A stretch of DNA of 64,000 bases from contig JABMNZ010000026.1 in assembly GCA_013204395.1 (NCBI GenBank), positions 13,421-77,420 on the forward strand, written 5' to 3'. How positions within the stretch are numbered: the stretch's first letter is position 1; each line of letters begins with the position of its first letter. The translations under genes and the position numbers were made by a program. Positions 1 to 64,000 of this stretch are shown here, in pieces. The notes below the pieces were generated by a model, which worked only from the letters and a program-made list of their open reading frames with translations, did not search any database and was not told the origin of the DNA. This stretch comes from Parcubacteria group bacterium (lineage in GTDB: Bacteria > Patescibacteriota > Patescibacteriia > UBA9934 > GWF2-40-263).

Positions 1-876
1 AACATTGTTTCTCTGCCTGAGTTTCTTAGAGAGGGAACAGCGTTCGAAGACTTTCATAATCCTGACCGCATTGTGATCGGAGCAGACGATGAGATCGCTG
101 CGCAAACAGTAGCAAGCTTGCATGATGGACTTGAGGCGCCAATCGTTATGACTTCTCTTGAATCAGCTGAGCTCATCAAGTACGCATCAAATGCTTTGCT
201 CGCCACAAAGATTAGTTTCATTAATGAGATAGCAAACCTAGCCGAGCGCGTTGGAGCTGATGTGCGAGATGTGGCTAAGGGAGTTGGTCTGGACAGACGA
301 ATCGGGCCACACTTTTTGAAAGCTGGAGTTGGTTATGGAGGATCTTGTTTCCCGAAAGATGTGAGTGCTCTTGCACAACTTGGAGGTGCCAAGGGGTACT
401 CGTTTAAACTTCTTTCTACTGTGATCGAGGTAAACAATCGACAGCGAGAAATTTTCTTTAAAAAAATTATTGACGAGTTGGGTGGTGTAAAGGGAAGACG
501 CATTGCTGTGTGGGGTCTGGCGTTCAAGCCTGATACGGATGACATTCGCGAAAGCGCAGGAGTAGATATTGCTCAACGTCTGTCTGCCTATGGCGCAGAT
601 CTCGCAGTCTATGACCCACAAGCCATGGACAATACTCGTCATGTCCTCTCAGATCATGTGGACTTCACGGCTACGGCCATGGATGCAGCACGGGGCGCAG
701 AGGCATTGATTGTACTTACGGAGTGGCCAGAGTTTCGCGATGTGTCTTTTGCGACCTTGAGCGAGATCATGGTTGGCCAGCACATCTTTGACGGTCGCAA
801 CCATTTTGCTGATATGGATTTACACAAGAAGGGGTTCAAATATCAGGGGGTCGGGCTCGGAAACTGTGCGAGTTAA
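1..876 (+). CDS. UDP-glucose 6-dehydrogenase family protein, C-terminal part (5' end outside window)
   Basis: Frame open from nt 1; GGSCFPKD active-site Cys motif and C-terminal UDP-sugar-binding domain typical of UDP-glucose/GDP-mannose dehydrogenases. Confidence 0.85.
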   Translation, partial: NIVSLPEFLREGTAFEDFHNPDRIVIGADDEIAAQTVASLHDGLEAPIVMTSLESAELIKYASNALLATKISFINEIANLAERVGADVRDVAKGVGLDRRIGPHFLKAGVGYGGSCFPKDVSALAQLGGAKGYSFKLLSTVIEVNNRQREIFFKKIIDELGGVKGRRIAVWGLAFKPDTDDIRESAGVDIAQRLSAYGADLAVYDPQAMDNTRHVLSDHVDFTATAMDAARGAEALIVLTEWPEFRDVSFATLSEIMVGQHIFDGRNHFADMDLHKKGFKYQGVGLGNCAS

Positions 877-2344
877 AACGATTATAAATTCACCGTCAAA
901 AACACTCGCCAGCGCTCTGGCGGTGTTTTGTTTTGGTATCTTGTTGGGTCCATTCATTCCGCCGGGGTGGTGGGAGGTTCTGCTTATCATCTCAATTGGA
1001 CTAATAGTTTCTAGTTCAGTGGTTCGACACAAGACATTCCGGTTTACTCTGGTGATGCTGGGGATATTCTTATTTGCTCTCTTCCGGTACACGCAAGTCG
1101 TCTTGCCCTCAAACATCCTTACCGTAGCTACTGCCCCTAGTTCCCAGATACGTGTCTCGGGAACAGTCGCTGGAGAAGTCGAGCAGCGTCTTGGTGGGCA
1201 ACGGATTGTGTTGGAGGATGTGGCTTTGGCGGACGAGTCTCGTTCTGGACGCTTGCTTGTGTGGGCACAGCTTTACCCAGAGATTAGTCATGGAGATGAG
1301 GTTGTGTTCACTTGCAAGGTGCAGACACCTGAACCATTTGAGGGATTTGCTTACGATCGCTTTTTAGAAAGTCAGGGGATCTTGGCTGTCTGCTATCGCC
1401 CTGAGTACATAGACGTTCATCCTAGAGAATCCTTTTCTCTCGTCGGATCCATTCTTTCATTCAAGCAGATCTCGATCAATCGTCTTGGACTCATCGTTCC
1501 AGAACCACACGCTTCGTTTTTATCTGGATTGATTTTTGGTGGAAGCTCGTCGCTTTCTTCTGAGATGAAAAATGATTTTTCTTCGACTGGTACATCACAC
1601 ATCCTGGCAGCGTCTGGTTTTAACGTTTCACTTTTCTCTCTCGTTTTTCTCGGTTGGATTCTGTCTACACGACTTGGTCGTCGCAAAGGCCTGATCCTCT
1701 CGACGATCCTGATTGTTGTTTATGTGATCATTGCTGGGGCAACTCCTGCTGTGGTGCGGGCGGGTCTTATGGGTGGGGTGGTCGTGCTCTCCTATGGAGT
1801 TAATCGCAAGAGCTCGCTTTTGAACGTTATGCTTGCCACGGCTGCACTGATGCTTTTGATCAACCCTCTCATCCTTATGGCAGACGTTGGGTTTCAGTTG
1901 TCGTTTGTTGCCACGGCGGCTGTATTGGCTCTGACTAAGCCACTGGAAAAATACCTCCAGTTCATCCCAAAGACTTTTGAGTTAAGAACATCATTCGCCG
2001 CATCGCTCTCAGCGATTATTCTCACACTCCCTATTTTGTTATGGCATTTTGGCCAGCTTTCTCTCATAGCCCCATTGGCAAACCTGCTCGTGCTTCCGTT
2101 GGTAGTCTACGCAATGGCGATAACTATTGTTGCATTGGTTGTCTCTGTGGCATTTGTTCCGCTAGGAACACTCGTTGCCTTTCCCGCATGGGCCTTGTCG
2201 TTTGTAATGCTCTGGCTCATTTCTGTGCTTGGATCGATTCCATTTGCCACGCTCGAACTTGCCCATGCCCGACTTTTGGCTATCACCGTGGCAGCAATCC
2301 TCTTTTTCATCTGGTTTCACTTTCGTTATGCGCGCCGCACCTAA
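866..2344 (+). CDS. comEC: ComEC/Rec2-like competence protein, polytopic membrane N-terminal part
   Basis: Multiple predicted TM helices, DUF4131/competence-domain-like sequence; GTG at 866 overlaps upstream stop; ends in a stop that overlaps next ORF in another frame. Confidence 0.55.
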   Translation: MRVKTIINSPSKTLASALAVFCFGILLGPFIPPGWWEVLLIISIGLIVSSSVVRHKTFRFTLVMLGIFLFALFRYTQVVLPSNILTVATAPSSQIRVSGTVAGEVEQRLGGQRIVLEDVALADESRSGRLLVWAQLYPEISHGDEVVFTCKVQTPEPFEGFAYDRFLESQGILAVCYRPEYIDVHPRESFSLVGSILSFKQISINRLGLIVPEPHASFLSGLIFGGSSSLSSEMKNDFSSTGTSHILAASGFNVSLFSLVFLGWILSTRLGRRKGLILSTILIVVYVIIAGATPAVVRAGLMGGVVVLSYGVNRKSSLLNVMLATAALMLLINPLILMADVGFQLSFVATAAVLALTKPLEKYLQFIPKTFELRTSFAASLSAIILTLPILLWHFGQLSLIAPLANLLVLPLVVYAMAITIVALVVSVAFVPLGTLVAFPAWALSFVMLWLISVLGSIPFATLELAHARLLAITVAAILFFIWFHFRYARRT

Positions 2345-3221
2345 AGCTCACCACCTCACACGAGAGAGGATCTACCAGGTAGGTCTCGTTTTATGTGTCT
2401 GTGGTTTTGCCATGGCGCTTTGGGCACACACAATTTCTTTGGTCATGCCGTGGGAGCAAAGACCATTGCGAGTCTGGATGTTGGATGTGGGTCAAGGTGA
2501 TTCATTGCTCATCGAGATGCCTACGGGCGAGAGAGTACTTATTGATGGTGGACGAGATAAAAGTGTACTTTCAAAAATCGGAACCATTTTGCCACCCTGG
2601 GATCGTCGCATAGATGTGATCATTCCAACGCATCCTGACGCGGACCATATTACTGGACTCATCGAACTCACAGAGCGTTATGAAGTTGGTCTCATGATAG
2701 AGACTGGTGCCATGGCGCACACTCCACAAGGAGAAGCATTTTCACAGATTGTTATTCCACGGAAGAAAGTGAGTGCCGGTGATGTGTTGGTGTACGGAGA
2801 TGTGACACTTGAAGTTCTTTGGCCAGAACAAACTAAGCAAGGGGAGTACCCTCAAGATCGCAACGGTGCATCGCTCGTGTTCCTGCTGACATACGGTCAG
2901 ACCACCATGCTTCTTACGGGTGACGCTGAGGAATCAGCTGAGCATGCTTTTTCGGAGCTCTCTGGTGATGTAGACGTACTCCATGTCGGTCATCATGGAA
3001 GTCTCACTTCTACTACTTGGAAACTTTTGAATCTGACGAGGCCCGAATTTGCTTTGATATCAGTTGGAGAAAATAATACCTATGGTCACCCACATCCCGT
3101 TGTTGTTTCAAGACTTATTCTCTCCGGTTCAAAAATCTTTAGGACAGATTTAGATGGTGACATATTGCTTACCTCTTATGGTGGGGAACCAACCGTTGCA
3201 CCGCATCCCTTGCTGTTCTGA
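2229..3221 (+). CDS. comEC: ComEC C-terminal metallo-beta-lactamase-fold domain (separate frame; frameshifted/split comEC)
   Basis: HPDADHITGL and HVGHHGS metal-binding motifs of ComEC MBL domain; overlaps 866..2344 by ~115 nt in different frame; alternative internal start ATG 2412. Confidence 0.55.
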   Translation: MDRFHLPRSNLPMPDFWLSPWQQSSFSSGFTFVMRAAPKAHHLTRERIYQVGLVLCVCGFAMALWAHTISLVMPWEQRPLRVWMLDVGQGDSLLIEMPTGERVLIDGGRDKSVLSKIGTILPPWDRRIDVIIPTHPDADHITGLIELTERYEVGLMIETGAMAHTPQGEAFSQIVIPRKKVSAGDVLVYGDVTLEVLWPEQTKQGEYPQDRNGASLVFLLTYGQTTMLLTGDAEESAEHAFSELSGDVDVLHVGHHGSLTSTTWKLLNLTRPEFALISVGENNTYGHPHPVVVSRLILSGSKIFRTDLDGDILLTSYGGEPTVAPHPLLF

Positions 3222-3265
3222 TAATTTCGTGGTAGTTTTCGCGCAAAATAACGTAAGAATTTATT

Positions 3266-3727
3266 ATGCCAGACACACAAAAAACACTCGTACTTTTGAA
3301 GCCCGATGCCCTACAGCGCGATTTACTTGGTGAGATAGTGATTCGGTTTGAGCGTAAGGGTCTCAAGATTGTTGGAATGAAACTTATTCGTCTCACTGAC
3401 GATCTTCTGGATGAACATTATGCTCATCATGTAGATAAGCCATTTTTTGCATCACTTAAAAAGTTCATGATGCAGACGCCTGTGGTTGGAATAGTTCTTG
3501 AGGGAATTAACGCTATCGATGAAGTGCGAAAAATTGTTGGGTCCACAAATCCACAGGAGGCTGATGCAGGAACTATCCGCGCAGACTTCTCGATGCATGT
3601 AGGATCAAATCTGATCCACGCATCTGACACAGTTGAAAACGCGCAGGCTGAATTGAAACGTTTCTTTAGTGATGATGAGATTTTCCAGTACGACAAGATC
3701 ACAGACAGTTACGTTTTTGGAGATTAG
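3266..3727 (+). CDS. ndk: nucleoside diphosphate kinase
   Basis: LVLLKPDALQRDLLGEIVIRFERKGLKIVGMK N-terminus and NDK active-site region (H in GSNLIHASD). Confidence 0.9.
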   Translation: MPDTQKTLVLLKPDALQRDLLGEIVIRFERKGLKIVGMKLIRLTDDLLDEHYAHHVDKPFFASLKKFMMQTPVVGIVLEGINAIDEVRKIVGSTNPQEADAGTIRADFSMHVGSNLIHASDTVENAQAELKRFFSDDEIFQYDKITDSYVFGD

Positions 3728-3741
3728 TTTTAGTTAGTTAA

Positions 3742-3788
3742 AAAGCAGGGTTTCAATAGAGATAAGCTCTAGGGCCCTGCTTTTTTGA
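3742..3788 (+). terminator. rho-independent terminator after ndk
   Basis: agcaggg…ccctgct stem followed by TTTTTTG. Confidence 0.6.
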
Positions 3789-3867
3789 TTGACTGAGCGA
3801 GAAGTCTTTGGTAGCTTAAATTTTGTGCATTTCACGCACTCAATTCTTACAAAGGGATTATTTCGCC

Positions 3868-4059
3868 ATGGGGAAGTTGTTGAAAGAGTTGGAGGAGCTC
3901 TGGCTGAAGGTGACCGAGAAGAGTTCTCGAATCGTTGATGCGTTCATGTCGAGCTTGCTCACGCTCGAGCAGGTTCGCTACGCATCTGCCACTTCCATGG
4001 GGACGCGTGCCTTGCGTCACTTCTGCAACATCGACGATCCACGATTGGCTCAGGCCTAG
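3868..4059 (+). CDS. small hypothetical protein (63 aa) in high-GC non-coding-like region
   Basis: ORF only; no RBS; may be remnant. Confidence 0.2.
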   Translation: MGKLLKELEELWLKVTEKSSRIVDAFMSSLLTLEQVRYASATSMGTRALRHFCNIDDPRLAQA

Positions 4060-4273
4060 CGTAGCAATCGTCGTCTAGCACGTAGAGACTGTGCTCGCGA
4101 GCGTGCACAACTCCTCTTAAATCGAATCCACTTGCCGAAGGTTCGGTTCCAGAGATTCCTCGGTTCGAGCACTGTTGGTTCATTCAGGCCTACCGTTCAC
4201 ATCTCTACGGCTGGTCACGGGGTTGATGGTCGGCCTCTTGTCTGTCTCAACGTCTCGCTCTGACACACGCACT

Positions 4274-4300
4274 GGATCCAAAGTGGGTCCTTTTTTATTA
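4274..4300 (+). terminator. degenerate copy of the family-specific terminator (ggatccaaagtgggtcc + T7 + ATTA)
   Basis: Same architecture and flanks as terminators at 8616 and 10271 (GGTCCAnACGyTGGACC TCTTTTTTATT). Confidence 0.5.
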
Positions 4301-4590
4301 TCCACAAGCTATTTGACAGAGGGTTCATCACACAGTAGCCTAATTGAAGTTATGAATCAGACAAGTTACATGATGCCCCACATCCTCTCAGCCGAGAATA
4401 TTCTCGACATTATTGTCGTTATTCTTCTAGGCTTTGCGGTGGCATAGTATTCTCTTGTAAATAAGAATCACTATCAATCACCGCTTAATAGCGGTGATTT
4501 CTTTTTACAAACAATGGTTCTTTCGCGACAAAACATTCTTCTGGGATGTTCTGTGGCGTAAGAAACGCCTGATTATCCTAGGAGGTGTGC

Positions 4591-5574
4591 ATGCAAGCAC
4601 TCGGCACGGTTGCCCAACTCATCAATCCCGAGTTCGTGGCCACAGAAGGTCTGTATGAGTTTCGGGAAGCTACGGCAGAAGACATTCCAGCGATTCGAGA
4701 GTTGCTGTTTGATTGGTACGGCCCCTCGTACCCTTACCCGGTCAGTGCCCTCGATCCCAAGGGGTACTACCCGGCGGCGATCGATCGGAGTACGGGCATG
4801 CTTGTCGGTTTTGCCAAAGCGGTTCCGTACAAGGGGTTTCCTTCTGTGTACGAGTTCGGTGGGCTGATCGTTGCCAAGTCTCACCGGGAGAAGAAGATCG
4901 CCAAGCATCTTACGCGGATGCGTGTCGATTGGGTTCTGTCGCTGGGTGGAGCCGCTGTGGTAAGCGAGCCCGTGTGCTATCTGAGTGGTTGTCCGAGCCA
5001 GGAGAATCTCATCAAGGCAGGTTTTCACCTGGTGGCTCTGCAGGTTGGGAAGTATCCCGACATCATGCACGACACACTTGGCTTGCAGCCCGAGAGTGTA
5101 CTCATGGCCGTTCGCTGGCTTCGTGGCAATTCCCGGCTGGGACATCGCAAGGTGTTCTTGCCTAGTTACTACCGCGGTGTGTTGCACACGTTCTTGCCCC
5201 GTTACCTGCACCAGCGGCCGTGGGACGAAACGTTTGAAGATGTGCCGATGCCCCCCGCCGTTCTCCACAAGGGGTTCACCACAGCAGGTGGAACAGGGGC
5301 AGAGTTCGCTGATGTTCCTGTGAATTGGCCCGAAGCTGAGGGGATCATTCACAGTCTTCGTCTGCAGGGATTCAGGATGTGCGGCATCCTTCCAGGCTTC
5401 GGCCGCCTGTCAGACGATCGACCTTACGACTACCTGCGCATGTACCGGTTGCCAGCAAGCTTCATCATCGGGTCAGAGTCTTTCGACTTTGACAAGGTGA
5501 ATGTTGTGCCGCAGCTGGCCGCACTCAAGCACTTTGCGAGCATGGAACTCCATGGGGACATTCCCATCGAGTAG
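4591..5574 (+). CDS. GNAT-fold acyltransferase-like protein, two-domain (~327 aa)
   Basis: GGAGGTG RBS 5 nt upstream; N-terminal GNAT-like core (EFGGLIVAKSHREKKIAKHL); high GC; tandem paralogue of next gene. Confidence 0.6.
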   Translation: MQALGTVAQLINPEFVATEGLYEFREATAEDIPAIRELLFDWYGPSYPYPVSALDPKGYYPAAIDRSTGMLVGFAKAVPYKGFPSVYEFGGLIVAKSHREKKIAKHLTRMRVDWVLSLGGAAVVSEPVCYLSGCPSQENLIKAGFHLVALQVGKYPDIMHDTLGLQPESVLMAVRWLRGNSRLGHRKVFLPSYYRGVLHTFLPRYLHQRPWDETFEDVPMPPAVLHKGFTTAGGTGAEFADVPVNWPEAEGIIHSLRLQGFRMCGILPGFGRLSDDRPYDYLRMYRLPASFIIGSESFDFDKVNVVPQLAALKHFASMELHGDIPIE

Positions 5575-5604
5575 AAACACAGACACACAGAAGACTTGGA
5601 GGGC

Positions 5605-6540
5605 ATGATGCAAGCAGAAATTGATCCAGAAGATCGTTCGAAGACCAGTGATGAACTTTATCTTCGTCCAGGGAGATCTGAAGATATTTCGGCGCTCGAG
5701 CAAATCTACCGTGAAATTTACGGAGAGATGTATCCCTACTTGCCGACCTTGGAGACCGTTTGTCCAAGCAAGGGTCACTTTCTCGTCGCTTTGATTGGGA
5801 AGGAAATCGTAGGCTGCGCTGCGGCCTACGAACAGACAAATCCTTTCCTCGTGGAGTGGGGGAGGCTCGTTGTCAGTGAGCGATTTCGTGGCAGGGGGAT
5901 CGCGAAGAAGTTTGGTCACGTACGTCGCCGCTTGCTCGCACAGGGCTCCATGAACATGGCACATTCTGAGTGCGTGTGTTACGGGAAGGCAAGCCAGCGG
6001 CTGTTGAGTGGTGTTGGCTTCACACACTGGGGCATCGAACCCCTCAAGCACCCAGGGCTCAAGCCAGATGTTTTGGGCACGCAGCCTGAGACAGTGGCAA
6101 TGAGTTTGCTCTGGGACGATGGGAAATTCGGTGGGCTGGGTACACGCTCCGTCTTCGTGCCAGAGGATTGGGTTGATGGCCTGCAACTCTTGGCTCCCAC
6201 AGATATTTTTGAACAAGCACGGCAGGTACGTGCAGGTTTCTGTGTTTCCTCATCGCAAGCACAGTACTATCACCCGCGCACCGATACGTCGACAGGAATC
6301 GAAGGTTCAACTCTGGTTGATGTCGATGTGAATCATGTCAGTGCCCTGAGTGTGATCGCTCAGCTGCGCGCGGAAGATTTCCGTCTGTGCGCGTTCATGC
6401 CTGGGGTGGTTGACCGTGAAGGTGGTATCGCCTCTGATCGTGTTCGGCTCTATCGATCTTCACCCGGTACTTACATCGACTGGAGCCTTATCCAGCTCGA
6501 ACCACAAGTCCACTCCTTCTGTGAGTGGATGCGTGCGTAA
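5605..6540 (+). CDS. GNAT-fold acyltransferase-like protein, paralogue of 4591..5574
   Basis: GGAGGG RBS; GNAT motif A RGRGIAKKFG; same length and shared motifs (PE[ST]V.M, RLYR, DW) with upstream gene. Confidence 0.6.
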   Translation: MMQAEIDPEDRSKTSDELYLRPGRSEDISALEQIYREIYGEMYPYLPTLETVCPSKGHFLVALIGKEIVGCAAAYEQTNPFLVEWGRLVVSERFRGRGIAKKFGHVRRRLLAQGSMNMAHSECVCYGKASQRLLSGVGFTHWGIEPLKHPGLKPDVLGTQPETVAMSLLWDDGKFGGLGTRSVFVPEDWVDGLQLLAPTDIFEQARQVRAGFCVSSSQAQYYHPRTDTSTGIEGSTLVDVDVNHVSALSVIAQLRAEDFRLCAFMPGVVDREGGIASDRVRLYRSSPGTYIDWSLIQLEPQVHSFCEWMRA

Positions 6541-6548
6541 CAAACGCA

Positions 6549-6578
6549 AAAGACCTCGACGCATGAGGTCTTTTTTAC
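6549..6578 (+). terminator. rho-independent terminator
   Basis: agacctc-gacgcat-gaggtct hairpin + TTTTTT. Confidence 0.7.
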
Positions 6579-6949
6579 TTGTGGAAATTTTGTGGATGAA
6601 CAGTGGACGTTTATCACTTGATTCACTTGCGTGGTTCTGGCAGCATGATAAAGTTTACTTGCCTTACGGTTCGGATGGGTGTGTCCGAAAAACAAATTGT
6701 AACAACTGGCCTGGGAATGCGGAGCTTCGGCACGGCAAAAGGGCCACACGGTTCTCAACTATCACAGCGTGGACGACATGGCGGATTAGACAAACTGCCA
6801 TCATCGCCACTAGTGATAGAGACAAAACCTGAAAGACTGGACTGGGTACTAGTCAGAACCGAACTGTGAACCAAAACTACAACAGGACCACCCATTCACC
6901 CGTTAGGCGCCAAAAAAATATAACCACCCCCCGCGGCGCGGGGGGTGGT

Positions 6950-6978
6950 TTGACGTTTAGGGGGTTTTCTTCTATTCT
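6950..6978 (+). promoter_or_regulatory. sigma70-like promoter TTGACG-N17-TATTCT preceded by GC hairpin 6924..6948
   Basis: Consensus-like -35/-10 with 17-nt spacer ~40 nt upstream of ATG 7019. Confidence 0.5.
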
Positions 6979-7018
6979 CTGCCCTTGCTCTTCTCAATTG
7001 AACACGAAAGGAAGTGTT

Positions 7019-8599
7019 ATGGAAACAAAGTTGTTCCGAGCCATTCACCTGCTGGCTGTGATCAGTGTGGCTCAATATGCGGTCGTACGTGCTTACACGT
7101 GGGGGTACCTCGGTAGCACCCCGGAGATGTTGGATTTCATGATGTGGCTATGTATTGCATACATAGGCGTATTTGAGCCACTAGCCGGTGTATTGGATAG
7201 ACGTCATGAACGGATCCTGAACTCCTTGGAATACCAAGTTGGCCACTTTGCGGCGCGGATCCAGTTCAAGACGGCTGACATGGAAGACTGTTTCGTGGCC
7301 ATGATCACTCGCCAGGCAACCAAGCACGGAATCCATTCCAGTGGTGGGTGGGCCGCAACGATTGCAGAAATCGTTTCTCGTCACATCTCCCGATGGGGGC
7401 AAGTTGATGACATGGGAGGACTACATCTCCATACGCAGTTGGAGAGAAGTGGCATCCAATTTGACTTGGATGAGATAGATCGATTCGACACCACCCTCTT
7501 CCAGATAGTGGAACGTCACGCGTCCCCATTACCTTTGGGTGTGGATCCGCTGGGTCACCAATATCTACTTGCTCGCGCCTACCTAGCAGGTGCTCTCAAA
7601 GGACTTGCTGGGTTGACCAAAGAGCTCGGTGGAGACGAGTCGATTACTCGAAACGTGCGGCCTGAGGATTTCGCCCTAGCGATTGATCTCTACTGCATGG
7701 ATCCCAGAGTGACTGACATGACGATGCTGTGGACGATGGAAGGTGATGGGGAAGTCCCGGTTGGTGCCTATGACCTCTTCTGGGTCCTGGCACATTGTCT
7801 TTACATCGGCATCGATCCTAAGTCTCTCAGACGCTACCTCGGTTACCACGGCAGTTACAGCTTCCTGGCTTTGGAAGAGCTGCTTCTGCTCAAGGCCATG
7901 AACACGCGCGTCCTTCAAGAGCTCACGGACAGGCCGAACTCCTTGGACGGGGTCCCATACGAGGAGATCAACGCCCTCGTTTGCCGATGGGAAAGTTGTG
8001 GATATCCAGAGAGCTTGGCGGTGTTCCGACAGTTCCCGGACGATGCAGCGTACTACGCCCACGTCCAAGCGCAGGAGCACGGGCGGGAACAGTTGGCTCG
8101 TCAAGAAGTTGAGCGTCGGGCACAAGAGGCTCATGAACTCGCGGCTCGAAAGGCAGAAAGCGCGCCCAAGGGTCGCAAGCGTGGTCAGGGAAACGCTCCG
8201 GTTTCTGAGCCAGTGGATCTTGATCTTCAGGCTCTGTGCGATGCGCTTGTCGTTTCCACTTCGTTCGAACATCTCGATGGAACGATCGTTTCTGTGATCA
8301 TGGTGATGGGTCTGATGGCGACCGGGGATCGTCTGCCCGCTTGGCAGGATCGACCTTCCCGTACTCGCGGAAAGATCTGGGGCCAGATCCGCTCGGTGGT
8401 TTCTGGATACGATCAGCCTCGGCGGATGGTAGATGACACGGTCACTGCTCTCGTCCGAGAGAGGGTGATTGATTACACGGGTGGCAACTACCGTCTGCGC
8501 GAGCCAAACGACGCCTTGCGAACAAGGAGTCCCGACTCACACGCACTACTCATCAGTGCCAAGGGGCTCATCAGTCGAGCCAAGGCACTAGCAAGCTGA
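7019..8599 (+). CDS. hypothetical protein, member 1 of a 3-copy paralogous family with conserved C-terminal ~130-aa domain
   Basis: AAGGAAG RBS before ATG 7019; C-terminal block D..ALC..L.V…F..LDG……GL…G.RL……P.R…K.WGQ……GGNY.L..PN aligns with 8723..10252 and 27300..28874. Confidence 0.55.
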   Translation: METKLFRAIHLLAVISVAQYAVVRAYTWGYLGSTPEMLDFMMWLCIAYIGVFEPLAGVLDRRHERILNSLEYQVGHFAARIQFKTADMEDCFVAMITRQATKHGIHSSGGWAATIAEIVSRHISRWGQVDDMGGLHLHTQLERSGIQFDLDEIDRFDTTLFQIVERHASPLPLGVDPLGHQYLLARAYLAGALKGLAGLTKELGGDESITRNVRPEDFALAIDLYCMDPRVTDMTMLWTMEGDGEVPVGAYDLFWVLAHCLYIGIDPKSLRRYLGYHGSYSFLALEELLLLKAMNTRVLQELTDRPNSLDGVPYEEINALVCRWESCGYPESLAVFRQFPDDAAYYAHVQAQEHGREQLARQEVERRAQEAHELAARKAESAPKGRKRGQGNAPVSEPVDLDLQALCDALVVSTSFEHLDGTIVSVIMVMGLMATGDRLPAWQDRPSRTRGKIWGQIRSVVSGYDQPRRMVDDTVTALVRERVIDYTGGNYRLREPNDALRTRSPDSHALLISAKGLISRAKALAS

Positions 8600-8615
8600 C
8601 CGACATGCTCGGTCT

Positions 8616-8645
8616 GAGGTCCATACGTTGGACCTCTTTTTTATT
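8616..8645 (+). terminator. rho-independent terminator (gaggtccatacgttggacctc + T-run)
   Basis: Perfect hairpin and TTTTTTATT; near-identical to 10271..10300. Confidence 0.8.
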
Positions 8646-8654
8646 GTCATTCTC

Positions 8655-8683
8655 TTGACAAAGAGGCCTTTTCCCCTTAATCT
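8655..8683 (+). promoter_or_regulatory. sigma70-like promoter TTGACA-N17-TAATCT
   Basis: Consensus -35, 17-nt spacer, ~40 nt upstream of ATG 8723. Confidence 0.5.
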
Positions 8684-8722
8684 CCCTCCTTCGCCTAGGA
8701 AGGCGATGAGAAAGGTTTCTTC

Positions 8723-10252
8723 ATGGGAAAGATGCGTGCCGTTAGGGGAAAGAAGTTCCGTCTGACCGTCCCCGGGCATGGGATGCCTGAAGAAGTGAGG
8801 TCCCTCACTCAAGGACCCGTGCTCGCAAGGTTGATGTCAACCGATTCTGCATCGGTAGTTCTGATCGATGAGCTGATCAAGTCCATGCGTTTGCTCTCAT
8901 CGGACGTCTCGTCTGTACGCGAAGCTCTGCGACGATTTGTGGAGTCTGAGCACAAGGCAGGTGAGGGTTTCGACAAGACACTCTGTCGAGTGATTGAGCA
9001 GCTATCTGAGCGCTGGACTGAGCATGGGATCAGATCCGGAATCAGGACCCTGATCTATCTGGAGAGGCACGGTTTTGCCTACGAGACACTGGGTGAACAC
9101 CTGGAGTGCTTGCGTGGTATGACGGACGTCATCATCATCGCGATCGAAGAGGGGGCACAGTTTCCCCACACCTTGGCTGGGGCTTTCCCCCTTCTTCTGC
9201 AAACGAGGGGAGAGGAGTTCCTCGTTTTGGCGATTCACATGTTCGTTCACGCACTCTCTGAGGAAGAGGGGATGGTGTGTCTGGACTACGCTCCCAGAGG
9301 ACGAAGGGTCTTGAGCATTCCTGTGGTACCCAGTGTGATGATGATGTACTGGAGAGACATGTTCGAGATCTTCAGTCCGGAGTTCGACAGAAAGAAGGCC
9401 ATTGGGCTCCCGACCACACCGTTTGACACAGGGAAACTTATCCCTGATGGGTGGAGGTGCTTCAAGCGCATTGGTGAGCTGGACCTCAATCCAGATGAAC
9501 AAAAGCGGGTCATCGATCTGGGCGCCATTCGTTTGGTTCAAGTTCTGAGGGATCGTGAGCTCAGTGTGCGGACCATGCGTTTGGCACTTTTGGCGACTGT
9601 CTCAAACACAGAACTTCAGAAGCTTCTGGACAATACTCCCGAGTACATCAGGACCGTGAAGGTCTGGGAAGCTCTGGCGTGTCTGTGCTCGCTTGGCGAA
9701 TTCCACACACTCGGAGGAACCCAGGATGCGTGGGAGACTCATGTCGCCAAGAAGGAATCTGACCGAATGCTCCGCGCAGAGCAGGTAAGGCAGAAAGCCG
9801 AGGAAGAAGCTCGTCTTCGACAAGAGCGTCAGGCTGCCAATGCTCCCAACCCACAAAAACGCGGAAGTCGCGGGTACGCTCCGGGCAAGCCTGCAGAAGT
9901 GGACTTCGAGGCCCTGTGCTCCGAGCTCGACGTCTGTACGCAGTTTCCTGGAATGGATGGTGACATCACACGCATCATCCTGGTGCACGGCTTGCTTCGC
10001 GACGGTGAGCGACTGGCTTCACTAGCAAGTCTGCCCGAGCGCAACGAGAAGAAGCTCTGGGGCCAGTGCAAGACATTCTTGGGCGGTGGCACATCACGTC
10101 GCGAGTTCAAGGGTGCTCTCGGGAAGCTCGTATCTGCTCATCTGGTTTCCTTCTCCGGAGGCAGCTACCAGCTTGGCAAACCAAACCCGCGCTTCCCTCA
10201 GGCAAACGCGGTGCTCACACAGCTCCGCGGCCTGGTGAACAAGTACAGCTGA
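8723..10252 (+). CDS. hypothetical protein, member 2 of the paralogous family
   Basis: Conserved C-terminal domain (…FEALCSELDVCTQFPGMDGD…GGSYQLGKPNPRFPQAN…); charged coiled-coil-like linker before it as in other copies. Confidence 0.6.
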   Translation: MGKMRAVRGKKFRLTVPGHGMPEEVRSLTQGPVLARLMSTDSASVVLIDELIKSMRLLSSDVSSVREALRRFVESEHKAGEGFDKTLCRVIEQLSERWTEHGIRSGIRTLIYLERHGFAYETLGEHLECLRGMTDVIIIAIEEGAQFPHTLAGAFPLLLQTRGEEFLVLAIHMFVHALSEEEGMVCLDYAPRGRRVLSIPVVPSVMMMYWRDMFEIFSPEFDRKKAIGLPTTPFDTGKLIPDGWRCFKRIGELDLNPDEQKRVIDLGAIRLVQVLRDRELSVRTMRLALLATVSNTELQKLLDNTPEYIRTVKVWEALACLCSLGEFHTLGGTQDAWETHVAKKESDRMLRAEQVRQKAEEEARLRQERQAANAPNPQKRGSRGYAPGKPAEVDFEALCSELDVCTQFPGMDGDITRIILVHGLLRDGERLASLASLPERNEKKLWGQCKTFLGGGTSRREFKGALGKLVSAHLVSFSGGSYQLGKPNPRFPQANAVLTQLRGLVNKYS

Positions 10253-10270
10253 CCGAGTTTCGCTCGGTCC

Positions 10271-10300
10271 GAGGTCCAAACGCTGGACCTCTTTTTTATT
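10271..10300 (+). terminator. rho-independent terminator (gaggtccaaacgctggacctc + T-run)
   Basis: Perfect hairpin + TTTTTTATT. Confidence 0.8.
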
Positions 10301-10354
10301 AAGCTATCTGTGGATATCGCTTTACTTGACTAAAGTATTGTAAGCTGTTATCTT

Positions 10355-10654
10355 GTGGGCATGCGTATTGAAGATAAAAATACAGAGAGTCTTTTTCTCG
10401 CCATATTAAGTTTGCAAACCCTTGAAGAATCAAAGGCATTCTTTAGAGATTTACTCACGGAAAAAGAGATTGAGGAGTTCTCCAATCGTTGGAAAGCGGC
10501 TCGTATGCTTTCTGAGGGCATTCCCTATTCAAAGATTCAAACGGAAACAGGATTATCTTCACGGACGGTGGCTCGTATTTCCAAATGGCTCCAGTCTGGT
10601 AAGGATGGATATAAACTTATGATTAACCGAACACATCATCATGACGACTCCTAG
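10355..10654 (+). CDS. TrpR-like YerC/YecD family DNA-binding protein
   Basis: ~100 aa, …SNRW.AARMLSEG.PYS.I….GLSSRTVARISKWL… characteristic of YerC/YecD. Confidence 0.7.
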   Translation: MGMRIEDKNTESLFLAILSLQTLEESKAFFRDLLTEKEIEEFSNRWKAARMLSEGIPYSKIQTETGLSSRTVARISKWLQSGKDGYKLMINRTHHHDDS

Positions 10655-10679
10655 GAGATGCGTCATTTGAATTGTTCAA

Positions 10680-10709
10680 AAACACGCGTCTCCGGCGCGT
10701 GTTTTTTAT
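10680..10709 (+). terminator. rho-independent terminator
   Basis: acacgcg-tctccgg-cgcgtgt + TTTTTTATT. Confidence 0.75.
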
Positions 10710-10724
10710 TAGAAATGAAAAAAT

Positions 10725-11870
10725 ATGAATGTTCGTGAACTAACAAAAAAACTCATCTCTCTTCAAAGTTTTGATGATGGAAGACTTTATGAAAAACCAA
10801 TGTCTGATTTTTTGGTCGCCTATGTAGAAAAGAATCTTCCATGGTTGAGTATTGATCTTCAGGAAGTGGAACCGAATCGTTTCAATGTCTATTTACGAGA
10901 TAGTTCTCCAACAAAACTTCTGGTTGTTGATCAGATTGATACGGTTGTGCCAGAGCAGGGTTGGGACGGGGAGGCACTGCTGCCTGTTGAAAGTGATGGA
11001 AGAATTTACGGTCTTGGATCAAGTGATTCAAAGGGGAACGTTGCTGCGTTTTTAAAAGCACTTGAGCGTTTCGGTGAAACAAAAGGTCTTGCCATCTTGC
11101 TTTACGTTGACGAGGAATATTGTTTCAAAGGCATGAAGTATTTTATTTCATCTTCGCTTGCTAAGAATATACAACCAGAGTTCGTCTTGTCGATCGATGG
11201 CAACGGTTCGGTTTTGGGAAGCGGTTGCCGCGGGTTGGTTGAGTTTGATATTCAGATTCGTTCTGAGTCGGGACACACGGCAAACCCAAAAACACCTGGG
11301 GCGCTTTTGCCTTACTTGACCGTTTTTCAAAAATTTCAAACATGGCTAAAGCAATACTCTGATTTGGAGCAAGGGGAGGCTACAGCACAGATTGCGAATT
11401 TACGAAGTGGTTTGATTGTTAACGAATCAGATGAAGGTTTCGTGTTCGGAAAAGAGGGTAACCGCCTTCCGAATTTCACAGAGGCGAAGATTGAAATTAG
11501 AACGACACCGACTCTCTCATGGAAAGAGATTGAAAGCTTCTGGAAGTCTGAGTTGGGTCGCTACGCTGATCTTGACGCAAGCCTAACAGGAATATTCGAT
11601 CTTGATGGATTCTCTACACCTCGTGAGAGATTGAAGCTTTTGGAGCAATCCGTTTTCGATTCCATTGGAAGTGTTTCTTACTTAGATCCATCGACTTTCG
11701 GTTACCTGGATGTGGCGATGTTGAAGACGGTTTTTCCAGATGCAAGTTTGTGTTCTTTTGGAATTGGCGAGCCGGGGGTCAATCATAAGCCAAACGAGTA
11801 TGTTCGTATCGATAGATTAGACGAGGGAGTATCTGTGTACTTGCAGATACTCAAGAAACTTCTCACCTAG
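10725..11870 (+). CDS. M20 family metallopeptidase/deacylase (ArgE/DapE-like)
   Basis: Length and motifs (LGSSDSKGN…; HTANP…) of M20 peptidase family; low GC. Confidence 0.6.
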   Translation: MNVRELTKKLISLQSFDDGRLYEKPMSDFLVAYVEKNLPWLSIDLQEVEPNRFNVYLRDSSPTKLLVVDQIDTVVPEQGWDGEALLPVESDGRIYGLGSSDSKGNVAAFLKALERFGETKGLAILLYVDEEYCFKGMKYFISSSLAKNIQPEFVLSIDGNGSVLGSGCRGLVEFDIQIRSESGHTANPKTPGALLPYLTVFQKFQTWLKQYSDLEQGEATAQIANLRSGLIVNESDEGFVFGKEGNRLPNFTEAKIEIRTTPTLSWKEIESFWKSELGRYADLDASLTGIFDLDGFSTPRERLKLLEQSVFDSIGSVSYLDPSTFGYLDVAMLKTVFPDASLCSFGIGEPGVNHKPNEYVRIDRLDEGVSVYLQILKKLLT

Positions 11871-11879
11871 GAGACAGAC

Positions 11880-12728
11880 ATGGAATCCGTTCTTTTGACT
11901 CAGGGCAGTTGGAAGCGTCAGCGAGAGATCGTCGACGCTCTGGTGCTCGCATACGCAACACAGTTCTGGTGCGGGACCTGGAGAGAGCTGCTCGCGATTC
12001 GTGACGCCGACGGTTGCATCGAACAACAGTTCGGCACCTTCGATCAATACGGCAGCATCTACCCGGAGACACAACAGCTTCTGGAGCTCGCTGGTATTGG
12101 AGAGGATGATCCAAATTGGCCCAACAGGCTTTGGGCCCTGGCCGAATCTGGAGAGCTGAGGACGGTGGATGGCCGACTGGTCACGCCGTACTGGTCGCTG
12201 GATAGTGCAAGGCAGGAACTCCTCAGGTTCGTTACGTCAACGGATTCGGATGGGTACGGAGGCGAACTGCTGGTTCTCGTTGAGAGATCACAGATCGTGG
12301 GCTTCACGGCATACACATGCCTTCGTGACGCGGACGGACGTCAGGTCGCGGACAAGCGATTTCCTGTGGAGCGTCTGCACATTCCGATCGACAGTCCAGA
12401 GGCTACACAAATGTGTCTGGGGGAGTACCTGAAGAGTCAGTACGGTGAGTCACTGACCCTTGGGATCTTTCTCGATCACGCCGTCTCAGAAGTGTATCGC
12501 GGACAACGTCTGGGAAGCCGTCTGTTCGACGAGCGAATCACCCGACTGTTGGAGTTGGGTGCTGAGGTGATTCTCGGAAGAACCATCCTGACGTCCCCCA
12601 GGCAGTACCGTGGCAACTACCTCGCCCGAGGTCTTCGGCCATTTGCCGCTGACGGCACTGACGCCTTCAGCCTGTCCAAGCACTACTTCTGCACAGAAGT
12701 TTCCGAGCTCACTCCCCGAGCGAGCTGA
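11880..12728 (+). CDS. GNAT family acetyltransferase with N-terminal extra domain
   Basis: TAGGAGA RBS; C-terminal GNAT core …VYRGQRLGSRLF…; abrupt switch to high GC 9 nt after upstream stop. Confidence 0.55.
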   Translation: MESVLLTQGSWKRQREIVDALVLAYATQFWCGTWRELLAIRDADGCIEQQFGTFDQYGSIYPETQQLLELAGIGEDDPNWPNRLWALAESGELRTVDGRLVTPYWSLDSARQELLRFVTSTDSDGYGGELLVLVERSQIVGFTAYTCLRDADGRQVADKRFPVERLHIPIDSPEATQMCLGEYLKSQYGESLTLGIFLDHAVSEVYRGQRLGSRLFDERITRLLELGAEVILGRTILTSPRQYRGNYLARGLRPFAADGTDAFSLSKHYFCTEVSELTPRAS

Positions 12729-12735
12729 TTACGCA

Positions 12736-12762
12736 CCCAAGCCACCTGGCTTGGGTTTTTTT
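12736..12762 (+). terminator. rho-independent terminator
   Basis: cccaagcc-acct-ggcttggg + T7. Confidence 0.8.
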
Positions 12763-12770
12763 GTTATACT
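12762..12770 (+). promoter_or_regulatory. extended -10 promoter TGtTATACT for dtd (near-leaderless)
   Basis: TGnTATACT 9 nt upstream of ATG 12780, directly abutting terminator T-run. Confidence 0.4.
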
Positions 12771-12779
12771 AGTGTCTAT

Positions 12780-13217
12780 ATGAAAGCTGTTGTTCAACGA
12801 GTAAAACGTGCGTCTGTTACGGTCGATGGGGAAGTGACAGGCTCGATCGATCAAGGGCTTTTGGTTTTTCTTGGGATCCATCAAGACGACACGGACGAGA
12901 TGATTGAAAAGATGGCTGGGAAGATCGCCAAGCTGAGAATTTTTGAAGATGAAGAAGGAAAGATGTCGCGATCTGTGGAAGATATCGGTGGAAGCGTTTT
13001 GATGGTTAGTCAGTTCACACTCTACGGAGATGTGCGTAAAGGCAATCGCCCAAGCTTTATAGAATCGGCTCGACCAGAAAAAGCCGAACCCATGTATGAA
13101 GCAGTAGTCGAGTCTATTAGAGGTCTGGGTCTTCCAGTCGAAACTGGGCGCTTCACAGCTATGATGGATGTGGAGTTAGTGAACGACGGGCCTGTAACGA
13201 TACTCATTGAACTCTAG
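12780..13217 (+). CDS. dtd: D-aminoacyl-tRNA deacylase
   Basis: MKAVVQRV…GLLVFLGI…SQFTLYGD… hallmark Dtd motifs, 145 aa. Confidence 0.85.
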
Positions 13218-13221
13218 AATG

Positions 13222-13248
13222 ATCTGAGCAACACGCTCAGATTTTTTG
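13222..13248 (+). terminator. rho-independent terminator after dtd
   Basis: atctgagc-aacacg-gctcagat + TTTTTTG. Confidence 0.75.
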
Positions 13249-13331
13249 TACCTGCTCTTTTCAATGTCACGCATCTTCCGTAGGTAAGACCGATGCGTGC
13301 CACCTTGAAAAGCATGCTTTGAAGAATGATT

Positions 13332-13363
13332 AAAATAAAAACCCACCCGCGTTAAAGGGTGGG
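13332..13363 (-). terminator. rho-independent terminator of nadE (minus strand)
   Basis: A-run then cccaccc-gcgttaaa-gggtggg hairpin immediately 3' of nadE stop. Confidence 0.7.
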
Positions 13364-13370
13364 TGGAAGC

Positions 13371-15401
13371 CTAGGTGGCCTCGAGTTCGGCGATCATGGC
13401 GTCCACTTCGTCGACGAAGACCTGAGGGTCGCCGTCGCTGGGCCAGCGCCACTTGTCGTGGGCGCCGAGCCCCAGGGATGCCACCAGCACGGAGTCCGGG
13501 CTGGCGTTCCTCTTGAACTGCGCGAAGTCAAACTTGATGTACCAGTCGCGCATCCACTTGAGAAGGAACGCTCGGTCGTAGATGACGTCGTCGTCCTTCT
13601 CCTTGCGACCAAAGGCTGTCTCAGCCAGGAAGGCCATGCGTCTGGGCTCGGCGCCCGTTCGCATCATATCGTGCATGTAGAAGTCCGTGACGGGGTAGGG
13701 CCCCATCTTGTCTTCAGAGGACTGGATCTCTTCTCCCTCTGCCACCTGCACCAGTTCTGGTGAGATGCGTCGGTTGACGATCCTCATGAGAACCTCTTTG
13801 AGAGGCTCTTCATGGGTCATGTACTCGATGTAGTACTGGACCAGGTACTGGACCAAGGTCTTGGGGATGTTGGCGATGACGTGGAAGTGCGACGACTGGT
13901 CGCCGCCTTCCGTGCACCACCCCTTGGCCGCTTCGCTCATGTCCCCGGTTCCCAGGTTGAATCCCAGGGTCTTGAGGACGAAGGTTCGGGCGCGGGCTTG
14001 GGCATTCTCGCACTGCGTGCACTTCCAGCACGGGTCGTGGCCAGCGGCCTTGAGTGCTGCTGTGGCCAACTCGGTGATGTCAGCCGTGTGAATTCCCGTA
14101 CCTAGTGCTCGGGCCAGGGTGAGCGAGTCGTCCTGTGACTCATCACCTGAGGCAGGGCCTGGAAGCCGGACGCTGGTGAAGAACTGTCGAGACCACCCAA
14201 GGCGGTCGTAGCTGTACACCGTCACCAGGTCAGCAAGACAAGAGTCGAGTCCTCCAGAGAGTCCCATAAATGTCTTGACGGGTTCTCCGTCTTTGCTGAG
14301 GTGCCACAGGCGACCGATGACTCCTTGACCGAGCCCGTTGAAGAGCTCTCTACCCACCTTCTCCATGGCCGTCGGGTCACTGGGGACAAACGGCAGGCGC
14401 TTGAGCTCACGGCGGAAGTCCTTGGTGTCAGGGAACCAGCTGCGCACTTCCGTGGTCACGAAGCGGTAGGGGAAGCGAGCGACACGTTGCGCCTGCCTCC
14501 AGCCATCGTCAGCGTTTCGGTCGTGCATCAGCTTGCCAATGTCGATGTCGCTCACCAACAGCTCGCTTTGGCCAGGCAACATCCAGCGCTTGCTGGACGC
14601 CAGGATGCGACCATCCTCGATGATCATCGAATGTCCATCCCACACCACCGACGAGGTGGAATCACCTGCCTGGATAGCGTAGATGTACACGCTCTTTTGA
14701 CGACCTGAGTTCGCCGGGAACAGCACTTCTCGCCACGTATCCTTGCCCAGCACCCAGTTGGATGCGGACAGATTCACAATGACGGTGGCACCGTTGTGAG
14801 CGTGGCGATCTGCTGGACTTGGCGTTTGCCATCCATCCTCGCAGATCTCGATCCCCATGGTGAACACGTCTTCATATCGTCTGTCGACAAACGGGATCAG
14901 AATGTCCGTCCCAATGGGAACAGGTGTGTCCTGCCACTCGAGCTTGACCTCGGTGGCTTGCAGGTCACACGCGGCGGAGAACCACTCGTTCTCCTGCCAC
15001 TCGCTGCGTCCAGCCAGGTAGCTCTTGGGAATGAACGCGATGACCTGTCCTTGAGAGACAACCGCCGCGACGTTGAACAGAGCGTCCAGTGCGAGGGGGA
15101 GTCCCAAGACAAACGTCGTTGCGATGTCAGCGGTTTTCAAGCAGAAAGTCTCAAGCGCTTCCAGGCAGGCGATCTGTAGACCGCGCTGACGGAAGGCATT
15201 GCGGCAGCCGTAGCCAGAGAGGCCCAGCTCAGGAAAAGCCATGAGCTGGATCTTCTCGGCGTCAGCCCGCAAGGCCATTTCCAGATGGCGCTTGAGGTTG
15301 ATGGCAACGCCCTTGGGCTTTGTCCAGAACGTGGCTGTTGCTACACGAGCAAAGCCGAAGCTGCTTGAACGACCGCGAGCGGTCTGTACTCGTTGGGTCA
15401 T
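13371..15401 (-). CDS. nadE: glutamine-dependent NAD+ synthetase (N-terminal nitrilase/CN-hydrolase domain + C-terminal NAD synthetase)
   Basis: 676 aa two-domain architecture (CEDGWQ catalytic Cys region; SGGLDS PP-loop); AAGGAG RBS; high GC. Confidence 0.85.
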   Translation of the reverse strand: MTQRVQTARGRSSSFGFARVATATFWTKPKGVAINLKRHLEMALRADAEKIQLMAFPELGLSGYGCRNAFRQRGLQIACLEALETFCLKTADIATTFVLGLPLALDALFNVAAVVSQGQVIAFIPKSYLAGRSEWQENEWFSAACDLQATEVKLEWQDTPVPIGTDILIPFVDRRYEDVFTMGIEICEDGWQTPSPADRHAHNGATVIVNLSASNWVLGKDTWREVLFPANSGRQKSVYIYAIQAGDSTSSVVWDGHSMIIEDGRILASSKRWMLPGQSELLVSDIDIGKLMHDRNADDGWRQAQRVARFPYRFVTTEVRSWFPDTKDFRRELKRLPFVPSDPTAMEKVGRELFNGLGQGVIGRLWHLSKDGEPVKTFMGLSGGLDSCLADLVTVYSYDRLGWSRQFFTSVRLPGPASGDESQDDSLTLARALGTGIHTADITELATAALKAAGHDPCWKCTQCENAQARARTFVLKTLGFNLGTGDMSEAAKGWCTEGGDQSSHFHVIANIPKTLVQYLVQYYIEYMTHEEPLKEVLMRIVNRRISPELVQVAEGEEIQSSEDKMGPYPVTDFYMHDMMRTGAEPRRMAFLAETAFGRKEKDDDVIYDRAFLLKWMRDWYIKFDFAQFKRNASPDSVLVASLGLGAHDKWRWPSDGDPQVFVDEVDAMIAELEAT

Positions 15402-15504
15402 GGCGTCTCCTTAGGTCCAGTTAAACGTGAGGGCATGATCAGAGATTTGATCGAGCTCTCGCGTAAAAGCTCGTGCGTACCACGAGCGGGTGGGGACCTG
15501 AGGG

Positions 15505-16155
15505 TCAGGTCATTTCGTAGGACTTGTTGGAGTTGCGATCTCCGGCCGACGCGGCCTGCGGACGCTTTGCTTCGGCCAGCTGCTGCTTCAAGCGTTCGGC
15601 TCGCAGCCACTGGGCGAAGGCGAAGGTGCGCACGCCGTCGTGGATGGTGGTTGGATCGCAGAACACGCTGATGGGCATCCACAGACGGCTGATGTCCTCA
15701 CCTTCATTGGGATTGCCAAGGCCGGTGTCAGGGCCAGTCACCTTTGCTGTGTCGATCCTTGCCACGCTCAGGAAGGCGCGCTCGGTGAGGATGCCAGCGG
15801 ACAGGCTCATGGAGCGCCCACCATTGAGGACGACGACTGCGTCTTCCGTCATGGCCGCACCAGCTTCTTCCGAAGCTTCCTTTACCGCCAAAGCCTTGGG
15901 GCCGAGGTCGACATCAAAGCGCCCGGCGACCGTTTCGATTTCGACACCCGTGGGGTTGTCATCGCGCATTTGCGTCAGGTGCATCTGTGAGATGAGGAGA
16001 ACGCGGTCTCCTTCCAGATCAATCAGCAGGCAGCTGACAGAGTCGGTCACGCGGACCACTTCTCGAGTGTTTCCGCCGCTGTCCAACCAGGATTCCACTT
16101 GGCAGAAGCCGTCGTGGAAGGTGGCCTCATGTGAGGGGGCTGAGGGTTCTGACAT
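15505..16155 (-). CDS. Nudix hydrolase (possible ADP-ribose pyrophosphatase)
   Basis: GGAGGTGA RBS before internal ATG at 16155; Nudix box-like …GPKALAVKEASEEAGA…; longer ORF to 16392 rejected. Confidence 0.5.
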   Translation of the reverse strand: MSEPSAPSHEATFHDGFCQVESWLDSGGNTREVVRVTDSVSCLLIDLEGDRVLLISQMHLTQMRDDNPTGVEIETVAGRFDVDLGPKALAVKEASEEAGAAMTEDAVVVLNGGRSMSLSAGILTERAFLSVARIDTAKVTGPDTGLGNPNEGEDISRLWMPISVFCDPTTIHDGVRTFAFAQWLRAERLKQQLAEAKRPQAASAGDRNSNKSYEMT

Positions 16156-16261
16156 GGTCACCTCCTTAGATACTCTATCTGCTAAGCCGCCGAGCATCGG
16201 CAACTTGGTAAATAGGGCGAGGGTACTTGGTGGGTACCAAGGCCTCGCCGCGTTGTTGGAC

Positions 16262-17563
16262 TCAGACCCTCTGGGCGTGGAAGTAGTCCACATCGTAGTC
16301 GAACACCCGCTTGAGGCGTTCGATGAATTCCGGGTCACCGATCGCCTTGGCGATGTTGTCGGTGAGCTTGCCGGTGGGGTACCAGATGCCATCAGTTCCG
16401 GTTTTGGCGAACCAGGGCTTGATCACCACCGAGCAGGTCGGAAGACCCAGGTCGTTGGTGAGGTTGGTGCCCCAGCCAAAGGAGGTCTTGACCTGGTTCA
16501 GGAACTTGCTGGCCAGCTCGCACATCAATTTGAGGTCCAGGCCGTCGGAGAAGATGACCATCTTGGATCGAGGGTCGATCCCGAGTGCCTTGTAGAAGGC
16601 GATCATCTTGAAGCAGTAGTCCTTGGGGTCTCCCGAGTCCTGACGGGTACCCTTCCAGTTGCGCGCCATCTCCTGCGTGAAGTCACGGAGGAAGGCGTCG
16701 GTGCCGAAGGTGTCGGTCAGTGCGATGGAGAGACCTTCACCGAAGGAATTCCACCACAGATCGAGCAGCTGACGCTGGACGCCAGCCAGGGCGGCATCAG
16801 GATCCTCAGCGGCCATACACAGTGCGGCCATGACCATGACGAGCTGGTGGGCGTTGGTGCCCATGGGAAGCAGAGAGAAGTTCATAGCTGCCTCCACGTT
16901 GGAGGTGCCAAGGAACTGCTCGGGGAGCTCTTCGGCCATTCGCTGATCGATGTACCGCTGCCAGGCACGGTGGAAGCGACGACGTGTACCGAAGTCGCAG
17001 AACATCAGGTACGGGTGGTACTTACGAAGGAATGCGATCTTCTCGTGAAGCCGGCTGACACCTTGAGCCATGGTGGCTTCTCGATCCATGCGAGACATGG
17101 CACGCAGGGCGTTGCGCGAGCGCATGCCGTTGATGAGCGACAGGGCAGGGACTTCCCAGTGCATGCCCCGACCCCAGTTCCCACCAAACGTCAGATCGAA
17201 CTGCCCATCCACAACACTCAGGTGGTAGCCCGGACGCTGTAGGTCGCGGAGATGATCTACGTACGAGGCGGAGAACATGCGTTCTCCGTACTCGTCCGTG
17301 CCCTTGATGTAGTGCAACTCCGAGCGCTGGAAGCGTTGGGCCTGGAGCTTGTCGAGCTCATCACCGAGGTCGTCGACATCGATCTCATCCGCCAGGCGAA
17401 CGTCTGCCGTCCTGTTGGTCAGGCCGTACCTGACCTCCACGTCCGGGAACTCTGTGTGGATCACACGTCCCATGGTGAAGGTGTAGAAGTCGTCGTCGAG
17501 CATTCCGCCGACCAATGGGCCGTCGAGAATCTCATCGATCAGGTTGCCAAAGGGTGCTGACAT
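16262..17563 (-). CDS. pncB: nicotinate phosphoribosyltransferase
   Basis: DFGTRRRF, LPMGTNAH, IALTDT…DAFLRDF, RQDSGDP, FSDGLDL motifs match PncB throughout; GGAGGA RBS. Confidence 0.85.
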   Translation of the reverse strand: MSAPFGNLIDEILDGPLVGGMLDDDFYTFTMGRVIHTEFPDVEVRYGLTNRTADVRLADEIDVDDLGDELDKLQAQRFQRSELHYIKGTDEYGERMFSASYVDHLRDLQRPGYHLSVVDGQFDLTFGGNWGRGMHWEVPALSLINGMRSRNALRAMSRMDREATMAQGVSRLHEKIAFLRKYHPYLMFCDFGTRRRFHRAWQRYIDQRMAEELPEQFLGTSNVEAAMNFSLLPMGTNAHQLVMVMAALCMAAEDPDAALAGVQRQLLDLWWNSFGEGLSIALTDTFGTDAFLRDFTQEMARNWKGTRQDSGDPKDYCFKMIAFYKALGIDPRSKMVIFSDGLDLKLMCELASKFLNQVKTSFGWGTNLTNDLGLPTCSVVIKPWFAKTGTDGIWYPTGKLTDNIAKAIGDPEFIERLKRVFDYDVDYFHAQRV

Positions 17564-17615
17564 GTCTGTCCTCCAAGTAGGTGCAGGTCCTCACGACGTT
17601 TATCGTCGTGGGGAG

Positions 17616-17648
17616 AAATCTGGTCTCGAGTTGCTCGAGCTCAGGTTT
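17616..17648. repeat. 33-bp imperfect palindrome AAATCTGGTCTC-N9-GAGCTCAGGTTT, copy 1 (upstream of pncB)
   Basis: Second copy at 19209..19241 with identical 12-nt arms and different 9-nt centre. Confidence 0.7.
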
Positions 17649-17707
17649 CTTTTTTTAAATAGGTCGCGCCGCCCAGGAGAGAAGCTCCAGGACGGGCGAC
17701 AGAGGGA

Positions 17708-19156
17708 TCACGTGGGGAAGTAGAGTCCACGGATCTTGGCAGCGAGGTTGGTCTCTGGGAAGAACCCGAGGGTCGCCGCGTGGGTGCGCGAGAGGCGCAT
17801 GGAGACGCGGATCACGTCCTCCATGCGGACACGACCGTTGAGCAGGAGCTGCATCGGTCGCTTGCGGGTCGTCTCGATGTCGACGGTGACTTCGTCCTCT
17901 GCGCTCAAGCGGGCGAAGTTCCATCGTTGACCGCGGTAGGTGGTTCCTGCGCCTACGAGGATCATCTCTGGGGTACCGGCCGTCAGGGGCATGCCACCGT
18001 GAGAGCGAGCCCATCCTGTGGAACCCGCTGCTGTGGCGAGCATGAGGCCGTCGCCGGAGAGGCGATCGAAGACGAGGTTTCCGTTGAGGTACACCCGCAT
18101 GGCTCCGCTCTGTACGGATGTGCCATTGCTGACGGCGCGGATGAAAGCCTCGTTGAAGGCGAGCTCCTTGATCTGCCGACCATTGGAGTCTATAGCCGAG
18201 ACTTCCAGCAGCGGTTGCTGGTACAGGTGCACCACTCCGCGTTTCAGACGCGCTTCCAGCTCCGTAATGGTTCCGCCGTTGAGAAGGAAACCTACGGTGC
18301 CAGCGTTGAGTCCGATGGACGGGCGAGGGTCACCAGGGTTTTCTTGGACACAGTCCAGAAAGTATCCATCCCCACCGATGACGATCTTGTGGGTGAGGAG
18401 ACGATCGCTCAGGCCGTTCACTCGGTCCATCATGAGGCCAAGGGCTGTTTCCCGATCGCTGCGTTCAGGATCTGTGCTGCAAGCCACCATGACTTGCGCT
18501 CGGCCCTTCAGCGTGGCGCGGACCGGACCCAGGGCGACGCGGCTGGTGTACAGGCCGTACATGCACATGTAGGCCGCGACGCCCGGAGAGACGAGGTGCT
18601 CGAACTCTTCGTATAGGGCCGCGTTCTCGCGAATCGCCCTGCTGGAAGCTCCACGTGAGAGCCAGTTGTCGAGGAGCTCAGAGTTCGGTGGAAGATCCGC
18701 TTTGTCGAAGTGGACACCTGCTCGTGGAATCACGAGGAACTTGGCGTGGGCCCAGAGCCTCTGACCTTGGTGCCAGTTCTTCTGGATCTCACTTTCCTGG
18801 TCAGCGCCACCAACGATGAGATCACCACCGACCACCAGCCAGACATCATGCCCCTGACTCGTGAGTCGATCGAGTACACAAGCGGACCGTTCGTACTCGT
18901 CACGCTCAAGATCGCTGAGATCCAGGGTGATGCGCGAGTCGCGAGCCTCAAAGGCGATGCGGCACAGGTTGGCGCGATGCAAAGGACTGACGTCCTGTGT
19001 GCTTTCCTTGTCCGGTCGACCTCCACAAGGGATGATCAACAGACGGTCAGCTGAAGTCATGTGGTCCAGAATGATGTCCGCGATGCTCTCGTGATGACGT
19101 CCCGGGGGGTTGAAACTCCCTCCCAAGAAGAATGTACGTCCTTCGGGTTTCTTCAT
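17708..19156 (-). CDS. fusion protein: nicotinate/nicotinamide mononucleotide adenylyltransferase (N-term) + NAD kinase (C-term)
   Basis: N-term GGSFNPPGRHH (H/TxGH) and SSRAIRE (SxTxxR) nucleotidyltransferase motifs; C-term GGDGYFL, NEAFI, DGLMLATAAGSTGWARSHGG NAD-kinase motifs; GGAGGAG RBS before ATG 19156. Confidence 0.7.
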   Translation of the reverse strand: MKKPEGRTFFLGGSFNPPGRHHESIADIILDHMTSADRLLIIPCGGRPDKESTQDVSPLHRANLCRIAFEARDSRITLDLSDLERDEYERSACVLDRLTSQGHDVWLVVGGDLIVGGADQESEIQKNWHQGQRLWAHAKFLVIPRAGVHFDKADLPPNSELLDNWLSRGASSRAIRENAALYEEFEHLVSPGVAAYMCMYGLYTSRVALGPVRATLKGRAQVMVACSTDPERSDRETALGLMMDRVNGLSDRLLTHKIVIGGDGYFLDCVQENPGDPRPSIGLNAGTVGFLLNGGTITELEARLKRGVVHLYQQPLLEVSAIDSNGRQIKELAFNEAFIRAVSNGTSVQSGAMRVYLNGNLVFDRLSGDGLMLATAAGSTGWARSHGGMPLTAGTPEMILVGAGTTYRGQRWNFARLSAEDEVTVDIETTRKRPMQLLLNGRVRMEDVIRVSMRLSRTHAATLGFFPETNLAAKIRGLYFPT

Positions 19157-19208
19157 GATCTCCTCCAAGGGAATGAGTGAGTCTCCATGAACGATTGCTC
19201 CTGGAGTA

Positions 19209-19241
19209 AAATCTGGTCTCAAGCGATTTGAGCTCAGGTTT
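19209..19241. repeat. 33-bp imperfect palindrome, copy 2 (upstream of nadD::nadK)
   Basis: AAATCTGGTCTC-aagcgattt-GAGCTCAGGTTT. Confidence 0.7.
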
Positions 19242-19308
19242 AGAAAAGGGGAGGGTGTCGAGGGGTGCTCGACGACCCGTCCCCGAGATTGTGTGGGTGT
19301 GTTCGTGC

Positions 19309-20130
19309 TCAGCCCACGACGAACTGGCTGGTGTGGGAGAACTTGACGCCGGCGGCCTGCAGCCTAGCGAAGATGGCCAGACGATCTTCCTGAGAGATGA
19401 ACGCCAGGAAGCCGATGGAGTCCATGACCATGTACACCTCGATGCCGAAGCGCGAGAGGTTCAGAGCGGTCAGCATGATGCAGACTTCCAGGGCGTTGCC
19501 ACCGAGGAAGACCCGGCGAACCATCTGGGGTCGCGCGGCGATGCACTCCATCACACCGACCGGGTTGCCCACCGCATCCCAGATTCCGCTGTGGGAGTAG
19601 TGGAGGGGGTGCGTTCCCTTGTAGAAGATGTTGGAGAACAGTCTCGGGAAGATCGGGGTGATGAAGAGGGTCTCGAAGGTACCGATCAAGGCATGCTGCG
19701 CCCAGATGACCTGATCGCTTCCGGTGAACATCCGCGTCAGGCGCGCGTGATGGAGTAGGCTTCCCAAGGAGAACTGCGCGTAGGGCTGCAGGATGTGTTG
19801 CTCACCGATGCGCATCCAGCCTTGGATCAACTCCTCGGTGAGGAGGGTGTGGTTGGGGATGACGCCCGCCACTTCGGTGTAGGCATCGTGACCGTGAGCA
19901 CTGCCTGGGACATGCGCGTCGCACACGGCCAGGCAGTTCTCGCGTTCCATGAGGGTCATGACGTTGAGGCTGTTCAAGGCTGCCTCGAGAGACCCTTCCA
20001 CTGGCAGGGTGCCATCGAGACCAAAGGCGCCCGTGTCGTCGACACTCAGCCAGATGTCCTGGCCGGGGGTGATGTCTACTGGTCCTTTGACCAAGAGATG
20101 GTCTGGGGTAACGGAAAGGGCGGTGGGCAT
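19309..20130 (-). CDS. pncA: nicotinamidase/isochorismatase-family hydrolase
   Basis: N-term …WLSVDDTGAFGLDGTLPV… (D of triad) and …VFLGGNALEVCIMLTALN… catalytic Cys motif; AGGAG RBS. Confidence 0.7.
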   Translation of the reverse strand: MPTALSVTPDHLLVKGPVDITPGQDIWLSVDDTGAFGLDGTLPVEGSLEAALNSLNVMTLMERENCLAVCDAHVPGSAHGHDAYTEVAGVIPNHTLLTEELIQGWMRIGEQHILQPYAQFSLGSLLHHARLTRMFTGSDQVIWAQHALIGTFETLFITPIFPRLFSNIFYKGTHPLHYSHSGIWDAVGNPVGVMECIAARPQMVRRVFLGGNALEVCIMLTALNLSRFGIEVYMVMDSIGFLAFISQEDRLAIFARLQAAGVKFSHTSQFVVG

Positions 20131-20228
20131 TCAAGACTCCTGGGTGAAAGTACTTGCGGCGGTCGCAAGCGTAATCACACTATTTTTAGTGAAATTACGT
20201 CTGTGGCCACATCTCTCAACAAGGCGAG

Positions 20229-20257
20229 AGAATAGTTAATTTTGACGGTTTTGTCAA
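20229..20257 (-). promoter_or_regulatory. sigma70 promoter TTGACA-N17-TATTCT on minus strand, ~95 nt upstream of pncA
   Basis: Perfect -35, 17-nt spacer. Confidence 0.55.
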
Positions 20258-20530
20258 TGATTTATGGATGGATATGAAATGAATTTTTTTACGTGTAAAC
20301 CTCCGTGGGTACGACACATGCACGTAATTGCTATGAGTTAAGTTTTTATCATTTTGTCGGGAGCGCGCTCGGGTCTAGGCTCAAAAGGTCTAAACCCGAG
20401 CCGCTCTCTCTTTCCAGCATCGTACGCTGGGGTGCGGGGAGAGAGGGTCATCCCGCACCTTAGGGTATGATGATGTAGATACTACACTAAGTCTTGGTAG
20501 TGTTTAGGCGGGGAATGATCCCCGCCTATT

Positions 20531-21226
20531 TTATACAACTTGTACGTAGACAAGTTTTCTTTCTTTGAATCGATAGAGGGCTGCTGGCCTATGGGCTTGG
20601 CCGGATCGTTTATGACCGGTGGCCTGGATCAGGTGGAGTTCATTAATTCGTTTTCTGAAGTTTCTTTTATCAAGATCTTGATCCATGACGATCTCGTATA
20701 CACGTTGGAGCTCTGTGAGAGTGAATTCTTTTGCAAGCAGACTCCAGGCGATGTTGGTGTATTGGATTTTTGTTTTTACGCGCTCCAATGTGGTCTGCAC
20801 GATCGTCTTGTGATCGTAAGCCAGGGGAGGGAGCTTGCTCACAGGCCACCACTTAACGTCCAGGTATTTTTCACTGGTCTTTAGTGAGGCATGTTCATCT
20901 GGAACAAGAGCGACATGGGCAATAGAAATGACTCGTCCTGCTGGGTCGCGGTCTGGTTCATCAAACGTCATAAGTTGCTCAAGGTATACCTGAGTGAGTC
21001 CGGTCGATTCTTTCAAGATTCTGCTCGCAGCCTGTTCGCTGGTCTCTTCTTCTTCAAGAAGCCCACCAGGTAATGCCCATTGCCCCTCAAACGGTTGCTT
21101 CTTCATTTGAATGAGCAAGACATGAAGTTCATCATCTTGAATAGAAAGAATGCACGTATCAACCGCGGCTTTAATATTCTGTGGTGATGAGTGATGCTTA
21201 ATCATATTGGTGTGTATTGTACACAA
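20531..21226 (-). CDS. nrtR: NrtR-type regulator: Nudix (ADP-ribose-binding) domain + C-terminal winged-helix
   Basis: Nudix box GQWALPGGLLEEEETSEQAASRILKESTG; C-terminal FTLTELQRVYEIVMDQDLDKRNFRKRINEL… resembles NrtR wHTH; low GC. Confidence 0.6.
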   Translation of the reverse strand: MCTIHTNMIKHHSSPQNIKAAVDTCILSIQDDELHVLLIQMKKQPFEGQWALPGGLLEEEETSEQAASRILKESTGLTQVYLEQLMTFDEPDRDPAGRVISIAHVALVPDEHASLKTSEKYLDVKWWPVSKLPPLAYDHKTIVQTTLERVKTKIQYTNIAWSLLAKEFTLTELQRVYEIVMDQDLDKRNFRKRINELHLIQATGHKRSGQAHRPAALYRFKERKLVYVQVV

Positions 21227-21273
21227 ACTATGGTGGATGTCAAGTCAAAAGAAAGACGCTATACTTTTGAGGT

Positions 21274-22254
21274 ATGAAATTGGAAAGGATTAGCTCTATT
21301 TCTTGGGAAGAGATCTGGCGGCGATGGCGCGCAGACGAAGAAGAAGTCTGGCGAGATCACTATCAAGAAAAGGGACATGATAATTGGGAGAGCTGGCGCG
21401 GTGCGTCCGTGAATAAACATCATCCTGAAACCTGGTCATGGACTTTGTATGCGGCTGATGAGTTTCTCGTCGATGTGCCCGACATGTTTGTGGGGACATT
21501 CCCCGGGTGGAGAACATTTTTTTCAGATCGGGAGCATTCTCGGTTTAAGGACATAGCCGTCTATCCAGGCTTTCTTGGTGGTCAGACTCATGAGAAGATC
21601 GAGTCTATTTTAGAAGACTTCCCGAGAGACATTCAACTCGTGGGAGTAAGATTCGGTGAGGAGATAATGATTCTTGAGTGTACCCACAGATCGACGGCCA
21701 TAGCGGTGGCTGTTAGTGAAGGGAGGGAACTAGAGGCAAAAGTGACCATTGCTTTAACAGAACTTACGCAGAAGCAGTGGAACCAATATTGCAGAAAGTT
21801 TATGTGCATTTCATCCCCCGTGTTTAATCACCAGTCGCTCATTCCATCGCTCTACACCTGTGACGGTGACAATGTAAGTCCACCGCTGGTGTTTAAAGAC
21901 GTCCCGGAGGGTGCGGTTTCATTGGCTCTAATTATCGAAGATCCAGATATACCCGCCTATATCAGAGAGGATGGCATGTGGAACCATTGGGTGGTTTGGA
22001 ACATTTCTCCAGACAGATTGGGAATTGAAGAAGCAGAGGAATCCCCTGGGGTTGTGGGTCTTTCAACACGTGAGGTGAACAAGTATGGTGGGCCCTGCCC
22101 TCCAGATCGAGAACATAGATACTTTTTCTATCTGTATGCCTTGGACTCGATGCTTGAGTTACCTGTAGCTTCTACAAAAGAAGACTTGCTTGGTGCCATG
22201 GAGGGGCATGTGATCGAGCGGGCGGAATTAATGGGTCGCTACGAGCGAAAATAA
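21274..22254 (+). CDS. two-domain protein with C-terminal YbhB/YbcL (PEBP) family domain
   Basis: …LALIIEDPDIPA…WNHWVVWNI…GPCPPDREHRYFFYLYALD… PEBP signature. Confidence 0.6.
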   Translation: MKLERISSISWEEIWRRWRADEEEVWRDHYQEKGHDNWESWRGASVNKHHPETWSWTLYAADEFLVDVPDMFVGTFPGWRTFFSDREHSRFKDIAVYPGFLGGQTHEKIESILEDFPRDIQLVGVRFGEEIMILECTHRSTAIAVAVSEGRELEAKVTIALTELTQKQWNQYCRKFMCISSPVFNHQSLIPSLYTCDGDNVSPPLVFKDVPEGAVSLALIIEDPDIPAYIREDGMWNHWVVWNISPDRLGIEEAEESPGVVGLSTREVNKYGGPCPPDREHRYFFYLYALDSMLELPVASTKEDLLGAMEGHVIERAELMGRYERK

Positions 22255-22255
22255 T

Positions 22256-22996
22256 ATGCATCTAAAAAGATCTTTGTTCGCAAACGAAATAATCGCGGAG
22301 TTTCTCCCGCCGGTCAGACCATCAAATCGTGTGGTTATTTTGTGTGATGGTCTGCCATCTGTTCCTGGAAAGGCACAGGTGGTGCGATGGTTCTCAAAAA
22401 AAGGTTACTGGTGTTTCAACTTGAGATATCGCGGGACTTGGGAGAGCCTTGGAAATTTTCTCGATCACGATCCCACACAAGACGTGCTGGACCTGATCGA
22501 TTCTTTACCAGGGGGGTTCAGAACTATTTGGAGTGAGGAAGATTTTCAAGTTGAGCCTGATTTTGTGGCCGTAGTGGGTGCAAGCTTTGGTGGGGCTGTT
22601 GCGCTGATGGCGTCGCTTGATGATCGAGTACAAAAAGTTGTGGCTCTGGCGCCTGTAATCGATTGGACTGATGAAAGTGAGGATGAGCCAATGGACTGGT
22701 TTGCGAATGTGATAAGGCAGGGATACGGGGGAGCTATAACATTTAGAGATGAGGATTGGGGTCGTCTTAGTCGCGGGGAATTTTTTCAACCGGCCGCACA
22801 CATAGATCAGCTTGATCCACACAAGCTCTTCATAGTCCATGCTCAGGATGATAGAGTGGTTCACATAGGTCCGACACTAGAATTGCTCAAACGAACCGGT
22901 TGTAAGGGTAAGGTGTTAAAGCGTGGTGGACATTTGTCCTCTAGGATTGTGACAAAATGGCCACTCAGTCGTCAGGTTCAAAAATTCCTTTCATAA
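22256..22996 (+). CDS. alpha/beta-hydrolase fold protein
   Basis: GASFGG nucleophile elbow; D/H later. Confidence 0.5.
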   Translation: MHLKRSLFANEIIAEFLPPVRPSNRVVILCDGLPSVPGKAQVVRWFSKKGYWCFNLRYRGTWESLGNFLDHDPTQDVLDLIDSLPGGFRTIWSEEDFQVEPDFVAVVGASFGGAVALMASLDDRVQKVVALAPVIDWTDESEDEPMDWFANVIRQGYGGAITFRDEDWGRLSRGEFFQPAAHIDQLDPHKLFIVHAQDDRVVHIGPTLELLKRTGCKGKVLKRGGHLSSRIVTKWPLSRQVQKFLS

Positions 22997-22997
22997 T

Positions 22998-23357
22998 ATG
23001 CGTGCACAATTTATCTATATCGCCGTTATCGTCATCACCACGTTTATTCCGTGGTTGATTACTCTTGCCGCGCTAGGTCCCGCCAGCTCACTGCCAAGGT
23101 TTCTTTTTCTGGCGGTGTACTATGCCATAAGCGTTCTGCTCTTCGGGGTGGCGTTTGCAAATTATTTTAAGGGTCACCAAAAAGAAAGTCCGTTTTCTGT
23201 CATGGGAGTAGCCATGCTAAGCATCTTCTTTTTCGAGATCGTCTATTTCAAATATCTTTATGTGGGTGACCTGTGGTTTCTCACCTATCTTGATTGGGTC
23301 GTGCCAGTGTTCCTCATATCCTCAACCATTTACTTCGTAGGAAAGGCCCTTAAGTGA
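22998..23357 (+). CDS. small 4-TM membrane protein (paralogue of 29087..29452)
   Basis: Shared C-terminal block E.V.F.YLY.G..WFL...DW.VPVFL...TIY.VG. Confidence 0.5.
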   Translation: MRAQFIYIAVIVITTFIPWLITLAALGPASSLPRFLFLAVYYAISVLLFGVAFANYFKGHQKESPFSVMGVAMLSIFFFEIVYFKYLYVGDLWFLTYLDWVVPVFLISSTIYFVGKALK

Positions 23358-23420
23358 GGCCTTTTCTGTTTGGAGTATCTCTGCTAACCTCTCTCGACAT
23401 GCTCAACGGGAGGTAGTGCT

Positions 23421-24281
23421 ATGTTCAAGAAGTTTCTGGGAATCATGACGGTCGTGATCTTTGCGATCGGAATGCTGATCGTGTCGATCCCCGAACTGCT
23501 CTGTCGCAGAATGCTGAATGCACTCAAACGTGCAGATGAAGACGTCCGAAGTCACACCGAACGTCGGTGGCAGGCTGTCTGGGCCAGACGGTACTGGTGG
23601 CTGATCAAGGCCATCATGGGCATGGAGATGACGCCGAAGTTTCTGGGTCCGCCCCAGACAACTGGTGGGCCGTACATTTACCTACTCAACCACCGATGTG
23701 TCCTGGATCACTTCCTTGGCCAAATGGTGATTGACGCTCAATTTGTTCACGACAGCTTTTGGGTGATCAAGGAAGCTATGGCGCGAGCTCCAGGAATGGG
23801 GCGATCCATGGCGACGGCCGGGTACGCGCTGGTCAAGCGTGGCGGTCAGGATCCTGAAGGGGACATTGAGCGCATCTGCGAGATGGCCAGGCGTGCCAAG
23901 CTCATCGGGGCGTCAGTGGTGATCTACGCAGAGGGAACGCGTTACGATTACCTGGAGCGGTCGCTCAGAGGACAGCGAAGCGACTTCGATCCCCATTTGG
24001 CCAACCCAAGGACAGCTGGCTTCAATGCCCTGTGTAGCGAGCTTCCAGATTACCGCGTGAAGGTGGTGTGTCTGGACTGGGCTGGCATGGAAGGGGGACG
24101 CACTCTCTGGGATGGCAGGGCCTTCGTTGGTCTTCATGGCAGTGTCCATGTCTGGGAAGAGGAGAATCCTGGAGCAGACGGCGCAGCCAACTTCCTACAC
24201 GCGATGTGGCAGCGCATGCACGACACCATGAGCGGCAAAGACGGACTGTCCTTGCGCGTGGTCAGCAACACAGGAGCCTGA
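23421..24281 (+). CDS. lysophospholipid (1-acyl-sn-glycerol-3-phosphate) acyltransferase family
   Basis: NHRCVLDH (HX4D) and YAEGTR (FPEGTR) motifs; GGGAGG RBS; high GC. Confidence 0.7.
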   Translation: MFKKFLGIMTVVIFAIGMLIVSIPELLCRRMLNALKRADEDVRSHTERRWQAVWARRYWWLIKAIMGMEMTPKFLGPPQTTGGPYIYLLNHRCVLDHFLGQMVIDAQFVHDSFWVIKEAMARAPGMGRSMATAGYALVKRGGQDPEGDIERICEMARRAKLIGASVVIYAEGTRYDYLERSLRGQRSDFDPHLANPRTAGFNALCSELPDYRVKVVCLDWAGMEGGRTLWDGRAFVGLHGSVHVWEEENPGADGAANFLHAMWQRMHDTMSGKDGLSLRVVSNTGA

Positions 24282-24321
24282 TCGGTTCCAACGCACTCGT
24301 CGAGTCATCGGCGGGTTTTTT

Positions 24322-24330
24322 TGTTACACT
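24322..24330 (+). promoter_or_regulatory. extended -10 TGtTACACT, 6 nt before ATG 24337 (leaderless-type)
   Basis: Directly follows T7 run ending high-GC gene. Confidence 0.35.
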
Positions 24331-24336
24331 GGATTC

Positions 24337-24669
24337 ATGAGAGTCTTTTACTATAATGACCAATGTCCTTACTGTCGGAGCTGGGCTCGGTGGTGTGAGG
24401 CTAGGGTGGGGGAGTTCGTTGCGTTTAAACCGCTTGGCCCAACGGATTCAAAAACATCGCCGAAGTATATCGACGACGCTGGAACGATTTTTTTGGGCTC
24501 GCGTGGCGTGTTTGAGATGTTGTCTTTTTCAAAGCGTTGGCGATGGCTCAAGACACTGTATCGATTTGTTCCTGGGTTTGCCCCTGTGAGCGAGTGGCTA
24601 TTTGCCTATCTGTCCAAGTGCCCGGTATGTGCCAGTAAATTTACACGTTTAATTTTAAGATCTAAATAA
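24337..24669 (+). CDS. DCC-family thiol-disulfide oxidoreductase (DUF393)
   Basis: VFYYNDQCPYC…. Confidence 0.6.
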   Translation: MRVFYYNDQCPYCRSWARWCEARVGEFVAFKPLGPTDSKTSPKYIDDAGTIFLGSRGVFEMLSFSKRWRWLKTLYRFVPGFAPVSEWLFAYLSKCPVCASKFTRLILRSK

Positions 24670-24674
24670 GACTT

Positions 24675-24878
24675 ATGTCACACGGTGATTATTATAAGGT
24701 AACAGGTTTAATCTTTCTTCTTGTGGCTGGGCTACACGGTACTCGAGCATGGCTTGGTTGGGAGCTCGTCTTAAACGGCTGGTTAATTCCCATCTGGGCA
24801 TCTTGGGCGGCCGTAGTTATCCTTGGGTTATTAGCGGCAAATGGTTTTTACCACACAGCCAAGCACAATATCGGTTAA
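24675..24878 (+). CDS. small membrane protein
   Basis: 67 aa, two hydrophobic helices. Confidence 0.35.
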   Translation: MSHGDYYKVTGLIFLLVAGLHGTRAWLGWELVLNGWLIPIWASWAAVVILGLLAANGFYHTAKHNIG

Positions 24879-25015
24879 AGATTATTCAGGAAAAATATCT
24901 AGCTTAAGCTGGGTATTTTTATTGAGATATACACATGGGAACTTTTTAAACCCTTAACAAGTTCATTTTTCTCGTCTATAGTTGCGTGGTTTTAAGATTA
25001 ACCACCCTTGTAGAT

Positions 25016-26407
25016 ATGATTATGGATCACGCAAAGATGTTGTGGCGCACAAAACGGTTTCATGTAATTTCTTTCTCCGCTTTGGTTGTGTTGGCTGCAA
25101 ATACCGTTACTGCTTCTGGAGGGGGAGGGGCTGTGGAGGGTCATGGGGCAAGTATTACGTTGCTTTGGATCGCCCTCATATTAATTGCGGCAAAACTTGC
25201 CTCACTTGTTGAGCGTTGGGGGCAGCCTGCGGTTCTTGGTGAGCTCGTCATGGGTGTGATTCTCGGAAACTTGTTCTTATTTGGTATCGACATTTTTGAA
25301 CCTATTAAGAGCGATGAGATCATTGCCTTTCTTTCAGAGCTCGGGGTGATTATTCTCCTGTTTCAAATTGGTCTTGAGTCCAATATCGCTGAGATGAAAA
25401 AGGTGGGTCTACGAGCCCTGCTTGTGGCTATCGTTGGGGTTGTGGTGCCGTTTGTCTTGGGAACATATGTTGTTGGACCATGGCTCATGCCGGGTCTAGA
25501 AGCAACCGCTTACCTGTTCTTGGGAGCCGCATTGACCGCAACGTCCGTTGGTATCACGGCTCGAGTGTTTAAGGATCTTGGAAAGTTGCAGACAAAAGAA
25601 GCTCAGATTGTTCTTGGTGCTGCCGTCTTTGATGATGTGTTTGGTTTGATCATCCTTGCTGTGGTGAGTGCGATTGCAACTGTTGGAGCGGTTTCAGCAG
25701 GGGTTGTGAGCTTGATTGTAGCTAAGGCCTTTTTGTTCCTCGTGTTATCCATTGTTCTCGGTCACCTTGGGGCACCTTATGTAGGAAAGGCATTTTCAAA
25801 AATTCATACAGGCGTAGGCATGAAGTTTACGTTGGCTGTGTCCATTTGTCTTATCTTTGCGTATGTCGCTGGCCTTATTGGCCTGGCACCTATTATTGGT
25901 GCTTTTGCCGCAGGACTTGTTCTTGATCCAGTCCACTTTAGGTACTTTAAGGCACCTAAGATGGTCCATGATATCCGTAAGCTTGCAAAAAAACATAATG
26001 GAAGTTTTAAGGATGACCTTGAAGAAATCCTTGAGCCTCACGCTCACAGACATATTGAGGATCTGATTGAGCCGCTTTCGTACTTTCTCGTTCCGATCTT
26101 CTTTGTGGTTACAGGTATGAAAGTGTCTATGGAGAGTTTGTTTAATACACAAATTCTTGGTGTCGCTTTAGGGATCACCCTGGTGGCGATTATTGGTAAG
26201 TATGTAGCTGGGTATGTAGCTGGTAACGTAAACAAGAGGATCGTAGGGATTGGCATGGTGCCACGTGGAGAGGTTGGACTCATCTTTGCTGCGATCGGTC
26301 AGAATTTAGGGGTGCTTTCAGATGACCTATTTTCTGTGATTGTGGTTATGGTTGTTATCACGACTCTATTGGCTCCACCGATGTTGGCAAAATTGTTACA
26401 GAAATAG
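25016..26407 (+). CDS. cation:proton antiporter (Na+/H+ exchanger family)
   Basis: ~12 TM, GELVMGVILGN…, …MVPRGEVGLIFA… motifs; start ambiguous (GTG 24986 / ATG 25016 / 25023). Confidence 0.7.
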   Translation: MIMDHAKMLWRTKRFHVISFSALVVLAANTVTASGGGGAVEGHGASITLLWIALILIAAKLASLVERWGQPAVLGELVMGVILGNLFLFGIDIFEPIKSDEIIAFLSELGVIILLFQIGLESNIAEMKKVGLRALLVAIVGVVVPFVLGTYVVGPWLMPGLEATAYLFLGAALTATSVGITARVFKDLGKLQTKEAQIVLGAAVFDDVFGLIILAVVSAIATVGAVSAGVVSLIVAKAFLFLVLSIVLGHLGAPYVGKAFSKIHTGVGMKFTLAVSICLIFAYVAGLIGLAPIIGAFAAGLVLDPVHFRYFKAPKMVHDIRKLAKKHNGSFKDDLEEILEPHAHRHIEDLIEPLSYFLVPIFFVVTGMKVSMESLFNTQILGVALGITLVAIIGKYVAGYVAGNVNKRIVGIGMVPRGEVGLIFAAIGQNLGVLSDDLFSVIVVMVVITTLLAPPMLAKLLQK

Positions 26408-26422
26408 TCCTAGAGAATAAAA

Positions 26423-26447
26423 CCGCCCGCGTTGGGCGGTTTTTTTG
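26423..26447 (+). terminator. rho-independent terminator
   Basis: ccgcccgcgttgggcgg + T8. Confidence 0.8.
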
Positions 26448-26450
26448 TAC

Positions 26451-26478
26451 AAAAAATCCCCACCGTCGTAGGTGGGGG
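26451..26478 (-). terminator. rho-independent terminator (minus)
   Basis: A6 then ccccaccgtcgtaggtgggg hairpin. Confidence 0.7.
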
Positions 26479-26479
26479 G

Positions 26480-27208
26480 TCATGACTGGTCCAGCCAAGT
26501 CATGATGCGGTCGAGTGTTGGGCGAACTCTCTGGAAGTTCTCTGTGCAGATCAAGCTGTGGTCACCGGCGGTGCGCACGGTCTGAACGTCCTCGCCAGGG
26601 TAGGTGGCAGCAGAGACGAAGAAGTCGTTCTCTGGCACGATCGCCATCACTGGGCAAGGGAAAGGCTTTTGCCAGAGTCGAAGTGGTGGAAGAGCAAGCT
26701 GCTTCACGGCCTTGCAGGGTTCTCCATGCATGGCTCCCATGAGCTGCCGCTTGAAGGACGAGTCACCGTCTTCAGACGTTCCATTGAGCATCAGCGCGTC
26801 GAGCTGAGTTGGTGTGTCCAGTATCAGGTCGTGGCCGCGCAGGACTCTCCAGAGGGGCTTGAAGGCGATGGGGAGCGAATGTAGGAGGACCAGTATTCGG
26901 ATCCCGCAACGTTCTAGGCCGCTGATGAGTACTACCTTCTTGAAGAGGTTTGGACGCAGAGTCGCAACACCCCGAGCTGTCTGGGCTCCAGCGCTGTAGC
27001 AGATCGCGAAGGCCCCGTCTGGAACGTCTCGGAGCTTTGCTTCAGCATCGCTGACGTAGTCCTTGAGAGAGTGGCTACGGTAAGAGATCAGGATGATGTT
27101 CCAGTCCACGAAGTGACTGATCACGTGGCGGAACCACCAACGGACATACTTCTCGTTTCTGTTTCCCCAAGAGCCCGGAAAGAGCACTAGGTTTTGTCTG
27201 CCTCCCAT
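26480..27208 (-). CDS. alpha/beta-hydrolase fold serine hydrolase
   Basis: …ICYSAGA… nucleophile elbow; GGAGGA RBS; high GC. Confidence 0.5.
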   Translation of the reverse strand: MGGRQNLVLFPGSWGNRNEKYVRWWFRHVISHFVDWNIILISYRSHSLKDYVSDAEAKLRDVPDGAFAICYSAGAQTARGVATLRPNLFKKVVLISGLERCGIRILVLLHSLPIAFKPLWRVLRGHDLILDTPTQLDALMLNGTSEDGDSSFKRQLMGAMHGEPCKAVKQLALPPLRLWQKPFPCPVMAIVPENDFFVSAATYPGEDVQTVRTAGDHSLICTENFQRVRPTLDRIMTWLDQS

Positions 27209-27271
27209 GAATCCTCCGGAAAAAGGGTGACATGGGAGCGTAGGTAATTTTAGGGTTCACGTCAAGGAATA

Positions 27272-27301
27272 TAAAGAAAAATGAGACTCCGTATGAGTCT
27301 C
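27272..27301 (-). terminator. rho-independent terminator (minus) after paralogue 3
   Basis: gagactc-cgtat-gagtctc hairpin then U-run on minus strand. Confidence 0.65.
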
Positions 27302-28874
27302 ATGTCGAGTACTTTGCCACCAGGCCCCAGAGCTGCGAGAGCAGGGTGTTGGCCTTGGGGAACCGTGGATTTTTGCGGGCGAGTTGGTAGTTGCCGCCCG
27401 TGTAGCTGATCAGGTGGGCATCCACCAGTGATCGCATGGCTTTGACCAGCTGCCTTCGGCTGGTAAGTGACACGTGATCTTTCACCTGTCGCCACACCTT
27501 CTTGTCATCTCGCGATGGCAGGGAGTCTGCCGTTGCCAAACGCTCTCCAGTTTGCAGGAGCCCGTAGACAAGTACTGCGCTCACGAGATCTCCGTCCAGG
27601 TCCGGGAAGGACGCGCAAACGTTGAGCTCGGAGCAGAGTGCATCAAAATCTGCAGATGCTTGCTCGCCATCATCTTTGAAGTTGGGGTGATGGCGTTTGT
27701 TTCCGGTTGGTTTTTGTTCGACAGGACGAGTGGGTGGGGACGTGTTTGCATCGCCTGATGGGATTGCTTGCAGACGTGGCAAAACCGTTTCCGTTTTCAG
27801 GGCCTCTAGGGCTGCTTTCGCGGTCAGGTGATTGTTCCAGTCAGCAGCAGAGCCACCAATGTCCCAAAACTCCCTGAGCAGGCAGGGACGTCCGACTTGC
27901 TCCCATTGATCAACAAGGTGTCGTAGTAGAGCCTGGTCGTTAAAGGTATAACGGAGGAGATCTGGTTCCTGCAGGCAGAGCGTCAAACTCTCTTGCGTGA
28001 GATCTCCGCGCTCGATCATGAGAAGGGCCATGAGTCCACCCGTGAACGAGAGTTCCTCGATGACTTTGCGCAAGTCGACCCTTCTGAATCCACTCAGTCG
28101 CGCTGCTGTGAACAGCTCCCACAACCGAAGTGGACCGTAGATCTCTTCGTAGAACATGACCCTATCGCAGACGTCGCGAATCTCAGGGAACGAGAGAAAG
28201 AACTCAATGGCAAGTAGCAGTGCGTCAAGGTCCTGCGGGTCTGGAAGGACAGGAGGATTTTCACTGAGAATGATCCGCCGGTCTTTGGTCAAGGCCAGCA
28301 TGGCCGTTACGGCGATTAGGCGCTTCGCCTGCGGTCCGTAATTACTGTCCGATGTCTCGATGACGTCAAGCTTGTTTTTGCTCAGGTCACTAAGACGGTT
28401 CACGAAGCTTTGAAGGTTCCTTGTACTTGTGAACCTCAGACCAAACGTCTCTACGATGTGTAGAACGCTGAGTGTCCTGTCGAGGTCTTTGCCGAAGATG
28501 TCCGTAAGTGATGCCACAACGCTGTTCATCGTGGCCAGGTATCCACCACGCTTCATGGGGCCCACACTGAGCGTCATTCTCGTGAGTGCCGTCGTCAGAC
28601 ATTCAACTGAGCCGGGTTGGATTCCCTTGTCTTCAAGCCATTTGCGCCACGTGGAGGGGATGAGACGATCGTCATCCTTGATCATTCTCCATGCATGGCT
28701 AGAGGGAATGATGTCGATGTCCATTTCACGGCCAAGCGAGTGGAGTACACCATTACGACGCTGCCCCTTGTATCCGGGGATTTGTTCGAACTCTGCTGTA
28801 AGCCTGGGTTCGATGGTGAGACACTGGATGTAGCGGTATCCACGACTGGATCTGCCTTGCAGTTTCACGTGCAC
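27300..28874 (-). CDS. hypothetical protein, member 3 of the paralogous family
   Basis: AAGGAGGTG RBS; C-terminal …FDALCSELNVCASFPDLDGD…GGNYQLARKNPRFPKAN…. Confidence 0.6.
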   Translation of the reverse strand: MHVKLQGRSSRGYRYIQCLTIEPRLTAEFEQIPGYKGQRRNGVLHSLGREMDIDIIPSSHAWRMIKDDDRLIPSTWRKWLEDKGIQPGSVECLTTALTRMTLSVGPMKRGGYLATMNSVVASLTDIFGKDLDRTLSVLHIVETFGLRFTSTRNLQSFVNRLSDLSKNKLDVIETSDSNYGPQAKRLIAVTAMLALTKDRRIILSENPPVLPDPQDLDALLLAIEFFLSFPEIRDVCDRVMFYEEIYGPLRLWELFTAARLSGFRRVDLRKVIEELSFTGGLMALLMIERGDLTQESLTLCLQEPDLLRYTFNDQALLRHLVDQWEQVGRPCLLREFWDIGGSAADWNNHLTAKAALEALKTETVLPRLQAIPSGDANTSPPTRPVEQKPTGNKRHHPNFKDDGEQASADFDALCSELNVCASFPDLDGDLVSAVLVYGLLQTGERLATADSLPSRDDKKVWRQVKDHVSLTSRRQLVKAMRSLVDAHLISYTGGNYQLARKNPRFPKANTLLSQLWGLVAKYST

Positions 28875-28916
28875 CTCCTTTCTCTACGCCTAACGTTGCC
28901 GTAGACGAAGAAATGA

Positions 28917-28975
28917 GATTAGTTGAATTGGACTCTACCGTCAAGGATTATAGGATCTGAAAAAAGGGTGTCAAA
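28917..28975 (-). promoter_or_regulatory. two tandem sigma70-like promoters on minus strand (TTGACA-N16-TATAAT; TTGACG-N17-TAATCT)
   Basis: Consensus hexamers; second matches promoter of paralogue 2. Confidence 0.5.
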
Positions 28976-29086
28976 GTTGGAGAGAGGTCCTTCTGGTACC
29001 TTGAGTTCTCGCGCACTGGTCAGGAAATACGTTTCCGTATGTAGCGCACAATGTGGTCTTTTTCTACATGACGAGCTCGTGTACCA

Positions 29087-29452
29087 TTGATACATATGTT
29101 ATTTAGCACCGTCATCCTTATAGCCTTACATACCTTCTTGGCCTGGATACTCATCGAGTCATTTGTGAATTTGTCTCATAAACTTGCACGTTCGACGTAT
29201 GTGCTTACGCACTACGCGGTTGTGGTGGGAACATTCAGCACACTTTTCGCCGTCTATTTTCGGTATTTTTCAGATGGAGTTTCAGTCTTTTGGGTGGTGG
29301 TTACCTCTCTTACCTTTTTATTGTTCTACGAGTTGGTAGTATTCCGGTATCTCTATAGTGGGGAACGATGGTTCTTAAACTGGACCGACTGGATCGTCCC
29401 AGTATTTTTATCCATGACCACTATTTATAGTGTTGGAAGATTAATGACATAA
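29087..29452 (+). CDS. small 4-TM membrane protein (paralogue of 22998..23357)
   Basis: Conserved C-terminal block. Confidence 0.5.
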   Translation: MIHMLFSTVILIALHTFLAWILIESFVNLSHKLARSTYVLTHYAVVVGTFSTLFAVYFRYFSDGVSVFWVVVTSLTFLLFYELVVFRYLYSGERWFLNWTDWIVPVFLSMTTIYSVGRLMT

Positions 29453-29456
29453 TTAT

Positions 29457-32120
29457 ATGGATAGATTTGGAGAATCACATAGTCGCCGTGAAACCAGTGG
29501 GCAGGAGTCAATTGGTGAGACACACGAAAACATTTCAGATGCTGAGACCCTTGGTGTCGAATCAAAAAATAATTCAACACTATTTGATCGATTTGAAGAT
29601 GTTGTCAAAGAACACCTAACTTCACACGGGAAGGGTCTTTTGAAGGATCGCTTCATTGAACTAGAATCAATGATTCCTGATACTGGTGTGTTGAATCAAC
29701 TTGTCGATGAGATAGTGGGTGATGCGCATCCAAGTTATATTCTTTCAAAAGTTCTTGAGTTAAAACTAATGGTTGCAGAACTCTATAAGAATGGTGCGGA
29801 AGGTTTTTCTTGGTTTGAAAAAGTTGTTGGGCAATTCTCCCCCGCTACAGCACTCCGTTTTCTTGAGCAGGCGGATCGTATCGGGGCCGAAAATGTGCGG
29901 CTTTTTATTATGGAACGAGGGGGGGAATGGGATGAACAAGATGAGTTCCGTGGGGCTATTTTAGAGGAGTTTTTTGTTGATTATAAAGTTGCCGCAGAAT
30001 TGTCAAAACAAAAAATCGCTGCGATGGTTGCGGAGAGGTTGGCTCAGAATAGGCCGCTGGAGATGCCGGAGCAAGATGGGGTAGATGTGTCTGTGGGAGT
30101 GGTACTTGAGATGCCTTCCCTTGAATTTGATCCAGCTTGGTATTCACTCGATGATAACAAGTACTACAAATTTACAGATGATCATGATGATTCAGATTAT
30201 GAGCTCCCTTCTGAGTTGAAAGAATATGCAAGATTGGCACGATCCCCCAAAAAAGGAGATCTGCTACAACTCTATGCGTCTTTAAAAGAAGGTGCAGTAG
30301 ATGATTCCACTGAATTACTTGAATCCGTGATTGGACTTGGGCCGATACCACCAGAAAAATTAATCAAAGTAAGAAAGGCGTTAGATTTAATGGCACAGGT
30401 TTGGGGACTCCAAGAAGGAGATTCTGATGAGGTGGAGAAGTTGAAGGGGAAGTTAGAAGGTGTACGTGACAATTCACGTTTACCACCATCATCTGAATCA
30501 TTTTCGTTACATCATCAAACGCTCGATCGATCAAGAACCATCCCCTCATTTGAAAATGCTTTGCAGAAGCAGATGATGGAGTCTCTTGTTGCCTCTGCGG
30601 TTCATCACGCTCGGGTAGATGATGAAAACTATTTGCAGATGGCTGAGACATTAATTTCAGCTGAGCGCCAGGCGAGGAAAATGTATAAAGAGGTTGTTGA
30701 TAAGGGGGTTCCTGTTTTTAAAGAATATGTACGTTGGGTAAACACTGAGGCGAAAGAGGCTAAACAACAGGGCCGTGAGTACCCAGGAGAGTTCTATGTT
30801 GGAAGAGACACGTATCAGACACTGTATCCAGCTGCAAAAGCCATGAGGTGGGGTGGTATGTCTGGGGGAGAAAAAAACCGACTCACCGTATTTGTGAATG
30901 TATCACGCCCCTTGTTGGCAAACATGAACAAGGGACAAGAGGCAAAAGAAATCATGCGCGCCTGGTTAAAACAAGAGGGGGTCACGCAGGAGATGTTCGG
31001 TATAGATGGTGGGTACTCTGGAAGTGGGCCCTTTGGAGTGTTTAGGTCGCTCGATCCAGGATTTTCGTATGAGCAGGGAGATGAGCAAATTCGCTTGTTA
31101 GAAACAGGTCAAGATGAAAGACGTTTCAATCTCGATAAGGATTATTATGGAGTTGTTGAATGGATGGAAACTTTGCCAAAGTTTACAGATAGGGCTCAAA
31201 AAATTGGTGCCACAGACATGGGAAAGTATTATGCACAATCAAAGGACCGTTCACCTATAGAGCAAATGTTGGCATGGACCGTTCAGCATGCTGTGTGGAG
31301 AGAGATGGTGCAGTTTGATCCAGAGAATTCACTTGAAATGTCTGGTGAGAAAGCGGCCTCTGGCAATGACACGTCTGATGATACACACCCATCCTCTACT
31401 TGGAAGGATGGTTTAGAGGTTCCGGATGCCGTGGCTTTATCCATGGAGCATAAGTATGGAAAAACGTTATTTTATGAAGATATTGGTCATGTCATGACGA
31501 GTATTGAGTGGAATGCTGCCACTAAAAGGTATGAGCTTAGGTTGGACTCTTGGGAGACTGAGGAGATTGCCATTGAACTTCCATTCGGGGTGACGCAAGA
31601 TCAGGTTAATGGCCTAATTCCTGATATACGCACGATCGTTGCAAATAAAAGAGTGACTCAAGAAGCACAAGATGCTTTAAGGGACCTTATTACTACGATA
31701 CCCGTTTTGGAGAAAGAGTTTCAAATTGATCTGAGTTTAAAAGCGTATTATTCAGATAGTTTTGGGTATGTTTCGATAAGCCAACCTGGTTATCATGGCC
31801 CAGCCTCTATCTTTTTTCAGGATTCAAATATTCTCTTGAAGTTGCCACAGTTCGTGACTTCTTTAGAATTACCAGGGATTTGGGCTGGAGTTCTTGAGAT
31901 TCTTGCCGAAGAAAACCAGAAAGAAGAAGGTGAATTGAGTGTTCATGAGAAGATTGTTGAGTACCTCTCCTATCTATTCCCTGGTGAAGAAATTGAGCAA
32001 GCATCTTCAACTTGGCAAGACTATGGGGGTCATGAGGAAGAAGATGGAGATTTAGATGTTGAGGATATGTATTGGATGGACATGGACGGTGAGCTAGATA
32101 TGTACGAGGGACAATGGTAA
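29457..32120 (+). CDS. large hypothetical protein (887 aa), acidic N- and C-termini
   Basis: Uninterrupted ORF with consistent codon usage; no recognisable motifs. Confidence 0.5.
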   Translation: MDRFGESHSRRETSGQESIGETHENISDAETLGVESKNNSTLFDRFEDVVKEHLTSHGKGLLKDRFIELESMIPDTGVLNQLVDEIVGDAHPSYILSKVLELKLMVAELYKNGAEGFSWFEKVVGQFSPATALRFLEQADRIGAENVRLFIMERGGEWDEQDEFRGAILEEFFVDYKVAAELSKQKIAAMVAERLAQNRPLEMPEQDGVDVSVGVVLEMPSLEFDPAWYSLDDNKYYKFTDDHDDSDYELPSELKEYARLARSPKKGDLLQLYASLKEGAVDDSTELLESVIGLGPIPPEKLIKVRKALDLMAQVWGLQEGDSDEVEKLKGKLEGVRDNSRLPPSSESFSLHHQTLDRSRTIPSFENALQKQMMESLVASAVHHARVDDENYLQMAETLISAERQARKMYKEVVDKGVPVFKEYVRWVNTEAKEAKQQGREYPGEFYVGRDTYQTLYPAAKAMRWGGMSGGEKNRLTVFVNVSRPLLANMNKGQEAKEIMRAWLKQEGVTQEMFGIDGGYSGSGPFGVFRSLDPGFSYEQGDEQIRLLETGQDERRFNLDKDYYGVVEWMETLPKFTDRAQKIGATDMGKYYAQSKDRSPIEQMLAWTVQHAVWREMVQFDPENSLEMSGEKAASGNDTSDDTHPSSTWKDGLEVPDAVALSMEHKYGKTLFYEDIGHVMTSIEWNAATKRYELRLDSWETEEIAIELPFGVTQDQVNGLIPDIRTIVANKRVTQEAQDALRDLITTIPVLEKEFQIDLSLKAYYSDSFGYVSISQPGYHGPASIFFQDSNILLKLPQFVTSLELPGIWAGVLEILAEENQKEEGELSVHEKIVEYLSYLFPGEEIEQASSTWQDYGGHEEEDGDLDVEDMYWMDMDGELDMYEGQW

Positions 32121-32126
32121 TTAAAT

Positions 32127-32154
32127 ACCGGTAGGGAGACCTACCGGGTTTTTG
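32127..32154 (+). terminator. rho-independent terminator
   Basis: accggtagg-gaga-cctaccgg + TTTTTGTTT. Confidence 0.75.
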
Positions 32155-32155
32155 T

Positions 32156-33094
32156 TTACGGGACAAGTGCCCGTGCAACACGTGTAAGCGTTGCTCGTCC
32201 TTCCAGACAGTCTCGCCATTGACGTGGGACGGCACCTGGACCGAGTGTGGCCCCGAGGATGGCGCCAGCCATCGAGCCGGTCGAGTCACTGTCACCTGAG
32301 TGGTTGACGGCGAAGCGGACTCCTTCCAGGTAGTCCGTGGGGAAGCACCTTGCTGCGTAGATGCCCATTGCCAATGCGTCGTCCGCATCCCAACCGCTGC
32401 CTATATTGTCCATGTTGCGACGTTCGTTTGCGCCAACAGGGAGATCCAGTACAGATGTTGTGATTGGAAGAGTGCTTCTTCCGATCCTGTTGATCAAGAG
32501 CCTCATGACAGCCAGGCCCTCATCGAGAGTCGAGCCATCACACAGGGAGCTGATCAGAGCGGCCATGGCCCCGCCGGCTGTGACAGCTTCGGACCCTCCG
32601 TGCGTCAAGACACTGACTTCCATGCCGATTCGGAATGCCTCGTCTGGTTTTCCCGCGAAGGCGATGCCGACGGGGTGTACACGCATAACGGATCCACAGC
32701 TGTCTGAGTTGTTCAGTGGATCCTTGAGGGTTCCACTGCGCTGTCCGCTCAGTGAGCCCATAGACGTGCCACCAGGAGATCGGTTCTCCCGTGGGTCTGA
32801 CTGAGTCAGATGCCAGCGCTTGAGTTCGTTCCAGACTCGTCCGCGAATGGATTCGGTAGAATTCCCATCCAGAGCTGAGAGGATCAATCCTTCGGCAACG
32901 GCGTGTGCCTGCTGAGTATCATCGGTGATGACACCTGGCGGCAGTCGGAATGCAGGTTGTAGATCCTGGACTCCGTTTGGTCCATATCGTTTGAGGATCT
33001 CTGCATGGCTAATGAATTCGACGGCGGCACCCAAGGAATCACCTCCAGCCCCGCCAAGCATGCATCCAATAGCACGATCAATGGTAGTCAACAT
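32156..33094 (-). CDS. ADP-ribosylglycohydrolase family protein
   Basis: N-terminal AIGCMLGGAGGDSLGAAVEF (ARH/DraG family Gly-rich motif); AAGGAGGA RBS; high GC. Confidence 0.75.
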   Translation of the reverse strand: MLTTIDRAIGCMLGGAGGDSLGAAVEFISHAEILKRYGPNGVQDLQPAFRLPPGVITDDTQQAHAVAEGLILSALDGNSTESIRGRVWNELKRWHLTQSDPRENRSPGGTSMGSLSGQRSGTLKDPLNNSDSCGSVMRVHPVGIAFAGKPDEAFRIGMEVSVLTHGGSEAVTAGGAMAALISSLCDGSTLDEGLAVMRLLINRIGRSTLPITTSVLDLPVGANERRNMDNIGSGWDADDALAMGIYAARCFPTDYLEGVRFAVNHSGDSDSTGSMAGAILGATLGPGAVPRQWRDCLEGRATLTRVARALVP

Positions 33095-33155
33095 GGTTTC
33101 CTCCTTTGCTTAAGCTGGATGTCGACCGTGAAACATAGAGGAAAAAACCGTTATT

Positions 33156-33175
33156 GTCAACCGAAAAAGGTTGAC
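33156..33175. promoter_or_regulatory. perfect palindrome GTCAACC-N6-GGTTGAC between divergent ARH gene and murA
   Basis: Forms back-to-back TTGACA/TTGACC -35 boxes on opposite strands. Confidence 0.5.
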
Positions 33176-33207
33176 CTCACAGATGAGAGGGGTATCCTTA
33201 CGGCGCT

Positions 33208-34518
33208 ATGCCTGATGTATTTAAAGTTATGGGTGGTACCCCACTTCACGGGGAAATCACTGTTTCTGGCGCTAAGAACGCCGCGTCCAAGATGATGATC
33301 GCAAGCCTGCTCACCGATGAGCAGGTAGTTTTGTCTAATGTGCCACGTCAAAGGGAAACAGAAATTACGCTAGAGATTATTGAAACCGTTGGGGCTAAAA
33401 CTAGTTGGCAGGATCAAAACATTCTCGTCACTCAAACACAGGATGTGACAACAACGGCCGTGAGTAAACTTACGCGTAAGAACAGAATTTCAATTCTTGC
33501 TCTTGCTCCACTTTTACATCGAGCAGGAGAAGCGTTTGTTCCTGGCCCAGGGGGATGTCCACTCGGACCTCGGCCCGTGAACTTTCATATTGAGATTCTT
33601 AAACAGATGGGTGCACAGGTTGAGAATATCGATGACGGATATCATGCACATGTCACAGGACGTTTACAGGGAGCTGTGATTGAACTTGATTATCCATCTG
33701 TGGGAGCAACTGAGACCGCTATCTTGGCTGGAGTGCTTGCCAATGGCCGAACAACAATTCGAAATGCTGCCGGAGAGCCAGAGGTGAAAGAGCTAATTAT
33801 GATGCTTCAGAACATGGGAGCGATTATTCAGGTGAATACGGGAAGGCACATTGAAATAATCGGCGTAGAAAAGTTGCACGGTGTGCAGGCTCGAGTCATG
33901 CCCGACAGAATGGAAGCTGCGTCGTTTGCTTGTATGGCCCTTGGGACCGGTGGCGAGATTTTTATCAGAGAAGCTGAGCAAACACACATGATCACTTTTT
34001 TAAATGCTGTGCGAAAGATTGGCGGCACTTATGAGGTGAGGCCTGATGGAATTTTGTTTCGTGGTACAAAACCATTTCATGGCATGGAGCTAGAGACCGA
34101 TACCCATCCAGGATTCATGACAGACTGGCAGCAACCGTTTTTGGTTGTGCTCACTCAGGCCAAGGGAACGTCTGTTATTCACGAGACGGTGTATGAGGAA
34201 CGATTTGGTTATACAGACGCCTTAAAAAAGATGGGAGCAGAGGTAACACTTTTTAGTAATTGTCTTGGAGAGATCGACTGTCGGTTTAAAGGCCGGAACT
34301 ATAAACACTCAGCCGTGATTACTGGACCACGGAATTTAAAAGCTGCGGACGTTGACGTACCAGACATCCGCGCTGGTCTGGCATTGGTGGTCGCTGCATT
34401 GGTTGCAGATGGAACGTCGACACTTAATGGTATCCATCATTTAGATCGCGGCTACGAGAGGTTGGAGGAAAAGCTGCGAGGTGTGGGAGCAAAGATTGAA
34501 AGGGTGGTAGAGAATTAA
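33208..34518 (+). CDS. murA: UDP-N-acetylglucosamine 1-carboxyvinyltransferase
   Basis: Full-length collinear match to MurA incl. active-site C (…GGCPLGPRPV…) and C-terminal HLDRGYERLEEKLRGVGAKIERV. Confidence 0.9.
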   Translation: MPDVFKVMGGTPLHGEITVSGAKNAASKMMIASLLTDEQVVLSNVPRQRETEITLEIIETVGAKTSWQDQNILVTQTQDVTTTAVSKLTRKNRISILALAPLLHRAGEAFVPGPGGCPLGPRPVNFHIEILKQMGAQVENIDDGYHAHVTGRLQGAVIELDYPSVGATETAILAGVLANGRTTIRNAAGEPEVKELIMMLQNMGAIIQVNTGRHIEIIGVEKLHGVQARVMPDRMEAASFACMALGTGGEIFIREAEQTHMITFLNAVRKIGGTYEVRPDGILFRGTKPFHGMELETDTHPGFMTDWQQPFLVVLTQAKGTSVIHETVYEERFGYTDALKKMGAEVTLFSNCLGEIDCRFKGRNYKHSAVITGPRNLKAADVDVPDIRAGLALVVAALVADGTSTLNGIHHLDRGYERLEEKLRGVGAKIERVVEN

Positions 34519-34552
34519 AAAAACACTCCGCATGTTGCGGAGTGTTTTTTCT
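34519..34552. terminator. bidirectional rho-independent terminator
   Basis: A7-acactccgcatgttgcggagtgt-T6. Confidence 0.8.
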
Positions 34553-35262
34553 TAGTAGGCAAAAGCCTTATTTAGTTCTTGGAAAAGTAGATCGATCTGC
34601 CCGACGTTACGCCTAAAGGGTTCGATTCCCATTGTGTCAGCTCGACTTATTTCATACTGAATGAGCAGGAAATCTTCCCAGTCAATATCAATCGCATTCA
34701 CATCTAATGCTTCAAGCGGTTCCATTAACTTCTTCTCCAGGAGTGTTTTGATACCGTCGCGAAATTTGGCACCAGTTCTGGATAGCAAGTTGATGTTATA
34801 TCCAAAGTAGTCACATGTCTGTAAAAGAGTAGCGAATACTTTTTTATCTGCATCGATTTTAAAGAATTCAGGATCAGTTTCTTCAATTTCACGAATTGCT
34901 TCTTCAGCCGCAGACGTTTTTGATGAGCGTCGATCACCATGCTCTTCTCCGCTTTTGTCTAGGTCGTGATAAAGTGCAACCATTCGCATTAGCTCAGGTA
35001 CATTGAAAGTTGTTCCATCTAAGGACATTTTAGACAGTTTGTCTGTACGAAGATTGGTTAGGACCAGTCTTGTGTGTTCTAAAATTGTTTTACCGTCAAT
35101 TTCGTGCCTTATATTTTCTAGATTCAAAACTTTCTTTCTTTTTAAATTCGCAGCAACAAATTGTTCCCGGTTGGAAATACTCATTCTGAACTCTGAATCA
35201 AGCATTTCCCCTCGTCGAAGTTCTGTTGGTTCCCTTGTTGGCATTTCTAGCATATTCAACAT
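34552..35262 (-). CDS. HD-domain-like hypothetical protein
   Basis: …VALYHDLDK… HD motif. Confidence 0.4.
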   Translation of the reverse strand: MLNMLEMPTREPTELRRGEMLDSEFRMSISNREQFVAANLKRKKVLNLENIRHEIDGKTILEHTRLVLTNLRTDKLSKMSLDGTTFNVPELMRMVALYHDLDKSGEEHGDRRSSKTSAAEEAIREIEETDPEFFKIDADKKVFATLLQTCDYFGYNINLLSRTGAKFRDGIKTLLEKKLMEPLEALDVNAIDIDWEDFLLIQYEISRADTMGIEPFRRNVGQIDLLFQELNKAFAY

Positions 35263-35313
35263 TGATCATGTTACGAGAATAGAATACCATCTTAGTGAAT
35301 AAGATATACATAT

Positions 35314-35829
35314 ATGTTTTCCACAAATGAATTAAGAGATCATGGCAAAGCTGGGGGCAGAGGTGAATGGAAGCGGATAGAGAAAAAAAATGCTTTGCAA
35401 TTTGAGATAACTGACGAGTTAGAAGAAGCTCAAGAAATTGTTGCAGAACTTCTTAGGTCCGGTGAAAAACCTGTGATCACTGTTCCAGATGAGCACATTG
35501 AGAACATAAAAAAGAATGGCATCCCACAGATTTCTCAGTACGACCGTTCTGGTATGGGTAAACATTACAGTGTTCTGGCTGGACGATTGGGGTCTGAACC
35601 GTATTTTAATGCCAAGGAGGAAAGATGGGTTGTGGTTATTGATCCAAGTAACCTTACTATTAGTCCAAGAATGACTGGTAAGGATGATTCATTTTACGGC
35701 ACGATTACAATTGATGGTCGTGTGCCAGCTGAAAGCATTACTGTTCTTGGTAAGTTTTCAAAAAAAACTTGGGCAGAGTATTCAGAGAAGAATGATAAGG
35801 AATCGGAGGTAGATAATTTGGCTGCATAA
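35314..35829 (+). CDS. hypothetical protein
   Basis: ORF, low GC. Confidence 0.35.
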   Translation: MFSTNELRDHGKAGGRGEWKRIEKKNALQFEITDELEEAQEIVAELLRSGEKPVITVPDEHIENIKKNGIPQISQYDRSGMGKHYSVLAGRLGSEPYFNAKEERWVVVIDPSNLTISPRMTGKDDSFYGTITIDGRVPAESITVLGKFSKKTWAEYSEKNDKESEVDNLAA

Positions 35830-35854
35830 AAAAAGAAGTCAATGGAAATTGACC

Positions 35855-36256
35855 TCAGCGCGTGTAGCTGTCACGACCTTCTCCAAAGACCTCCAGGGTC
35901 AGTGGGTTCCATCGCATGCCAATCCGTCCGGATGAGCCGTTGATGAGAACTGGAAGACCGAACATGAGTTGTTCGATGGCGTCGGAAGCTTCTGCGAAAG
36001 AGAAGTGGGTGAATTCCGTGTCGTCGCCGATAGGCACTATCTTGTGCCCAGATACGTGGCCAGTGGAATCAAGGATCACACCTCCACGACCATCGGCTTG
36101 GTAGCCGGCTAGTGAGAGTCGATCTCCAGTTGAGAACTGGCTCAGTACTCGAAGTTGATCCTTTCGAATCTCTTCAACTTCCTCCAGTTCACCTGTGGGT
36201 GCGGAGGAAACTTTGTCACGGTTGACGCCCGTGACAGTAATCTTAATCACTTTCAT
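35855..36256 (-). CDS. hypothetical protein
   Basis: ORF, moderately high GC. Confidence 0.35.
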   Translation of the reverse strand: MKVIKITVTGVNRDKVSSAPTGELEEVEEIRKDQLRVLSQFSTGDRLSLAGYQADGRGGVILDSTGHVSGHKIVPIGDDTEFTHFSFAEASDAIEQLMFGLPVLINGSSGRIGMRWNPLTLEVFGEGRDSYTR

Positions 36257-36355
36257 GACACCGTCCGGGTTGTGTTGGTTCAGTGGGCTGATGAGTATCT
36301 ACTAACTAAAGTATCTTGTCAATACTATGAGTAACATCCTTTTTCAGAAATCTAT

Positions 36356-37039
36356 ATGTTTTTAGAACTTTTTTTTGGATCACCGGCTATTGCGTTTGCT
36401 TGGGTTGCGGCGATTTTGATTTCTCTGACCGTTCATGAGTTTTCTCATGCACTTATGGCAAAGTGGCGTGGAGACCGTACGGCTGAGCGTGAGGGGAGAC
36501 TTACGTTGAATCCAATAGCTCACATGGATCCAATGGGGACCATTTTGATTTTGTTGTTTGGATTTGGGTGGGCTAAGCCAGTTCCTTACAACCCATATAA
36601 CCTAAAGGAACCAAAGTGGGATTCTGTGAAGATTGGGTTGGCTGGGCCAGCATCAAACTTAATAATGGCCATTGCGGCTGGAATTGGATTTAGACTTCTC
36701 GTTGGTGGAGATGCTTTGAGTGTATTTAATCTCCTTTCGATTTTTTTATTCTGGTTGATTCTTTTAAATTTATTTCTTTTGTTGTTTAATATAATTCCTG
36801 TGCACCCTCTTGATGGGTCAAAACTATTCTTTGCCATTTTTGATCAACCAAAGTACGCTAAAATGCGTCAACTTGTGGCAACGCGAGGCCCTCAGGTCCT
36901 GATGGTTGCCGTGCTTTTAAGCGCGTTTACATCACTTAACATCTTTTTCTTTATCTCAGAGCCAGCCTTTGGGATCTGTGATGCACTTACAGGAACAAGT
37001 TGTATCCGTTACTTTTCAGGAATTTTTTCATTGATCTAG
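36356..37039 (+). CDS. M50 family site-2-protease-like membrane metalloprotease
   Basis: HEFSHALMA (HExxH) in TM helix; NxxPxxxxDG motif (NIIPVHPLDG). Confidence 0.65.
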   Translation: MFLELFFGSPAIAFAWVAAILISLTVHEFSHALMAKWRGDRTAEREGRLTLNPIAHMDPMGTILILLFGFGWAKPVPYNPYNLKEPKWDSVKIGLAGPASNLIMAIAAGIGFRLLVGGDALSVFNLLSIFLFWLILLNLFLLLFNIIPVHPLDGSKLFFAIFDQPKYAKMRQLVATRGPQVLMVAVLLSAFTSLNIFFFISEPAFGICDALTGTSCIRYFSGIFSLI

Positions 37040-37098
37040 CTGTGGAGCTCCCGTCTTGACCAAAAAAAGGTCGGATGGTACGCTTCCGCCGAAAAATT

Positions 37099-37524
37099 AT
37101 GCCAACAGTAAATCAACTTATTCGAAAGGGTCGCAAGACAAAAGCTGTCAAAAGCAAGTCTCCGGCCATGCAGTACACCCTGGACTCGCTGCACCGTAAA
37201 CAAACTCTCCTGAAGAAGGGTAGTTCGTTTAAACGTGGTGTTTGTGTGAAAGTGGCTACCATGACTCCAAAGAAACCGAACTCAGCTATCCGAAAGGTTG
37301 CTCGTGTCCGTCTTTCAAATGGAACAGAGGTCAACGCTTACATTCCAGGTGAAGGTCATAATCTCCAAGAGCACTCTATCGTGATGATTCGCGGTGGCCG
37401 TGTGAAGGATCTTCCTGGTGTGCGTTATCACGTTGTACGTGGTGTCTTTGATACACAGGGTGTTGAGGGGCGTATGCAGAGTCGGTCAAAGTATGGAGTG
37501 AAGCGACCAAAAAAGAAAAAATAG
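37099..37524 (+). CDS. rpsL: 30S ribosomal protein S12
   Basis: [12 protein letters not shown]…. Confidence 0.9.
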
Positions 37525-37624
37525 ATCGTAGAAAGTAGAGAGCCCTGCTTTCTACTTTTATTTAATACATTCGTCGGAGTACCTCATCGCATGGGGGAAG
37601 ACTCGGCGAGGAACCGTCATAACT

Positions 37625-38095
37625 ATGCGAGGTAAGCAAGCCCCACGGCGCGTAATTACGCCAGACCCAAAATACGGTAACGTCTACGTTGCCAAACTTA
37701 TTAATTACATAATGCTCGACGGCAAAAAGTCTACAGCTCGAAAAGTTGTATACGATGCTTTTGAGACCATGGCTGAGAAAACGAAGACTGATGCCATTGA
37801 TGTTTTTGAAAAAGCCCTCAAGAATGTAATGCCTTCACTTGAGGTGAAGAGCAAGCGTGTTGGAGGGGCAAACTACCAGGTGCCAATGTCTGTGCGTGGC
37901 GAACGTCGTTACGTTTTGGCTTATCGTTGGATTATCACGGCAGCTCGAACAAAGAAGGGTCGTCCAATGGCACAGCGTTTAGCTGATGAACTCATTGCTG
38001 CTTCACTTGGAGAAGGTGATGCAATGAAGAAGAAACAAGATGTACAACGGATGGCCGAGGCCAACCGTGCTTTTGCTCATTTCGCTCGAAGATAA
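37625..38095 (+). CDS. rpsG: 30S ribosomal protein S7
   Basis: S7 signature. Confidence 0.9.
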   Translation: MRGKQAPRRVITPDPKYGNVYVAKLINYIMLDGKKSTARKVVYDAFETMAEKTKTDAIDVFEKALKNVMPSLEVKSKRVGGANYQVPMSVRGERRYVLAYRWIITAARTKKGRPMAQRLADELIAASLGEGDAMKKKQDVQRMAEANRAFAHFARR

Positions 38096-38104
38096 ACATT
38101 TTAT

Positions 38105-40192
38105 ATGGCACGTGAATATCCATTGGATAAGATCCGAAATTTCGGAATTTTTGCACACATTGATGCGGGTAAGACAACTGTTTCTGAGCGCATTCTTTTT
38201 TACACAGGCCGCAAGCATAAGATTGGGGAGGTTCATGAGGGTGGTGCAACTATGGACTGGATGGAGCAGGAGCAGGAGCGTGGGATTACCATCACTGCAG
38301 CCGCTACGACTTGTTTTTGGAAAGATCACCGATTGAACTTGATCGACACTCCAGGGCACATTGACTTTACTGTTGAGGTGAAGCGTTCTATGCGCGTTCT
38401 TGATGGAGGTATTGCTGTATTTGATGGTGTCGCAGGTGTGGAGCCACAGTCTGAGACTAACTGGCGCTATGCTGATGAGTATAAAGTTCCACGTATTGTT
38501 TTCATTAACAAAATGGATCGTACAGGAGCTGATTTTTATAAAGACTTAGATTCAGTTCACGATCGATTGACTAAGAGCGCATACGCAATTCAGTTGCCAA
38601 TCGGGGCTGAGGCAGATTATCTCGGTGAAATTGATTTGATTCGGATGAATGCGACCATTTATCATGATGACTTAGGGCGTGAGATGGAAGTGATTGAGAT
38701 TCCAGATGAGCACAAGGAAAAGGCAAAAGAGTGGCATGCAAAACTTATGGAGGCCGTTGCAGAGAATGATGAGGTGCTCATGGACAAGTATTTGTCAGGG
38801 GAAGAACTTCCAGTGGAAGATGTTATTCGTGTGATTCGAAAGGCCACTCTCGCAAATGATTTTATCCCTGTAATGTGTGGAACAGCTTTGAAGAACAAAG
38901 GCGTCCAATCACTTCTAGATGCTGCCGTAGCCTTTTTACCAAGTCCATTGGACGTGGAACCTGTAAAAGGACTTGATCCAGACGATGATGATAAGGAGAT
39001 TGTTCGAAAGCATTCTGATGAAGATCCGTTTTCTGCGCTTGCATTTAAGATCGCAGCTGACCCATTTGTTGGGAAACTTGCATTCTTCCGAGTGTACTCG
39101 GGTTCTGTAAAAGCTGGTTCTTACATTTTAAATTCCTCTACTGGGAAACGAGAACGTGTCGGCCGTATTGTACGTCTACATGCAAACTCACGAGAAGAAC
39201 TCGATGAAGTGTTTGCTGGTGAAATTGCTGCCATGGTGGGACTTAAAGAGACTTTTACTGGTCATACACTTTGTGATCCTGACCATCCGATTATTCTAGA
39301 GTCGATTTCATTCCCTGAGCCTGTTATCTCGATTGCTATTGAACCAAAAACAAAACAAGATCAAGAAAAAATGGGTGTGGCATTACAGAAACTTGCCGAG
39401 GAAGATCCAACGTTCCGTGTGCGAACAGATGATGAGACAAACCAGATCATTATTTCTGGAATGGGCGAACTTCATTTAGATATCATTGTTGATCGCATGA
39501 AGCGCGAGTTTAATGTTGAATGTAATGTTGGACAGCCTCAGGTGAGTTACCGAGAGACTATTAAGGGTGATGCTGAAGGTGAGGGTAAGTTTGTGCGACA
39601 ATCAGGAGGACGAGGGCAGTACGGACACTGTCTGGTGCGCATGGAGAAGTTGAAGCCAGGAGAAGGTGTCCAATTTGAAGAGGTTGTGAAAGGTGGAGCT
39701 ATTCCAAAGGAATACTTCAATGCTATTGAAAAAGGTGTTCGCGAAGCAGCGGATCGTGGTGTGCTTGCTGGATATCCGATACTTGATTTGAAAGTAACTT
39801 TATACGATGGAACCTATCATGATGTGGATTCATCTGAGGCTGCGTTCAAAATTGCAGGGTCCATGGCCTTTCAAGTGGCTGCAAAAAAAGCTGGTGTGGA
39901 TTTGTTGGAACCGATTATGAAGGTGGAGGTAAGTACCCCCGAGGATTTTATGGGATCAGTTGTTGGTGATTTAAATGCAAAACGAGGTCAGATTCAGGAA
40001 ATGAATGATCGGGTTGGTGCTAAATTAATCTCTGCATTTGTTCCACTAGCTGAAATGTTTGGTTATGCAACATCACTTCGTTCCATGACTCAGGGTCGCG
40101 CCAGTTACTCTATGGAATTTGATCATTATGGAGTAGTTCCATCAAATGTAGCTAAAGAGATTGTGGAGAAACGCGGCGGTTCGGGAAGATAA
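38105..40192 (+). CDS. fusA: elongation factor G
   Basis: [18 protein letters not shown]-domain motifs, 695 aa. Confidence 0.95.
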
Positions 40193-40230
40193 TCAGGATT
40201 TAAAATAGAGCCCCATGGGCTCTATTTTTA

Positions 40231-40770
40231 TTACACGATATATAATATAGCTTTTCCTCGTTTTGATATTGGGATTCGTTCTGGTATCTCGAAGGCATTT
40301 GAAATAATACGTGTTCCCTTTGGAAGTTCTGTTTCTATTTTATCTCTTAGCTTTTCCATGGAATAAGGGATTTGGTATAGGAATACAACCGTAGTTTCAG
40401 ATAGATCTGCTTTCCACATGGATTGTTTCCTAATTTCCACTTTGTTGGCAATACCAGCAAGACTTACTTTCTGCCTAGATAATTTCACTAGTCCTGGATG
40501 AATCTCATATCCAATAGCTTTTGTTGCACCAGCTCTTGTGGCAGCTATTAATATTCGTCCATCTCCAGAACCAAGATCAATTACCGTATCAGTCTCTTTA
40601 AGATTTGCAATTGATATCATGTCCTTAACAATTTCATGTCCTGTTGGAACATACGGTCCACCACCAGCAATAATGGGAATAAACATACTTCCAAGCCAGC
40701 AAATTGCCGCGATATCTGTGGCTATGATAAGTGTAGCAAAGAGTAAAAAGAAGAATGTGATAGAATCCAT
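40231..40770 (-). CDS. class I SAM-dependent methyltransferase with N-terminal TM helix
   Basis: VIDLGSGDGRIL motif I. Confidence 0.55.
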   Translation of the reverse strand: MDSITFFFLLFATLIIATDIAAICWLGSMFIPIIAGGGPYVPTGHEIVKDMISIANLKETDTVIDLGSGDGRILIAATRAGATKAIGYEIHPGLVKLSRQKVSLAGIANKVEIRKQSMWKADLSETTVVFLYQIPYSMEKLRDKIETELPKGTRIISNAFEIPERIPISKRGKAILYIV

Positions 40771-40775
40771 ACGCT

Positions 40776-41795
40776 ATGAAAAATTCAATTCCTAAAGAAG
40801 TTCTTGAAGCTAATGATATAGGGAAAATCGATTCAGTGAAAGTTGTTACTGATGGATTGGTACATAAAACGTATGATCTCAAGACGGATAGGGGGCGGTT
40901 TATCTTACAGAGGGTTCATTCGGTTCTTGCAACTAAAGCTGTGTCTGCCGATTTTTTGGCCGTTACCAGTTTTCTTTGTGAAAAGGGATTCCCAACGCCG
41001 AAAGCGGTATTGTCAAAGTCTGGAGAAGTGCTTGTTCATAGCAGAGGAGATAAGTGGAGAATGCAAACAAAACTTCCTGGAAAGACATTTCATGTTTTGA
41101 ATGATCGAACAATGGCGTATGAAGCAGGGAAGATTTACGCCGACTTTCACAATGTTCTAAATGAGATCTCTTATAAATTTAAGGCAAAAAAACTTCTTCA
41201 CGAGACAGAGAAGATTTACAATAAATTTTTGGGGGAGATAAGGAGACCCAGACACACTTCATTTTTAGGTGATGTTGAAAAGGAAATTGAATTCATAAAA
41301 TTGGAGTTACCAACTTATTTCTTGCCGAATGATCTTCCGATTCGTGTCATTCATGGAGATCCAAAGATTTCAAATATTTTGTTTGATGGAAAAGGAAGGG
41401 CTAAAGCAATTATTGATTTAGATACCTGTAATCGTAGACCGCTTCTTGTTGAGCTTGGAGATGCGTTTCGATCGTGGTGTGGAAATGAAGAAGATGATCC
41501 AAAAAATAAGTTTTGCCTTCAAATGTTTCAGTCATCTTGGGGTGGTTACAAAGAGGGTGCTGGAGACCTTATGACAGATCGTGAAAAAGAATATCTTCCG
41601 CAAGCTATTGGAACTATTACTCTTGAGCTGGCGTGCCGTTTTCTGACAGATTATTTTACCGACAATTACTTTGGTTGGGATGATGGGAGATATACCTCTC
41701 GTAGAGCACATAATTTGGCTAGGTGCCGCGGTCAGATCAAGCAGTTTCAATCCTATAAGAAAAAGCTGTCAAAGATAGAAAAGATTATTGCTTAA
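40776..41795 (+). CDS. protein-kinase-like phosphotransferase (APH/choline-kinase family)
   Basis: HGDPKISNILFD (HGDxxxxN) and IDLD motifs. Confidence 0.55.
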   Translation: MKNSIPKEVLEANDIGKIDSVKVVTDGLVHKTYDLKTDRGRFILQRVHSVLATKAVSADFLAVTSFLCEKGFPTPKAVLSKSGEVLVHSRGDKWRMQTKLPGKTFHVLNDRTMAYEAGKIYADFHNVLNEISYKFKAKKLLHETEKIYNKFLGEIRRPRHTSFLGDVEKEIEFIKLELPTYFLPNDLPIRVIHGDPKISNILFDGKGRAKAIIDLDTCNRRPLLVELGDAFRSWCGNEEDDPKNKFCLQMFQSSWGGYKEGAGDLMTDREKEYLPQAIGTITLELACRFLTDYFTDNYFGWDDGRYTSRRAHNLARCRGQIKQFQSYKKKLSKIEKIIA

Positions 41796-42043
41796 AACAA
41801 AACACCCGGTCGCTTGGACCGGGTGTTTAAATCTGAGCATGGAAGTTCTGTTTCAGGCTTAACAGTGTTACTTACATCCTGTTCATCAACTTCTTCCTGT
41901 GCTGCACTGGCTCAGAATATCATCGTCAAGTATTAACATTGACTGAATCGCGATATCGCACAAGAAGACAGGATAGCAAAGATAGAAGATTATGTCAAGG
42001 TATTTCACCTATACTCCTTTAAACATAGCTCAAATTTGTCTCC

Positions 42044-42071
42044 TTGACACCAAACGATTATGGGCTAAAAT
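42044..42071 (+). promoter_or_regulatory. sigma70 promoter TTGACA-N16-TAAAAT
   Basis: 10 nt upstream of ATG 42081. Confidence 0.45.
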
Positions 42072-42080
42072 GCCGGCACT

Positions 42081-42560
42081 ATGAATAATAATTTTGAGCG
42101 CATTTTGAATCTTGTGAGGCGGACGGGGGATAAAATAGTCGTTTTCGAGAAGGAAACTGATTCAGGTTATGTTGTCATGGATATTGAAGAATATGAACTA
42201 ATGGTTGATGTTCAAGATGACTTGTGTGAGCTTGCTGGTCATGATCCATATGAAACAGGGGATGATTTTGAGCAATCTACAGATGATTCTTTTGACGACA
42301 ATGACTTGGAGACGAGTGGTAAGATTAATGTGTGGGATGTGATGCAGAGTGCTGGAAATGAGGGGGAAACATGGGATCCAGCTGATCTTACGGATAGTGA
42401 GCTTGTGGAGCTTGAGGAGCAGTACCAGGCATTTGCGAATCGTCATTTGCAAGAGGCTATTACTGAAACCCAGTCAAAAGAGGTGGAAAGTAAATCTAAG
42501 TCCAAAGATTCAGAGGATGATTTTGGAGAAGAATCTTTTTATCTGGAACCCGTAGAATAG
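42081..42560 (+). CDS. acidic hypothetical protein
   Basis: ORF with D/E-rich composition. Confidence 0.4.
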   Translation: MNNNFERILNLVRRTGDKIVVFEKETDSGYVVMDIEEYELMVDVQDDLCELAGHDPYETGDDFEQSTDDSFDDNDLETSGKINVWDVMQSAGNEGETWDPADLTDSELVELEEQYQAFANRHLQEAITETQSKEVESKSKSKDSEDDFGEESFYLEPVE

Positions 42561-42708
42561 TCCTGTTTTATGGTGTTAATAACTCGTGAGTAGAAGGCTT
42601 GCATCATTTAATACCCTCTGTTATACTGCGCCACGTCTCTAATTTGAGCTAAAAACAGTAAAAAATCGTAATTAATTTCGGGCAAAAATGCCCAAATCTT
42701 ATATCGTT

Positions 42709-43902
42709 ATGGCCGAAGTCTTTGAACGAAATAAGCCGCACGTGAACGTAGGTACAATTGGTCACGTTGACCATGGTAAAACCACCACGACGGCAGCCCT
42801 ACTCGCAGTTTTGAGTGCAAGGGGAATGAGTGCCCAGACAAAGGGTGTTGATGATTTGGACAAAGCTCCTGAATCTAAAGCACGCGGCATTACAATTGCA
42901 ACTGCTCATTGTGAGTACGAGTCAGATAAACGTCATTATGCGCACGTAGATTGCCCTGGTCACGCTGACTACATCAAAAACATGATTACAGGTGCGGCAC
43001 AGATGGATGGTGCAATTTTGGTAGTATCTGCAGCAGACGGCCCAATGCCACAGACACGTGAGCATATCCTTCTTGCCCATCAGGTTGGTGTTCCAGCCAT
43101 GGTTGTTTTTTTGAACAAAGTAGATCAAGTGGACGACCCTGAGCTTATAGATCTTGTGGAAGAGGAAGTTCGTGACCTTTTAAAGCAATACAAGTATCCA
43201 GGGGATGAGATCCCGGTTATTCGTGGAAGTGCATTGAAGGCCCTTGAAAATCCAACTGACCCTGAAGCAAGTAAACCAATCATGGAGATAATTGAAGCAC
43301 TTGATAATTATATTCCTGAGCCAGTTCGTGACACTGAGAAGCCATATTTGATGCCAATTGAGGATGTGTTCTCAATTGAAGGTCGTGGAACAGTTGTAAC
43401 TGGTCGTATTGAGCGTGGAATTGTCAAGGTTGGTGGTGAGATAGAAATTGTTGGTATTAAAGAAGAATCAACAAAAACAACCGTCACAGGTATTGAAATG
43501 TTCAATAAGTCATTGGACGAAGGGCGTGCTGGTGATAATGCCGGTATACTACTACGTGGAATTAAGAAAGAAGATGTTGAGCGCGGAATGGTGCTTGCAG
43601 CTCCTGGATCTATTACTCCACATACAGTGTTTGAGGCAGAGGTGTACGCACTATCAAAGGAAGAGGGTGGTCGTCATAAGCCATTCTTTAAAGGCTACAA
43701 GCCACAGTTCTACATTCGAACTACTGATGTTACAGGTGATGTGACATTGCCAGAAGGAACTGAAATGGTCATGCCTGGAGATACAACAAATCTTACAATT
43801 ACATTGATTCAACCAGTTGCACTTGAAGAAAAGATGACATTCGCAATTCGTGAAGGTGGTCGAACTGTTGGTGCTGGAATCGTAACAAAAATTATTACTT
43901 AA
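42709..43902 (+). CDS. tuf: elongation factor Tu
   Basis: [26 protein letters not shown]…; alternative upstream ATG 42688. Confidence 0.95.
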
Positions 43903-43940
43903 TCCAGAGGAGGGATCCAGAGTGTCTGGATCCCTCCTTA
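43899..43940 (+). terminator. rho-independent terminator after tuf
   Basis: ggagggatcca-gagtgtc-tggatccctcc hairpin + T-rich. Confidence 0.7.
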
Positions 43941-43959
43941 TTCGTTCCTTTTTACGCTT

Positions 43960-44292
43960 GTGTCTGAAGAAAAAAAAATTAAAGACGAAAAGACCCGCAT
44001 CCGCATTAAGATCAAGGCCTATGATCATAAGATAATTGATCAAGCCACTCAGACGATTATAAAAACGGCTGAACGATCTGGTGCTCAAGTTGTTGGTCCG
44101 GTCCCGCTTCCGACTGAGAAGCGAAAGTATACCGTAAATAGATCAACCTTTGTTTTTAAGGACTCTCGAGAACAGTACGAGATCAGAGTTCATAAAAGGC
44201 TTATCGATATCACCAATCCTACAGATAGGACGATTGATGCGCTCATGAGTCTGAATTTACCAGCAGGTGTAGACGTTGAAATTAAAACTTAA
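43960..44292 (+). CDS. rpsJ: 30S ribosomal protein S10 (GTG start)
   Basis: S10 signature …[12 protein letters not shown]…. Confidence 0.9.
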
Positions 44293-44580
44293 CTTTGATG
44301 GGGTGGAAATTGAGAAGATTATGTTCACATGTCTTTTCAACAGCCACCCTATCAACAAGCGACCCGGAAACGGGGAAGATAGATCTCGTGTTACTAGACG
44401 CTGATTTTGGAGAAAACCTTCCTGTGATTAACGGATTCGCTTATGGAGACCTTCATATTCTAATATTCATTTACTCTCAATCTTTATTTTCGAGCCATTA
44501 AGCTTGATCGATTGTGAGCTAGGAGTCGGTAGAGGATTATATCTTCCTCTTTCGACTTCTAGCTTTTATACTTCCCTCAT

Positions 44581-45210
44581 ATGACATTCATCGTCGGACG
44601 AAAAATTGAAATGACTCAGCAATTCAAAGATGACGGAACTGTTGTTGCCGTAACTTTAATTAAGGCTGAGCCAAATGTTGTTACTCAAGTTTGTGATCCA
44701 ATAGACTGTGAACACAGGACTGTCCAGATTGGTTTTGAGGTTTCTTCAAAGTTGAACAAGCCTGAATCAGGGCACTTAAAAGATCTGCCGCAAGTGCAGA
44801 CTCTTAAGGAATTTCGTGTCGCTAAAGATGCGGATTTTTCACGCGGAGACAGTATTACCGTTGAATCTTTTTCTCCTGGAAATCATGTTGATGTAACTGG
44901 GGTTTCGAAAGGAAAGGGGTTTGCTGGAGTTATGAAACGTCATGGTTTCAAATGTGGACAGGCGACGCATGGAAATAAGGACCAGCAGCGTATGCCAGGA
45001 TCAATTGCTTCTTTTCCACAAGGTAAGATTATCAAGGGAAAGCGTATGGCGGGACGGATGGGAACTGATCGTGTGACAGTGAAAAATTTGGAGATCATCT
45101 CTATTGATCCTGCAAATCATGTGATTGCAATTAAAGGTGCCGTTCCAGGTGCACGTGGAGGTCTTGTTATGATTAAGACTCGTGAAGGAAAATTAGTATG
45201 GCAAGCGTAA
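44581..45210 (+). CDS. rplC: 50S ribosomal protein L3
   Basis: L3 signature. Confidence 0.9.
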   Translation: MTFIVGRKIEMTQQFKDDGTVVAVTLIKAEPNVVTQVCDPIDCEHRTVQIGFEVSSKLNKPESGHLKDLPQVQTLKEFRVAKDADFSRGDSITVESFSPGNHVDVTGVSKGKGFAGVMKRHGFKCGQATHGNKDQQRMPGSIASFPQGKIIKGKRMAGRMGTDRVTVKNLEIISIDPANHVIAIKGAVPGARGGLVMIKTREGKLVWQA

Positions 45211-45833
45211 CGCTTTATAGAATTGACGGAACACAGAACGGGGCTCTGGATTTACCAGATGCATTGTTCGGTGTGAAGGTTGATCCGGGATTGGTTCACG
45301 AAGCTGTCGTGGCACAGGGGGCGAACTCTCGCTCTGCTATTGCTCACACAAAGACACGGGGTGAGGTGCGTGGTGGTGGGCGAAAGCCATGGAAACAAAA
45401 GGGGACAGGTCGAGCTCGTCATGGATCTCGTCGTTCACCTATTTGGTCTGGTGGTGGAATTACATTTGGTCCTAGATCAAATCGAAATTTTTCACTAAAA
45501 ATGAACAGGAAGGCTCGTCAAAAGGCTCTTGCAATGGTTTTGACAGATAAGCTTGCGAGCGAACGCTTGGTGGCACTAGAGTCACTTTCTTTTGATGAAG
45601 TTAAAACAAAGGTATTGGTTGATGTTCTAAAGAAGTTGCCAGTTAACGGAAAAAAGACATTAATTGTAACAACTCCAGAGAATAAAAGCGTGTCTTTGGC
45701 TGCAAAGAACATTCCTTTAGTTGATACACTTCCTGCAAATGCCTTGAATGTGATCGATCTTCTGCGTTTTGATTATCTCTTGATAACAAAAGACGCTGCT
45801 GAATTTATCGGTGCTCACTATAATAGAACATAG
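45198..45833 (+). CDS. rplD: 50S ribosomal protein L4
   Basis: L4 signature; overlaps rplC by 13 nt. Confidence 0.9.
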   Translation: MASVTLYRIDGTQNGALDLPDALFGVKVDPGLVHEAVVAQGANSRSAIAHTKTRGEVRGGGRKPWKQKGTGRARHGSRRSPIWSGGGITFGPRSNRNFSLKMNRKARQKALAMVLTDKLASERLVALESLSFDEVKTKVLVDVLKKLPVNGKKTLIVTTPENKSVSLAAKNIPLVDTLPANALNVIDLLRFDYLLITKDAAEFIGAHYNRT

Positions 45834-45835
45834 AT

Positions 45836-46249
45836 ATGAGTCTTTTAAATCGATTCAAAAAATCTGATAGTGAGATACCTGTCAAGAAAAAGGCACTATC
45901 TGAAGCAAAGCTTCCTGATGTTCAGGTTGCAAAAAATAAATCAGTTAAAGCTGGTTCATTATCTGCCGTGACAACAGATGTTGTAGTAAAGCCTTTGGTT
46001 ACGGAAAAGACAGCTGTGCTTGCCAGTAATGGGAAGTATGTATTTGTGGTGAGCGGTGGAGCCAATCGTGTTCAAGTAAAAATTGCCATTAATGAAATGT
46101 TTGGCGTCATGCCGACATTCGTCAACATACAAAATGTGCGAGGAAAACGAGTACGTTTTGGAAAACGGCATGGAAAACGTTCAGATTGGAAAAAGGCAAT
46201 AGTTACACTTCCAAAGGGTCAGAAAATTAATGTCTACGAAGGCGTTTAA
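45836..46249 (+). CDS. rplW: 50S ribosomal protein L23 with ~45-aa N-terminal extension
   Basis: C-terminal 90 aa = L23. Confidence 0.85.
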
Positions 46250-46254
46250 ACGAT

Positions 46255-47103
46255 ATGGGTGTAAAGAGATATAAACCAACTACTCCAGGACGCCGCATTT
46301 CAAGTGTGGATGATTTTTCTGATGTAACAAAGTCGTCACCAGAGAAAAAGCTGACGATTAAAAAAAATAGGAAAGCCGGACGTACAAATGGAAAGATTAC
46401 TGTTCGTCACAGGGGTGGTGGAGCAAAGCGTCGTATTCGTCTAGTTGATTACAAGCGCGATAAATTTGATGTTCCAGCAAAGGTTGCCTCTATTGAATAT
46501 GATCCAAATCGAGGAGCCAGACTCGCACTGCTACATTATGTAGACGGAGAGAAGCGATATATGGTGGCACCAGTTGGATTGAAGGTTGGTGACTCGGTAG
46601 TTTCATCAATGAGTAAGGGTGAGATTCAGACCGGAAATCGTTACAAGTTGGAGCACATTCCTATTGGAATGCAGGTGTATAACATCGAACTCAAGCCTGG
46701 AAAGGGCGGGCAAATTGTACGAGGTGCCGGAACGACAGCCCAGTTAATGGCGGTTGATGGATCACATGCAACAGTTCGTCTTCCATCAGGGGAGGTTCGA
46801 ATGGTGGCAAAGCTTTGCATGGCAACACTTGGACAGACCTCAAATCCAGATCGTAGATTGATTAGATGGGGTAAAGCTGGTAGAACACGTCTCCGTGGAA
46901 TTCGTCCTACGGTGCGTGGAAAAGCAATGAACCCTGTGGATCACCCTCATGGTGGTGGAGAGGGTAGAAACCCAATTGGTCTAAAGAGACCTAAGACACC
47001 AACTGGTAAACCAGCACTGGGAGTAAAGACACGGCGCAAACGCGCATCAGATAAACTGATTATCAAACGTCGAAAGAAAGGGCGATTTGTAGGCGGAAAA
47101 TAA
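46255..47103 (+). CDS. rplB: 50S ribosomal protein L2
   Basis: L2 signature …GGGEGRNP…. Confidence 0.95.
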
Positions 47104-47104
47104 T

Positions 47105-47374
47105 ATGTCTCGAAGCTTGAAAAAAGGACCTTACGTCCACCCAAAATTGTTAAAGAAAATCGCTGCGCGAAAGCCTGGTGAGGGAGCACCCATTAAAACT
47201 TGGGCGCGTGCTTCTACTATTACGCCAGAGATGGTTGGATTTACCTTTGCTGTTCATAACGGAGGAGATTTTATCTCAGTTCGTGTTGTAGAGAATATGG
47301 TTGGGCACAAGCTGGGAGAATTTTCTCCAACACGAAAGTTTGTTCGTCATGGAGGTAAAGCTCAGAAAGGATAA
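47105..47374 (+). CDS. rpsS: 30S ribosomal protein S19
   Basis: S19 signature. Confidence 0.9.
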
Positions 47375-47379
47375 ACTGT

Positions 47380-47763
47380 ATGGATGTAAATGCAAAAGCA
47401 AGATATGTACGCATGTCACCACGTAAAGTTCGTCTCGTGGTCGATTTGATTCGTGGAATGACTGTCGCGGAAGCTAGGTCTCAGTTGAAGTTCATGAAGA
47501 AGGCTGCCGCTGAACCAGTGTTGAAGCTGTTGAATTCTGCCGTTGCTAATGCGGAGCATAACTTCAATCTTGATACTCTGGAATTGTATGTGAAAGAGAT
47601 TAAGGCTGATGGTGGGCCAGTGTTAGGACGATGGCGCGCACGTGCATTTGGACGGGCGGCACCAATCCGAAAACGTACCACGCACATTTCTATCATAGTT
47701 AGCGAGAAGGAAAAAAAAGCTCCAAAGCAAGAAAAAGAAATTGTTAACACATCAGCAAACTAA
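47380..47763 (+). CDS. rplV: 50S ribosomal protein L22
   Basis: L22 signature. Confidence 0.9.
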   Translation: MDVNAKARYVRMSPRKVRLVVDLIRGMTVAEARSQLKFMKKAAAEPVLKLLNSAVANAEHNFNLDTLELYVKEIKADGGPVLGRWRARAFGRAAPIRKRTTHISIIVSEKEKKAPKQEKEIVNTSAN

Positions 47764-47771
47764 TCATCCGT

Positions 47772-48419
47772 ATGGGACAGAAGGTACATCCAAAAGCTTT
47801 CAGACTTGGCATCATCCGTGGATGGGACGGAGTTTGGTTTGCAAACAAAAAGAACTTTCAAAACTTACTTAAAGAGGATGTTGCCCTACGCTCGTTCTTG
47901 AAGAAAAAACTTAAGGACGCACTTGTTGATCGGATCGCGATTGAACGCTCACGTCAGGAGGTTAGACTAATCGTGCATTCTGCAAAACCAGGTATCATAA
48001 TCGGTCGTGGTGGTGCTGGAATTGAGGATTTGACCAAAGAAATAAAAGCTAAGTTCTTTCCAGGACGTCGCACAAAGTTGAGTGTTAATGTAAAGGAGCT
48101 CCAAAAACCCTCTCTTTCAGCTGAAGTGGTTGCTCAACAGATCGTTGCTGATATTGAGAAACGCATGCCATTTAGACGTGTTATGAAGATGTCTCGGGAA
48201 CGTGTCATGAAAGCAAGTGCCGAAGGAGTTAAGATCAGTGTTGCCGGCCGATTAAATGGAGCAGATATTGCTCGCACTGAAACAATTTCCCAGGGCAAGA
48301 TTCCGTTGCACAATCTTCGTTCAGACATCGACTATGCATCAGTGCCTGCACGTACAATTTTTGGGGCAATTGGTGTGAAGGTGTGGATAAATCGTGGTGA
48401 AGTCTTTGAGAATAACTAA
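47772..48419 (+). CDS. rpsC: 30S ribosomal protein S3
   Basis: KH domain, S3 signature. Confidence 0.9.
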
Positions 48420-48427
48420 ACAGACGT

Positions 48428-48847
48428 ATGTTGATTCCAAAGAAACTAAAACATCGAAAATGGCATAAGGGACGTGGACGTGGAAAGCGTATTGCTTCAC
48501 GGACCACAACCATTGCATTTGGAACGATCGGATTAAAAGCAACCACCGAGGCGTGGGTGACTTCCCGTCAGATTGAAGCTGCTCGTCGTGCGATGACTCG
48601 TGCGGTAAAACGTGGTGGTAAAATCTGGATTCGCATCTTCCCAAGCAAGCCTGTTACATCCAAGGGTTCTGAAATGCCTATGGGAAAAGGTAAGGGTGCC
48701 GTTGATCACTATGTCCGAGTTGTTCGACCTGGTACTGTATTGTTTGAAATGGCTGGTGTAGATGAAGAGCTTGCAAGAAAGGCTTTGACTCTCGCGGCTC
48801 ATAAATTGCCAGTCAAGTGGAAGATTGTTACTCGAGACATGATGTAA
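48428..48847 (+). CDS. rplP: 50S ribosomal protein L16
   Basis: L16 signature. Confidence 0.9.
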
Positions 48848-49056
48848 TGCTTATGACAGCTCAAACTTTAAAAGACAAAACAGTGATGGCTCTTGAGAAA
48901 GAGCTTGATGAAGCAATGAATCACATTAAGGAGCTTCGTTTCAAAATTTCAGCAAATCAGCTGAAGAATGTGCGTGACGTACGAAAGACTCGTCAGGTTA
49001 TCGCACAGATTCGAACAGCTCTTGCGGAAAAGAAAACTGAGAAAGAACAAACATAA
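48847..49056 (+). CDS. rpmC: 50S ribosomal protein L29
   Basis: [11 protein letters not shown]… start overlaps L16 stop. Confidence 0.8.
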   Translation: MLMTAQTLKDKTVMALEKELDEAMNHIKELRFKISANQLKNVRDVRKTRQVIAQIRTALAEKKTEKEQT

Positions 49057-49060
49057 TTGT

Positions 49061-49309
49061 ATGACCACTGAAACAATTCAACGCAAACTTACTGGCACTG
49101 TCGTCTCAACAAAGATGGACAAGACGCTTGTGGTACGTGTAGAACGCACTGTCATACACTCAAAGTATCAAAAACGTTATGTTCAAAGCCGTAAATATCA
49201 CGTCCATGATGAGAATAATGCTTATCAGGTTGGTGAAACGGTTACGTTCCTTCAGTGTCGTCCTTATTCAAAGACTAAGTGCTGGAGAGTGCTAGCCAAG
49301 AAAGCATAG
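49061..49309 (+). CDS. rpsQ: 30S ribosomal protein S17
   Basis: S17 signature from internal ATG. Confidence 0.85.
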
Positions 49310-49313
49310 TTGT

Positions 49314-49685
49314 ATGGTGCAAAATCTATCAATGCTACAGGTCGCAGATAATAGTGGGGCTAAAAGGCTCATGGTTATTCGTGTTCTTGGAGGGTACAAG
49401 AAGAGATATGCAGGCATAGGGGATATTATCACCGCGACAGTGAAAGAGGCGATTCCCCATGGCAATATCAAAAAAAGTGATATTGTCACAGCTGTGGTTG
49501 TTCGAACAAGAAAAGAAACTCGTAGGAAGAATGGTACGTACATTCGTTTTGATGAGAACGCAGCGGTAATTATTGATAAGAAAACGAAAGAACCTAAAGG
49601 AACGCGCATTTTCGGGCCTATTGCTCGCGAGCTTCGTTCTCTAGGTTATAAAAAGATCATTTCTTTGGCCCCAGAGGTCCTTTAG
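49314..49685 (+). CDS. rplN: 50S ribosomal protein L14
   Basis: …VADNSGAK…. Confidence 0.9.
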
Positions 49686-49689
49686 TTGT

Positions 49690-50013
49690 ATGAAGATTAA
49701 AACTGGTGACAACGTCCGAGTTCTCTCGGGAAAAGACAAGGGAAAGCAAGGGAAGGTTCTTCAGGTGTTTCCTGAACTGAGCCGTCTTGTTGTTGATGAA
49801 GTAAACATGATGACAAAACATCTTCGTAAGCAAGGAGATCGCCCAGGTCAGAAGATTCAGTTTCCGGCTCCACTTCATATTTCAAATGTTCAACTAGTAT
49901 CATCAAAGAGTGGTATATCTGGACGTGTTGGGTATAAGATGATTGAAAAGGATGGTGCAAAAACGAAAATCCGTGTAATTCGATCGAAGGGTCAATCAGA
50001 AGATATTGAATAA
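49690..50013 (+). CDS. rplX: 50S ribosomal protein L24
   Basis: KOW motif. Confidence 0.9.
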   Translation: MKIKTGDNVRVLSGKDKGKQGKVLQVFPELSRLVVDEVNMMTKHLRKQGDRPGQKIQFPAPLHISNVQLVSSKSGISGRVGYKMIEKDGAKTKIRVIRSKGQSEDIE

Positions 50014-50020
50014 TCTTATG

Positions 50021-50560
50021 GCATTTAAAGCATTTTACAACCAAGAGGTGATCCCTAAGCTCCGTGAGGAATTCGGTTTCAAAAACCCAAATGCCGTACC
50101 GACTGTTAAGTCAATTGTATTGAATGTGGGTCTTGGTTCTGGCCTAAAAGATTCCAAGTTCATTGAAACGGTTGAAAATACTCTGACTCGAATTTCTGGA
50201 CAAAAACCAGTAAATACCAAGGCTAGAAAATCGATTGCTGGCTTTAAGATTCGTGAGGGGAATGTTGTTGGAATGAAAGTGACATTGAGGGGTGCACGTA
50301 TGTGGGATTTTCTCGAAAAACTTATAAAGGTCTCCTTACCACGCGTTCGAGACTTCCGTGGTTTGTCGGGTCAGTCATTTGATGGGCAAGGAAATTACTC
50401 AATGGGTTTAAAAGAACACATCGCGTTTCCGGAAATTCGAAGTGATGAGATTGAGCAGATTCACGGCGTACAAGTCACCATATCAACATCGTCAGAGAAT
50501 GATGATCAAGCTCGGTCCCTCCTCACTCATCTCGGTCTTCCACTGAAAAAGCAGGAATAA
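50021..50560 (+). CDS. rplE: 50S ribosomal protein L5
   Basis: L5 signature; start at internal ATG after L24 stop. Confidence 0.9.
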   Translation, partial: AFKAFYNQEVIPKLREEFGFKNPNAVPTVKSIVLNVGLGSGLKDSKFIETVENTLTRISGQKPVNTKARKSIAGFKIREGNVVGMKVTLRGARMWDFLEKLIKVSLPRVRDFRGLSGQSFDGQGNYSMGLKEHIAFPEIRSDEIEQIHGVQVTISTSSENDDQARSLLTHLGLPLKKQE

Positions 50561-50563
50561 CCT

Positions 50564-50749
50564 ATGGCAACTGAAAACCAAATTGCTAAATCAAAAAAGA
50601 CACCAAAGTTTTCATCGAGAACGGTGAATCGTTGCTGGTGTTGCGGACGGAAACGTGGGTACATGCGGGCCTTCGGTCTTTGTAGAATCTGTTTCCGTGA
50701 GCTTGCAAACCGAGGAGAAATTCCAGGTGTAAGAAAATCAAGCTGGTAG
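50564..50749 (+). CDS. rpsZ: 30S ribosomal protein S14 type Z (zinc-binding)
   Basis: 61 aa with CxxC…CxxC. Confidence 0.9.
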
Positions 50750-50750
50750 T

Positions 50751-51143
50751 ATGATGACTGATCCAATTTCAGACATGTTGACACGCATTCGTAATGCGCA
50801 GATGGTCCATAAATCTGACGTGTCTTTGCCATACTCAAAAATGAAGTTCGCCATTGCAAAGCTTTTGCAAAAAGAAGGATACGTAGGGAAAGTCGATCGT
50901 ATCGAGGTGGCTAAATTTTCTGAGTTGCATATTCAACTTAACTACAACGATCGTGCTCCAAAAATCCAGTCTATTAGACGGGTGAGTAAACCTGGTCGTC
51001 GCGTATACGCGAAGTTTTCTGAACTTCCTCGTGTACTTTCTGATTACGGAATTGCTATCATTTCGACACCAAACGGTATAATGACCAATAAAGAAGCTCG
51101 AGCCCGACATCTTGGGGGAGAGGTTATTTGCGAGATTTCATAG
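50751..51143 (+). CDS. rpsH: 30S ribosomal protein S8
   Basis: S8 signature. Confidence 0.9.
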   Translation: MMTDPISDMLTRIRNAQMVHKSDVSLPYSKMKFAIAKLLQKEGYVGKVDRIEVAKFSELHIQLNYNDRAPKIQSIRRVSKPGRRVYAKFSELPRVLSDYGIAIISTPNGIMTNKEARARHLGGEVICEIS

Positions 51144-51145
51144 AT

Positions 51146-51703
51146 ATGTCACGTGTTGGAAAAAAACTAGTGGTTATCCCAAATGGCGTTGATGTCACAG
51201 TTGATGGCAATGTCGTTACGGTGAAAGGCCCAAAAGGACAGTTATTTGAGAACCTCAACGAGGCTGTATCAATTTCTCTTTCTGATATTGATGGAGTAAA
51301 AGCGGTTAATGTTACGGTTACAAATGAGACTGACAAGAATGAGCGTTCTCAGTGGGGAACGGCTCGTGCATTAATATCCAATATGGTAGTTGGTGTGACT
51401 GACGGGTTCTCAAAACAATTGGAGGTGAATGGTGTTGGGTATCGTGTAAACTTATCTGGACGTGCTGTTGTTCTGAACGTTGGATACTCACACGAGGTTC
51501 CTTATCAGCTTCCAGATGGAATTGAAGCGTCAGTAGAGGGGAATCTTATAACCATTTCTGGTGCAAGCAAACACATGGTTGGTGAAGTTGCTGACAACAT
51601 TCGGAAGGTTCGAAAGCCAGAGCCATACAAGGGCAAAGGTATTAAATATGTCGATGAGATTATCCGTCGTAAGGCTGGTAAAACTCAGAAGGCTGGTGAA
51701 TAG
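51146..51703 (+). CDS. rplF: 50S ribosomal protein L6
   Basis: MSRVGKK…. Confidence 0.9.
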   Translation: MSRVGKKLVVIPNGVDVTVDGNVVTVKGPKGQLFENLNEAVSISLSDIDGVKAVNVTVTNETDKNERSQWGTARALISNMVVGVTDGFSKQLEVNGVGYRVNLSGRAVVLNVGYSHEVPYQLPDGIEASVEGNLITISGASKHMVGEVADNIRKVRKPEPYKGKGIKYVDEIIRRKAGKTQKAGE

Positions 51704-51706
51704 TCT

Positions 51707-52057
51707 ATGAATTCCTCTACAAAACAAAATGCTGCAAAACGTCGGGCACATCGAACACGTGCCCGTCTACATGGGACAAGTGAACGACCACGTTTAACCG
51801 TGAAGCGTTCTCTTAAGCATGTGTATGCTCAACTTATCGATGACGATAAGGGTGTGACCATTGTCTCTGCTTCAGATAAAGATATCGCCACTAAAGGTAA
51901 ACCTCTTGAAGTTGCTCAGGCGGTGGGGGTATTAATTGCAGAAAAGGCAAAGGTCGCAGGGTTAACTGCAGCCATTTTTGATAGAGGGAGTTATCGGTAT
52001 CATGGTCGTGTGGCTGCGATTGCTGACGGCGCTCGTGAAGCAGGGTTGAAAATCTAA
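51707..52057 (+). CDS. rplR: 50S ribosomal protein L18
   Basis: L18 signature. Confidence 0.9.
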   Translation: MNSSTKQNAAKRRAHRTRARLHGTSERPRLTVKRSLKHVYAQLIDDDKGVTIVSASDKDIATKGKPLEVAQAVGVLIAEKAKVAGLTAAIFDRGSYRYHGRVAAIADGAREAGLKI

Positions 52058-52061
52058 ACGT

Positions 52062-52703
52062 ATGGCTGAAACAACAAGAACAACTTACAAAAAGCCAGGG
52101 GATAACACGAATAATTCTTCTGGTGGAAACGATCGAAATCGTGGCCGAGGCCGTGGTCGTGGTAAACGTCCAGAAAGAGCTCCACAAGAATTTGAGCAGA
52201 AAATTCTTGATCTTGCTCGTGTGACTCGAGTTACCGCTGGTGGAAAGCGTATGTCTTTCCGTTGCGCACTCGTGATCGGTGATAAAAAGGGGCGAGTTGG
52301 ATTTGGTGTGGCAAAGGGTGCCGACGTGCAGATTGCTATTGAAAAAGCTTTCAAACAGGCAAAAAAGAATGTTATTACAGTTCCAATTATTGATGAGACC
52401 ATTCCTCATTTAGTCTGGGTGAAATACGGTTCAGCTTTGGTAATGTTAAAACCAGCTCCTGCTGGTACTGGACTTAAGGCTGGTGGCGCTATGCGTATGG
52501 TGCTGGAGTTTGCCGGAGTTCCAAATGCTGTTTCAAAAATTGTAAACTCATCAAATAAAATAAACATTGCTAAGGCCACGCTTGAGGGCATCCGACAGAT
52601 GCGAGTCATTGAGAGACCTGCTAAGAAGCAGGCGCCAGCGACTCCAGACGCGTCAGCGGAAAAAGTGGAAGCAGTGGTTGTTGATAAGGAAACCACAAAA
52701 TAA
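52062..52703 (+). CDS. rpsE: 30S ribosomal protein S5 with Gly/Arg-rich N-terminal extension
   Basis: S5 core from ~aa 45; N-term GGNDRNRGRGRGRGKRPE. Confidence 0.9.
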   Translation: MAETTRTTYKKPGDNTNNSSGGNDRNRGRGRGRGKRPERAPQEFEQKILDLARVTRVTAGGKRMSFRCALVIGDKKGRVGFGVAKGADVQIAIEKAFKQAKKNVITVPIIDETIPHLVWVKYGSALVMLKPAPAGTGLKAGGAMRMVLEFAGVPNAVSKIVNSSNKINIAKATLEGIRQMRVIERPAKKQAPATPDASAEKVEAVVVDKETTK

Positions 52704-52708
52704 TTGAT

Positions 52709-53155
52709 ATGCCACTTACTCTAAATACAATCTCGCCAAAGAAAGGCTCACGTAAATCCAAAAAACGTATTGGACGTGGTTTAGGTTCAACAGGTCGTTA
52801 TAGTGGACGTGGTATCAAAGGACAGCGTTCCCGTTCTGGTGGAAAATCTGGTCTTGCCTTGAAGGGTCTCCGTCAAGTCATGTTGGCCACACCAAAGCAA
52901 AAAGGATTCAAGAGCGGACGTCCTAAGGCTCAAGTTGTTAATGTTTCTGCTTTGAATAAAGCATTTAAAGGTGGGGTGAAAGTGACACCAAAGCTTCTTG
53001 TGCAAAAAGGACTTATTTCAAATATCACAGATCCTGTAAAGATTCTCGGTACAGGTTCAATTGCCATTACTATAACAGTCTCAGGTTGCAATGTTTCAGA
53101 GGCCGCTAAGAAGAAGATTGAGGATGCAGGCGGAAGTGTAATTATCTCCAAGTAA
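52709..53155 (+). CDS. rplO: 50S ribosomal protein L15
   Basis: L15 signature. Confidence 0.9.
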   Translation: MPLTLNTISPKKGSRKSKKRIGRGLGSTGRYSGRGIKGQRSRSGGKSGLALKGLRQVMLATPKQKGFKSGRPKAQVVNVSALNKAFKGGVKVTPKLLVQKGLISNITDPVKILGTGSIAITITVSGCNVSEAAKKKIEDAGGSVIISK

Positions 53156-53164
53156 TCATTCGTT

Positions 53165-54427
53165 ATGAACACGCTCCTTCGCATTTGGAAAGTGAAAGAG
53201 GTGCGCAACAGCATTCTCTTCATTATTGCCATGCTCATTCTTTTTAGAATCACGGCACATATTCCTGTTCCTGGTGTAGATGCGAGTGTGCTCAAAGATA
53301 TTTTTGGTGATAATCAATTCTTTGGTCTCCTTAACATCTTTTCAGGTGGAACCCTTGAGAGCTTCTCGGTGGTGGCTATGGGGGTCATGCCGTACATTAC
53401 AGCCTCGATCATTTTTCAGCTTCTTGGCATGATTGTCCCCCAGATTGAGGAAATGCAGAAAGAAGAACAGGGACGCCAGAAGATAAATCAGTGGACTCGA
53501 TTAGCAACAATTCCATTGTCTGCCGTACAGGCTTATGGTCTCATTTTACTTCTTTCTCAGCAGGGAAGCTTTTTTACAAGTTCAAGTGGGTGGATGACAT
53601 TATTTGCCATCGTGAGCATGACCACAGGTACGGTTTTCCTCATGTGGATTGGAGAGCTAATTTCAGAAAAAAACATTGGAAACGGAATTTCGATTCTGAT
53701 CCTAGCTGGTATTATTGCTGGACTTCCAACTTTCTTGAGCCAGTCCCTTTCAATTTACGATCGTAGTCAGCTCGTCACTTTGATTCTGTTTGTTGCAGCA
53801 TCAATTATAACTGTTGTGAGTATCGTGATTATGAACGAGGCTCAGCGCAATATACCTGTTCAGTATGCAAGGCACATGCGAGGATCACGACTCTCTGGGT
53901 CTGTGAGTTCTCACATTCCACTTCGTCTGAACATGGGTGGTGTGATTCCAATCATTTTCGCCATTTCCATAGTCTTGTTCCCAACCATGATTGCTCAGTT
54001 TTTCATCAATGCACGAACAGTGTGGTTGCGTGAGGTTGCGACATGGACACTTCAAATTTTTCAGAACCAACTATTCTACGGAATTATCTACTTCGTTCTT
54101 GTATTCACATTCGCATATTTCTATACGGCCGTAATTTTTCATCCAGATCAAGTGGCTGAAAATATCCAGAAGCAAGGAGGATTTATTCCTGGTATTCGAC
54201 CTGGGAAACAGACATCTGATTATCTAGGTTGGGTCGTAAACCGTTTACTCTTTGTTGGTGCCAGCTTCCTGTCATTAGTTGCTGTTCTTCCACTTATAGT
54301 TCAACAGTTTACTGGTAATGCCAGTTTAGTTATTGGTGGCACATCAATTCTGATCATTGTTGCTGTTGTGATTGACTCTGTAAGACAGGTTGAGGCACAG
54401 CTTACGATGCGTGAGTACGATGCCTAG
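53165..54427 (+). CDS. secY: preprotein translocase SecY
   Basis: 10 TM SecY topology and motifs. Confidence 0.95.
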   Translation: MNTLLRIWKVKEVRNSILFIIAMLILFRITAHIPVPGVDASVLKDIFGDNQFFGLLNIFSGGTLESFSVVAMGVMPYITASIIFQLLGMIVPQIEEMQKEEQGRQKINQWTRLATIPLSAVQAYGLILLLSQQGSFFTSSSGWMTLFAIVSMTTGTVFLMWIGELISEKNIGNGISILILAGIIAGLPTFLSQSLSIYDRSQLVTLILFVAASIITVVSIVIMNEAQRNIPVQYARHMRGSRLSGSVSSHIPLRLNMGGVIPIIFAISIVLFPTMIAQFFINARTVWLREVATWTLQIFQNQLFYGIIYFVLVFTFAYFYTAVIFHPDQVAENIQKQGGFIPGIRPGKQTSDYLGWVVNRLLFVGASFLSLVAVLPLIVQQFTGNASLVIGGTSILIIVAVVIDSVRQVEAQLTMREYDA

Positions 54428-54519
54428 GGACTTAATAGAAATATCTCATCAAAGAATCCGTCACTTGGCGGATTTTTGAATACTCGACGCCCTGACGAAT
54501 TTTGCTATACTGGGCCCAT

Positions 54520-55137
54520 ATGATGCATAAAATATTACTTATGGGTCCGCAGGGAAGCGGAAAAGGAACAGAGGCAGAAATCTTCTCAGAAAGACTTAAT
54601 ATCCCGGCGTTTGGAATGGGACAGCTTATTCGAGATGAAATTGTCACAGGATCAGATTTTGGTAAGAAAATGGAAGAGATCATTTTGCGTGGAGAGCTTG
54701 TCTCAGATGAGAACGCCGCGCATCTGCTGAAACTTCGACTTGCAAAACCCGATACTGAAAACGGATACATTCTTGATGGATATCCTCGTAACATCTCCCA
54801 ATACAATGCCTTTGATTTTGACACGCCCACACACGTTCTTGTGATAGACATACCGCGCGACGAGTCGCTTAAGCGTCTTAGTGGCCGGCTTACCTGTAAA
54901 GGTTGTGGCAGGGTCGGGGCAGTGAGTGGTGATCTAAAGGCTGGTGATCTTTGTGGGTGTGGAGGGGAGTGGTACCAACGGGACGATGACACACCAGAGG
55001 CAATAACTCGTCGACTAGAGATTTATAAAAATGATACTGCACCTGTTATTGAAAAATATGGAGATCTTGTGAAGATGATAGATGGGGTTGGTAGTATTGA
55101 AGTGGTAACAGATCGGATTGAAAAAGTACTAGCGTAA
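54520..55137 (+). CDS. adk: adenylate kinase (zinc-lid type)
   Basis: LLMGPQGSGKGT P-loop; CxxC…CxC lid. Confidence 0.9.
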   Translation: MMHKILLMGPQGSGKGTEAEIFSERLNIPAFGMGQLIRDEIVTGSDFGKKMEEIILRGELVSDENAAHLLKLRLAKPDTENGYILDGYPRNISQYNAFDFDTPTHVLVIDIPRDESLKRLSGRLTCKGCGRVGAVSGDLKAGDLCGCGGEWYQRDDDTPEAITRRLEIYKNDTAPVIEKYGDLVKMIDGVGSIEVVTDRIEKVLA

Positions 55138-55139
55138 TT

Positions 55140-55922
55140 ATGGCTTTGACTAAAACAACCGAAGAAATTGATTCAATGAGACGTGGCGGAGCTTTGCTTT
55201 CAAAAGCATTGGGAGCGGCCGTGGCTTTGGTAGCTCCCGGTGTGAGATTGAGAGAGCTCGATGCTGCTGCAGAGAAAGTTATCCTAGATGGTGGCGGACA
55301 ACCTTCATTTAAGGGGTATAAGGGTCATCCAGATGATACTCCGTTTCCAAGCACTGTTTGTATTTCTGTTGATGAAGAAATTGTTCACGGTTTAGGAAAT
55401 CGAGATCGTGTACTTGTAGAGGGAGAAATTGTTGGTTTAGATATTGGTCTATGGCTTGAAGGACTTTGCACAGACATGGCCATCACTGTACCTGTTGGAA
55501 AAGTGAATCAAGCACTGATCGACCTGATGCAAGTTACACGCGATTCATTAATGAAGGGGGTCGAGGCTGCACGTGTTGGTTCTGCCATTAAGGATATTAG
55601 TAGGGCCATTGAAGAGCATGTTAAGCCGCATGAGTATGGAATTGTACGCGCCCTTGTTGGGCATGGTGTTGGGCATCAGGTACATGAGGCTCCACATGTA
55701 CCAAACTTCGTTTCAAGTAGCTATCCTTATATCGAAATTCAAGAAGGTATGTGCCTCGCACTCGAGCCTATGGTTGGGTTGGGTGGAGACCCGCGTATTG
55801 ATACAGCTGATGACGGTTGGAGTATTCTCATGAGAGACGGCAAGCCAGGTGCACACTTTGAGGTCACGATTGCTATCACGAAAGAAGGTGGGGCAGAAAT
55901 TCTTACTCCGCTGCCTGTATGA
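55140..55922 (+). CDS. map: type I methionine aminopeptidase
   Basis: MAP metal ligands D/D/H/E/E pattern. Confidence 0.9.
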   Translation: MALTKTTEEIDSMRRGGALLSKALGAAVALVAPGVRLRELDAAAEKVILDGGGQPSFKGYKGHPDDTPFPSTVCISVDEEIVHGLGNRDRVLVEGEIVGLDIGLWLEGLCTDMAITVPVGKVNQALIDLMQVTRDSLMKGVEAARVGSAIKDISRAIEEHVKPHEYGIVRALVGHGVGHQVHEAPHVPNFVSSSYPYIEIQEGMCLALEPMVGLGGDPRIDTADDGWSILMRDGKPGAHFEVTIAITKEGGAEILTPLPV

Positions 55923-56311
55923 GAATTTTGGGAATCGACTACGGTGATAAAAAGATAGGTTTGGCTTTCGGGGAAAGCGATGCTCGATTAGCGATACCTT
56001 TAGATGTTGCGCCAAACAAAGGAGAGGAAACTATTCGAATTTTTGCTGAGCGCGCTAAGGTTGATGATATTGATTTGATCGTCGTGGGTGTTCCTCTTTC
56101 TACTGGTGGACATCATGACTCCGAACAACTTAAAAAGACTCGGACTTTTATTGATGCTCTGCGACTGGCAGTTGAGATTCCTGTGGAAGAACAAGACGAA
56201 TCTTTTACAACAGCAGACAGTATTCGTTTACAAGAAGAAGAGGGTGCTACAGCGGATGAGGATGCCCTAGCTGCCATGCTGATTATTAAATCGTATTTTG
56301 ATAGTATTTAA
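55919..56311 (+). CDS. ruvX: YqgF/RuvX-like Holliday-junction-resolvase-fold nuclease
   Basis: ILGIDYGDKKIGLA N-terminus. Confidence 0.8.
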   Translation: MRILGIDYGDKKIGLAFGESDARLAIPLDVAPNKGEETIRIFAERAKVDDIDLIVVGVPLSTGGHHDSEQLKKTRTFIDALRLAVEIPVEEQDESFTTADSIRLQEEEGATADEDALAAMLIIKSYFDSI

Positions 56312-56319
56312 GAAAGTAT

Positions 56320-56778
56320 ATGACAGCGCACTCTGAAAGATTCAAAGCCATTCCCTCCGTGTACCTGATTTTGCTCAATGATGCAGGAGAGGTGCTGCTG
56401 TTAAAGCGTCAGAACACTGGTTACAAAGATGGGGAGTGGGGATTGCCCGCAGGGCACGTCGATGGCAAAGAGGAGCTTAAGGTTGCTATGGCACGTGAGG
56501 CCAAGGAAGAAGTTGGGATTGATCTTGATCCAGAGTATCTGTCACTTTCACATGTCATGCACCGCAATCATGAAGAGCGCGAAGAAGATGAGCGCATGGA
56601 CTTTTTCTTCACCTCGCGCAAATGGACTGGTGAGATAAGTAACTGTGAGGAACATAAATGTTCGGAACTCATGTGGGCGCCCATGGACAATCTTCCAGAT
56701 GGTGTGATCGACTATTACATTGAGGTCTTCGATAAGATTCGTCAGGGAGAGGTGTACAGTAGTCGTGGGTGGAATTAA
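56320..56778 (+). CDS. Nudix hydrolase (MutT-like)
   Basis: GEWGLPAGHVDGKEELKVAMAREAKEEVG Nudix box. Confidence 0.75.
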   Translation: MTAHSERFKAIPSVYLILLNDAGEVLLLKRQNTGYKDGEWGLPAGHVDGKEELKVAMAREAKEEVGIDLDPEYLSLSHVMHRNHEEREEDERMDFFFTSRKWTGEISNCEEHKCSELMWAPMDNLPDGVIDYYIEVFDKIRQGEVYSSRGWN

Positions 56779-56795
56779 TAAAGAACTATTTGAAT

Positions 56796-57044
56796 ATGGA
56801 ATCAAGAAACTCACATCGCATGTCAGGAAAAGAAGTGGCCGCACTTTTTGGGCGCGAAGAACTTCTGGCAGAGGAAGCGCGACTAGAAGAGCTGAAAGCT
56901 GAGCTGACTGTGCATGAGGAAAACAAGGAGCTTGACTGGGAGACCTATGAAACAGAGCGCGCACGTCTCCGAGAAGAGGTTCGTGTCCAAGATGGAAAGG
57001 TTCGTGCTGGCAGCAGAGAGTGGGCAAAGAAACGCGCGAGTTAA
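56796..57044 (+). CDS. small coiled-coil hypothetical protein
   Basis: ORF from internal ATG. Confidence 0.3.
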   Translation: MESRNSHRMSGKEVAALFGREELLAEEARLEELKAELTVHEENKELDWETYETERARLREEVRVQDGKVRAGSREWAKKRAS

Positions 57045-57066
57045 TGGGATGTTGAACTAGAGTATG

Positions 57067-57097
57067 AAAACAGCCAATGTGGCTGTTTTTTGTTTTG
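57067..57097 (+). terminator. rho-independent terminator
   Basis: aaaacagcc-aatgt-ggctgtttt + TTTTGTTTTG; near-identical copy at 58036. Confidence 0.8.
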
Positions 57098-57177
57098 CGC
57101 GTGCACGAATGAAACCATTGACAAAACTATAAAAATATGGAAATATATTGCACGCAACATTGGAATTGGAGACCCAC

Positions 57178-57597
57178 ATGCACATGGCCATCGGGCTGCT
57201 CGCAGTCCTCTATCTCGTCTCGGCGCGCCTGATCGGCCTGCCACTTGCCAAGCTGTCCTGGGACATCTGGGACGGCGTGAAGAGGGATCACCCTCGCGCC
57301 AAGTTCTTCTTCCCCATCTCGGTGAAGTCGAGGTACTTCGGCAACGATTACTTCGCCTGGAGCCTTCTCATGAGCTTCTGGCACGGTGAGTTCAGTGGCA
57401 ATGGGTTCGGGGTCATGAATCCGGGACCTCGTGCTCGGGCGTACTACTTCTTCACCTACGCCATGACCTGGCCCATCGACGTGGCCATCAACGTGACCCT
57501 CATGACGGTCTTCTTCCTATACGGGGTCGCTGCCCGGCTCTGGAACAGCAGCTGCGACCTGCTCTACAAGGGCGTGACAGCAGTCGTTGGGTCCTAG
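57178..57597 (+). CDS. hypothetical membrane protein (high GC)
   Basis: GGAGA RBS 5 nt upstream of ATG 57178; 3-4 TM helices. Confidence 0.45.
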   Translation: MHMAIGLLAVLYLVSARLIGLPLAKLSWDIWDGVKRDHPRAKFFFPISVKSRYFGNDYFAWSLLMSFWHGEFSGNGFGVMNPGPRARAYYFFTYAMTWPIDVAINVTLMTVFFLYGVAARLWNSSCDLLYKGVTAVVGS

Positions 57598-57681
57598 TAC
57601 CCACGCTCCCGGTCTTCTGATCGGGTTTTTTCATTGGTATTTTTTTGACGCTCAGATCGAGTGTATATAAGATGCTCTGGT

Positions 57682-58035
57682 ATGTCTGATATCAAAGAAA
57701 TGACCGAGGCAATTCTGAAGTTTCGCAGTGAGCGAGACTGGGAGAAGTTTCATAAGCCCAAGGACTGCGCGATTTCACTTACCCTAGAAGCCGCCGAAGT
57801 GGCCGAGCTTTTTCAGTGGAAGACTGATCAGGAAATGGATGCGATGAAGACAAGCGAAGGCCAAGAAGACCTAGCTGACGAACTCTCAGACGTCATCTGG
57901 TGGGCCCTACTCATGGCACACGACTTTGACATCGACATGAAAGAGGCTTTTATGAGAAAGGTGGAGAAGTCGGGGGAAAAGTATCCGGCGGAGAAGTCTA
58001 AGGGGAATGCGATTAAGTATACGAAGTTGGGGTAG
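57682..58035 (+). CDS. MazG-like nucleotide pyrophosphohydrolase domain protein
   Basis: …FRSERDWEKFHKPKDCAISLTLEAAEVAELFQW…EDLADELSDVIWW… MazG motifs. Confidence 0.6.
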   Translation: MSDIKEMTEAILKFRSERDWEKFHKPKDCAISLTLEAAEVAELFQWKTDQEMDAMKTSEGQEDLADELSDVIWWALLMAHDFDIDMKEAFMRKVEKSGEKYPAEKSKGNAIKYTKLG

Positions 58036-58069
58036 TAAAAAAGCAGCCGTAATGGCTGTTTTTTGTTTT
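58036..58069 (+). terminator. rho-independent terminator
   Basis: aaaagcagcc-gtaat-ggctgctttt type. Confidence 0.8.
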
Positions 58070-58138
58070 GACTGGTGGGGTTGAGGGGGCTATTATGAGT
58101 GCATTGATCTCGGCTAAATATGCTGGATTTTTGTTATT

Positions 58139-58441
58139 ATGACCCATAGTACTCGTGCAAAAGTTTGGCTTCATGCTTCTGATAAGGCTGCTTGGCATTT
58201 TGTTACACTGTCGAATGCTGTTGCTACAAAATTAGAAAAAGAGTTTAAACGTCCACGTCGAGGCTGGGGTTCGATTCCTATTCAGGTTACTATTGGAAAA
58301 AGTGTTTGGAAGACATCGATATTTCCAAATAAGAAATCCGGAGGTCTTATTTTGCCGATTAAATCAAAGGTTCGTAAGGCTGAGGGAGTTTCAGCAGGAG
58401 ACACGGTTTCTTTCATTGTTGAAGTAGACCGTTGGCGTTGA
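58139..58441 (+). CDS. DUF1905-like small protein
   Basis: …LPIKSKVRKAEGVSAGDTVSF…. Confidence 0.45.
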   Translation: MTHSTRAKVWLHASDKAAWHFVTLSNAVATKLEKEFKRPRRGWGSIPIQVTIGKSVWKTSIFPNKKSGGLILPIKSKVRKAEGVSAGDTVSFIVEVDRWR

Positions 58442-58449
58442 TCAATTAT

Positions 58450-59547
58450 ATGAAAAAAGAACTTATTGGATTTTTGGCGGTATCACTATTACTCGTGCCA
58501 GTTGCGGGTGTCTTTGCTAGTGGGGAAGTTCGAGAACATTTGGTTCAGCCGGGGGAGAATCTTTGGCAGATTGCTGGGGACGAGCTTGGGAGTCCTTGGT
58601 GCTGGACGCTGATCGCGGCTATTCCTGAAAATGATCTTGATTATCAAGGGTATCTTTATGCTGGCGACTCAATCACATTGCCGCCTGTGGAATCCTGCAC
58701 TGCCTTGGCCAATCCATTGTCAGTTAGTGGGAGTCAGGTTGATGAAGAGGTTCTTGAGCACGTACTAATACATCCTTGGTATGCAACCGGTTCTAAGGCT
58801 GAGACTTACATAGAAAAAACCTATCGTGATGCAGTCAATCTTGTTGGTTATTCAAAGGCTGATGACATGTACCATAGAAATGATCCGGATTTGTATCGAG
58901 AGCGTGATGGAGATACTTGGTACGTCAATTCAAGAGGAGAGCGCAGTCAGGCTTGGGACTATGTAGATCATGTTTTGAAGAATGATCAGACGGGTTCTGT
59001 TTTTTATCGTGCGCGTGATATTCAGGGCCGGTGGTATTTGGTGAGTAATGAGGAGTCAACACTTCTTTCATTTGAACCTAATTATGTCTACCTGAACACC
59101 ATTACAGATGAGGCCTTTGTGTATCGTGGAGACGATGATTCAACTCAGTTTTACTCGTCAACTGAATCATGGGTTGTTTCACAGCGACTGTATGTTGTGG
59201 CAGCGGCTTCAGATGGGAGAATCTTGTTTCAGAATAAAAATAACATCGCATTACGAACGATCGACGATAACGGTGAGATTGTAGATATGTGTGATAGTGC
59301 TGCTTGCTCGTCTGAGATAACGTATTGGTTGAGTGGAGAAAAGATTGCAACAGTGTCTAGCACAATGGTGCCACTTTTTTCTCAATCAGACGCAGCTGTG
59401 AAACTCCCATTTTATTTTGTGGGAGCACAGAAGGCATTTAAGTACTACGGCGCCTTTGGCCGCCCGTGGTTTGATGCTGATGGAAATCTTGTCTTTACCA
59501 CCATCTTTGATAATAGAATTTCCAAGCAGACATTTGATCTTAAGTAG
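58450..59547 (+). CDS. secreted LysM-domain protein
   Basis: Signal peptide; HLVQPGENLWQIA…DSITLP LysM-like. Confidence 0.5.
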   Translation: MKKELIGFLAVSLLLVPVAGVFASGEVREHLVQPGENLWQIAGDELGSPWCWTLIAAIPENDLDYQGYLYAGDSITLPPVESCTALANPLSVSGSQVDEEVLEHVLIHPWYATGSKAETYIEKTYRDAVNLVGYSKADDMYHRNDPDLYRERDGDTWYVNSRGERSQAWDYVDHVLKNDQTGSVFYRARDIQGRWYLVSNEESTLLSFEPNYVYLNTITDEAFVYRGDDDSTQFYSSTESWVVSQRLYVVAAASDGRILFQNKNNIALRTIDDNGEIVDMCDSAACSSEITYWLSGEKIATVSSTMVPLFSQSDAAVKLPFYFVGAQKAFKYYGAFGRPWFDADGNLVFTTIFDNRISKQTFDLK

Positions 59548-59550
59548 GTT

Positions 59551-59796
59551 ATGTGGACCATTTACATCTTGAGGTGCAGTGACGACACACTCTACACAGG
59601 CATCACCACAGATCTTGATAACAGGATCGAGGTTCATAATGCAGGTAAGGGTGCTAAGTACACACGTGGTCGTGGACCTGTGAAGGTGGTGTGGTCACGC
59701 GGTGGTCTTACTGAAAGTGAGGCTCGAAAGAAAGAAATTCAGATAAAGAAAATGTCACGGAAAGAAAAAGAGACTTATGCCAGGAACGACTCGTAA
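59551..59796 (+). CDS. GIY-YIG nuclease family protein
   Basis: [26 protein letters not shown]. Confidence 0.75.
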
Positions 59797-59974
59797 AAAT
59801 ATTACTCCAGGGCTGTATGTAGCCATCGTGCAGAAAGAAGATCAAAGGTCTGGGAAATTGACTCAGGGATTTGTGAAGGATCTGCTTACTAGCTCTTCTG
59901 TACATCCAAGGGGAATCAAGGTTCGCTTAGATACTGGGGAGGTTGGGCGTGTTCAGCATATTCTGCAGAGGTGA
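59777..59974 (+). CDS. YwbE family small protein
   Basis: …[24 protein letters not shown]…HPRGIKVRL…GEVGRV. Confidence 0.6.
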
Positions 59975-60025
59975 TATCTGCTATAATAGAATTATAAATA
60001 GGTAATGATGTAGAACAATAACTAT

Positions 60026-60391
60026 ATGGAAACATTTTTTCTTGTCGCTCAGGTGATTCTCGGTATGTATTTTGTTATGGCTGGTGTCATGCATTTTATG
60101 AAGCTGGATATGATGGTTGGTTATGCCACCTCAAAAAAGTTGCCTGCACCAAAGTTAGCAACGATTCTTTCAGGGCTAGTTCTTCTTCTTGGAGGTCTCG
60201 GTATCTTATTCCAGTACGAGCTTACATGGTCCTATGGTCTACTTGCAGGATTTCTAGCCGTGGCTGCTCTCACAATGCATCGTTTTTGGGAAGATAAAAC
60301 TCCTGAGGCAAAGATGTCAAATATGATCAACTTTGAAAAGAACCTGGCCTTAGCATCAGCACTCGTGATGCTATTGGTTCTCCAGTCATAA
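60026..60391 (+). CDS. DoxX family membrane protein
   Basis: 4-TM, DoxX-like. Confidence 0.6.
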   Translation: METFFLVAQVILGMYFVMAGVMHFMKLDMMVGYATSKKLPAPKLATILSGLVLLLGGLGILFQYELTWSYGLLAGFLAVAALTMHRFWEDKTPEAKMSNMINFEKNLALASALVMLLVLQS

Positions 60392-60465
60392 TAGTACTTT
60401 TTAAAAATCCTCCTTAGGGGGGATTTTTTTGTTTTGTCATGTTTCTCTTAATTCGACCTCTACCA

Positions 60466-60493
60466 TTGACGAAACTCTTAAAATGACTATACT
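60466..60493 (+). promoter_or_regulatory. sigma70 promoter TTGACG-N16-TATACT
   Basis: Consensus-like, 30 nt upstream of ATG 60523. Confidence 0.5.
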
Positions 60494-60522
60494 ATTCAGA
60501 CCTCGCTCGAAAGGAGCATCTC

Positions 60523-60924
60523 ATGCTCGAGGCTCACACCACCCCATCTGCCATCCCCAGCAAACCTGGGGCCACCGTCGTCTACTTACACAAGTGGCGA
60601 GGCTTCAGGAACAAGGAGATCGGACCCTGTTTCACTCCGATCGCGGTCAAGACGCTGCGCAGGATGCAGCCTGGATCGCTGGTCTGGGTCGACACCGACC
60701 CCATGCACATGCAAGGAAAGGTCTACGGCTACACGCTCGTTACGATCGGCTCGATCACGGATCGTGGCAACGGAAAGTTCTGGATCTCGTTCAACGGTGG
60801 CGGATCCCTGGTCGATGGCAACAAGACCAAGCAGCACAAGTTCATGCGGGTGCAGGCCCCGGTTCGACTCGAGGGCTTGCTCCGAGACAATCCCGACGCC
60901 ACGAAGCCCGCTCACGAATACTGA
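60523..60924 (+). CDS. hypothetical protein (high GC)
   Basis: AAAGGAG RBS; 133 aa. Confidence 0.45.
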   Translation: MLEAHTTPSAIPSKPGATVVYLHKWRGFRNKEIGPCFTPIAVKTLRRMQPGSLVWVDTDPMHMQGKVYGYTLVTIGSITDRGNGKFWISFNGGGSLVDGNKTKQHKFMRVQAPVRLEGLLRDNPDATKPAHEY

Positions 60925-60975
60925 GTCTTCGATCGAAGACTCCCCCCCGTCTCTTGCAGACGGGTTTTTTGTTTT
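60923..60975 (+). terminator. double-hairpin rho-independent terminator
   Basis: gagtcttcgatcgaagactc then cccgtctcttgcagacggg + T6GT4. Confidence 0.75.
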
Positions 60976-61005
60976 CACCACTCACATTTGTTACACTGAT
61001 CGCCT

Positions 61006-61674
61006 ATGAATACTCCTAAACTTGTTGGATTAGATTTTGATGGCGTTGTTGTAGCAGGATCGAATCAAGCTTACTTTGATGCGTACCACATGGCCCTTGA
61101 GGCCGTGGGTGTGAAGCTGGATCCAAAGGTGGAACATGAGCGAATCATTCAAGGATGGGGGAGCGGTTGCATTGAACAGCTGGAGATTATTCTGGCCGAG
61201 CATCCAGATAAGGTTGAACAAGCTGGTGTGGTTTGGAATGAGCATGTTGAGTCAGAAGCTTTTTGGGAGAAGGTTTCCATTATCAAGGGGTGCAAGGAGG
61301 CGATAGAGAGGATGTCTCGCATTGTGCCTGTGGTGGTTGTTAGTGGAACGCGCGTGCATCACATAGAAGCGCTCCTGAAGGAGGGTGGCATCCAGGGGGT
61401 ATCAGCTATATACTCTTCTTATGACGTGGCGTCTGAACTAAAGAAACCTCACCCTCACACCCTTCAGCTCGCTTTGGAGAAATTCAATGTGGTCCCAGAA
61501 GATACAATTTACGTCGGTGACATGGTCAACGATATAGTCATGACTCGCGCAGCAGGTGCGAGGCCCGTGGCCGTGCTGACCGGGGAGCTGGATACCCCCA
61601 CGGCAGAGTCAATGGAGGTTGAGTTTATAGGAGGGGATTTGTTGGCTGTTGCGAACCAGTATTTTCCACAGTAG
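61006..61674 (+). CDS. HAD-superfamily hydrolase (phosphoglycolate-phosphatase-like)
   Basis: VGLDFDGVVV motif I; YVGDMVND motif III. Confidence 0.7.
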   Translation: MNTPKLVGLDFDGVVVAGSNQAYFDAYHMALEAVGVKLDPKVEHERIIQGWGSGCIEQLEIILAEHPDKVEQAGVVWNEHVESEAFWEKVSIIKGCKEAIERMSRIVPVVVVSGTRVHHIEALLKEGGIQGVSAIYSSYDVASELKKPHPHTLQLALEKFNVVPEDTIYVGDMVNDIVMTRAAGARPVAVLTGELDTPTAESMEVEFIGGDLLAVANQYFPQ

Positions 61675-61809
61675 TCCCTTTTATTCACATCCTAAGCCTT
61701 GACCAGTAAACGTTTCAGTGCTGTAATAGAAGTGGATGATAAGCTAGAAGATAAAAAGATAATCCCCCTACGTTATAAATACGTTGGGGGATTTGTGTTT
61801 TGAGTTGTT

Positions 61810-61889
61810 GGAACCGTGGGCCCGGCTTGGTGCGTCTTTTGGCTTATCATCCAAGAAGATTGGGGTTCGAAACCCCACGGGTCCACGGT
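61810..61889 (+). other. tRNA-like element: canonical T-arm (TGGGG-TTCGAAA-CCCCA) + 7-bp acceptor, enclosed by 13-bp stem; no canonical D-arm
   Basis: aaccgtgggcccg…cgggtccacggtt pairing; possible tRNA pseudogene/att remnant. Confidence 0.2.
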
Positions 61890-62035
61890 TTTAACGGCTT
61901 AAGATACGTCGATGCATAGAATTGTGTTTCCACACAAGATTTTGTGTTTGTTAAGTTACAAACGAAACATACGACGGCCGTCGTATAAAGCGTCGTGAAG
62001 ATGTTGGGTCACTTGTTACTGGCCGTACCGTACAG

Positions 62036-62791
62036 ATGACGTATAATGTCGTTGGTATGAATCGTGAGTATAAAATAAGGCTAGATAAGGAGTATGTTGC
62101 TCACGGTGTTTTTTCTGGTTCAGTAAAAAAGCCCTTGGTGATAATTGTTCATGGACTTGGTACGGGTATTACAGAGGGGTTGTATGAGCAGGCGCAAAGA
62201 TGGTTTACAGAAAACGGTTATGCGACCTATTTGTTTGGTCTTTACGGTTGGCAAAAAGATGCGCGACAATTAATCAACTGTACACTAGAAATACATTCAG
62301 CAGATCTCGATAAGGTGGTAGAGCATTTCCGTCGCAAGGGGATTAATAAGATCTACGCTGTTGGTCATAGTTTTGGAGGGCCAACAATATTACGTTCAAA
62401 AAAACAACGATTCGATGCAGTTGCGGTGTGGGACCCTTCGTACGATCTTTCTTTTACAAAAAAAAGTTACGGTATGCCCGGAGGAGAATACGTGAACCAA
62501 CTGGATGGATATCTTATGCCCTGGGGGATAAATGTTTTGATAGGGCGAGCTATGGCTGAAGAGTCAGATCAACTTGATTGGGCTGCAATTCCTAAAACGT
62601 TTCATGTCCCACTCAAGATCATTGTTGCTGGTGACGGGGTCTTGGTGTCTGGTTGTCAGAAATATTTTGCTTCTGCGAACAAGCCAAAACAGCTTTCTGT
62701 TCTGAAAGGAGCAACTCACTTTTTTAATGATTCACAAAAGATGCGTGAGAGATTGTTTAAACTAACGAGTAAGTGGTTCGAGAAGTTCTAG
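62036..62791 (+). CDS. alpha/beta-hydrolase fold protein
   Basis: GHSFGG nucleophile elbow. Confidence 0.55.
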   Translation: MTYNVVGMNREYKIRLDKEYVAHGVFSGSVKKPLVIIVHGLGTGITEGLYEQAQRWFTENGYATYLFGLYGWQKDARQLINCTLEIHSADLDKVVEHFRRKGINKIYAVGHSFGGPTILRSKKQRFDAVAVWDPSYDLSFTKKSYGMPGGEYVNQLDGYLMPWGINVLIGRAMAEESDQLDWAAIPKTFHVPLKIIVAGDGVLVSGCQKYFASANKPKQLSVLKGATHFFNDSQKMRERLFKLTSKWFEKF

Positions 62792-62793
62792 GT

Positions 62794-63570
62794 ATGTCCG
62801 TCCTCTATCAAACAACTGGAATTGTGCTGTCGCGCCGGGATCATAAGGAGGTAGATCGGTGGTACAGCGTTTTTACCCCCGACCGTGGGAAGGTCGAGTT
62901 TTTGGCGCGTGGAGGACACAAGCCGTTGGCGAAACTCACTCCCCACCTTGAGTCCGTTGCTGTTGTGGATCTTTTGTTGGTTTACGGACGGCACTATCAA
63001 ACCGTTGCCGGGGTAGATCGACGGAGGGCTTATGAGGGCGTGCGGACAGATCTTTCTCGACAGGTGCTCGCGTACAATGCCTTGCATCTGGTAGACATTG
63101 GCACGCGAGCTGACGAGGCAGATCCCTCCATTTACAGGTTAATCGAACAGTGGCTCGAGTTTCTCGATCAGGACGTAACGATTACTGCAGAGAGGGCAGG
63201 ATTCCTCCTTGGTGGATTTGCCCTGAAACTTCTTGGTCTAGTTGGGTATCACCCCGAGCTTCGTGAGTGTCTTGGGTGTCGGCTAGCGATAGGGGCAGGT
63301 CAATATCGATGGCATGGTCTAAGAGGAGGGGTGGTGTGTTCTGGGTGCACAGATAAAGACCAAGAGCAATGGTTTTCCGCACGTACAATGACCGATGAGG
63401 CCCTCAAATTGGTCCGTTTTGCCCTCTCAGAGGGCTTTGACGCTCAACTGCGCCCACATCTGTCTGGAGAGCATTTAACGGGCTTTCACGAGGCGACAGA
63501 ATCTCTCATGATTTCACACTTCCCAACTATCCCCGCCAGCTCATTGAGGGGGGCCTGTAGGGTGTGTTAA
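62794..63570 (+). CDS. recO: DNA repair protein RecO
   Basis: N-terminal OB-fold (GIVLSRRDHKE.DRW.SVFT…G) and C4 zinc finger CLGC…CSGC. Confidence 0.75.
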   Translation: MSVLYQTTGIVLSRRDHKEVDRWYSVFTPDRGKVEFLARGGHKPLAKLTPHLESVAVVDLLLVYGRHYQTVAGVDRRRAYEGVRTDLSRQVLAYNALHLVDIGTRADEADPSIYRLIEQWLEFLDQDVTITAERAGFLLGGFALKLLGLVGYHPELRECLGCRLAIGAGQYRWHGLRGGVVCSGCTDKDQEQWFSARTMTDEALKLVRFALSEGFDAQLRPHLSGEHLTGFHEATESLMISHFPTIPASSLRGACRVC

Positions 63571-63582
63571 GCTGTTTTTACT

Positions 63583-64000
63583 ATGAATTCAACAACCGTT
63601 TCTTCTATATCTACCCATGTCGGCCAAGAGGTTGAACTAAAGGGGTGGTGCTATAACTTCCGCTCAAGCGGAAAGATTTTTTTTCTACAGTTTCGCGATG
63701 GATCTGGACGTGTGCAAGTCGTCTATTCTAAGGGGGATCTTTCTGAAGAGCAGTGGGAGGCCTTGCAGTCACTCCGACTGGAATCATCTGTGATTGTCAC
63801 TGGGCTTGTGAAGGAAGACTCACGCTCTCCATCCGGTTTTGAACTTGAGGGACGTGGGGTGAACATCGTTCAGATTGCCGATGAGGGGTATCCCATTGGC
63901 AAGAAGGAACATGGCCCTGACTTCTTGCTAGACAATCGTCACCTTTGGCTGCGTTCTGAAAGTCAGTGGGCGGTTCAACGCGTGCGTGATCAGATCATCA
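63583..64000 (+). CDS. class IIb aminoacyl-tRNA synthetase (Asn/Asp type), N-terminal anticodon-binding OB domain; 3' end outside window
   Basis: …VELKGWCYNFRSSGKIFFLQFRDGSGRVQVV…FLLDNRHLWLRS…. Confidence 0.7.
   Translation, partial: MNSTTVSSISTHVGQEVELKGWCYNFRSSGKIFFLQFRDGSGRVQVVYSKGDLSEEQWEALQSLRLESSVIVTGLVKEDSRSPSGFELEGRGVNIVQIADEGYPIGKKEHGPDFLLDNRHLWLRSESQWAVQRVRDQII

Follow-up and report, generated by a model that had tools for sequence, protein, structure and literature searches.

A GC-rich accessory gene set with a complete NAD-salvage operon in a Parcubacteria genome related to Candidatus Uhrbacteria

In groundwater Patescibacteria, 83% of inferred incoming gene transfers originate from other Patescibacteria (PMC12455944), and bacterial genes that recombine have a higher GC3 (PMC4450053). 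We analyzed a 64,000-nucleotide stretch (the window) of a Parcubacteria genome (CPR) related to Candidatus Uhrbacteria. Its NadE and PncB proteins are 100% identical to NCBI entries of a 'Parcubacteria group bacterium' MAG, and the NadE proteins of the syntenic relatives GCA_016188495.1 and GCA_016206085.1 are labelled Candidatus Uhrbacteria. An earlier note on this DNA had proposed a CPR or Saccharibacteria-type host; the first part agrees with the NCBI label and with the ribosomal operon, in which S5 is directly followed by L15 and the L30 gene is missing, but the lineage is Parcubacteria/Uhrbacteria and not Saccharibacteria.

The window is a strong compositional mosaic. GC content ranges from 0.37 to 0.62 in 500-nt windows. 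Per gene, GC is 0.37-0.49 and GC3 0.25-0.49 in the backbone, against 0.54-0.61 and 0.56-0.84 in the blocks singled out earlier. GC3 is strongly heterogeneous among 54 genes (chi2 = 1450, df 53, p ~1e-268), and the earlier observation of GC-rich blocks set off sharply from a low-GC backbone is confirmed. When pooled, the 16 accessory genes of the high-GC class have 57.7% GC (GC1/2/3 = 61/44/68), the low-GC non-translation (housekeeping) genes 44.5% (54.5/38/41), and the translation genes a GC3 of 35%. By codon usage the genes form two discrete classes and not an expression gradient, although GC3 by rank is a broad continuum across genes. Intermediate GC was also seen in genes outside the earlier list, i.e., orf133 (35855-36256, minus strand, 0.53), RecO (0.53) and HAD (0.50).

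As the earlier note had stated, block boundaries coincide with gene ends. In 150-nt bins GC shifts there by 0.10-0.19, e.g., from 0.44 to 0.58 at the M20/unk282 junction (11875) and from 0.61 to 0.41 between the pncA start and the adjoining spacer (20131). The first block begins around 4585 instead of 3790; the segment 3728-4584 has a GC content of 0.468 and contains a decayed gene remnant. Long spurious antisense ORFs are indeed present: a 572-aa ORF at 15524-17242 (plus strand) overlaps the PncB and Nudix genes and lacks a Pfam match, and the JGI gene calls over the NAD operon (L001) are on the opposite strand, also without Pfam matches. Because the same sequence was recovered in JGI, Logan and NCBI assemblies and related genomes display the same mosaic, an assembly artefact is excluded. 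No tRNA or flanking repeat was found at the GC-rich blocks, nor an integrase among the Pfam-scanned ORFs of the window.

Table 1. Features of the window discussed in the text
Feature	Position	Strand	GC (GC3)	Basis or remark
GNAT-family acetyltransferase, 329 aa	4585..5574	+	0.572 (0.66)	Pfam Acetyltransf_1
Second GNAT acetyltransferase, 314 aa	5596..6540	+	0.540	Pfam Acetyltransf_1/7
Orphan family copy 1, 577-aa ORF	6866..8599	+	0.550	No Pfam match
Terminator-like hairpin with T-run, 39 nt	8607..8645	+		Repeat search
Orphan family copy 2 (unk509), 509 aa	8723..10252	+	0.560	Alignment; no Pfam match
TrpR-like HTH	10355..10654	+	0.413	Pfam match
M20 peptidase	10725..11870	+	0.430	Pfam match
unk282, no assigned family, 282 aa	11880..12728	+	0.575	Begins 9 nt past M20 stop
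Dtd, D-Tyr-tRNA deacylase	12780..13217	+	0.473	Pfam Tyr_Deacylase, E = 1.8e-62
NadE, glutamine-dependent NAD+ synthetase, 676 aa	13371..15401	-	0.597 (0.74)	Pfam CN_hydrolase + NAD_synthase
Nudix hydrolase, ADP-ribose pyrophosphatase-like (Nudix216), 216 aa	15505..16155	-	0.608	Weak Pfam NUDIX match
PncB, nicotinate phosphoribosyltransferase, 433 aa	16262..17563	-	0.595 (0.79)	Pfam NAPRTase + NAPRTase_N
Conserved hairpin/palindrome, PncB 5' leader	17606..17656	-		Repeat family
NadD (NaMN adenylyltransferase)-NadK (NAD kinase) fusion, 482 aa	17708..19156	-	0.605	Pfam CTP_transf_like + NAD_kinase N and C domains
Divergent PncA-like nicotinamidase, 273 aa	19309..20130	-	0.612 (0.82)
Low-GC spacer, sigma-70-like promoter (TTGACA-17-TATTCT) and 28-bp imperfect palindrome	20131..20530	-	0.46	Sequence inspection
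NrtR, Nudix-related transcriptional regulator of NAD metabolism	20531..21205	-	0.459	Pfam NUDIX + NrtR_WHD
PlsC-like acyltransferase (acylT286), 286 aa	23421..24281	+	0.577	Pfam Acyltransferase
Alpha/beta hydrolase, 242 aa	26480..27208	-	0.571	Weak Pfam Abhydrolase_6 match
Orphan family copy 3, 524-aa ORF (JGI: 461 aa)	27300..28874	-	0.547	Alignment
ADP-ribosylglycohydrolase, 312 aa	32156..33094	-	0.575	Pfam ADP_ribosyl_GH, E = 1e-60
Small hydrophobic ORF, 139 aa from ATG	57178..57597	+	(0.84)	NCBI: hypothetical protein HQ488_05115
Small ORF, 133 aa	60523..60924	+	(0.79)	NCBI: HQ488_05150

The genes of the GC-rich blocks are accessory genes. The GC-rich compartment (~58%, with the core at ~44%) consists of the NAD-salvage operon, GNATs, acyltransferase, hydrolases, ADP-ribosylglycohydrolase, the orphan family and small ORFs (Table 1). 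The operon is predicted to encode the route from nicotinamide to NAD(P) through PncA, PncB, NadD, NadE and NadK, plus a Nudix hydrolase of ADP-ribose type; such salvage fits a reduced CPR cell that would depend on vitamin salvage. NadE (NF002730, 523 bits) and PncB (TIGR01514, 293.6) exceed the NCBIfam cut-offs of 473 and 269.6, respectively. The NadD (residues 7-204) and NadK (256-475) matches stay under the cut-offs, as does the YffH/AdpP-type match of the Nudix protein, the length of which is the same in the Logan call and the L087 annotation. The earlier PncA call is upheld by matches to PDB nicotinamidases (E = 7e-8 and 3.6e-4); NCBIfam PRK11609 matched under its cut-off (E = 8e-6).

The regulator gene nrtR is low in GC beside GC-rich NAD genes in relatives L084, L085, L087 and L095, and its product is 97% identical to that of L087. 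The palindrome in the adjoining spacer is a candidate NrtR operator, and the promoter and palindrome portion is kept in L087. The PncB-leader hairpin recurs in the NadD-NadK leader (19198-19249); 4 of its 13 predicted pairs show compensatory changes among five copies from the window, L087 and L083, and it had no match in Rfam.

The proposal that NadE and PncA/PncB are typical of Actinobacteria and that the donor could be an actinobacterial host is contradicted by homology. The nearest NadE homologues (58-73% identity) are all in the Uhrbacteria clade, and beyond it identity is at most 40%. The best 80 matches in GTDB genomes, at no more than 38%, are scattered over phyla and include two Actinomycetes loci (36-37%), no closer than Bacillota or Bacteroidota. 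PncB homologues share 57-84% identity within the clade, and named matches at 48-51% are mostly Parcubacteria. For the two GC-rich genes covered by this search, NadE and PncB, the closest homologues thus belong to the backbone's own lineage, and recent import from an actinobacterial host was rejected. Tetranucleotide profiles also best matched Uhrbacteria loci, a result confounded by shared homologous genes. By Lawrence-Ochman regression, GC1/2/3 of the GC-rich class suggest a home genome of 56-64% GC, in agreement with the 60% of clade members L088 and L089, and its codon usage looks equilibrated to a genome of ~60% GC. If there was a high-GC donor, it would have to be sought among GC-richer members of this clade. 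In L088, the GC-richest relative with a comparable backbone, the NAD cluster is itself ~0.12 above the backbone in GC3, so import from GC-rich relatives is not the whole story.

Recent private insertion was rejected as well, since the blocks occupy conserved syntenic positions in relatives. Contigs from 10 relatives (3-22 kb each) show high GC in the corresponding genes, with the change at the corresponding junctions. NadE is above backbone GC in all seven genomes compared (GC3 offset +0.10 to +0.34); the Dtd gene is a backbone anchor adjoining it, and the pair is kept in L083, L087, L094 and L095. The M20/unk282 junction and its jump (GC3 from 0.47-0.51 to 0.81-0.82) are kept in five loci (L084, L090-L093), and in L091 the order is GNAT (high GC), TrpR-like (low), M20 (low) and unk282 (high). 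Toward L095, backbone synonymous sites are saturated (dS at least 2.6, estimated with the simple Nei-Gojobori method although composition is skewed). Despite this, GC3 is 0.67-0.85 in three genes that share the backbone topology: acylT286, PncB and Nudix216. The contrast must therefore be actively kept up and cannot be the fading trace of a single transfer. The comparison shows the GC-rich genes to be long-term residents of the lineage at fixed chromosomal positions.

These residents evolve fast. Backbone proteins are 93-99% (~95%) identical between the window and L087, e.g., 99% for the TrpR-like protein, whereas NadE and NadD-NadK share 73% and 70% (dS 1.1-1.3). Spacers that are 93-96% identical flank coding regions that are only 72-85% identical. 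The NadE tree is star-like, as is NadD-NadK in a three-genome comparison; in L095 the same locus encodes a NadE type of 38% identity together with another PncA, and PncB occurs as two types within the clade. In-place allele or gene replacement among relatives is evident for NadE, PncA and PncB types. Gene acquisition thus stands as exchange that shaped accessory genes; overall, the earlier interpretation is partly supported and largely wrong, the GC-rich genes being the lineage's own fast-evolving accessory genes.

How they stay GC-rich is less certain. We give about even chances to an old, clade-internal gene set whose high GC would be sustained as its genes are exchanged or recombined with those of relatives, with GC-biased conversion as a possible contributor. 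Accessory genes would be repeatedly swapped gene for gene with clade members, with conserved spacers acting as recombination anchors. Because several clade members have ~60% GC, the compartment would stay near the composition of the clade-wide pool, and GC-biased gene conversion in recombining genes might reinforce this, while core genes would track the lineage's lower GC. Between lineages, GC-rich orthologues are no closer than the backbone (unk282 51-56% vs 59% for M20 with L084 and L090-L093; acylT286 64% vs 76-90%), which recent sharing from a common pool does not predict, unless that pool coalesces very deeply. An intrinsic gene-specific force fits as well as exchange: acylT286, PncB and Nudix216 look vertically inherited yet stay GC-rich. 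Synteny of the acylT286 gene extends to L087, L095 and the P0243 contig, its tree has the backbone topology, and in each of the three genomes for which DNA was at hand its GC3 lies at 0.67-0.81.

Among the remaining GC-rich genes, the first GNAT is 96% identical to its L087 orthologue at equal GC (dS 0.21), and its L091 homologue (45%) is likewise GC-rich (0.595). Homologues of the alpha/beta hydrolase in L084 and L095 have GC of 0.62 and 0.64. unk282 had no match in Pfam or NCBIfam, and the reading frame of the 133-aa ORF was picked by GC3. The ADP-ribosylglycohydrolase gene, flanked by unk887 and MurA, has a counterpart at the equivalent position of the P0243 contig, split into two ORFs.

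The three orphan paralogues, identified by alignment, belong to a family with only 37 clusters among 1.84e9 protein representatives and no match in IMG/VR. Copy 1 likely starts at M52 (about 7019), giving 526 aa as in the JGI gene call, and is 74% identical to a 525-aa L087 gene. Copy 2 shares 43% identity (dS 1.59) with the L087 gene at the same position, and copy 3 37% with its syntenic homologue in P0243. The terminator-like hairpin has a 92% identical second copy at 10262-10300, so that one follows each tandem paralogue.

GC content in the window is strongly uneven, ranging from 0.37 to 0.62 in 500-nt windows. In a gene model checked against Pfam, housekeeping genes have a GC of 0.37-0.49 and a GC3 of 0.25-0.49, and the blocks that an earlier note had singled out as GC-rich reach 0.54-0.61 and 0.56-0.84, respectively. 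By class, GC is 57.7% in the GC-rich genes vs 44.5% in the backbone. GC3 is far from uniform over the 54 window genes (chi2 = 1450, p ~1e-268), which bears out the deviating composition of the blocks. The claim that block limits coincide with gene ends also holds, since GC flips by 0.10-0.19 exactly there in 150-nt bins, and the long spurious antisense ORFs noticed earlier indeed cover the GC-rich genes and have no Pfam matches. The listed blocks are GC-rich, but the first starts at about 4585 and not at 3790, and three genes of intermediate GC (orf133, RecO and HAD) were missing from the list. A strand or replication effect on GC was rejected, because GC-rich genes are found on either strand and the cumulative GC skew shows a monotonic rise.

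The region just before the corrected start of the first block has a GC of 0.47 and carries a decayed gene remnant (Table). At 60% identity, it aligns with residues 86-201 of a GC-rich, 202-aa gene, of which L087, a collinear relative, has an intact copy. The remnant is likely a pseudogene, because the stop codon ending orf78 interrupts its reading.

Features of the window and of related contigs (window positions unless a contig is named)
Feature	Position	Strand	Remark
Ndk	3266-3727	+	low GC
Region with gene remnant	3728-4584		GC 0.47
Gene remnant	3910-4257	+	likely pseudogene
Stop codon ending orf78	4057-4059		interrupts remnant
Orphan-family gene	6866-8599	+	tandem copy
Terminator-like repeat	8607-8645		39 nt
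Orphan-family gene	8723-10252	+	tandem copy
Terminator-like repeat	10262-10300		39 nt
Orphan-family gene	27300-28874	-
M20 and unk282	10725-12728		TrpR-like-Dtd spot
AstE/AspA-like deacylase and GNAT	L087 11750-13120; L094 12534-13790; L095 15821-17158		TrpR-like-Dtd spot
NAD-salvage operon	13371-20130	-	largest GC-rich block
NadE, glutamine-dependent	NAD operon	-	above NF002730 cut-off
Nudix hydrolase	NAD operon	-	Pfam, NCBIfam
PncB	NAD operon	-	above TIGR01514 cut-off
NadD-NadK fusion, 482 aa	17708-19156	-	Pfam, NCBIfam; NaMN adenylyltransferase and NAD kinase
Nicotinamidase, divergent (PncA-like)	NAD operon	-	PDB matches, E = 7e-8
NrtR-PncA spacer	20131-20530	-	low GC; candidate promoter and operator
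Leader hairpin	17606-17656; 19198-19249	-	candidate regulatory element
Leader hairpin	L087 5235-5286, 6820-6871; L083 2864-2914		candidate regulatory element
JGI gene calls	L001 5167-9897 (window ~15500-20200)	opposite	no Pfam matches
NadE of other type, 653 aa	L095 13289-15250		38-40% identical
Different PncA	L095 7462-8238		25% identical; weak Isochorismatase Pfam match
S5	52062-52703
L15	52709-53155
Small ORF	57178-57597	+	GC3 0.84
Small ORF	60523-60924	+	GC3 0.79

Ranked by GC3 the genes form a continuum, while their codon usage falls in two classes. Codons ending in C make up a fraction of 0.26-0.46 of the NAY codons in translation genes; for ordinary low-GC genes the range is 0.27-0.38, for the GC-rich class 0.61-0.88, and the leucine codon TTA scores 0.15, 0.13 and 0.00 in the same order. 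These are two discrete codon-usage classes with no expression gradient. Translation genes have the lowest GC3. Expression-linked codon selection was rejected as the sole cause, as ordinary low-GC genes share the codons of ribosomal genes and the GC-rich class stands apart. The latter is atypical at all three codon positions (GC1/2/3 = 61/44/68), and amino-acid usage is shifted too, with a rho of -0.62 between K/(K+R) and GC3. By the regressions of the amelioration framework that Lawrence and Ochman (1997) are reported to have introduced, these values imply a home genome of 56-64% GC for the GC-rich class and of 43-45% for the backbone. The clade does hold genomes of such composition: L088 and L089 have 60% GC with GC-rich backbone genes, and NCBI Uhrbacteria MAGs have numbers of 36 to 58 in their names, taken here as GC percentages by naming convention. 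Tetranucleotides of the GC-rich set correlate best with Uhrbacteria loci (r of 0.34-0.60, vs 0.24 for an Actinomycetes MAG and 0.29 for its own backbone). The tetranucleotide analysis proposed earlier points to the Uhrbacteria relatives, although the signal, like that of dinucleotides, is weak and confounded by shared homologous genes.

Protein identity, gene content and gene order place the organism in the CPR, and within it in Parcubacteria/Uhrbacteria rather than Saccharibacteria. This placement is made because several island ORFs, as well as NadE, PncB and EF-G, match proteins of an NCBI "Parcubacteria group bacterium" MAG (HQ488_04810-05150) at 100% identity, because S5 is followed by L15 after a 5-nt gap with no L30 gene between them, and because the order ComEC-MBL-Ndk-M20…NadE-NrtR…MurA…S12-S7-EF-G is common to MAGs whose NadE is labelled Candidatus Uhrbacteria. 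Brown et al. (2015) reportedly describe absence of L30 as a CPR trait. Of the lineage guess in the earlier note, the CPR part therefore stands and the Saccharibacteria part does not: the named close relatives are all Parcubacteria/Uhrbacteria, and no Saccharibacteria label occurs among the named matches listed.

Since the contig is derived from a metagenome and its composition alternates, fragments of GC-rich and GC-poor organisms might have been joined during assembly or binning. Independent JGI and Logan assemblies (L001 and L002), however, match the window bar one mismatch over the overlapping 20-22 kb, and the NCBI MAG encodes identical proteins. The GC switches occur at gene ends and not at random positions, and ten related contigs from other samples show the same gene order and mosaic. 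We give a chimera practically no credence. With only one base distinguishing them from the window, L001 and L002 are unusable for polarizing substitutions.

The earlier note had explained the blocks by recent acquisition from a high-GC donor, for example the actinobacterial host of a Saccharibacteria-type epibiont. A sharp, gene-bounded shift in GC and codon usage is indeed the classical signature of alien genes, the genome is CPR, and a glutamine-dependent NadE and the PncA/PncB pair occur in Actinobacteria. The lineage, Parcubacteria/Uhrbacteria, does not fit that scenario, and neither do the closest homologues. NadE is 58-73% identical to about 14 proteins, the named ones from Candidatus Uhrbacteria, after which identity falls sharply to 40% or less. 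A GTDB genome scan with NadE alone matched no relative; with an alignment of the clade, it gave identities of 32-38%, with nothing above 38% among the matches listed, spread over Bacillota, Bacteroidota, Chloroflexota, Planctomycetota and others. Two Actinomycetes MAGs reached 36-37%, no closer than other phyla among the best 80 GTDB matches, which speaks against an actinobacterial donor. PncB is 84% identical to the copy of the nearest relative and 57-60% identical to those of other clade members. Its named matches at 48-51% come from Portnoybacteria, Komeilibacteria and Buchananbacteria, all Parcubacteria, and from Vicinamibacteria, with no Actinobacteria among them. Both proteins thus have their closest homologues in the clade of the backbone itself, the finding that the note had named as contrary to its own reading.

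Insertion of a mobile element was also considered and rejected: no tRNA was found in the window, no integrase or transposase had a Pfam match among the ORFs scanned, and the blocks are flanked only by short chance-like matches, not by direct repeats. These absences, together with blocks that are syntenic and equally GC-rich in relatives, make a recent foreign import very improbable. Published counts agree: in groundwater Patescibacteria, 83% of inferred transfer events were within the phylum, and Actinomycetota were the donor in 1/131 (PMC12455944). A sharp GC and codon anomaly in a CPR genome is no proof of recent import and no guide to the host; the alien-looking genes are here the lineage's own.

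The comparison with relatives is based on ten related contigs, fetched via NadE, PncB, unk282 (a 282-aa ORF) and an orphan protein family; these are short contigs with simple substitution estimates. L087 (GCA_041294365.1) is collinear with window positions 2229-24483, the islands included, and has nearly the same GC gene by gene (window/L087: NadE 0.597/0.607, GNAT329 0.572/0.570, TrpR-like 0.413/0.412). Several blocks occupy the same positions in L095, L084, L090-L093 and the P0243 contig. In this 114-kb JGI contig, an acyltransferase, a hydrolase, an orphan-family gene (only 37% identical) and an ADP-ribosylglycohydrolase are found where the window has them. NadE is GC-richer than the adjoining backbone in 7/7 genomes, over a range of backbone GC3 from 0.31 to 0.73, with GC3 offsets of +0.20 (L094), +0.34 (window), +0.33 (L087), +0.10 (L083), +0.33 (L095), +0.11 (L084) and +0.12 (L088). 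At the junction of M20 and unk282, genes separated by 9 nt in the window, GC3 in L084 and L090-L093 jumps from 0.47-0.51 to 0.81-0.82 at only 51-59% protein identity. L091 repeats the full alternation, its GC running from GNAT (0.60) through a 285-aa gene (0.46), TrpR-like (0.41) and M20 (0.49) to an unk282-like gene (0.63). GC3 ranks are not significantly conserved between the window and L084 (Spearman rho 0.24; three GC-rich genes account for the Pearson r of 0.64), and for this reason junction-level and class-level comparisons were used.

At the GC-rich loci, gene-for-gene replacement takes place. Between the window and L087, low-GC genes are 93-99% identical, Ndk (79%) excepted, and NadE, NadD-NadK and the orphan-family copies unk577 and unk509 are 73%, 70%, 74% and 43% identical, with dS ranging from 0.05 to 1.6 over adjacent genes. 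Across window positions 12729-24483, non-coding spacers are 92-96% identical to those of L087 and the flanked GC-rich coding sequence 71-85%, so that spacers are more conserved than the coding sequence beside them, a pattern opposite to that expected under neutrality. For the Dtd|NadE spacer, identity is 93.5%, vs 71.6% for NadE, whose alignment has no gaps over 2031 nt. Similarly, the Nudix|PncB spacer is 95% identical vs 79-85% for coding sequence, and acylT286, a 286-aa acyltransferase at 84%, lies between spacers at 92-96%. The NadE tree is star-like, and NadD-NadK is equidistant in the triple of window, L087 and L095 (70/74/72%). The NadE of another type and the different PncA that L095 carries at the same locus (Table) are in-place xenologous replacements, and PncB comes in two types within the clade. 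Relatives exchange their NAD-salvage genes while the locus itself stays in place.

The spot between the TrpR-like gene and Dtd holds M20 and unk282 in the window, L084 and L090-L093, and an AstE/AspA-like deacylase with a GNAT in L087, L094 and L095. A low-GC deacylase-type gene and a GC-rich gene make up the pair in three of the genomes (window, L087 and L095). Ndk is a case of its own: it has low GC, yet with a dS of 1.48 to L087 it stands between neighbors that are at least 93% identical. Its divergence implies that allele replacement also hits genes of backbone composition at the edge of the variable region.

Divergence from L095 is much deeper. Backbone proteins are 76-90% identical, backbone dS is at least 2.6, and identity at fourfold sites is 0.35-0.41 against a random expectation of 0.26-0.27. 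In the triple of window, L087 and L095, acylT286, PncB and Nudix216 (the 216-aa Nudix hydrolase) follow the backbone topology with a two- to three-fold higher divergence. Their GC3 is 0.67-0.85 in both the window and L095 lineages, and that of the backbones 0.39-0.60. Because GC-rich genes stay GC-rich where the synonymous sites of the backbone are saturated, one transfer that then ameliorated passively could not have left this pattern, and the GC contrast must be renewed or actively held. The GC mosaic is an old feature of the lineage itself and is being maintained.

This bears directly on the idea of one ancient acquisition, in which the ancestor of the clade took the genes from a GC-rich source outside the CPR and passed them on vertically, with incomplete amelioration. 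The NadE clade is monophyletic, with a gap from 58% to 40% identity to all other sequences, and such a history would also fit the atypical composition at three codon positions and the shift in amino-acid usage. A passive relic should, however, match the GC of each genome once synonymous sites are saturated, and the NadE offset persists in all seven genomes despite their different backbones. Many separate, scattered genes would each need the same history. Moreover, the orphan family has no counterpart beyond its 37 clusters, and for NadE there is no GC-rich outgroup nearer than 40%. An ancient single acquisition is therefore improbable in our judgment.

The explanation that we favor, with about even confidence, is that the GC-rich genes are the flexible gene set of the clade, held near the composition of a clade-wide pool by recurrent replacement or recombination. 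The pool would include genomes of about 60% GC, and accessory genes would stay near its composition because recurrent replacement, or recombination in the conserved spacers, keeps them GC-rich. GC-biased conversion may contribute (Lassalle et al., 2015, PMC4450053). Three findings weigh against exchange with a clade pool: GC-rich orthologues are no more similar between lineages than backbone genes, three of the GC-rich genes look vertically inherited yet remain GC-rich, and the offset is present even in the 60% GC genome L088.

The last two of these findings also speak for the main rival, in which two compartments exist without exchange and a gene-specific force sets a different stationary GC under vertical descent. 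This force could be GC-biased gene conversion, acting where genes recombine readily and are under weak constraint. Alternatively, selection for A/U-ending codons and cheaper nucleotides could act on constitutively used core genes only, leaving accessory genes at an unselected equilibrium. Persistence of high GC in acylT286, PncB and Nudix216 on the backbone topology speaks for such a force, as do the offset of NadE in every genome and a M20|unk282 jump of equal size in the window and L084. It also agrees with a dN/dS of 0.15-0.36 in GC-rich genes vs 0.03-0.17, with the lowest GC3 being found in translation genes, and in direction with Lassalle et al. (2015, PMC4450053). Other observations are difficult to reconcile with it. 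Codon usage is the same in ordinary low-GC and ribosomal genes, and the GC-rich class forms a population of its own, without an expression gradient. M20 and unk282, probably co-transcribed because they lie 9 nt apart on the same strand, differ in GC3 by 0.24. GNAT homologues in L094 have backbone GC, so that genes of this family are not GC-rich by nature. The GC3 gap of 0.27 looks much larger than the differences associated with GC-biased gene conversion in bacteria, and a NadE at 73% in a backbone at about 95% with conserved spacers is left unexplained. On balance, we regard purely intrinsic compartments as possible but doubtful, and allele turnover from a clade pool as the better account.

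A broader proposal, which we put forward as tentative, is that an Uhrbacteria-like CPR clade maintains a two-compartment genome in which rapidly evolving accessory genes lie about 13 GC (27 GC3) points above the core, gene by gene and across saturated divergence. These ultra-small bacteria would be naturally competent (ComEC is encoded in the window), and the contrast would be driven by strong GC-biased gene conversion or by allele turnover coupled to recombination. If true, the clade would offer uncommonly good natural material for weighing GC-biased gene conversion against AT-biased mutation in bacteria. Both GC states stand side by side in these genomes, a few nucleotides apart, and a maintained, reversed contrast of core and accessory genes would help decide whether gene conversion or selection lifts bacterial GC above mutational equilibrium.

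Parts of this picture are already known from other systems. Flexible islands with allele replacement between conserved flanks include O-antigen and capsule loci and, in marine bacteria, the so-called replacement islands. As in these, conserved flanks or spacers surround far more divergent coding sequence in the window, and non-homologous or distant alleles alternate at one locus (NadE types, PncA types, M20 with unk282 vs AstE with GNAT). The cargo differs, being central cofactor metabolism and small enzymes and not surface polysaccharide genes; single genes appear swapped and not whole cassettes, and the islands are GC-rich and not AT-rich. With atypical genomic islands, or alien gene classes, the window shares gene-bounded blocks of deviant GC, GC3, codon and amino-acid usage, enriched in accessory functions and orphan genes. 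Unlike those, its blocks lack mobility genes, tRNA targets and flanking repeats, are found at the same positions in relatives and have their nearest homologues within the lineage. Their deviation also does not decay, persisting at saturated synonymous divergence, and its direction is upward, against the usual pattern of accessory genomes being poorer in GC than the core (Bohlin, 2017, PMC5303225).

GC-biased gene conversion leaves a related signature. In bacteria, recombining genes have higher GC, chiefly at third positions, with non-optimal GC-ending codons gained and AU-ending ones lost (Lassalle et al., 2015, PMC4450053). The GC-rich genes of the window likewise have high GC, most at third positions, but they are accessory genes. 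At 27 GC3 points, the gap also looks far above the values reportedly found for core genes. For Patescibacteria, the passages searched in Gios et al. (2025, PMC12455944) describe transfer mainly within the phylum, with a mean partner divergence of ~24% that suggests old events, and in those passages a conserved, gene-by-gene GC-rich compartment or its deep persistence does not appear. The window departs from these precedents in the reversed direction, the gap of 13 GC and 27 GC3 points, the single-gene sharpness and the persistence over saturated divergence in a CPR clade.

The largest GC-rich block, an operon downstream of the low-GC NrtR gene, contains a complete route from nicotinamide to NAD(P), on which a reduced CPR cell would depend. 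The NadD-NadK fusion also occurs in L083, L087, L089, L094 and L095. Other GC-rich genes encode two GNATs, an acyltransferase, an alpha/beta hydrolase, an ADP-ribosylglycohydrolase, unk282, two small ORFs and three orphan-family paralogues. The GC-rich compartment is an annotation hazard, as gene callers are misled: JGI calls on L001 run across the NAD operon on the opposite strand. The real genes were recovered by the Logan calls, and by NCBI for PncB and PncA.

NrtR has an N-terminal NUDIX domain (6e-17) and a C-terminal NrtR_WHD domain (7e-25) in Pfam. It lies directly upstream of, and on the same strand as, PncA-like, NadD-NadK, PncB, Nudix and NadE, and linkage to NAD genes is also found in L084, L085, L087 and L095. 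This arrangement of a Nudix and winged-helix regulator next to pncA, nadD, pncB, a Nudix gene and nadE resembles the NrtR regulon of NAD metabolism as reportedly described by Rodionov et al. (2008), and the leaders hold palindromic candidate operators. It differs in that NadD is fused to NadK, that the regulator has backbone GC next to NAD genes ~14 GC points higher, and that a hairpin without an Rfam family is repeated in two leaders. In the spacer between NrtR and PncA, TTGACA-17-TATTCT precedes an imperfect palindrome of 28 bp, GTAATTTCACTAAAAATAGTGTGATTAC, which is kept in L087; this spacer is a candidate promoter with NrtR operator.

The repeated hairpin, or imperfect palindrome of ~33-35 nt (AAACCTGAG[CTCGAG]CAA[CTCGAG]ACCAGATTTCTC), is conserved and occurs in the PncB 5' leader and in that of NadD-NadK. 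The L083 copy lies upstream of ADPrGH-PncB, and a terminator-like hairpin precedes each copy in the window and L087. Four of its 13 predicted pairs show compensatory changes. Rfam, in gathering and E-value modes, gave no match for this element or anywhere in the window. The hairpin may act on the NAD salvage genes as a cis-regulatory RNA or as an operator.

The orphan family comprises proteins of about 500 aa, with three window paralogues that are 25-30% identical and share the C-terminal motif DFxALCSELxVCxxFPxxDGD…GGNYQL. As a word-indexed search gave 3 proteins only, an exhaustive profile search was done, which found 37 clusters among 1.84 billion (1.84e9) representatives; none was found in IMG/VR. 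The family evolves very rapidly: for the copy at the same position, identity falls to 43% in L087 and to 37% in the P0243 contig. The two small ORFs of high GC3 toward the end of the window are embedded in low-GC genes; one is hydrophobic, and NCBI lists both as hypothetical proteins. A terminator-like 39-nt repeat (92% identical) follows both tandem orphan-family genes, which suggests that gene and terminator were duplicated as a unit.

Follow-up and report, generated by a model that had tools for sequence, protein, structure and literature searches.

The window, a 64,000-nucleotide stretch of contig JABMNZ010000026.1, belongs to a chromosome of Candidatus Uhrbacteria (Patescibacteria/CPR), as indicated by fusA identity, synteny and the absence of uL30. 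Its fusA is 84% identical to that of a Ca. Uhrbacteria MAG with shared gene order, and uL15 (52709-53155) directly follows uS5 (52062-52703) without an intervening uL30, a ribosomal protein whose absence is a hallmark of CPR (PMC9297842). We called 96 genes on the window and the contig flanks, 20 of high GC content and 76 of backbone type, anchoring the starts of conserved genes by homology. Shine-Dalgarno (SD) sites were scored as the minimum duplex energy of bases -20 to -1 against ACCUCCUUA, with dG <= -6 considered SD-like. The features of the SD-led, high-GC genes (class II) are as follows.

4580..5574 (+): SD-led GNAT-like gene, 327 aa; SD AGGAGGTG 4580-4587, 3 nt before ATG 4591; dG -11.5, GC3 0.66
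5598..6540 (+): SD-led GNAT gene, 310 aa; SD GGAGG 5598-5602; dG -9.8
6950..8599 (+): paralogue 1, 526 aa, without a Pfam domain; promoter TTGACG 6950-6955, 17-nt spacer, TATTCT 6973-6978; predicted leader about 40 nt; weak SD AAGGAAG 7008-7014
8655..10252 (+): paralogue 2, 509 aa; promoter TTGACA 8655-8660, 17-nt spacer, TAATCT 8678-8683; weak SD AAAGG, dG -4.3
11869..12728 (+): SD-led 282-aa gene; SD AGGAG 11869-11873; 9 nt past the M20 peptidase gene
13371..15413 (-): nadE, 676 aa; SD TAAGGAG 15407-15413
15505..16168 (-): Nudix-like gene, 216 aa; SD TAAGGAGGTGA 16158-16168; dG -13.3
16262..17574 (-): pncB (NAPRTase); SD GGAGG 17570-17574
17708..19166 (-): nadD-like cytidylyltransferase/NAD kinase fusion, 482 aa; SD GGAGGAG 19160-19166
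19309..20257 (-): 273-aa gene, called pncA in the sequence-only reading, no Pfam hit; promoter TTGACA 20252-20257, 17-nt spacer, TATTCT 20229-20234; predicted leader about 98 nt; SD AGGAG 20137-20141
23409..24281 (+): plsC-like acyltransferase; SD GGAGGT 23409-23414
26480..27265 (-): alpha/beta-hydrolase, 242 aa; promoter TTGACG 27260-27265, 17-nt spacer, TACGCT 27237-27242 (-); SD GGAGG 27213-27217
27300..28944 (-): paralogue 3, 522 aa; promoter TTGACG 28939-28944, 17-nt spacer, TAATCT 28916-28921 (-); SD AAGGAGGTG 28872-28880
32156..33160 (-): ADP-ribosylglycohydrolase (ARH); promoter TTGACA 33155-33160, 17-nt spacer, TATGTT 33132-33137 (-); SD AAGGAGG 33100-33106
57168..57597 (+): high-GC ORF, 139 aa; GC3 0.85; SD GGAG 57168-57171; TTGACA-type promoter upstream
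60466..60924 (+): high-GC ORF, 133 aa; GC3 0.79; promoter TTGACG 60466-60471; SD AAGGAG 60511-60516

The backbone features (class I) are listed in the same way.

10346..10654 (+): yerC (Trp_repressor family); extended -10 box TGTTATCTT 10346-10354, separated by 6 nt from ATG 10361; no SD
12762..13217 (+): dtd; TGTTATACT 12762-12770, separated by 9 nt from ATG 12780; T(-1), no SD
20531..21243 (-): nrtR, backbone-type, heads the NAD cluster; promoter TTGACA 21238-21243, 16-nt spacer, TACAAT 21216-21221, with 10 nt between this box and the ATG; T(-1), no SD
24322..24669 (+): backbone ORF, 110 aa; TGTTACACT 24322-24330, separated by 6 nt from ATG 24337, a spacing at which the mRNA would be truly leaderless
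33193..34518 (+): murA; -10 box TATCCT 33193-33198, separated by 9 nt from ATG 33208; T(-1)
37099..40192 (+): rpsL-rpsG-fusA; T(-1) in 3/3, no SD
42709..54427 (+): tuf followed by the S10 and spc operons as far as secY; most starts -16 to +9 nt from the preceding stop; T(-1) near-universal, no SD enrichment
54503..55137 (+): adk; TGCTATACT 54503-54511 ends 8 nt before ATG 54520
60989..61674 (+): HAD hydrolase; TGTTACACT 60989-60997 ends 8 nt before ATG 61006

Start signals of high-GC and backbone genes

Anti-SD duplex energies at all 96 starts separated the two GC classes: the 20 high-GC genes had a median of -9.2 kcal/mol, the 76 backbone genes one of -1.5 kcal/mol (Mann-Whitney p = 2.7e-9). 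SD-like energies were found at 16/20 and 8/76 starts, respectively (Fisher p = 4e-9). As a control for composition, random internal 20-mers reached -6 in 14% of cases in high-GC genes and in 16% in backbone genes; high-GC starts are thus enriched (80% vs. 14%, binomial p = 7e-11), whereas backbone starts are at chance level. Positions -40 to -16 of backbone starts gave no excess of more distant SDs either (18% vs. 21% in the control), and SD use was correlated with GC3 within this genome (Spearman -0.46, p = 3e-6). The two initiation regimes proposed by the sequence-only reading are confirmed and highly significant.

That reading assigned a canonical SD to every high-GC gene. The SDs of the genes it named were recovered, except that two of the three paralogues have weak sites (start 7019, AAGGAAG, dG -6.3; start 8723, AAAGG, dG -4.3), the second of which breaks the rule. 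Further high-GC calls without an SD are a gene remnant (3868), recO, which is backbone-type, and a call on the contig flank (-1400..-549) whose start is probably mis-called. The backbone genes said to lack SDs (rpsL, fusA, tuf, rplC, rplB, secY, ndk, dtd, yerC and the M20 peptidase gene) indeed had energies of +1.7 to -3.8, and the value of -6.2 for murA is due solely to a G-run at about -20 to -16, which lies too far upstream to be an SD.

Backbone genes showed signals of another kind. Of the 36 backbone genes that open an operon, 17 had a TAnnnT box ending 6-10 nt before the ATG, compared with 4.8 +/- 2.0 in shuffled sequences (maximum 12 in 2000 shuffles); none of 17 high-GC genes had one at that distance. 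Many of these boxes are of the form TGnTAnnnT (e.g., 10346-10354, 12762-12770, 24322-24330, 54503-54511 and 60989-60997). Their position supports the earlier proposal that backbone first genes, with an extended -10 box close to the ATG, have leaderless or near-leaderless mRNAs. The promoter type, TTGACA-17-TAnnnT, is common to both classes: as had been suggested, the SD genes lie behind host-type promoters, TTGACx-17-TAnnnT, ending 27-98 nt upstream of the start. Internal backbone genes start at a median of 5 nt past the preceding stop codon.

The base before the start codon, on which the sequence-only reading was silent, also differed between the classes. T was found at -1 in 65 of 76 backbone genes, against a background of 19% (p = 3e-35), and in 28 of 29 universally conserved genes, while 14 of 20 high-GC genes have C at this position.

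Conservation of the two classes among relatives

In five other Uhrbacteria assemblies the NAD cluster and its neighbors are likewise found next to dtd/M20/ndk/lactB/comEC, at the same position, and orthologues have kept their class in L087, L088, L090, L092 and L094 as well as L095. With relatives' starts taken from automatic callers, which reward SD motifs (a bias mitigated by orthologue lengths agreeing within 1-2%), SDs preceded nadE in 6/6 genomes and NAPRT in 5/5, in comparison with 0/5 for ndk, 0/4 for nrtR, 0/4 for lactB and 0/3 for dtd. The SD core of nadE is retained in all six while the flanking leader has diverged; the L094 orthologue of the 282-aa gene (56% identity) is purine-led too, and paralogue 1 shares its leader with the L092 orthologue. 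SD spacing peaks at 4-7 nt. Since the split persists both on a GC-rich backbone (L090 and L095) and in L096, which lacks a GC contrast, GC is a correlate of class membership and not its cause. A two-class model does not explain why class II genes have a persistently higher GC3 (by +0.09 to +0.21 across six genomes).

The same split was seen in Komeilibacteria and Buchananbacteria loci, nrtR lacking an SD in the former. Among pooled relatives, T(-1) was present in 8 of 47 SD-led and 42 of 52 non-SD genes (p = 1e-10). At homology-anchored core-gene starts, CPR loci had T(-1) in 47/53 (89%) and SDs in 8%; the corresponding figures for non-CPR loci were 21/117 (18%) and 84%.

These comparisons bear on the earlier view that the SDs are donor relics on a recently acquired island. 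If class II genes came from a GC-rich, SD-using donor, their SDs could be unselected leftovers that the host ribosome may ignore. We regard this as unlikely. Class II genes do resemble a genomic island in their deviating GC, higher at all three codon positions and accompanied by more GARP amino acids, in their patchy content and in xenologous NAPRT replacement; yet the window contains no integrase, tRNA or repeat boundaries, and the genes form more than 10 blocks, with backbone genes in between. Their content varies between relatives (ARH is missing at the syntenic site of L007, and two xenologous NAPRT types occur), but position and order are shared with the five other Uhrbacteria. While nadE shows 73% identity at a backbone identity of 93-97%, its nearest homologues are Uhrbacteria proteins (58-73% identity), the next ones dropping to 40%; NAPRT is equally similar to Acidobacteria and other CPR proteins (47-51%). 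One class II gene is decaying, but in comparison with the close relative L092 the high-GC genes had a dS of 0.2-0.6 (nadD 1.3, nadE 1.1), similar to 0.05-0.7 in the backbone (ndk 1.5), and their dN/dS of 0.1-0.36 indicates purifying selection; both argue that the genes were inherited together with the backbone and are expressed. Moreover, SDs are kept in orthologues at 58-73% protein identity despite diverged leaders and in L087 genes with GC equal to the backbone, the GC-rich relatives that could have served as donors have both classes themselves, and the genes avoid internal SD-like 5-mers. The relic interpretation is weakened by the shared synteny, Uhrbacteria homologues, purifying selection and orthologue SDs: judged from the related genomes, the split is a stable lineage trait and not the leftover of a recent import. 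An ancient lateral origin of class II genes is possible.

Two probable start architectures in Uhrbacteria

The likely explanation is that the Uhrbacteria chromosome carries two start architectures, stable in evolution and probably both active. Class I, about 80% of genes and comprising ribosomal proteins, translation factors, cell-envelope and housekeeping functions, has no SD. Its first genes have sigma-70-type promoters with the -10 box ending 6-10 nt before the ATG, which would give mRNAs that are leaderless or have a leader of 1-3 nt, and its downstream genes, starting within about 10 nt of the preceding stop or overlapping it, may rely on termination-reinitiation coupling. In both, the U before AUG probably forms a fourth pair with A37 of the initiator tRNA, as work in E. 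coli and chloroplasts suggests. Class II, the remaining genes (about 20%: NAD salvage, GNATs, the unknown paralogue family, PlsC, hydrolases and ARH), is GC-richer and faster-evolving, with higher turnover. Its genes mostly form separate units with a promoter of the same type 27-98 nt upstream and a canonical GGAGG-type SD in the leader, 4-7 nt ahead of the start codon.

Parts of this scheme have known counterparts. In GeneMarkS-2 group C (Mycobacterium tuberculosis, other Actinobacteria and Deinococcus-Thermus), the Pribnow box abuts the start of many operon-first genes (PMC6028130) and SD sites are used elsewhere in the same genome. Internal operon genes of group C are, however, modeled with an RBS, which class I internal genes lack, and here a gene's class goes with its family and base composition and is kept from one genome to another. 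The -10 box here ends most often 8-9 nt before the ATG, a spacing that accommodates the near-universal U(-1); for M. tuberculosis, 6-8 nt have been reported. CPR genomes are unmentioned in that survey (PMC6028130). Bacteroidia resemble our case in that most genes lack an SD and a minority, there including rpsU and prfB, have a strong one; they retain the anti-SD, and their bS21-free ribosomes translate SD-bearing mRNA (PMC7797042, PMC9976891). Their signal is upstream adenines, whereas A is not enriched here (0.28-0.43 at -2 to -14) and the signal is U(-1) with promoter or stop-codon proximity; the SD-led share is about 20% here and about 3% in Bacteroides ovatus. In E. coli and in chloroplasts, initiation is increased by quadruplet pairing of U(-1) with A37 of tRNAfMet (PMC10018350), an effect of U(-1) for which that paper also cites Esposito et al. 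2003. Found in 86-89% of class I starts, U(-1) would be a near-obligatory, lineage-wide start signal here, compared with a modest modulator in E. coli.

A still less probable explanation than recent import is that the GGAGG motifs of class II are kept for a role outside 16S pairing, such as a protein- or RNA-binding site or transcript stability, on a ribosome blind to SDs. Uhrbacteria are not known to belong to the uL1-lacking subgroup of Parcubacteria. Blindness could arise through loss of the anti-SD CCTCCT, reported missing in about half of Parcubacteria and mainly in that subgroup (PMC9297842), or through its sequestration despite retention, as in Bacteroidia (PMC7797042). Against this, the motifs reach AAGGAGGTGA, the exact complement of the canonical 16S tail, at the canonical spacing of 4-7 nt. 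In addition, when coding sequence was compared with synonymous-codon shuffles, none of the other 1024 5-mers was as depleted as AGGAG and GGAGG; TATG (z = -3.9; CATA -1.0) and TTGAC (-4.5) were depleted as well. Depletion of the SD-like 5-mers was confined to the coding strand (GGAGG z = -4.3 vs. CCTCC -0.8) in the window's own genome, the only one for which the strand argument is clean, as CCTCC was more depleted than GGAGG in pooled relatives. Such strand-specific avoidance is predicted for pairing with an exposed anti-SD and argues for an active one. Finally, an artefact of chimeric assembly of two organisms, start-calling bias or chance GGAGG in GC-rich DNA is highly improbable: although the JGI caller took the wrong strand across the NAD cluster (L005 vs. 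L004) and automatic callers favor SD-bearing starts, independent assemblies from JGI and Logan data, and from several further samples and genomes, agree on this arrangement, starts exceed the internal-sequence control (80% vs. 14%) and conserved-gene starts are homology-anchored.

Atypical initiation signals are already known from CPR, the same superphylum with its reduced ribosomes, through work on rRNA and ribosomal proteins (PMC9297842), whereas our data concern mRNA start contexts. Class is passed on with the gene family, both within Uhrbacteria and in two or more further lineages of Parcubacteria. The SD-led class argues for a working anti-SD in Uhrbacteria and their relatives, and its inheritance with gene families suggests that the SDs are under selection and that the ribosome may still expose a CCUCC anti-SD.

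Genome context and Shine-Dalgarno sites at gene starts

The window is a 64-kb part of a JGI metagenome contig of 98 kb (3300032736, Ga0335110_1431775), and the same sequence was assembled independently from SRR28106091. We analyzed it with its 10-kb flanks, giving a data set of 79.5 kb and 96 called genes. EF-G (fusA) is 84% identical to that of the Candidatus Uhrbacteria MAG JACPHT010000001.1 (GC 41.5%), in which the genes from murA through the S10 operon are arranged as in the window, and uL15 directly follows uS5, the intervening uL30 being missing, an absence regarded as a CPR hallmark (PMC9297842). By marker similarity, synteny, and lack of uL30, the window thus belongs to a CPR genome of Ca. 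Uhrbacteria; an identical NadE at NCBI is labelled "[Parcubacteria group bacterium]". Rfam and ARAGORN scans detected no 16S rRNA or tRNAfMet in the window, both flanks, and seven related loci, and no rRNA, tRNA, or Rfam family of any kind across the window and flanks. Three single-base differences from the public JGI and Logan contigs, at 16988 (A/G), 40812 (A/T), and 47264 (G/C), are either strain variants or edits and leave the conclusions unaffected; the one at 47264 creates a GGAGGAG inside rpsS. At the end of the window and onward in L006, two tRNA-synt_2 genes, encoding class II aminoacyl-tRNA synthetases of the Asp/Asn/Lys type, are found at 63583-64938 and 66198-67601 in window numbering, 1.3 kb apart and separated by a gene for a 417-aa protein.

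Shine-Dalgarno (SD) strength was scored as the pairing of the 20 bases before the start codon with ACCUCCUUA. The two initiation regimes proposed by the sequence-only reading separate clearly on this measure, the median dG being -9.2 kcal/mol in the 20 high-GC genes and -1.5 in the 76 backbone genes (p = 2.7e-9), and a dG of -6 being reached by 16 of the former and 8 of the latter. The high-GC genes have a mean GC of 0.575 and GC3 of 0.68, the backbone genes 0.445 and 0.40, but base composition was ruled out as the cause of the signal by controls using internal ATGs and internal 20-mers: in either class, 14-16% of random 20-mers from inside the genes reached -6, so the high-GC starts are enriched (p = 7e-11) and the backbone starts, said in that reading to lack SDs, are indeed at chance. 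Nor did the backbone genes show SDs above chance further upstream, where their discovery would have spoken against two regimes. More often than expected by chance, high-GC starts are preceded at 4-9 nt by a purine-rich stretch that can pair with the 16S 3' tail, and over 66 SD-led genes from six genomes, the spacing peaks at 4-7 nt. A caller-free measure of SD enrichment gave 0.9 vs. 0 for Bacillus-type loci and about 0.1 vs. about 0.1 for CPR fusA loci, although it is crude, and its noise stems from using the lowest value among several candidate starts, which inflates the controls.

The suggestion that every high-GC gene carries a canonical SD has exceptions: paralogue 2, which has a weak site, a gene remnant, a probably mis-called start, and recO, which is backbone-like. 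The paralogues and the remnant are located as follows (window coordinates):

7019-8599, 8723-10252 (paralogue 2), and 27300-28868: three distant paralogues of 509-526 aa
3868-4059: 63-aa high-GC ORF, which with the ORF 4226-4447 (region 3740-4374) is the remnant of a 202-aa gene

The three paralogues, 28-40% identical, are all high in GC, lack Pfam domains, and have a TTGACx-17-TAnnnT promoter each; their content differs from that of the close relative L092, whose second copy is just 39% identical. The 202-aa gene is intact in L092 (18912-19520), and an internal stretch of about 218 nt is gone from the window copy, indicating that this SD-led gene is decaying in the window.

Promoter position, gene spacing, and the base before the start codon

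Promoters of the TTGACx-(16-18)-TAnnnT type are common to both classes and differ in position alone, in agreement with the proposal that the SD-led genes sit behind host-style promoters. As motif predictions, the distances from the end of the -10 box to the start were 6-14 nt in 7 backbone genes vs. 27-98 nt in 9 high-GC genes, and leaders behind the TTGACx-17-TAnnnT promoters of the latter would be long enough to hold an SD. Likewise, the extended -10 box suspected just before backbone ATGs was recovered: TAnnnT, often as TGnTAnnnT, ended 6-10 nt before the ATG in 17 of 36 operon-first backbone genes, in comparison with 4.8 +/- 2.0 in shuffled sequences and none of the 17 high-GC genes. The box most commonly ended 8-9 nt from the ATG, a little further away than is classical, and 73 of the 76 backbone genes start with ATG. 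A -10 box close to the start and a strong preference for AUG are what leaderless genes would be expected to show, and the box position supports the near-leaderless reading of backbone first genes. Riboswitches were considered as a reason for the leaders of the SD-led high-GC genes (class II, the backbone genes being class I) and rejected, as no Rfam family passed the threshold.

The backbone genes have T at -1, directly before the start codon, clearly above background (65 of 76 genes vs. 19%; p = 3e-35), as do 28 of 29 universally conserved genes, while 14 of 20 high-GC genes have C at this position. The gaps between same-strand genes differ as well: they have a median of 5 nt in the backbone, 40 of 63 being at most 12 nt, vs. 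a median of 127 nt and 2 of 16 in class II, and the closeness of stop and start codons in the former would suit termination-reinitiation coupling. The spacers within the NAD cluster contain hairpins followed by T-runs.

We compared CPR loci with twenty non-CPR loci retrieved with the same EF-G query, using the starts anchored by alignment to the conserved proteins of the window. T was found at -1 in 47 of 53 starts in CPR loci (Uhrbacteria, Magasanikbacteria, Saccharibacteria, and others) vs. 21 of 117 in the non-CPR loci, and an SD in 8% vs. 84%; the core start regime is thus a CPR trait.

Gene family, relatives, and the age of the high-GC genes

The start-signal class follows the gene family across relatives. 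AAGGAG- or GGAGG-type sites are found before the genes of the NAD cluster and other accessory genes in all five relatives carrying the cluster, and an SD precedes nadE in six of six genomes and NAPRT in five of five. The genes ndk, dtd, M20, lactB, comEC, UDPGDH, nrtR, and TrmB are SD-free with T at -1 in relatives, and counted by orthologue, an SD was found in none of five for ndk, four for nrtR, four for lactB, and three for dtd. In the pooled relatives, T at -1 was present in 8 of 47 SD-led genes vs. 42 of 52 others (p = 1e-10). GC content does not account for the split: the backbone genes of L090 have a GC of 0.56-0.62, yet are SD-free, several SD-led genes of L087 are at backbone-level GC, and the split is present without GC contrast in two further loci, L095 (NadE 40% identical, GC 0.64) and the Buchananbacteria locus L096; it is strong in the Komeilibacteria locus L097. 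Nevertheless, SD-led genes exceed their neighbors in GC3 by 0.09-0.21 in all six Uhrbacteria sets (window, L087, L088, L090, L092, and L094), across backbone GC3 values of 0.42-0.67, possibly because they belong to a common mobile gene pool or because selection acts differently on their codon use.

The sequence-only reading took the SDs for donor-style sites kept by acquired genes. The composition agrees with relics on a recently acquired island, GC1 and GC2 of the high-GC genes being also higher than in the host backbone and their proteins containing more GARP residues, but recent acquisition is not supported by the relatives, in which the genes are present. The NAD-salvage cluster occupies a syntenic site in five Uhrbacteria (L087, L088, L090/L091, L092/L093, and L094), with dtd, M20, ndk, lactamase_B, comEC, UDP-glucose dehydrogenase, leuS, and nrtR as common neighbors, and the gene order of L092 is identical to that of the window. 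The best relatives of NadE are Uhrbacteria proteins at 58-73% identity, followed by a drop to 40%, and the nearest NAPRT homologues also are Uhrbacteria proteins. In comparison with L092, backbone proteins are 92-99% identical and high-GC proteins mostly 70-86% (GNAT-like 327, 96%), and dS overlaps between the classes, being 0.05-0.7 in the backbone (ndk 1.5) and 0.2-0.6 in high-GC genes (nadE 1.1, nadD 1.3); dN/dS values range from 0.10 to 0.36 in the high-GC class and from 0.03 to 0.17 in the backbone. The synteny, the overlap of dS, and the low dN/dS indicate that the high-GC genes were present in the common ancestor and are expressed and constrained, though faster evolving. Of possible marks of mobility, the window has no tRNA and, among the precomputed Pfam hits for its genes, no integrase or transposase.

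Some high-GC alleles have been replaced. A comparison of the NAPRTases of the window (16262-17563), L087, L088, L090, L092, and L095 showed that the enzyme occurs as two xenologous types, with 35-38% identity between them, although the Uhrbacteria clusters are otherwise syntenic. Proteins of Vicinamibacteria (Acidobacteria) and of other CPR are equally similar to type A, and the distant relatives form a continuum at 47-53% in which other CPR are mixed with Acidobacteria, so that an old lateral origin is possible and no donor can be named. A recent outside donor is indicated neither by this continuum nor by the gap from 58% to 40% in NadE.

Several further elements were noted in the cluster and at the sites where the window has extra genes in comparison with L007, a syntenic Uhrbacteria relative:

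17616-17648 and 19209-19241, minus strand: 33-nt element AAACCTGAGCTC-N9-GAGACCAGATTT in the pncB and nadD::NAD-kinase leaders
17708-19156, minus strand: 482-aa ORF with a nadD-like cytidylyltransferase and NAD kinase N- and C-terminal domains
20170-20199: imperfect 12-4-12 palindrome CGTAATTTCACTAAAAATAGTGTGATTACG just downstream of nrtR, in the long leader preceding the first high-GC NAD gene
29457-33094: extra genes in the hyp118-murA gap, an 887-aa protein of backbone GC and ARH (L007 site 5573-5661)
34552-36256: three small extra genes in the gap between murA and the M50 peptidase (L007 site 6947-7091)

The 33-nt element, also found upstream of NAPRT in L092 (6828-6860), has conserved, imperfectly palindromic outer arms and an inner stem varying compensatorily (CTCGAG/CTCGAG, CTCAA/TTGAG, CTTGA/TCAAG); it matches no Rfam family and may serve the NAD regulon as an operator or as a hairpin in the RNA. 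The palindrome CGTAATTTCACTAAAAATAGTGTGATTACG is kept in L092 (4286-4313) and is a candidate NrtR operator. In relatives, nadD is either fused in this way to NAD kinase (473-482 aa) or a gene of its own (201 aa). The JGI annotation (L005) places seven spurious plus-strand ORFs over the cluster, at about 15500-20250, where the Logan calls (L004) and Pfam put the real genes on the minus strand. The extra genes relative to L007 show that insertions involve both composition classes.

Reading of the start signals and wider implications

The CCTCCT anti-SD is reportedly missing in about half of Parcubacteria, mainly in a subgroup lacking uL1 (PMC9297842). Here, orthologues retain the SD at its canonical distance from the start even though the rest of their leaders has diverged, and the motifs extend up to TAAGGAGGTGA, which is exactly complementary to the canonical 16S tail. 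Of the 1024 5-mers, none is depleted inside genes more strongly than AGGAG and GGAGG in comparison with synonymous-codon shuffles; in backbone genes alone, these two rank third and fifth, and the same-composition controls GGGAG, GAGGG, GGAGA, and GGAAG show no depletion. The avoidance is strand-asymmetric in the window (GGAGG z = -4.3 vs. CCTCC -0.8; AGGAG -4.8 vs. CTCCT -1.5). The conservation, the complementarity, and the depletion provide indirect support for SD:anti-SD reading in class II. TATG is also avoided inside genes in a strand-specific manner (z = -3.9 vs. -1.0 for CATA), as is the -35 word TTGAC (z = -4.5), which would fit their proposed roles as signals. GGAGG, ATATG, and TTGAC are depleted again in the pooled relatives, a less clean replicate because CCTCC is depleted even more there. 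Depletion of ATATG was discarded as proof of a UAUG signal, being partly confounded by avoidance of ATAT/TATA and CATATG, and the asymmetry between TATG and CATA is the cleaner evidence.

The motif architecture and its conservation are direct observations, and the mechanism that they suggest would differ between the classes. First genes of class I would give mRNAs with leaders of 0-3 nt, internal ones would be started by ribosomes that have just terminated, and U(-1) would pair with A37 and stabilize the binding of initiator tRNA, an effect that compensatory tRNA mutations proved in E. coli, after an earlier demonstration in a chloroplast (PMC10018350). Class II genes would be transcribed with leaders and recruited via SD:anti-SD pairing.

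A bolder reading, which we consider improbable, is that Patescibacteria run two separate translation channels, an anti-SD-free core and an SD-locked accessory set switchable via the accessibility of the 16S 3' tail. The core may use leaderless or reinitiation starts at UAUG quadruplets, with the anti-SD unneeded, and a laterally mobile, GC-richer proteome may depend on the SD; by analogy, the switch could be bS21 occupancy, as in Flavobacterium, or processing of the 16S tail. In that case, the GC3 excess that SD-led genes consistently keep would mark this separate gene pool.

The closest known kind of genome is the mixed leaderless/SD group C of GeneMarkS-2, in which, however, internal operon genes are modelled with RBS sites and neither a U(-1) rule nor CPR is mentioned (PMC6028130). 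Bacteroidia resemble the genome studied here in that most genes are SD-free and few keep an SD, but differ in having upstream adenines and a sequestered anti-SD. Their A enrichment (-3, -6, and -11 to -14) is absent from the backbone starts, where the frequency of A is 0.28-0.43 at -2 to -14 without a peak and that of T at -1 is 0.86.

CPR account for a large part of bacterial diversity, with almost no cultured members, and their ribosomes are stripped down. Our full-text literature searches found no account of CPR mRNA start contexts, and the way in which CPR ribosomes locate start codons appears essentially undescribed; what has been reported for CPR is the loss of the anti-SD (PMC9297842). 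The locus gives a testable rule, core genes having U-AUG right behind a promoter or stop codon and accessory genes an SD, that bears on a large uncultured radiation. As both classes reside in one cell and form natural paired controls, the roles of SD, U(-1), and leader length are directly testable. Mixed composition and mixed start signals mislead single-model gene callers, and callers relying on a single signal mis-annotate such genomes; the start-signal class itself could serve to mark which genes of a CPR genome are accessory or mobile.

What the first reader, a model, noticed from the sequence alone, without database searches (positions are those of the whole stretch)
7019..10252. Tandem pair of an unrecognised ~520-aa protein family with a conserved ~130-aa C-terminal domain
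Two adjacent high-GC genes (7019..8599, 8723..10252), plus a third copy at 27300..28874 on the minus strand, share no recognisable catalytic motifs such as Walker, HExxH or DDE. They all end in the same domain: D/E-x-x-ALC-x-x-L-x-V-x-x-x-F-P/E-x-L/M-DG-[DT]-…-I/V-L-V-x-GL-…-G-E/D-RL-…-LP-x-R-…-KK-x-WGQ-…-GG-N/S-YQL-x-K/E-PN-…-FP-x-AN. This domain is preceded by a Lys/Arg/Glu-rich linker, and the N-terminal ~350 aa diverge. Each gene has its own sigma70-like promoter (TTGAC[AG]-N17-TA[AT]TCT) and a near-identical hairpin terminator. That arrangement suggests independently expressed, recently duplicated units. The C-terminal domain, with its GGxYQL beta-hairpin-like end, looks like a winged-helix or oligonucleotide-binding module. 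The family could be the variable component of a mobile or defence-related module.
Basis: seen in the sequence. Interest (0 to 1): 0.8.

Follow-up and report, generated by a model that had tools for sequence, protein, structure and literature searches.

The report
Hypervariable winged-helix protein family in Parcubacteria
Three genes in this candidate-phyla-radiation bacterium belong to a rare, unnamed protein family that joins a fast-changing, structurally novel front half to a conserved, positively charged winged-helix (probably DNA-binding) tail; what the proteins do is still unknown.

Summary
Genes A (7019-8599), B (8723-10252) and C (27300-28874, minus strand) are real paralogs with no hit in Pfam, NCBIfam, PHROGs or PADLOC. 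An exhaustive search of 1.84 billion representative proteins found only 31 relatives. Every context I examined (11 of the representatives) lies in a Uhrbacteria-like Parcubacteria genome.

The genes are chromosomal, not mobile. They sit at two or three syntenic spots as arrays of one to four independently transcribed copies.

Between closely related genomes the flanks are 83-96% identical in DNA and the winged-helix part 71-81%. The N-terminal domains of B and C share no detectable DNA similarity (16-32% protein identity). N- and C-terminal similarities are discordant, which indicates domain shuffling.

The duplication is old, not recent.

Best reading (inferred, confidence 0.42): modular nucleic-acid-binding sensor or regulator proteins with a diversifying recognition domain.

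This is a new family built on a known output domain, of moderate interest.

The parts
6950..6978 (+). Promoter-like site of gene A (TTGACG-N17-TATTCT)
   Evidence: The same sequence is found upstream of the A ortholog in L001.
7019..8599 (+). Gene A (526 aa, NQV89615.1), the A-type member. It has two hydrophobic N-terminal segments (residues ~5-27 and ~37-58), a helical domain, an E/R/K-rich helix, the basic motif APKGRKRGQ and a C-terminal winged helix (about 8216-8596).
   Evidence: The ortholog in L001 is 74% identical, with dN/dS 0.36. Kyte-Doolittle 19-residue maximum is 1.78 at residue 5.
8616..8636 (+). Intrinsic terminator of A (GAGGTCCATACGTTGGACCTC followed by a T-run)
   Evidence: It is conserved after the A ortholog in L001.
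8655..8683 (+). Promoter-like site of gene B (TTGACA-N17-TAATCT)
   Evidence: Read. It is conserved in L001 and L008. It lies inside the 83.5%-identical DNA block that ends at 8697.
8689..8707 (+). 5'-UTR inverted repeat cTTCGCC-loop-GGCGAt between the -10 box and the ribosome-binding site of B
   Evidence: The same TTCGCC...GGCGAA arms, with variable loop length, lie upstream of four other family genes (L001_485, L003_469, L008_486, L008_452p). Its function was not tested.
8723..9830 (+). Gene B, hypervariable N-terminal part (codons 1-~370: helical domain plus the 39-residue E/R/K helix)
   Evidence: There is no nucleotide similarity to the sister genome L001, although both flanks match at 81-84%. 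Protein identity to P0002 is 16-18%. Synonymous sites are saturated.
9831..10252 (+). Gene B, conserved 3' part: the basic motif NAPNPQKRGSRG and the winged-helix domain (residues 393-509, 9899-10249)
10271..10291 (+). Intrinsic terminator of B (GAGGTCCAAACGCTGGACCTC followed by a T-run)
27300..28874 (-). Gene C (524 aa from the first GTG; NCBI uses the second GTG, giving 522 aa, NQV89635.1). It has an N-terminal helical domain, a Pro-rich linker with the motif PTGNKRHHPNF, and a winged helix (about 27303-27653).
   Evidence: The N-terminal model has pLDDT 86.8 and pTM 0.83. Compared with L015, the 121-aa neighbour is 94.9% identical in DNA, the N-terminal part shows no similarity and the winged-helix part is 70.9% identical.
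28947..28974 (-). Promoter-like site of gene C (perfect TTGACA-N16-TATAAT)
27281..27303 (-). Intrinsic terminator of C (ATGAGACTCATACGGAGTCTCAT followed by a T-run); different from the A and B terminators

Best explanation
A, B and C are members of a small, lineage-restricted family of modular cytoplasmic proteins; the A type is probably membrane-anchored. The conserved, basic C-terminal winged helix, preceded in most members by a basic arm of the form P-x-G-x-K-R, is the output module and most likely binds DNA. A spacer follows upstream: a single E/R/K-rich helix in A and B, and a Pro-rich linker in C. It connects the winged helix to a ~330-aa all-helical N-terminal domain of a fold with no solved relative. 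That domain is the specificity, sensor or partner-binding module and diversifies extremely fast. The genes are separate transcription units arranged in arrays of one to four copies at two or three fixed chromosomal spots. Arrays expand and contract. N-terminal domains are swapped between strains and paralogs by recombination, with the conserved promoter/5'UTR and the winged-helix coding part acting as flanking homology. Functionally I propose one-component-style regulators or sensors whose recognition domain is under diversifying pressure from phage, the host cell or variable ligands. Shown here: the family, its architecture, the winged-helix fold, its basic charge, the arrays, the synteny, the hypervariability and the N/C discordance. 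Inferred: nucleic-acid binding, the sensor role, the recombination mechanism and the conflict context.
Confidence: 0.42

Rival explanations
1. The winged helix is a protein-protein interaction module, as in cullin/APC2 WHB, RPA32/Stn1 or kleisin C-terminal domains. On this reading the family are adaptors or scaffolds that dock variable N-terminal domains onto a conserved cellular partner, without binding nucleic acid.
Against: The domain is strongly basic in every member, and most members have an adjacent basic arm. DNA-binding factors (MecI, PadR, Fur, MarR, IclR, histone H5) score within 1-1.5 Z units of the top. No SMC, cullin-like or other candidate partner gene is conserved next to the arrays.
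Confidence: 0.2
2. They are components of a new anti-phage or inter-bacterial conflict system. The diversifying N-terminal domain would recognise invader or host proteins, and the winged helix would trigger a transcriptional or DNA-level response.
For: Tandem arrays with copy-number variation, allele-like replacement of the recognition domain between near-identical genomes, and domain shuffling are hallmarks of conflict loci. dN/dS is higher than in neighbours. This overlaps with the best explanation and differs only in naming the selective agent.
Against: No PADLOC or PHROG match for any of the 30 members. No nuclease, NTPase, toxin or other effector domain is present. The neighbours are housekeeping or metabolic genes rather than defence islands. 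No integrase or tRNA boundary is present.
Confidence: 0.2
3. The winged helix binds RNA, as in SelB, La, CvfB, TilS-C or Z-alpha. The proteins would act post-transcriptionally, for example by autoregulation through the 5'-UTR hairpin TTCGCC...GGCGAA or through the adjacent structured RNA candidate at 6655-6955.
Against: All of these links are positional or sub-threshold. A 5'-terminal hairpin is also a common mRNA stabiliser. A- and C-type genes lack the hairpin. Covariation support for the RNA is weak with only five sequences.
Confidence: 0.1
4. They belong to a mobile element: Rep or relaxase-type proteins, phage structural proteins, or cargo of an integrated element.
For: Higher GC than some neighbours. 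Winged-helix domains occur in plasmid Rep proteins.
Against: Conserved chromosomal synteny across at least six genomes. No tblastn hit in 50,697 phage or 72,556 plasmid records, and none in IMG/VR. No PHROG hit. No integrase, tRNA or repeat boundaries. The high GC3 is shared with NAD-salvage, GNAT and hydrolase genes and is conserved in the orthologous genome.
Confidence: 0.03

Closest known systems
One-component wHTH transcription regulators (MarR, IclR, PadR, BlaI/MecI, Fur, CRP families)
   Same: The domain is a winged helix with the order helix, short strand, helix, helix, beta-hairpin wing, plus a further terminal helix that could mediate dimerisation. It is basic. It is attached to a separate, larger, variable domain, as in sensor-output regulators.
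   Different: No sequence-profile match to any of these families. The winged helix is C-terminal and separated from the other domain by a long charged or Pro-rich spacer. The ~330-aa N-terminal domain has no known fold relative. The proteins are two to four times larger than MarR, PadR or Fur.
Protein-binding winged helices: cullin/APC2 WHB, Stn1/RPA32 C-terminal WH, ORC/Cdc6 WH
   Different: No cullin repeats, OB folds or AAA+ domain. Sequence identity is 8-19%. The host is a bacterium of the candidate phyla radiation. The similarity is at fold level only.
Hypervariable, recombination-shuffled loci with a constant module and a variable module (for example type I R-M specificity subunits or polymorphic toxin/immunity cassettes; comparison from general knowledge)
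   Same: A conserved part and an exchangeable, highly divergent part; tandem arrays; sharp identity breakpoints between near-identical genomes; discordant domain histories.
   Different: No homology to any of those systems. No toxin, methylase or nuclease partner. The variable module is N-terminal and the constant module is a winged helix. The comparison is by analogy, not by membership.

Membership tests
Named wHTH regulator families (MarR, IclR, PadR, GntR, ArsR, Fur, CRP) | Significant match to the family's sequence profile (Pfam or NCBIfam gathering score) | tested here: not met
   No hit for A, B or C. Across 30 members there are only scattered sub-threshold hits (GntR E 0.13, HVO_A0261_N E 0.0026 in 2 members).
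Winged-helix fold (superfamily level) | Three-helix core followed by a beta-hairpin wing, confirmed by structural comparison | tested here: met
DNA-binding transcription factor (functional class) | Sequence-specific DNA binding and a definable operator | not testable with these tools
   Only indirect support: pI 9.0-11.3 in all members and conserved basic residues. No fixed-spacing operator is seen in the promoters.
Plasmid or phage replication initiators, relaxases, phage structural proteins | Profile match to a Rep, relaxase or PHROG family and location on a mobile element | tested here: not met
   No Pfam or PHROG hits. No tblastn hit in phages, plasmids or IMG/VR. Chromosomal synteny is conserved.
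Known anti-phage defence systems (PADLOC-DB 2.0) | Match to a defence-system protein model, or co-location with such genes | tested here: not met
   No hit for A, B or C. Among 30 members there is only AbiEi at E 0.03 in 2 members, a wHTH antitoxin. The neighbours are metabolic or housekeeping genes.
Kleisins (ScpA, MukF, JetA) | C-terminal winged helix plus an adjacent SMC-type ATPase partner | tested here: not met
Alpha-solenoid or helical-repeat DNA binders (TALE, BurrH, mTERF) | Tandem internal repeats detectable by profile self-comparison and a strong fold match | tested here: not met
Hypervariable constant-plus-variable module loci (descriptive class) | Sharp loss of similarity confined to one module between otherwise near-identical genomes, discordant module histories, and copy-number variation | tested here: met
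   breakpoints at B and C; discordance; one to four copies per array.

The most novel reading that the evidence does not exclude
The family is a previously undescribed recognition system specific to the candidate phyla radiation. A structurally novel N-terminal domain would be exchanged like a cassette between strains and paralogs to track a rapidly changing target, either phage or host-cell molecules of these episymbionts. It would be coupled through a rigid spacer to a winged-helix nucleic-acid-binding output, and might work together with the conserved structured RNA encoded immediately upstream of the array.
Probability: 0.2. Interest if true: 0.8.

Novelty: new variant of a known kind. Interest (0 to 1): 0.5.

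Why it matters
Candidate-phyla-radiation bacteria have tiny genomes and few recognisable regulators or defence systems, so it matters what they spend their coding capacity on. This genome devotes at least three 1.5-kb genes to one unnamed family, and a relative devotes at least five. The recognition-like half of the protein turns over faster than anything around it. If the family proves to be a sensor or regulator tied to host or phage interaction, it would give a handle on how these uncultivated symbionts perceive their partners. The N-terminal domain is also a candidate new protein fold. If the family proves to be an ordinary set of regulators, the result is still a well-defined new domain family (N-terminal domain plus winged helix) suitable for Pfam.

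Tried and rejected
- Profile libraries. Pfam, NCBIfam, PHROGs and PADLOC were scanned with A, B and C. Pfam, PADLOC and PHROGs were also scanned with all 30 members. Nothing passed threshold.
- PDB sequence search with the family profile gave nothing.
- The word-indexed protein search found only 3 proteins, both with B and with the family profile, so it is too insensitive here. The exhaustive phmmer search was needed.
With a narrower alignment it found only Uhrbacteria BH28.
- The JGI metagenome-contig scan found nothing. The IMG/VR scan found nothing. Phage and plasmid tblastn searches found nothing.
- Foldseek matches of the N-terminal region to TAL effectors and designed repeat proteins were rejected (TM about 0.1, rmsd above 15 A).
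- The internal-repeat hypothesis for the N-terminal domain was rejected.
- Recent duplication was rejected.
- The idea that the high GC marks a foreign island specific to these genes was rejected. The GC3 mosaic includes many neighbours and is conserved in the sister genome.
- Rfam, ARAGORN tRNA and ARAGORN tmRNA searches were negative, including for the upstream non-coding element.
- Two literature searches found no description of the family.
Full report
**Observation**

The three ORFs are present as described:
- A: 7019-8599 (+), 526 aa.
- B: 8723-10252 (+), 509 aa.
- C: 27300-28874 (-), 524 aa.

NCBI lists them as hypothetical proteins NQV89615.1, NQV89616.1 and NQV89635.1 of a 'Parcubacteria group bacterium' MAG. 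A three-way alignment gives about 25% overall identity, with the similarity concentrated in the last ~130 residues.

BLASTP on the last 135 aa gives A-B 2.5e-28, B-C 2.6e-51 and A-C 1.5e-25. The first 330 aa alone reach only E 0.002-0.2. A six-frame search with the family HMM finds exactly three copies in the window.

Regulatory signals:
- A's promoter-like site is TTGACG-N17-TATTCT.
- B's is TTGACA-N17-TAATCT.
- C's is a perfect TTGACA-N16-TATAAT.
- A and B end in nearly the same hairpin, GAGGTCCAnACGnTGGACCTC plus a T-run. This hairpin occurs nowhere else in the window.
- C has a different terminator.

**Known families**

No Pfam, NCBIfam, PHROG or PADLOC model is matched by A, B or C. None is matched by any of 30 family members scanned one by one against Pfam, PADLOC and PHROGs. 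The only recurrent traces are sub-threshold hits to assorted winged-helix models: ANAPC2, CvfB_WH, Cdc6_C, GntR, HVO_A0261_N and AbiEi. A family profile against all PDB sequences finds nothing.

**Size and range of the family**

An exhaustive phmmer search of 1.84 billion cluster representatives with C returns only 31 proteins at E <= 0.001. Most are 460-534 aa and align over nearly their full length.

The 30-sequence alignment (A2) shows homology along the whole protein. From N- to C-terminus:
- N-terminal motifs L-T-R...G-P, L-E-x-x-G-F-x-Y and W...G-x-P..L..F...G-G-T..A-W..H.
- A variable spacer.
- In most members, a basic motif [ST]-P-x-G-x-K-R-[GH].
- The C-terminal domain.

Every genomic context recovered is a Parcubacteria chromosome. 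The one named species representative is Candidatus Uhrbacteria bacterium BH28.

**Structure**

With A2 as input, AlphaFold2 models B at mean pLDDT 80.7:
- Residues 23-330 are all-helical.
- Residues 334-372 form one 39-residue E/R/K-rich helix with pLDDT above 90.
- Residues 373-394, which carry the basic motif, are disordered.
- Residues 395-508 form a compact domain with pLDDT 93-98. Its order is helix, helix, short strand, helix, helix, beta-hairpin, helix.

Foldseek against the PDB gives no significant E-value. Its high-probability local hits (0.9-0.99) are IclR, MarR, CRP/FNR, Fur and HxlR regulators.

The domain is basic in all 30 members (pI 9.0-11.3, net charge +3 to +12), whereas the N-terminal domains are mostly acidic to neutral. 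Conserved basic residues sit in the first strand, in the helix before the recognition-type helix, and at the start of that helix (S-R-R).

The A subgroup (A, P0014, P0031) has two N-terminal hydrophobic stretches with Kyte-Doolittle 19-residue means of 1.7-2.0. This suggests a membrane anchor.

**Genomic organisation**

The genes are chromosomal and syntenic.

Spot 1 reads ComEC, MBL, NDK, GNAT-like, [array], TrpR-like..., NAD synthase, NAPRTase:
- Window: A + B.
- L001: 525 + 485 aa.
- L005: a split copy (329 + 154 aa) + 470 aa.
- L011: 525 + 499 + 497 + 480 aa.
- L013: 529 aa, an untested 280-aa gene, and 496 aa.

Spot 2 reads EF-G/S7/S12..., EPSP synthase..., 118-aa membrane protein, [array], alpha/beta hydrolase, Na/H exchanger:
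- Window: C.
- L003: 515 + 523 + 476 + 469 aa.

HMM searches confirm that the L003 and L008 arrays and the L005 split copy are family members. The L011 and L013 copies were identified by size and pairwise alignment. Uhrbacteria BH28 carries a fifth copy at a third place. A 5.5-kb ENA contig, L008, is filled by four copies.

Every copy has its own terminator, followed directly by a TTGAC -35 box. No partner gene is consistently adjacent. No relatives exist in 50,697 phage records, 72,556 plasmid records or IMG/VR. No tRNA or integrase flanks the genes. The 'mobile module' reading is therefore rejected.

**Hypervariability**

The window was compared with the sister genome L001 by blastn:

| Window segment | DNA identity to L001 |
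|---|---|
| 1-5573 | 87-89% |
| 6572-8697 (gene A plus B's promoter) | 83.5% |
| 8698-9830 (B codons 1 to ~370) | no detectable similarity |
| 9831-10300 (B winged helix plus terminator) | 80.7% |
| 10288-10729 (TrpR-like gene) | 96% |

At protein level:
- ComEC is 91% identical, GNAT1 96%, and A 74%.
- B is 39% overall: 16-18% in the N-terminal domain and 76% in the C-terminal domain.

The same pattern appears at spot 2 in a comparison with L015. The neighbouring 121-aa gene is 94.9% identical in DNA. C's promoter and N-terminal domain show nothing. C's winged-helix part is 70.9% identical. The corresponding protein identities are N 31-32% and C 64%.

Nei-Gojobori estimates:
- dN/dS is 0.09-0.20 for neighbours.
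- It is 0.36 for A (0.41 N-terminal, 0.23 C-terminal).
- It is 0.23 for B's winged helix.
- Synonymous sites are saturated in B's N-terminal part.

The family is therefore under purifying selection where orthology holds. The N-terminal domains of B and C have been replaced by very distant alleles rather than having drifted.

N- and C-terminal similarities are discordant:
- L011_3 and L013_3 share the closest N-termini (31%), yet their C-termini are 27% identical.
- L011_3's C-terminus is 61% identical to that of L008_3, whose N-terminus is 27% identical.
- P0011 behaves the same way.

This indicates domain shuffling. The low identities make individual pairs noisy, and I ran no formal recombination test.

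A, B and C are old paralogs. A has a clear ortholog in a related genome, and family genes occupy the equivalent B and C positions, so 'recent duplication' is not supported.

**Interpretation**

Shown here:
- A rare, clade-restricted, unnamed family.
- An architecture of a novel helical domain, a spacer and a basic winged helix.
- Independent transcription units in arrays of variable size at fixed chromosomal spots.
- Cassette-like turnover of the N-terminal domain.

Inferred:
- The winged helix binds nucleic acid, most likely DNA.
- The N-terminal domain is the specificity or sensor module under diversifying pressure.
- Exchange happens by homologous recombination that uses the conserved promoter/5'UTR and winged-helix coding parts as homology arms.

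I put 0.42 on this modular sensor or regulator reading. Rivals:
- A pure protein-adaptor role for the winged helix: 0.2.
- A new conflict or defence system: 0.2. This overlaps with the main reading and differs only in naming the selective agent.
- RNA binding: 0.1.
- A mobile element: 0.03.

**Novelty and score**

The output domain belongs to a very well known fold class. The family, its N-terminal domain and its population behaviour are undescribed. Two literature searches found nothing. I class it as a new variant of a known kind, with interest 0.5. It is surprising for people who study the candidate phyla radiation, but its function is unresolved.

**Side observations**

- A conserved, strongly structured non-coding element lies directly upstream of the first array gene in five genomes.
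- Per-gene GC3 in the window is bimodal, and the sister genome shows the same mosaic.
- A 5'-UTR hairpin is shared by several family genes.

Noticed in passing
window 6655-6955 (+), with a promoter-like site at about 6618-6652; also L001 7844-8288, L011 4601-4963, L013 9512-9949, L005 6041-6261: Candidate structured non-coding RNA of about 270-300 nt in the 478-bp gap between the second GNAT-like gene and gene A. It is 93.8% identical to L001, more than gene A itself (83.5%), and 68-75% identical in three more distant genomes. It always lies immediately upstream of the first family gene at spot 1. It has long invariant blocks (GGCCTGGGAATGC, GACGACATGG.GGAT..GACAA.CT.CCAT.ATCG, CCCGTTAGGCGC), a long closing helix, and a terminal hairpin whose sequence changes but stays paired. 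The T-run of that hairpin overlaps the -35 box of gene A. MFE is -119 kcal/mol, z = -8.1 against shuffles. RNAalifold finds 14 of 88 pairs with compensatory changes, but the covariation term is not favourable with only five sequences. No Rfam match at E <= 1, no tmRNA or tRNA by ARAGORN, and no conserved ORF is evident.
   Followed up: partly
whole window; the high-GC3 genes are 4585-6540, 7019-10252, 11880-12728, 13371-20130, 23421-24281, 26480-28874 and 32156-33094: Per-gene GC3 is bimodal. One set of genes has GC3 0.56-0.82: the GNAT-like genes, the three family genes, the NAD synthase/NAPRTase block, an acyltransferase and a hydrolase. These are interleaved with genes at GC3 0.25-0.49: ComEC, NDK, TrpR-like, M20 peptidase, Na/H exchanger and the whole translation-gene region at 33-64 kb. 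The same gene-by-gene mosaic is present in the sister genome L001, so it is stable rather than a recent insertion. Divergence between the two genomes is also mosaic (dS 0.05 for TrpR, 0.5 for ComEC, 1.1 for NAD synthase).
   Followed up: partly
window 8689-8707; L001 upstream of 10001; L003 upstream of 12929; L008 upstream of 2539 and 4142: An inverted repeat TTCGCC-(loop of 6-17 nt)-GGCGAA lies between the -10 box and the ribosome-binding site of five family genes. It is absent from A- and C-type genes. The variable spacing argues for an RNA hairpin at the 5' end of the mRNA (a stabiliser or autoregulatory site) rather than a DNA operator.
   Followed up: no
window 7031-7195 (gene A residues ~5-58); also P0014 and P0031: Only the A subgroup, which is always the first gene of the spot-1 array, has two N-terminal hydrophobic segments strong enough to be membrane helices. 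This suggests a membrane-tethered version of the protein. A is also the slowest-evolving copy: 72% N-terminal identity to its ortholog, against 16-32% for B and C.
   Followed up: partly
L005 6458-7918: Next to the intact 470-aa copy there is a split copy. A 329-aa ORF matches the N-terminal part of the family profile, and a 154-aa ORF that starts 7 bases later matches the C-terminal part. It is either a frameshifted pseudogene or an assembly error.
   Followed up: no
window 4585-5574 and 5596-6540: Two tandem paralogous ~320-aa proteins, 29% identical to each other, with an N-terminal GNAT acetyltransferase domain and an unannotated C-terminal half. The first is 96% identical to its L001 ortholog. 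The second is absent from L001. GNAT-like genes of this size precede the spot-1 array in L001, L005 and L011 (L013 has an unannotated 200-aa gene there instead). The region downstream of the array also differs between genomes (M20 peptidase plus a 282-aa ORF here; AstE, GNAT and Dtd in L001), so spot 1 is a general plasticity zone.
   Followed up: no
window 29087-32120 (+): A 121-aa hydrophobic protein and an 887-aa very acidic protein, both without any Pfam hit, are transcribed divergently from gene C. Counterparts (116-118 aa plus 881-949 aa) flank the spot-2 array in two other genomes. In Uhrbacteria BH28 the large protein is missing, so the linkage to the family is not strict.
   Followed up: no
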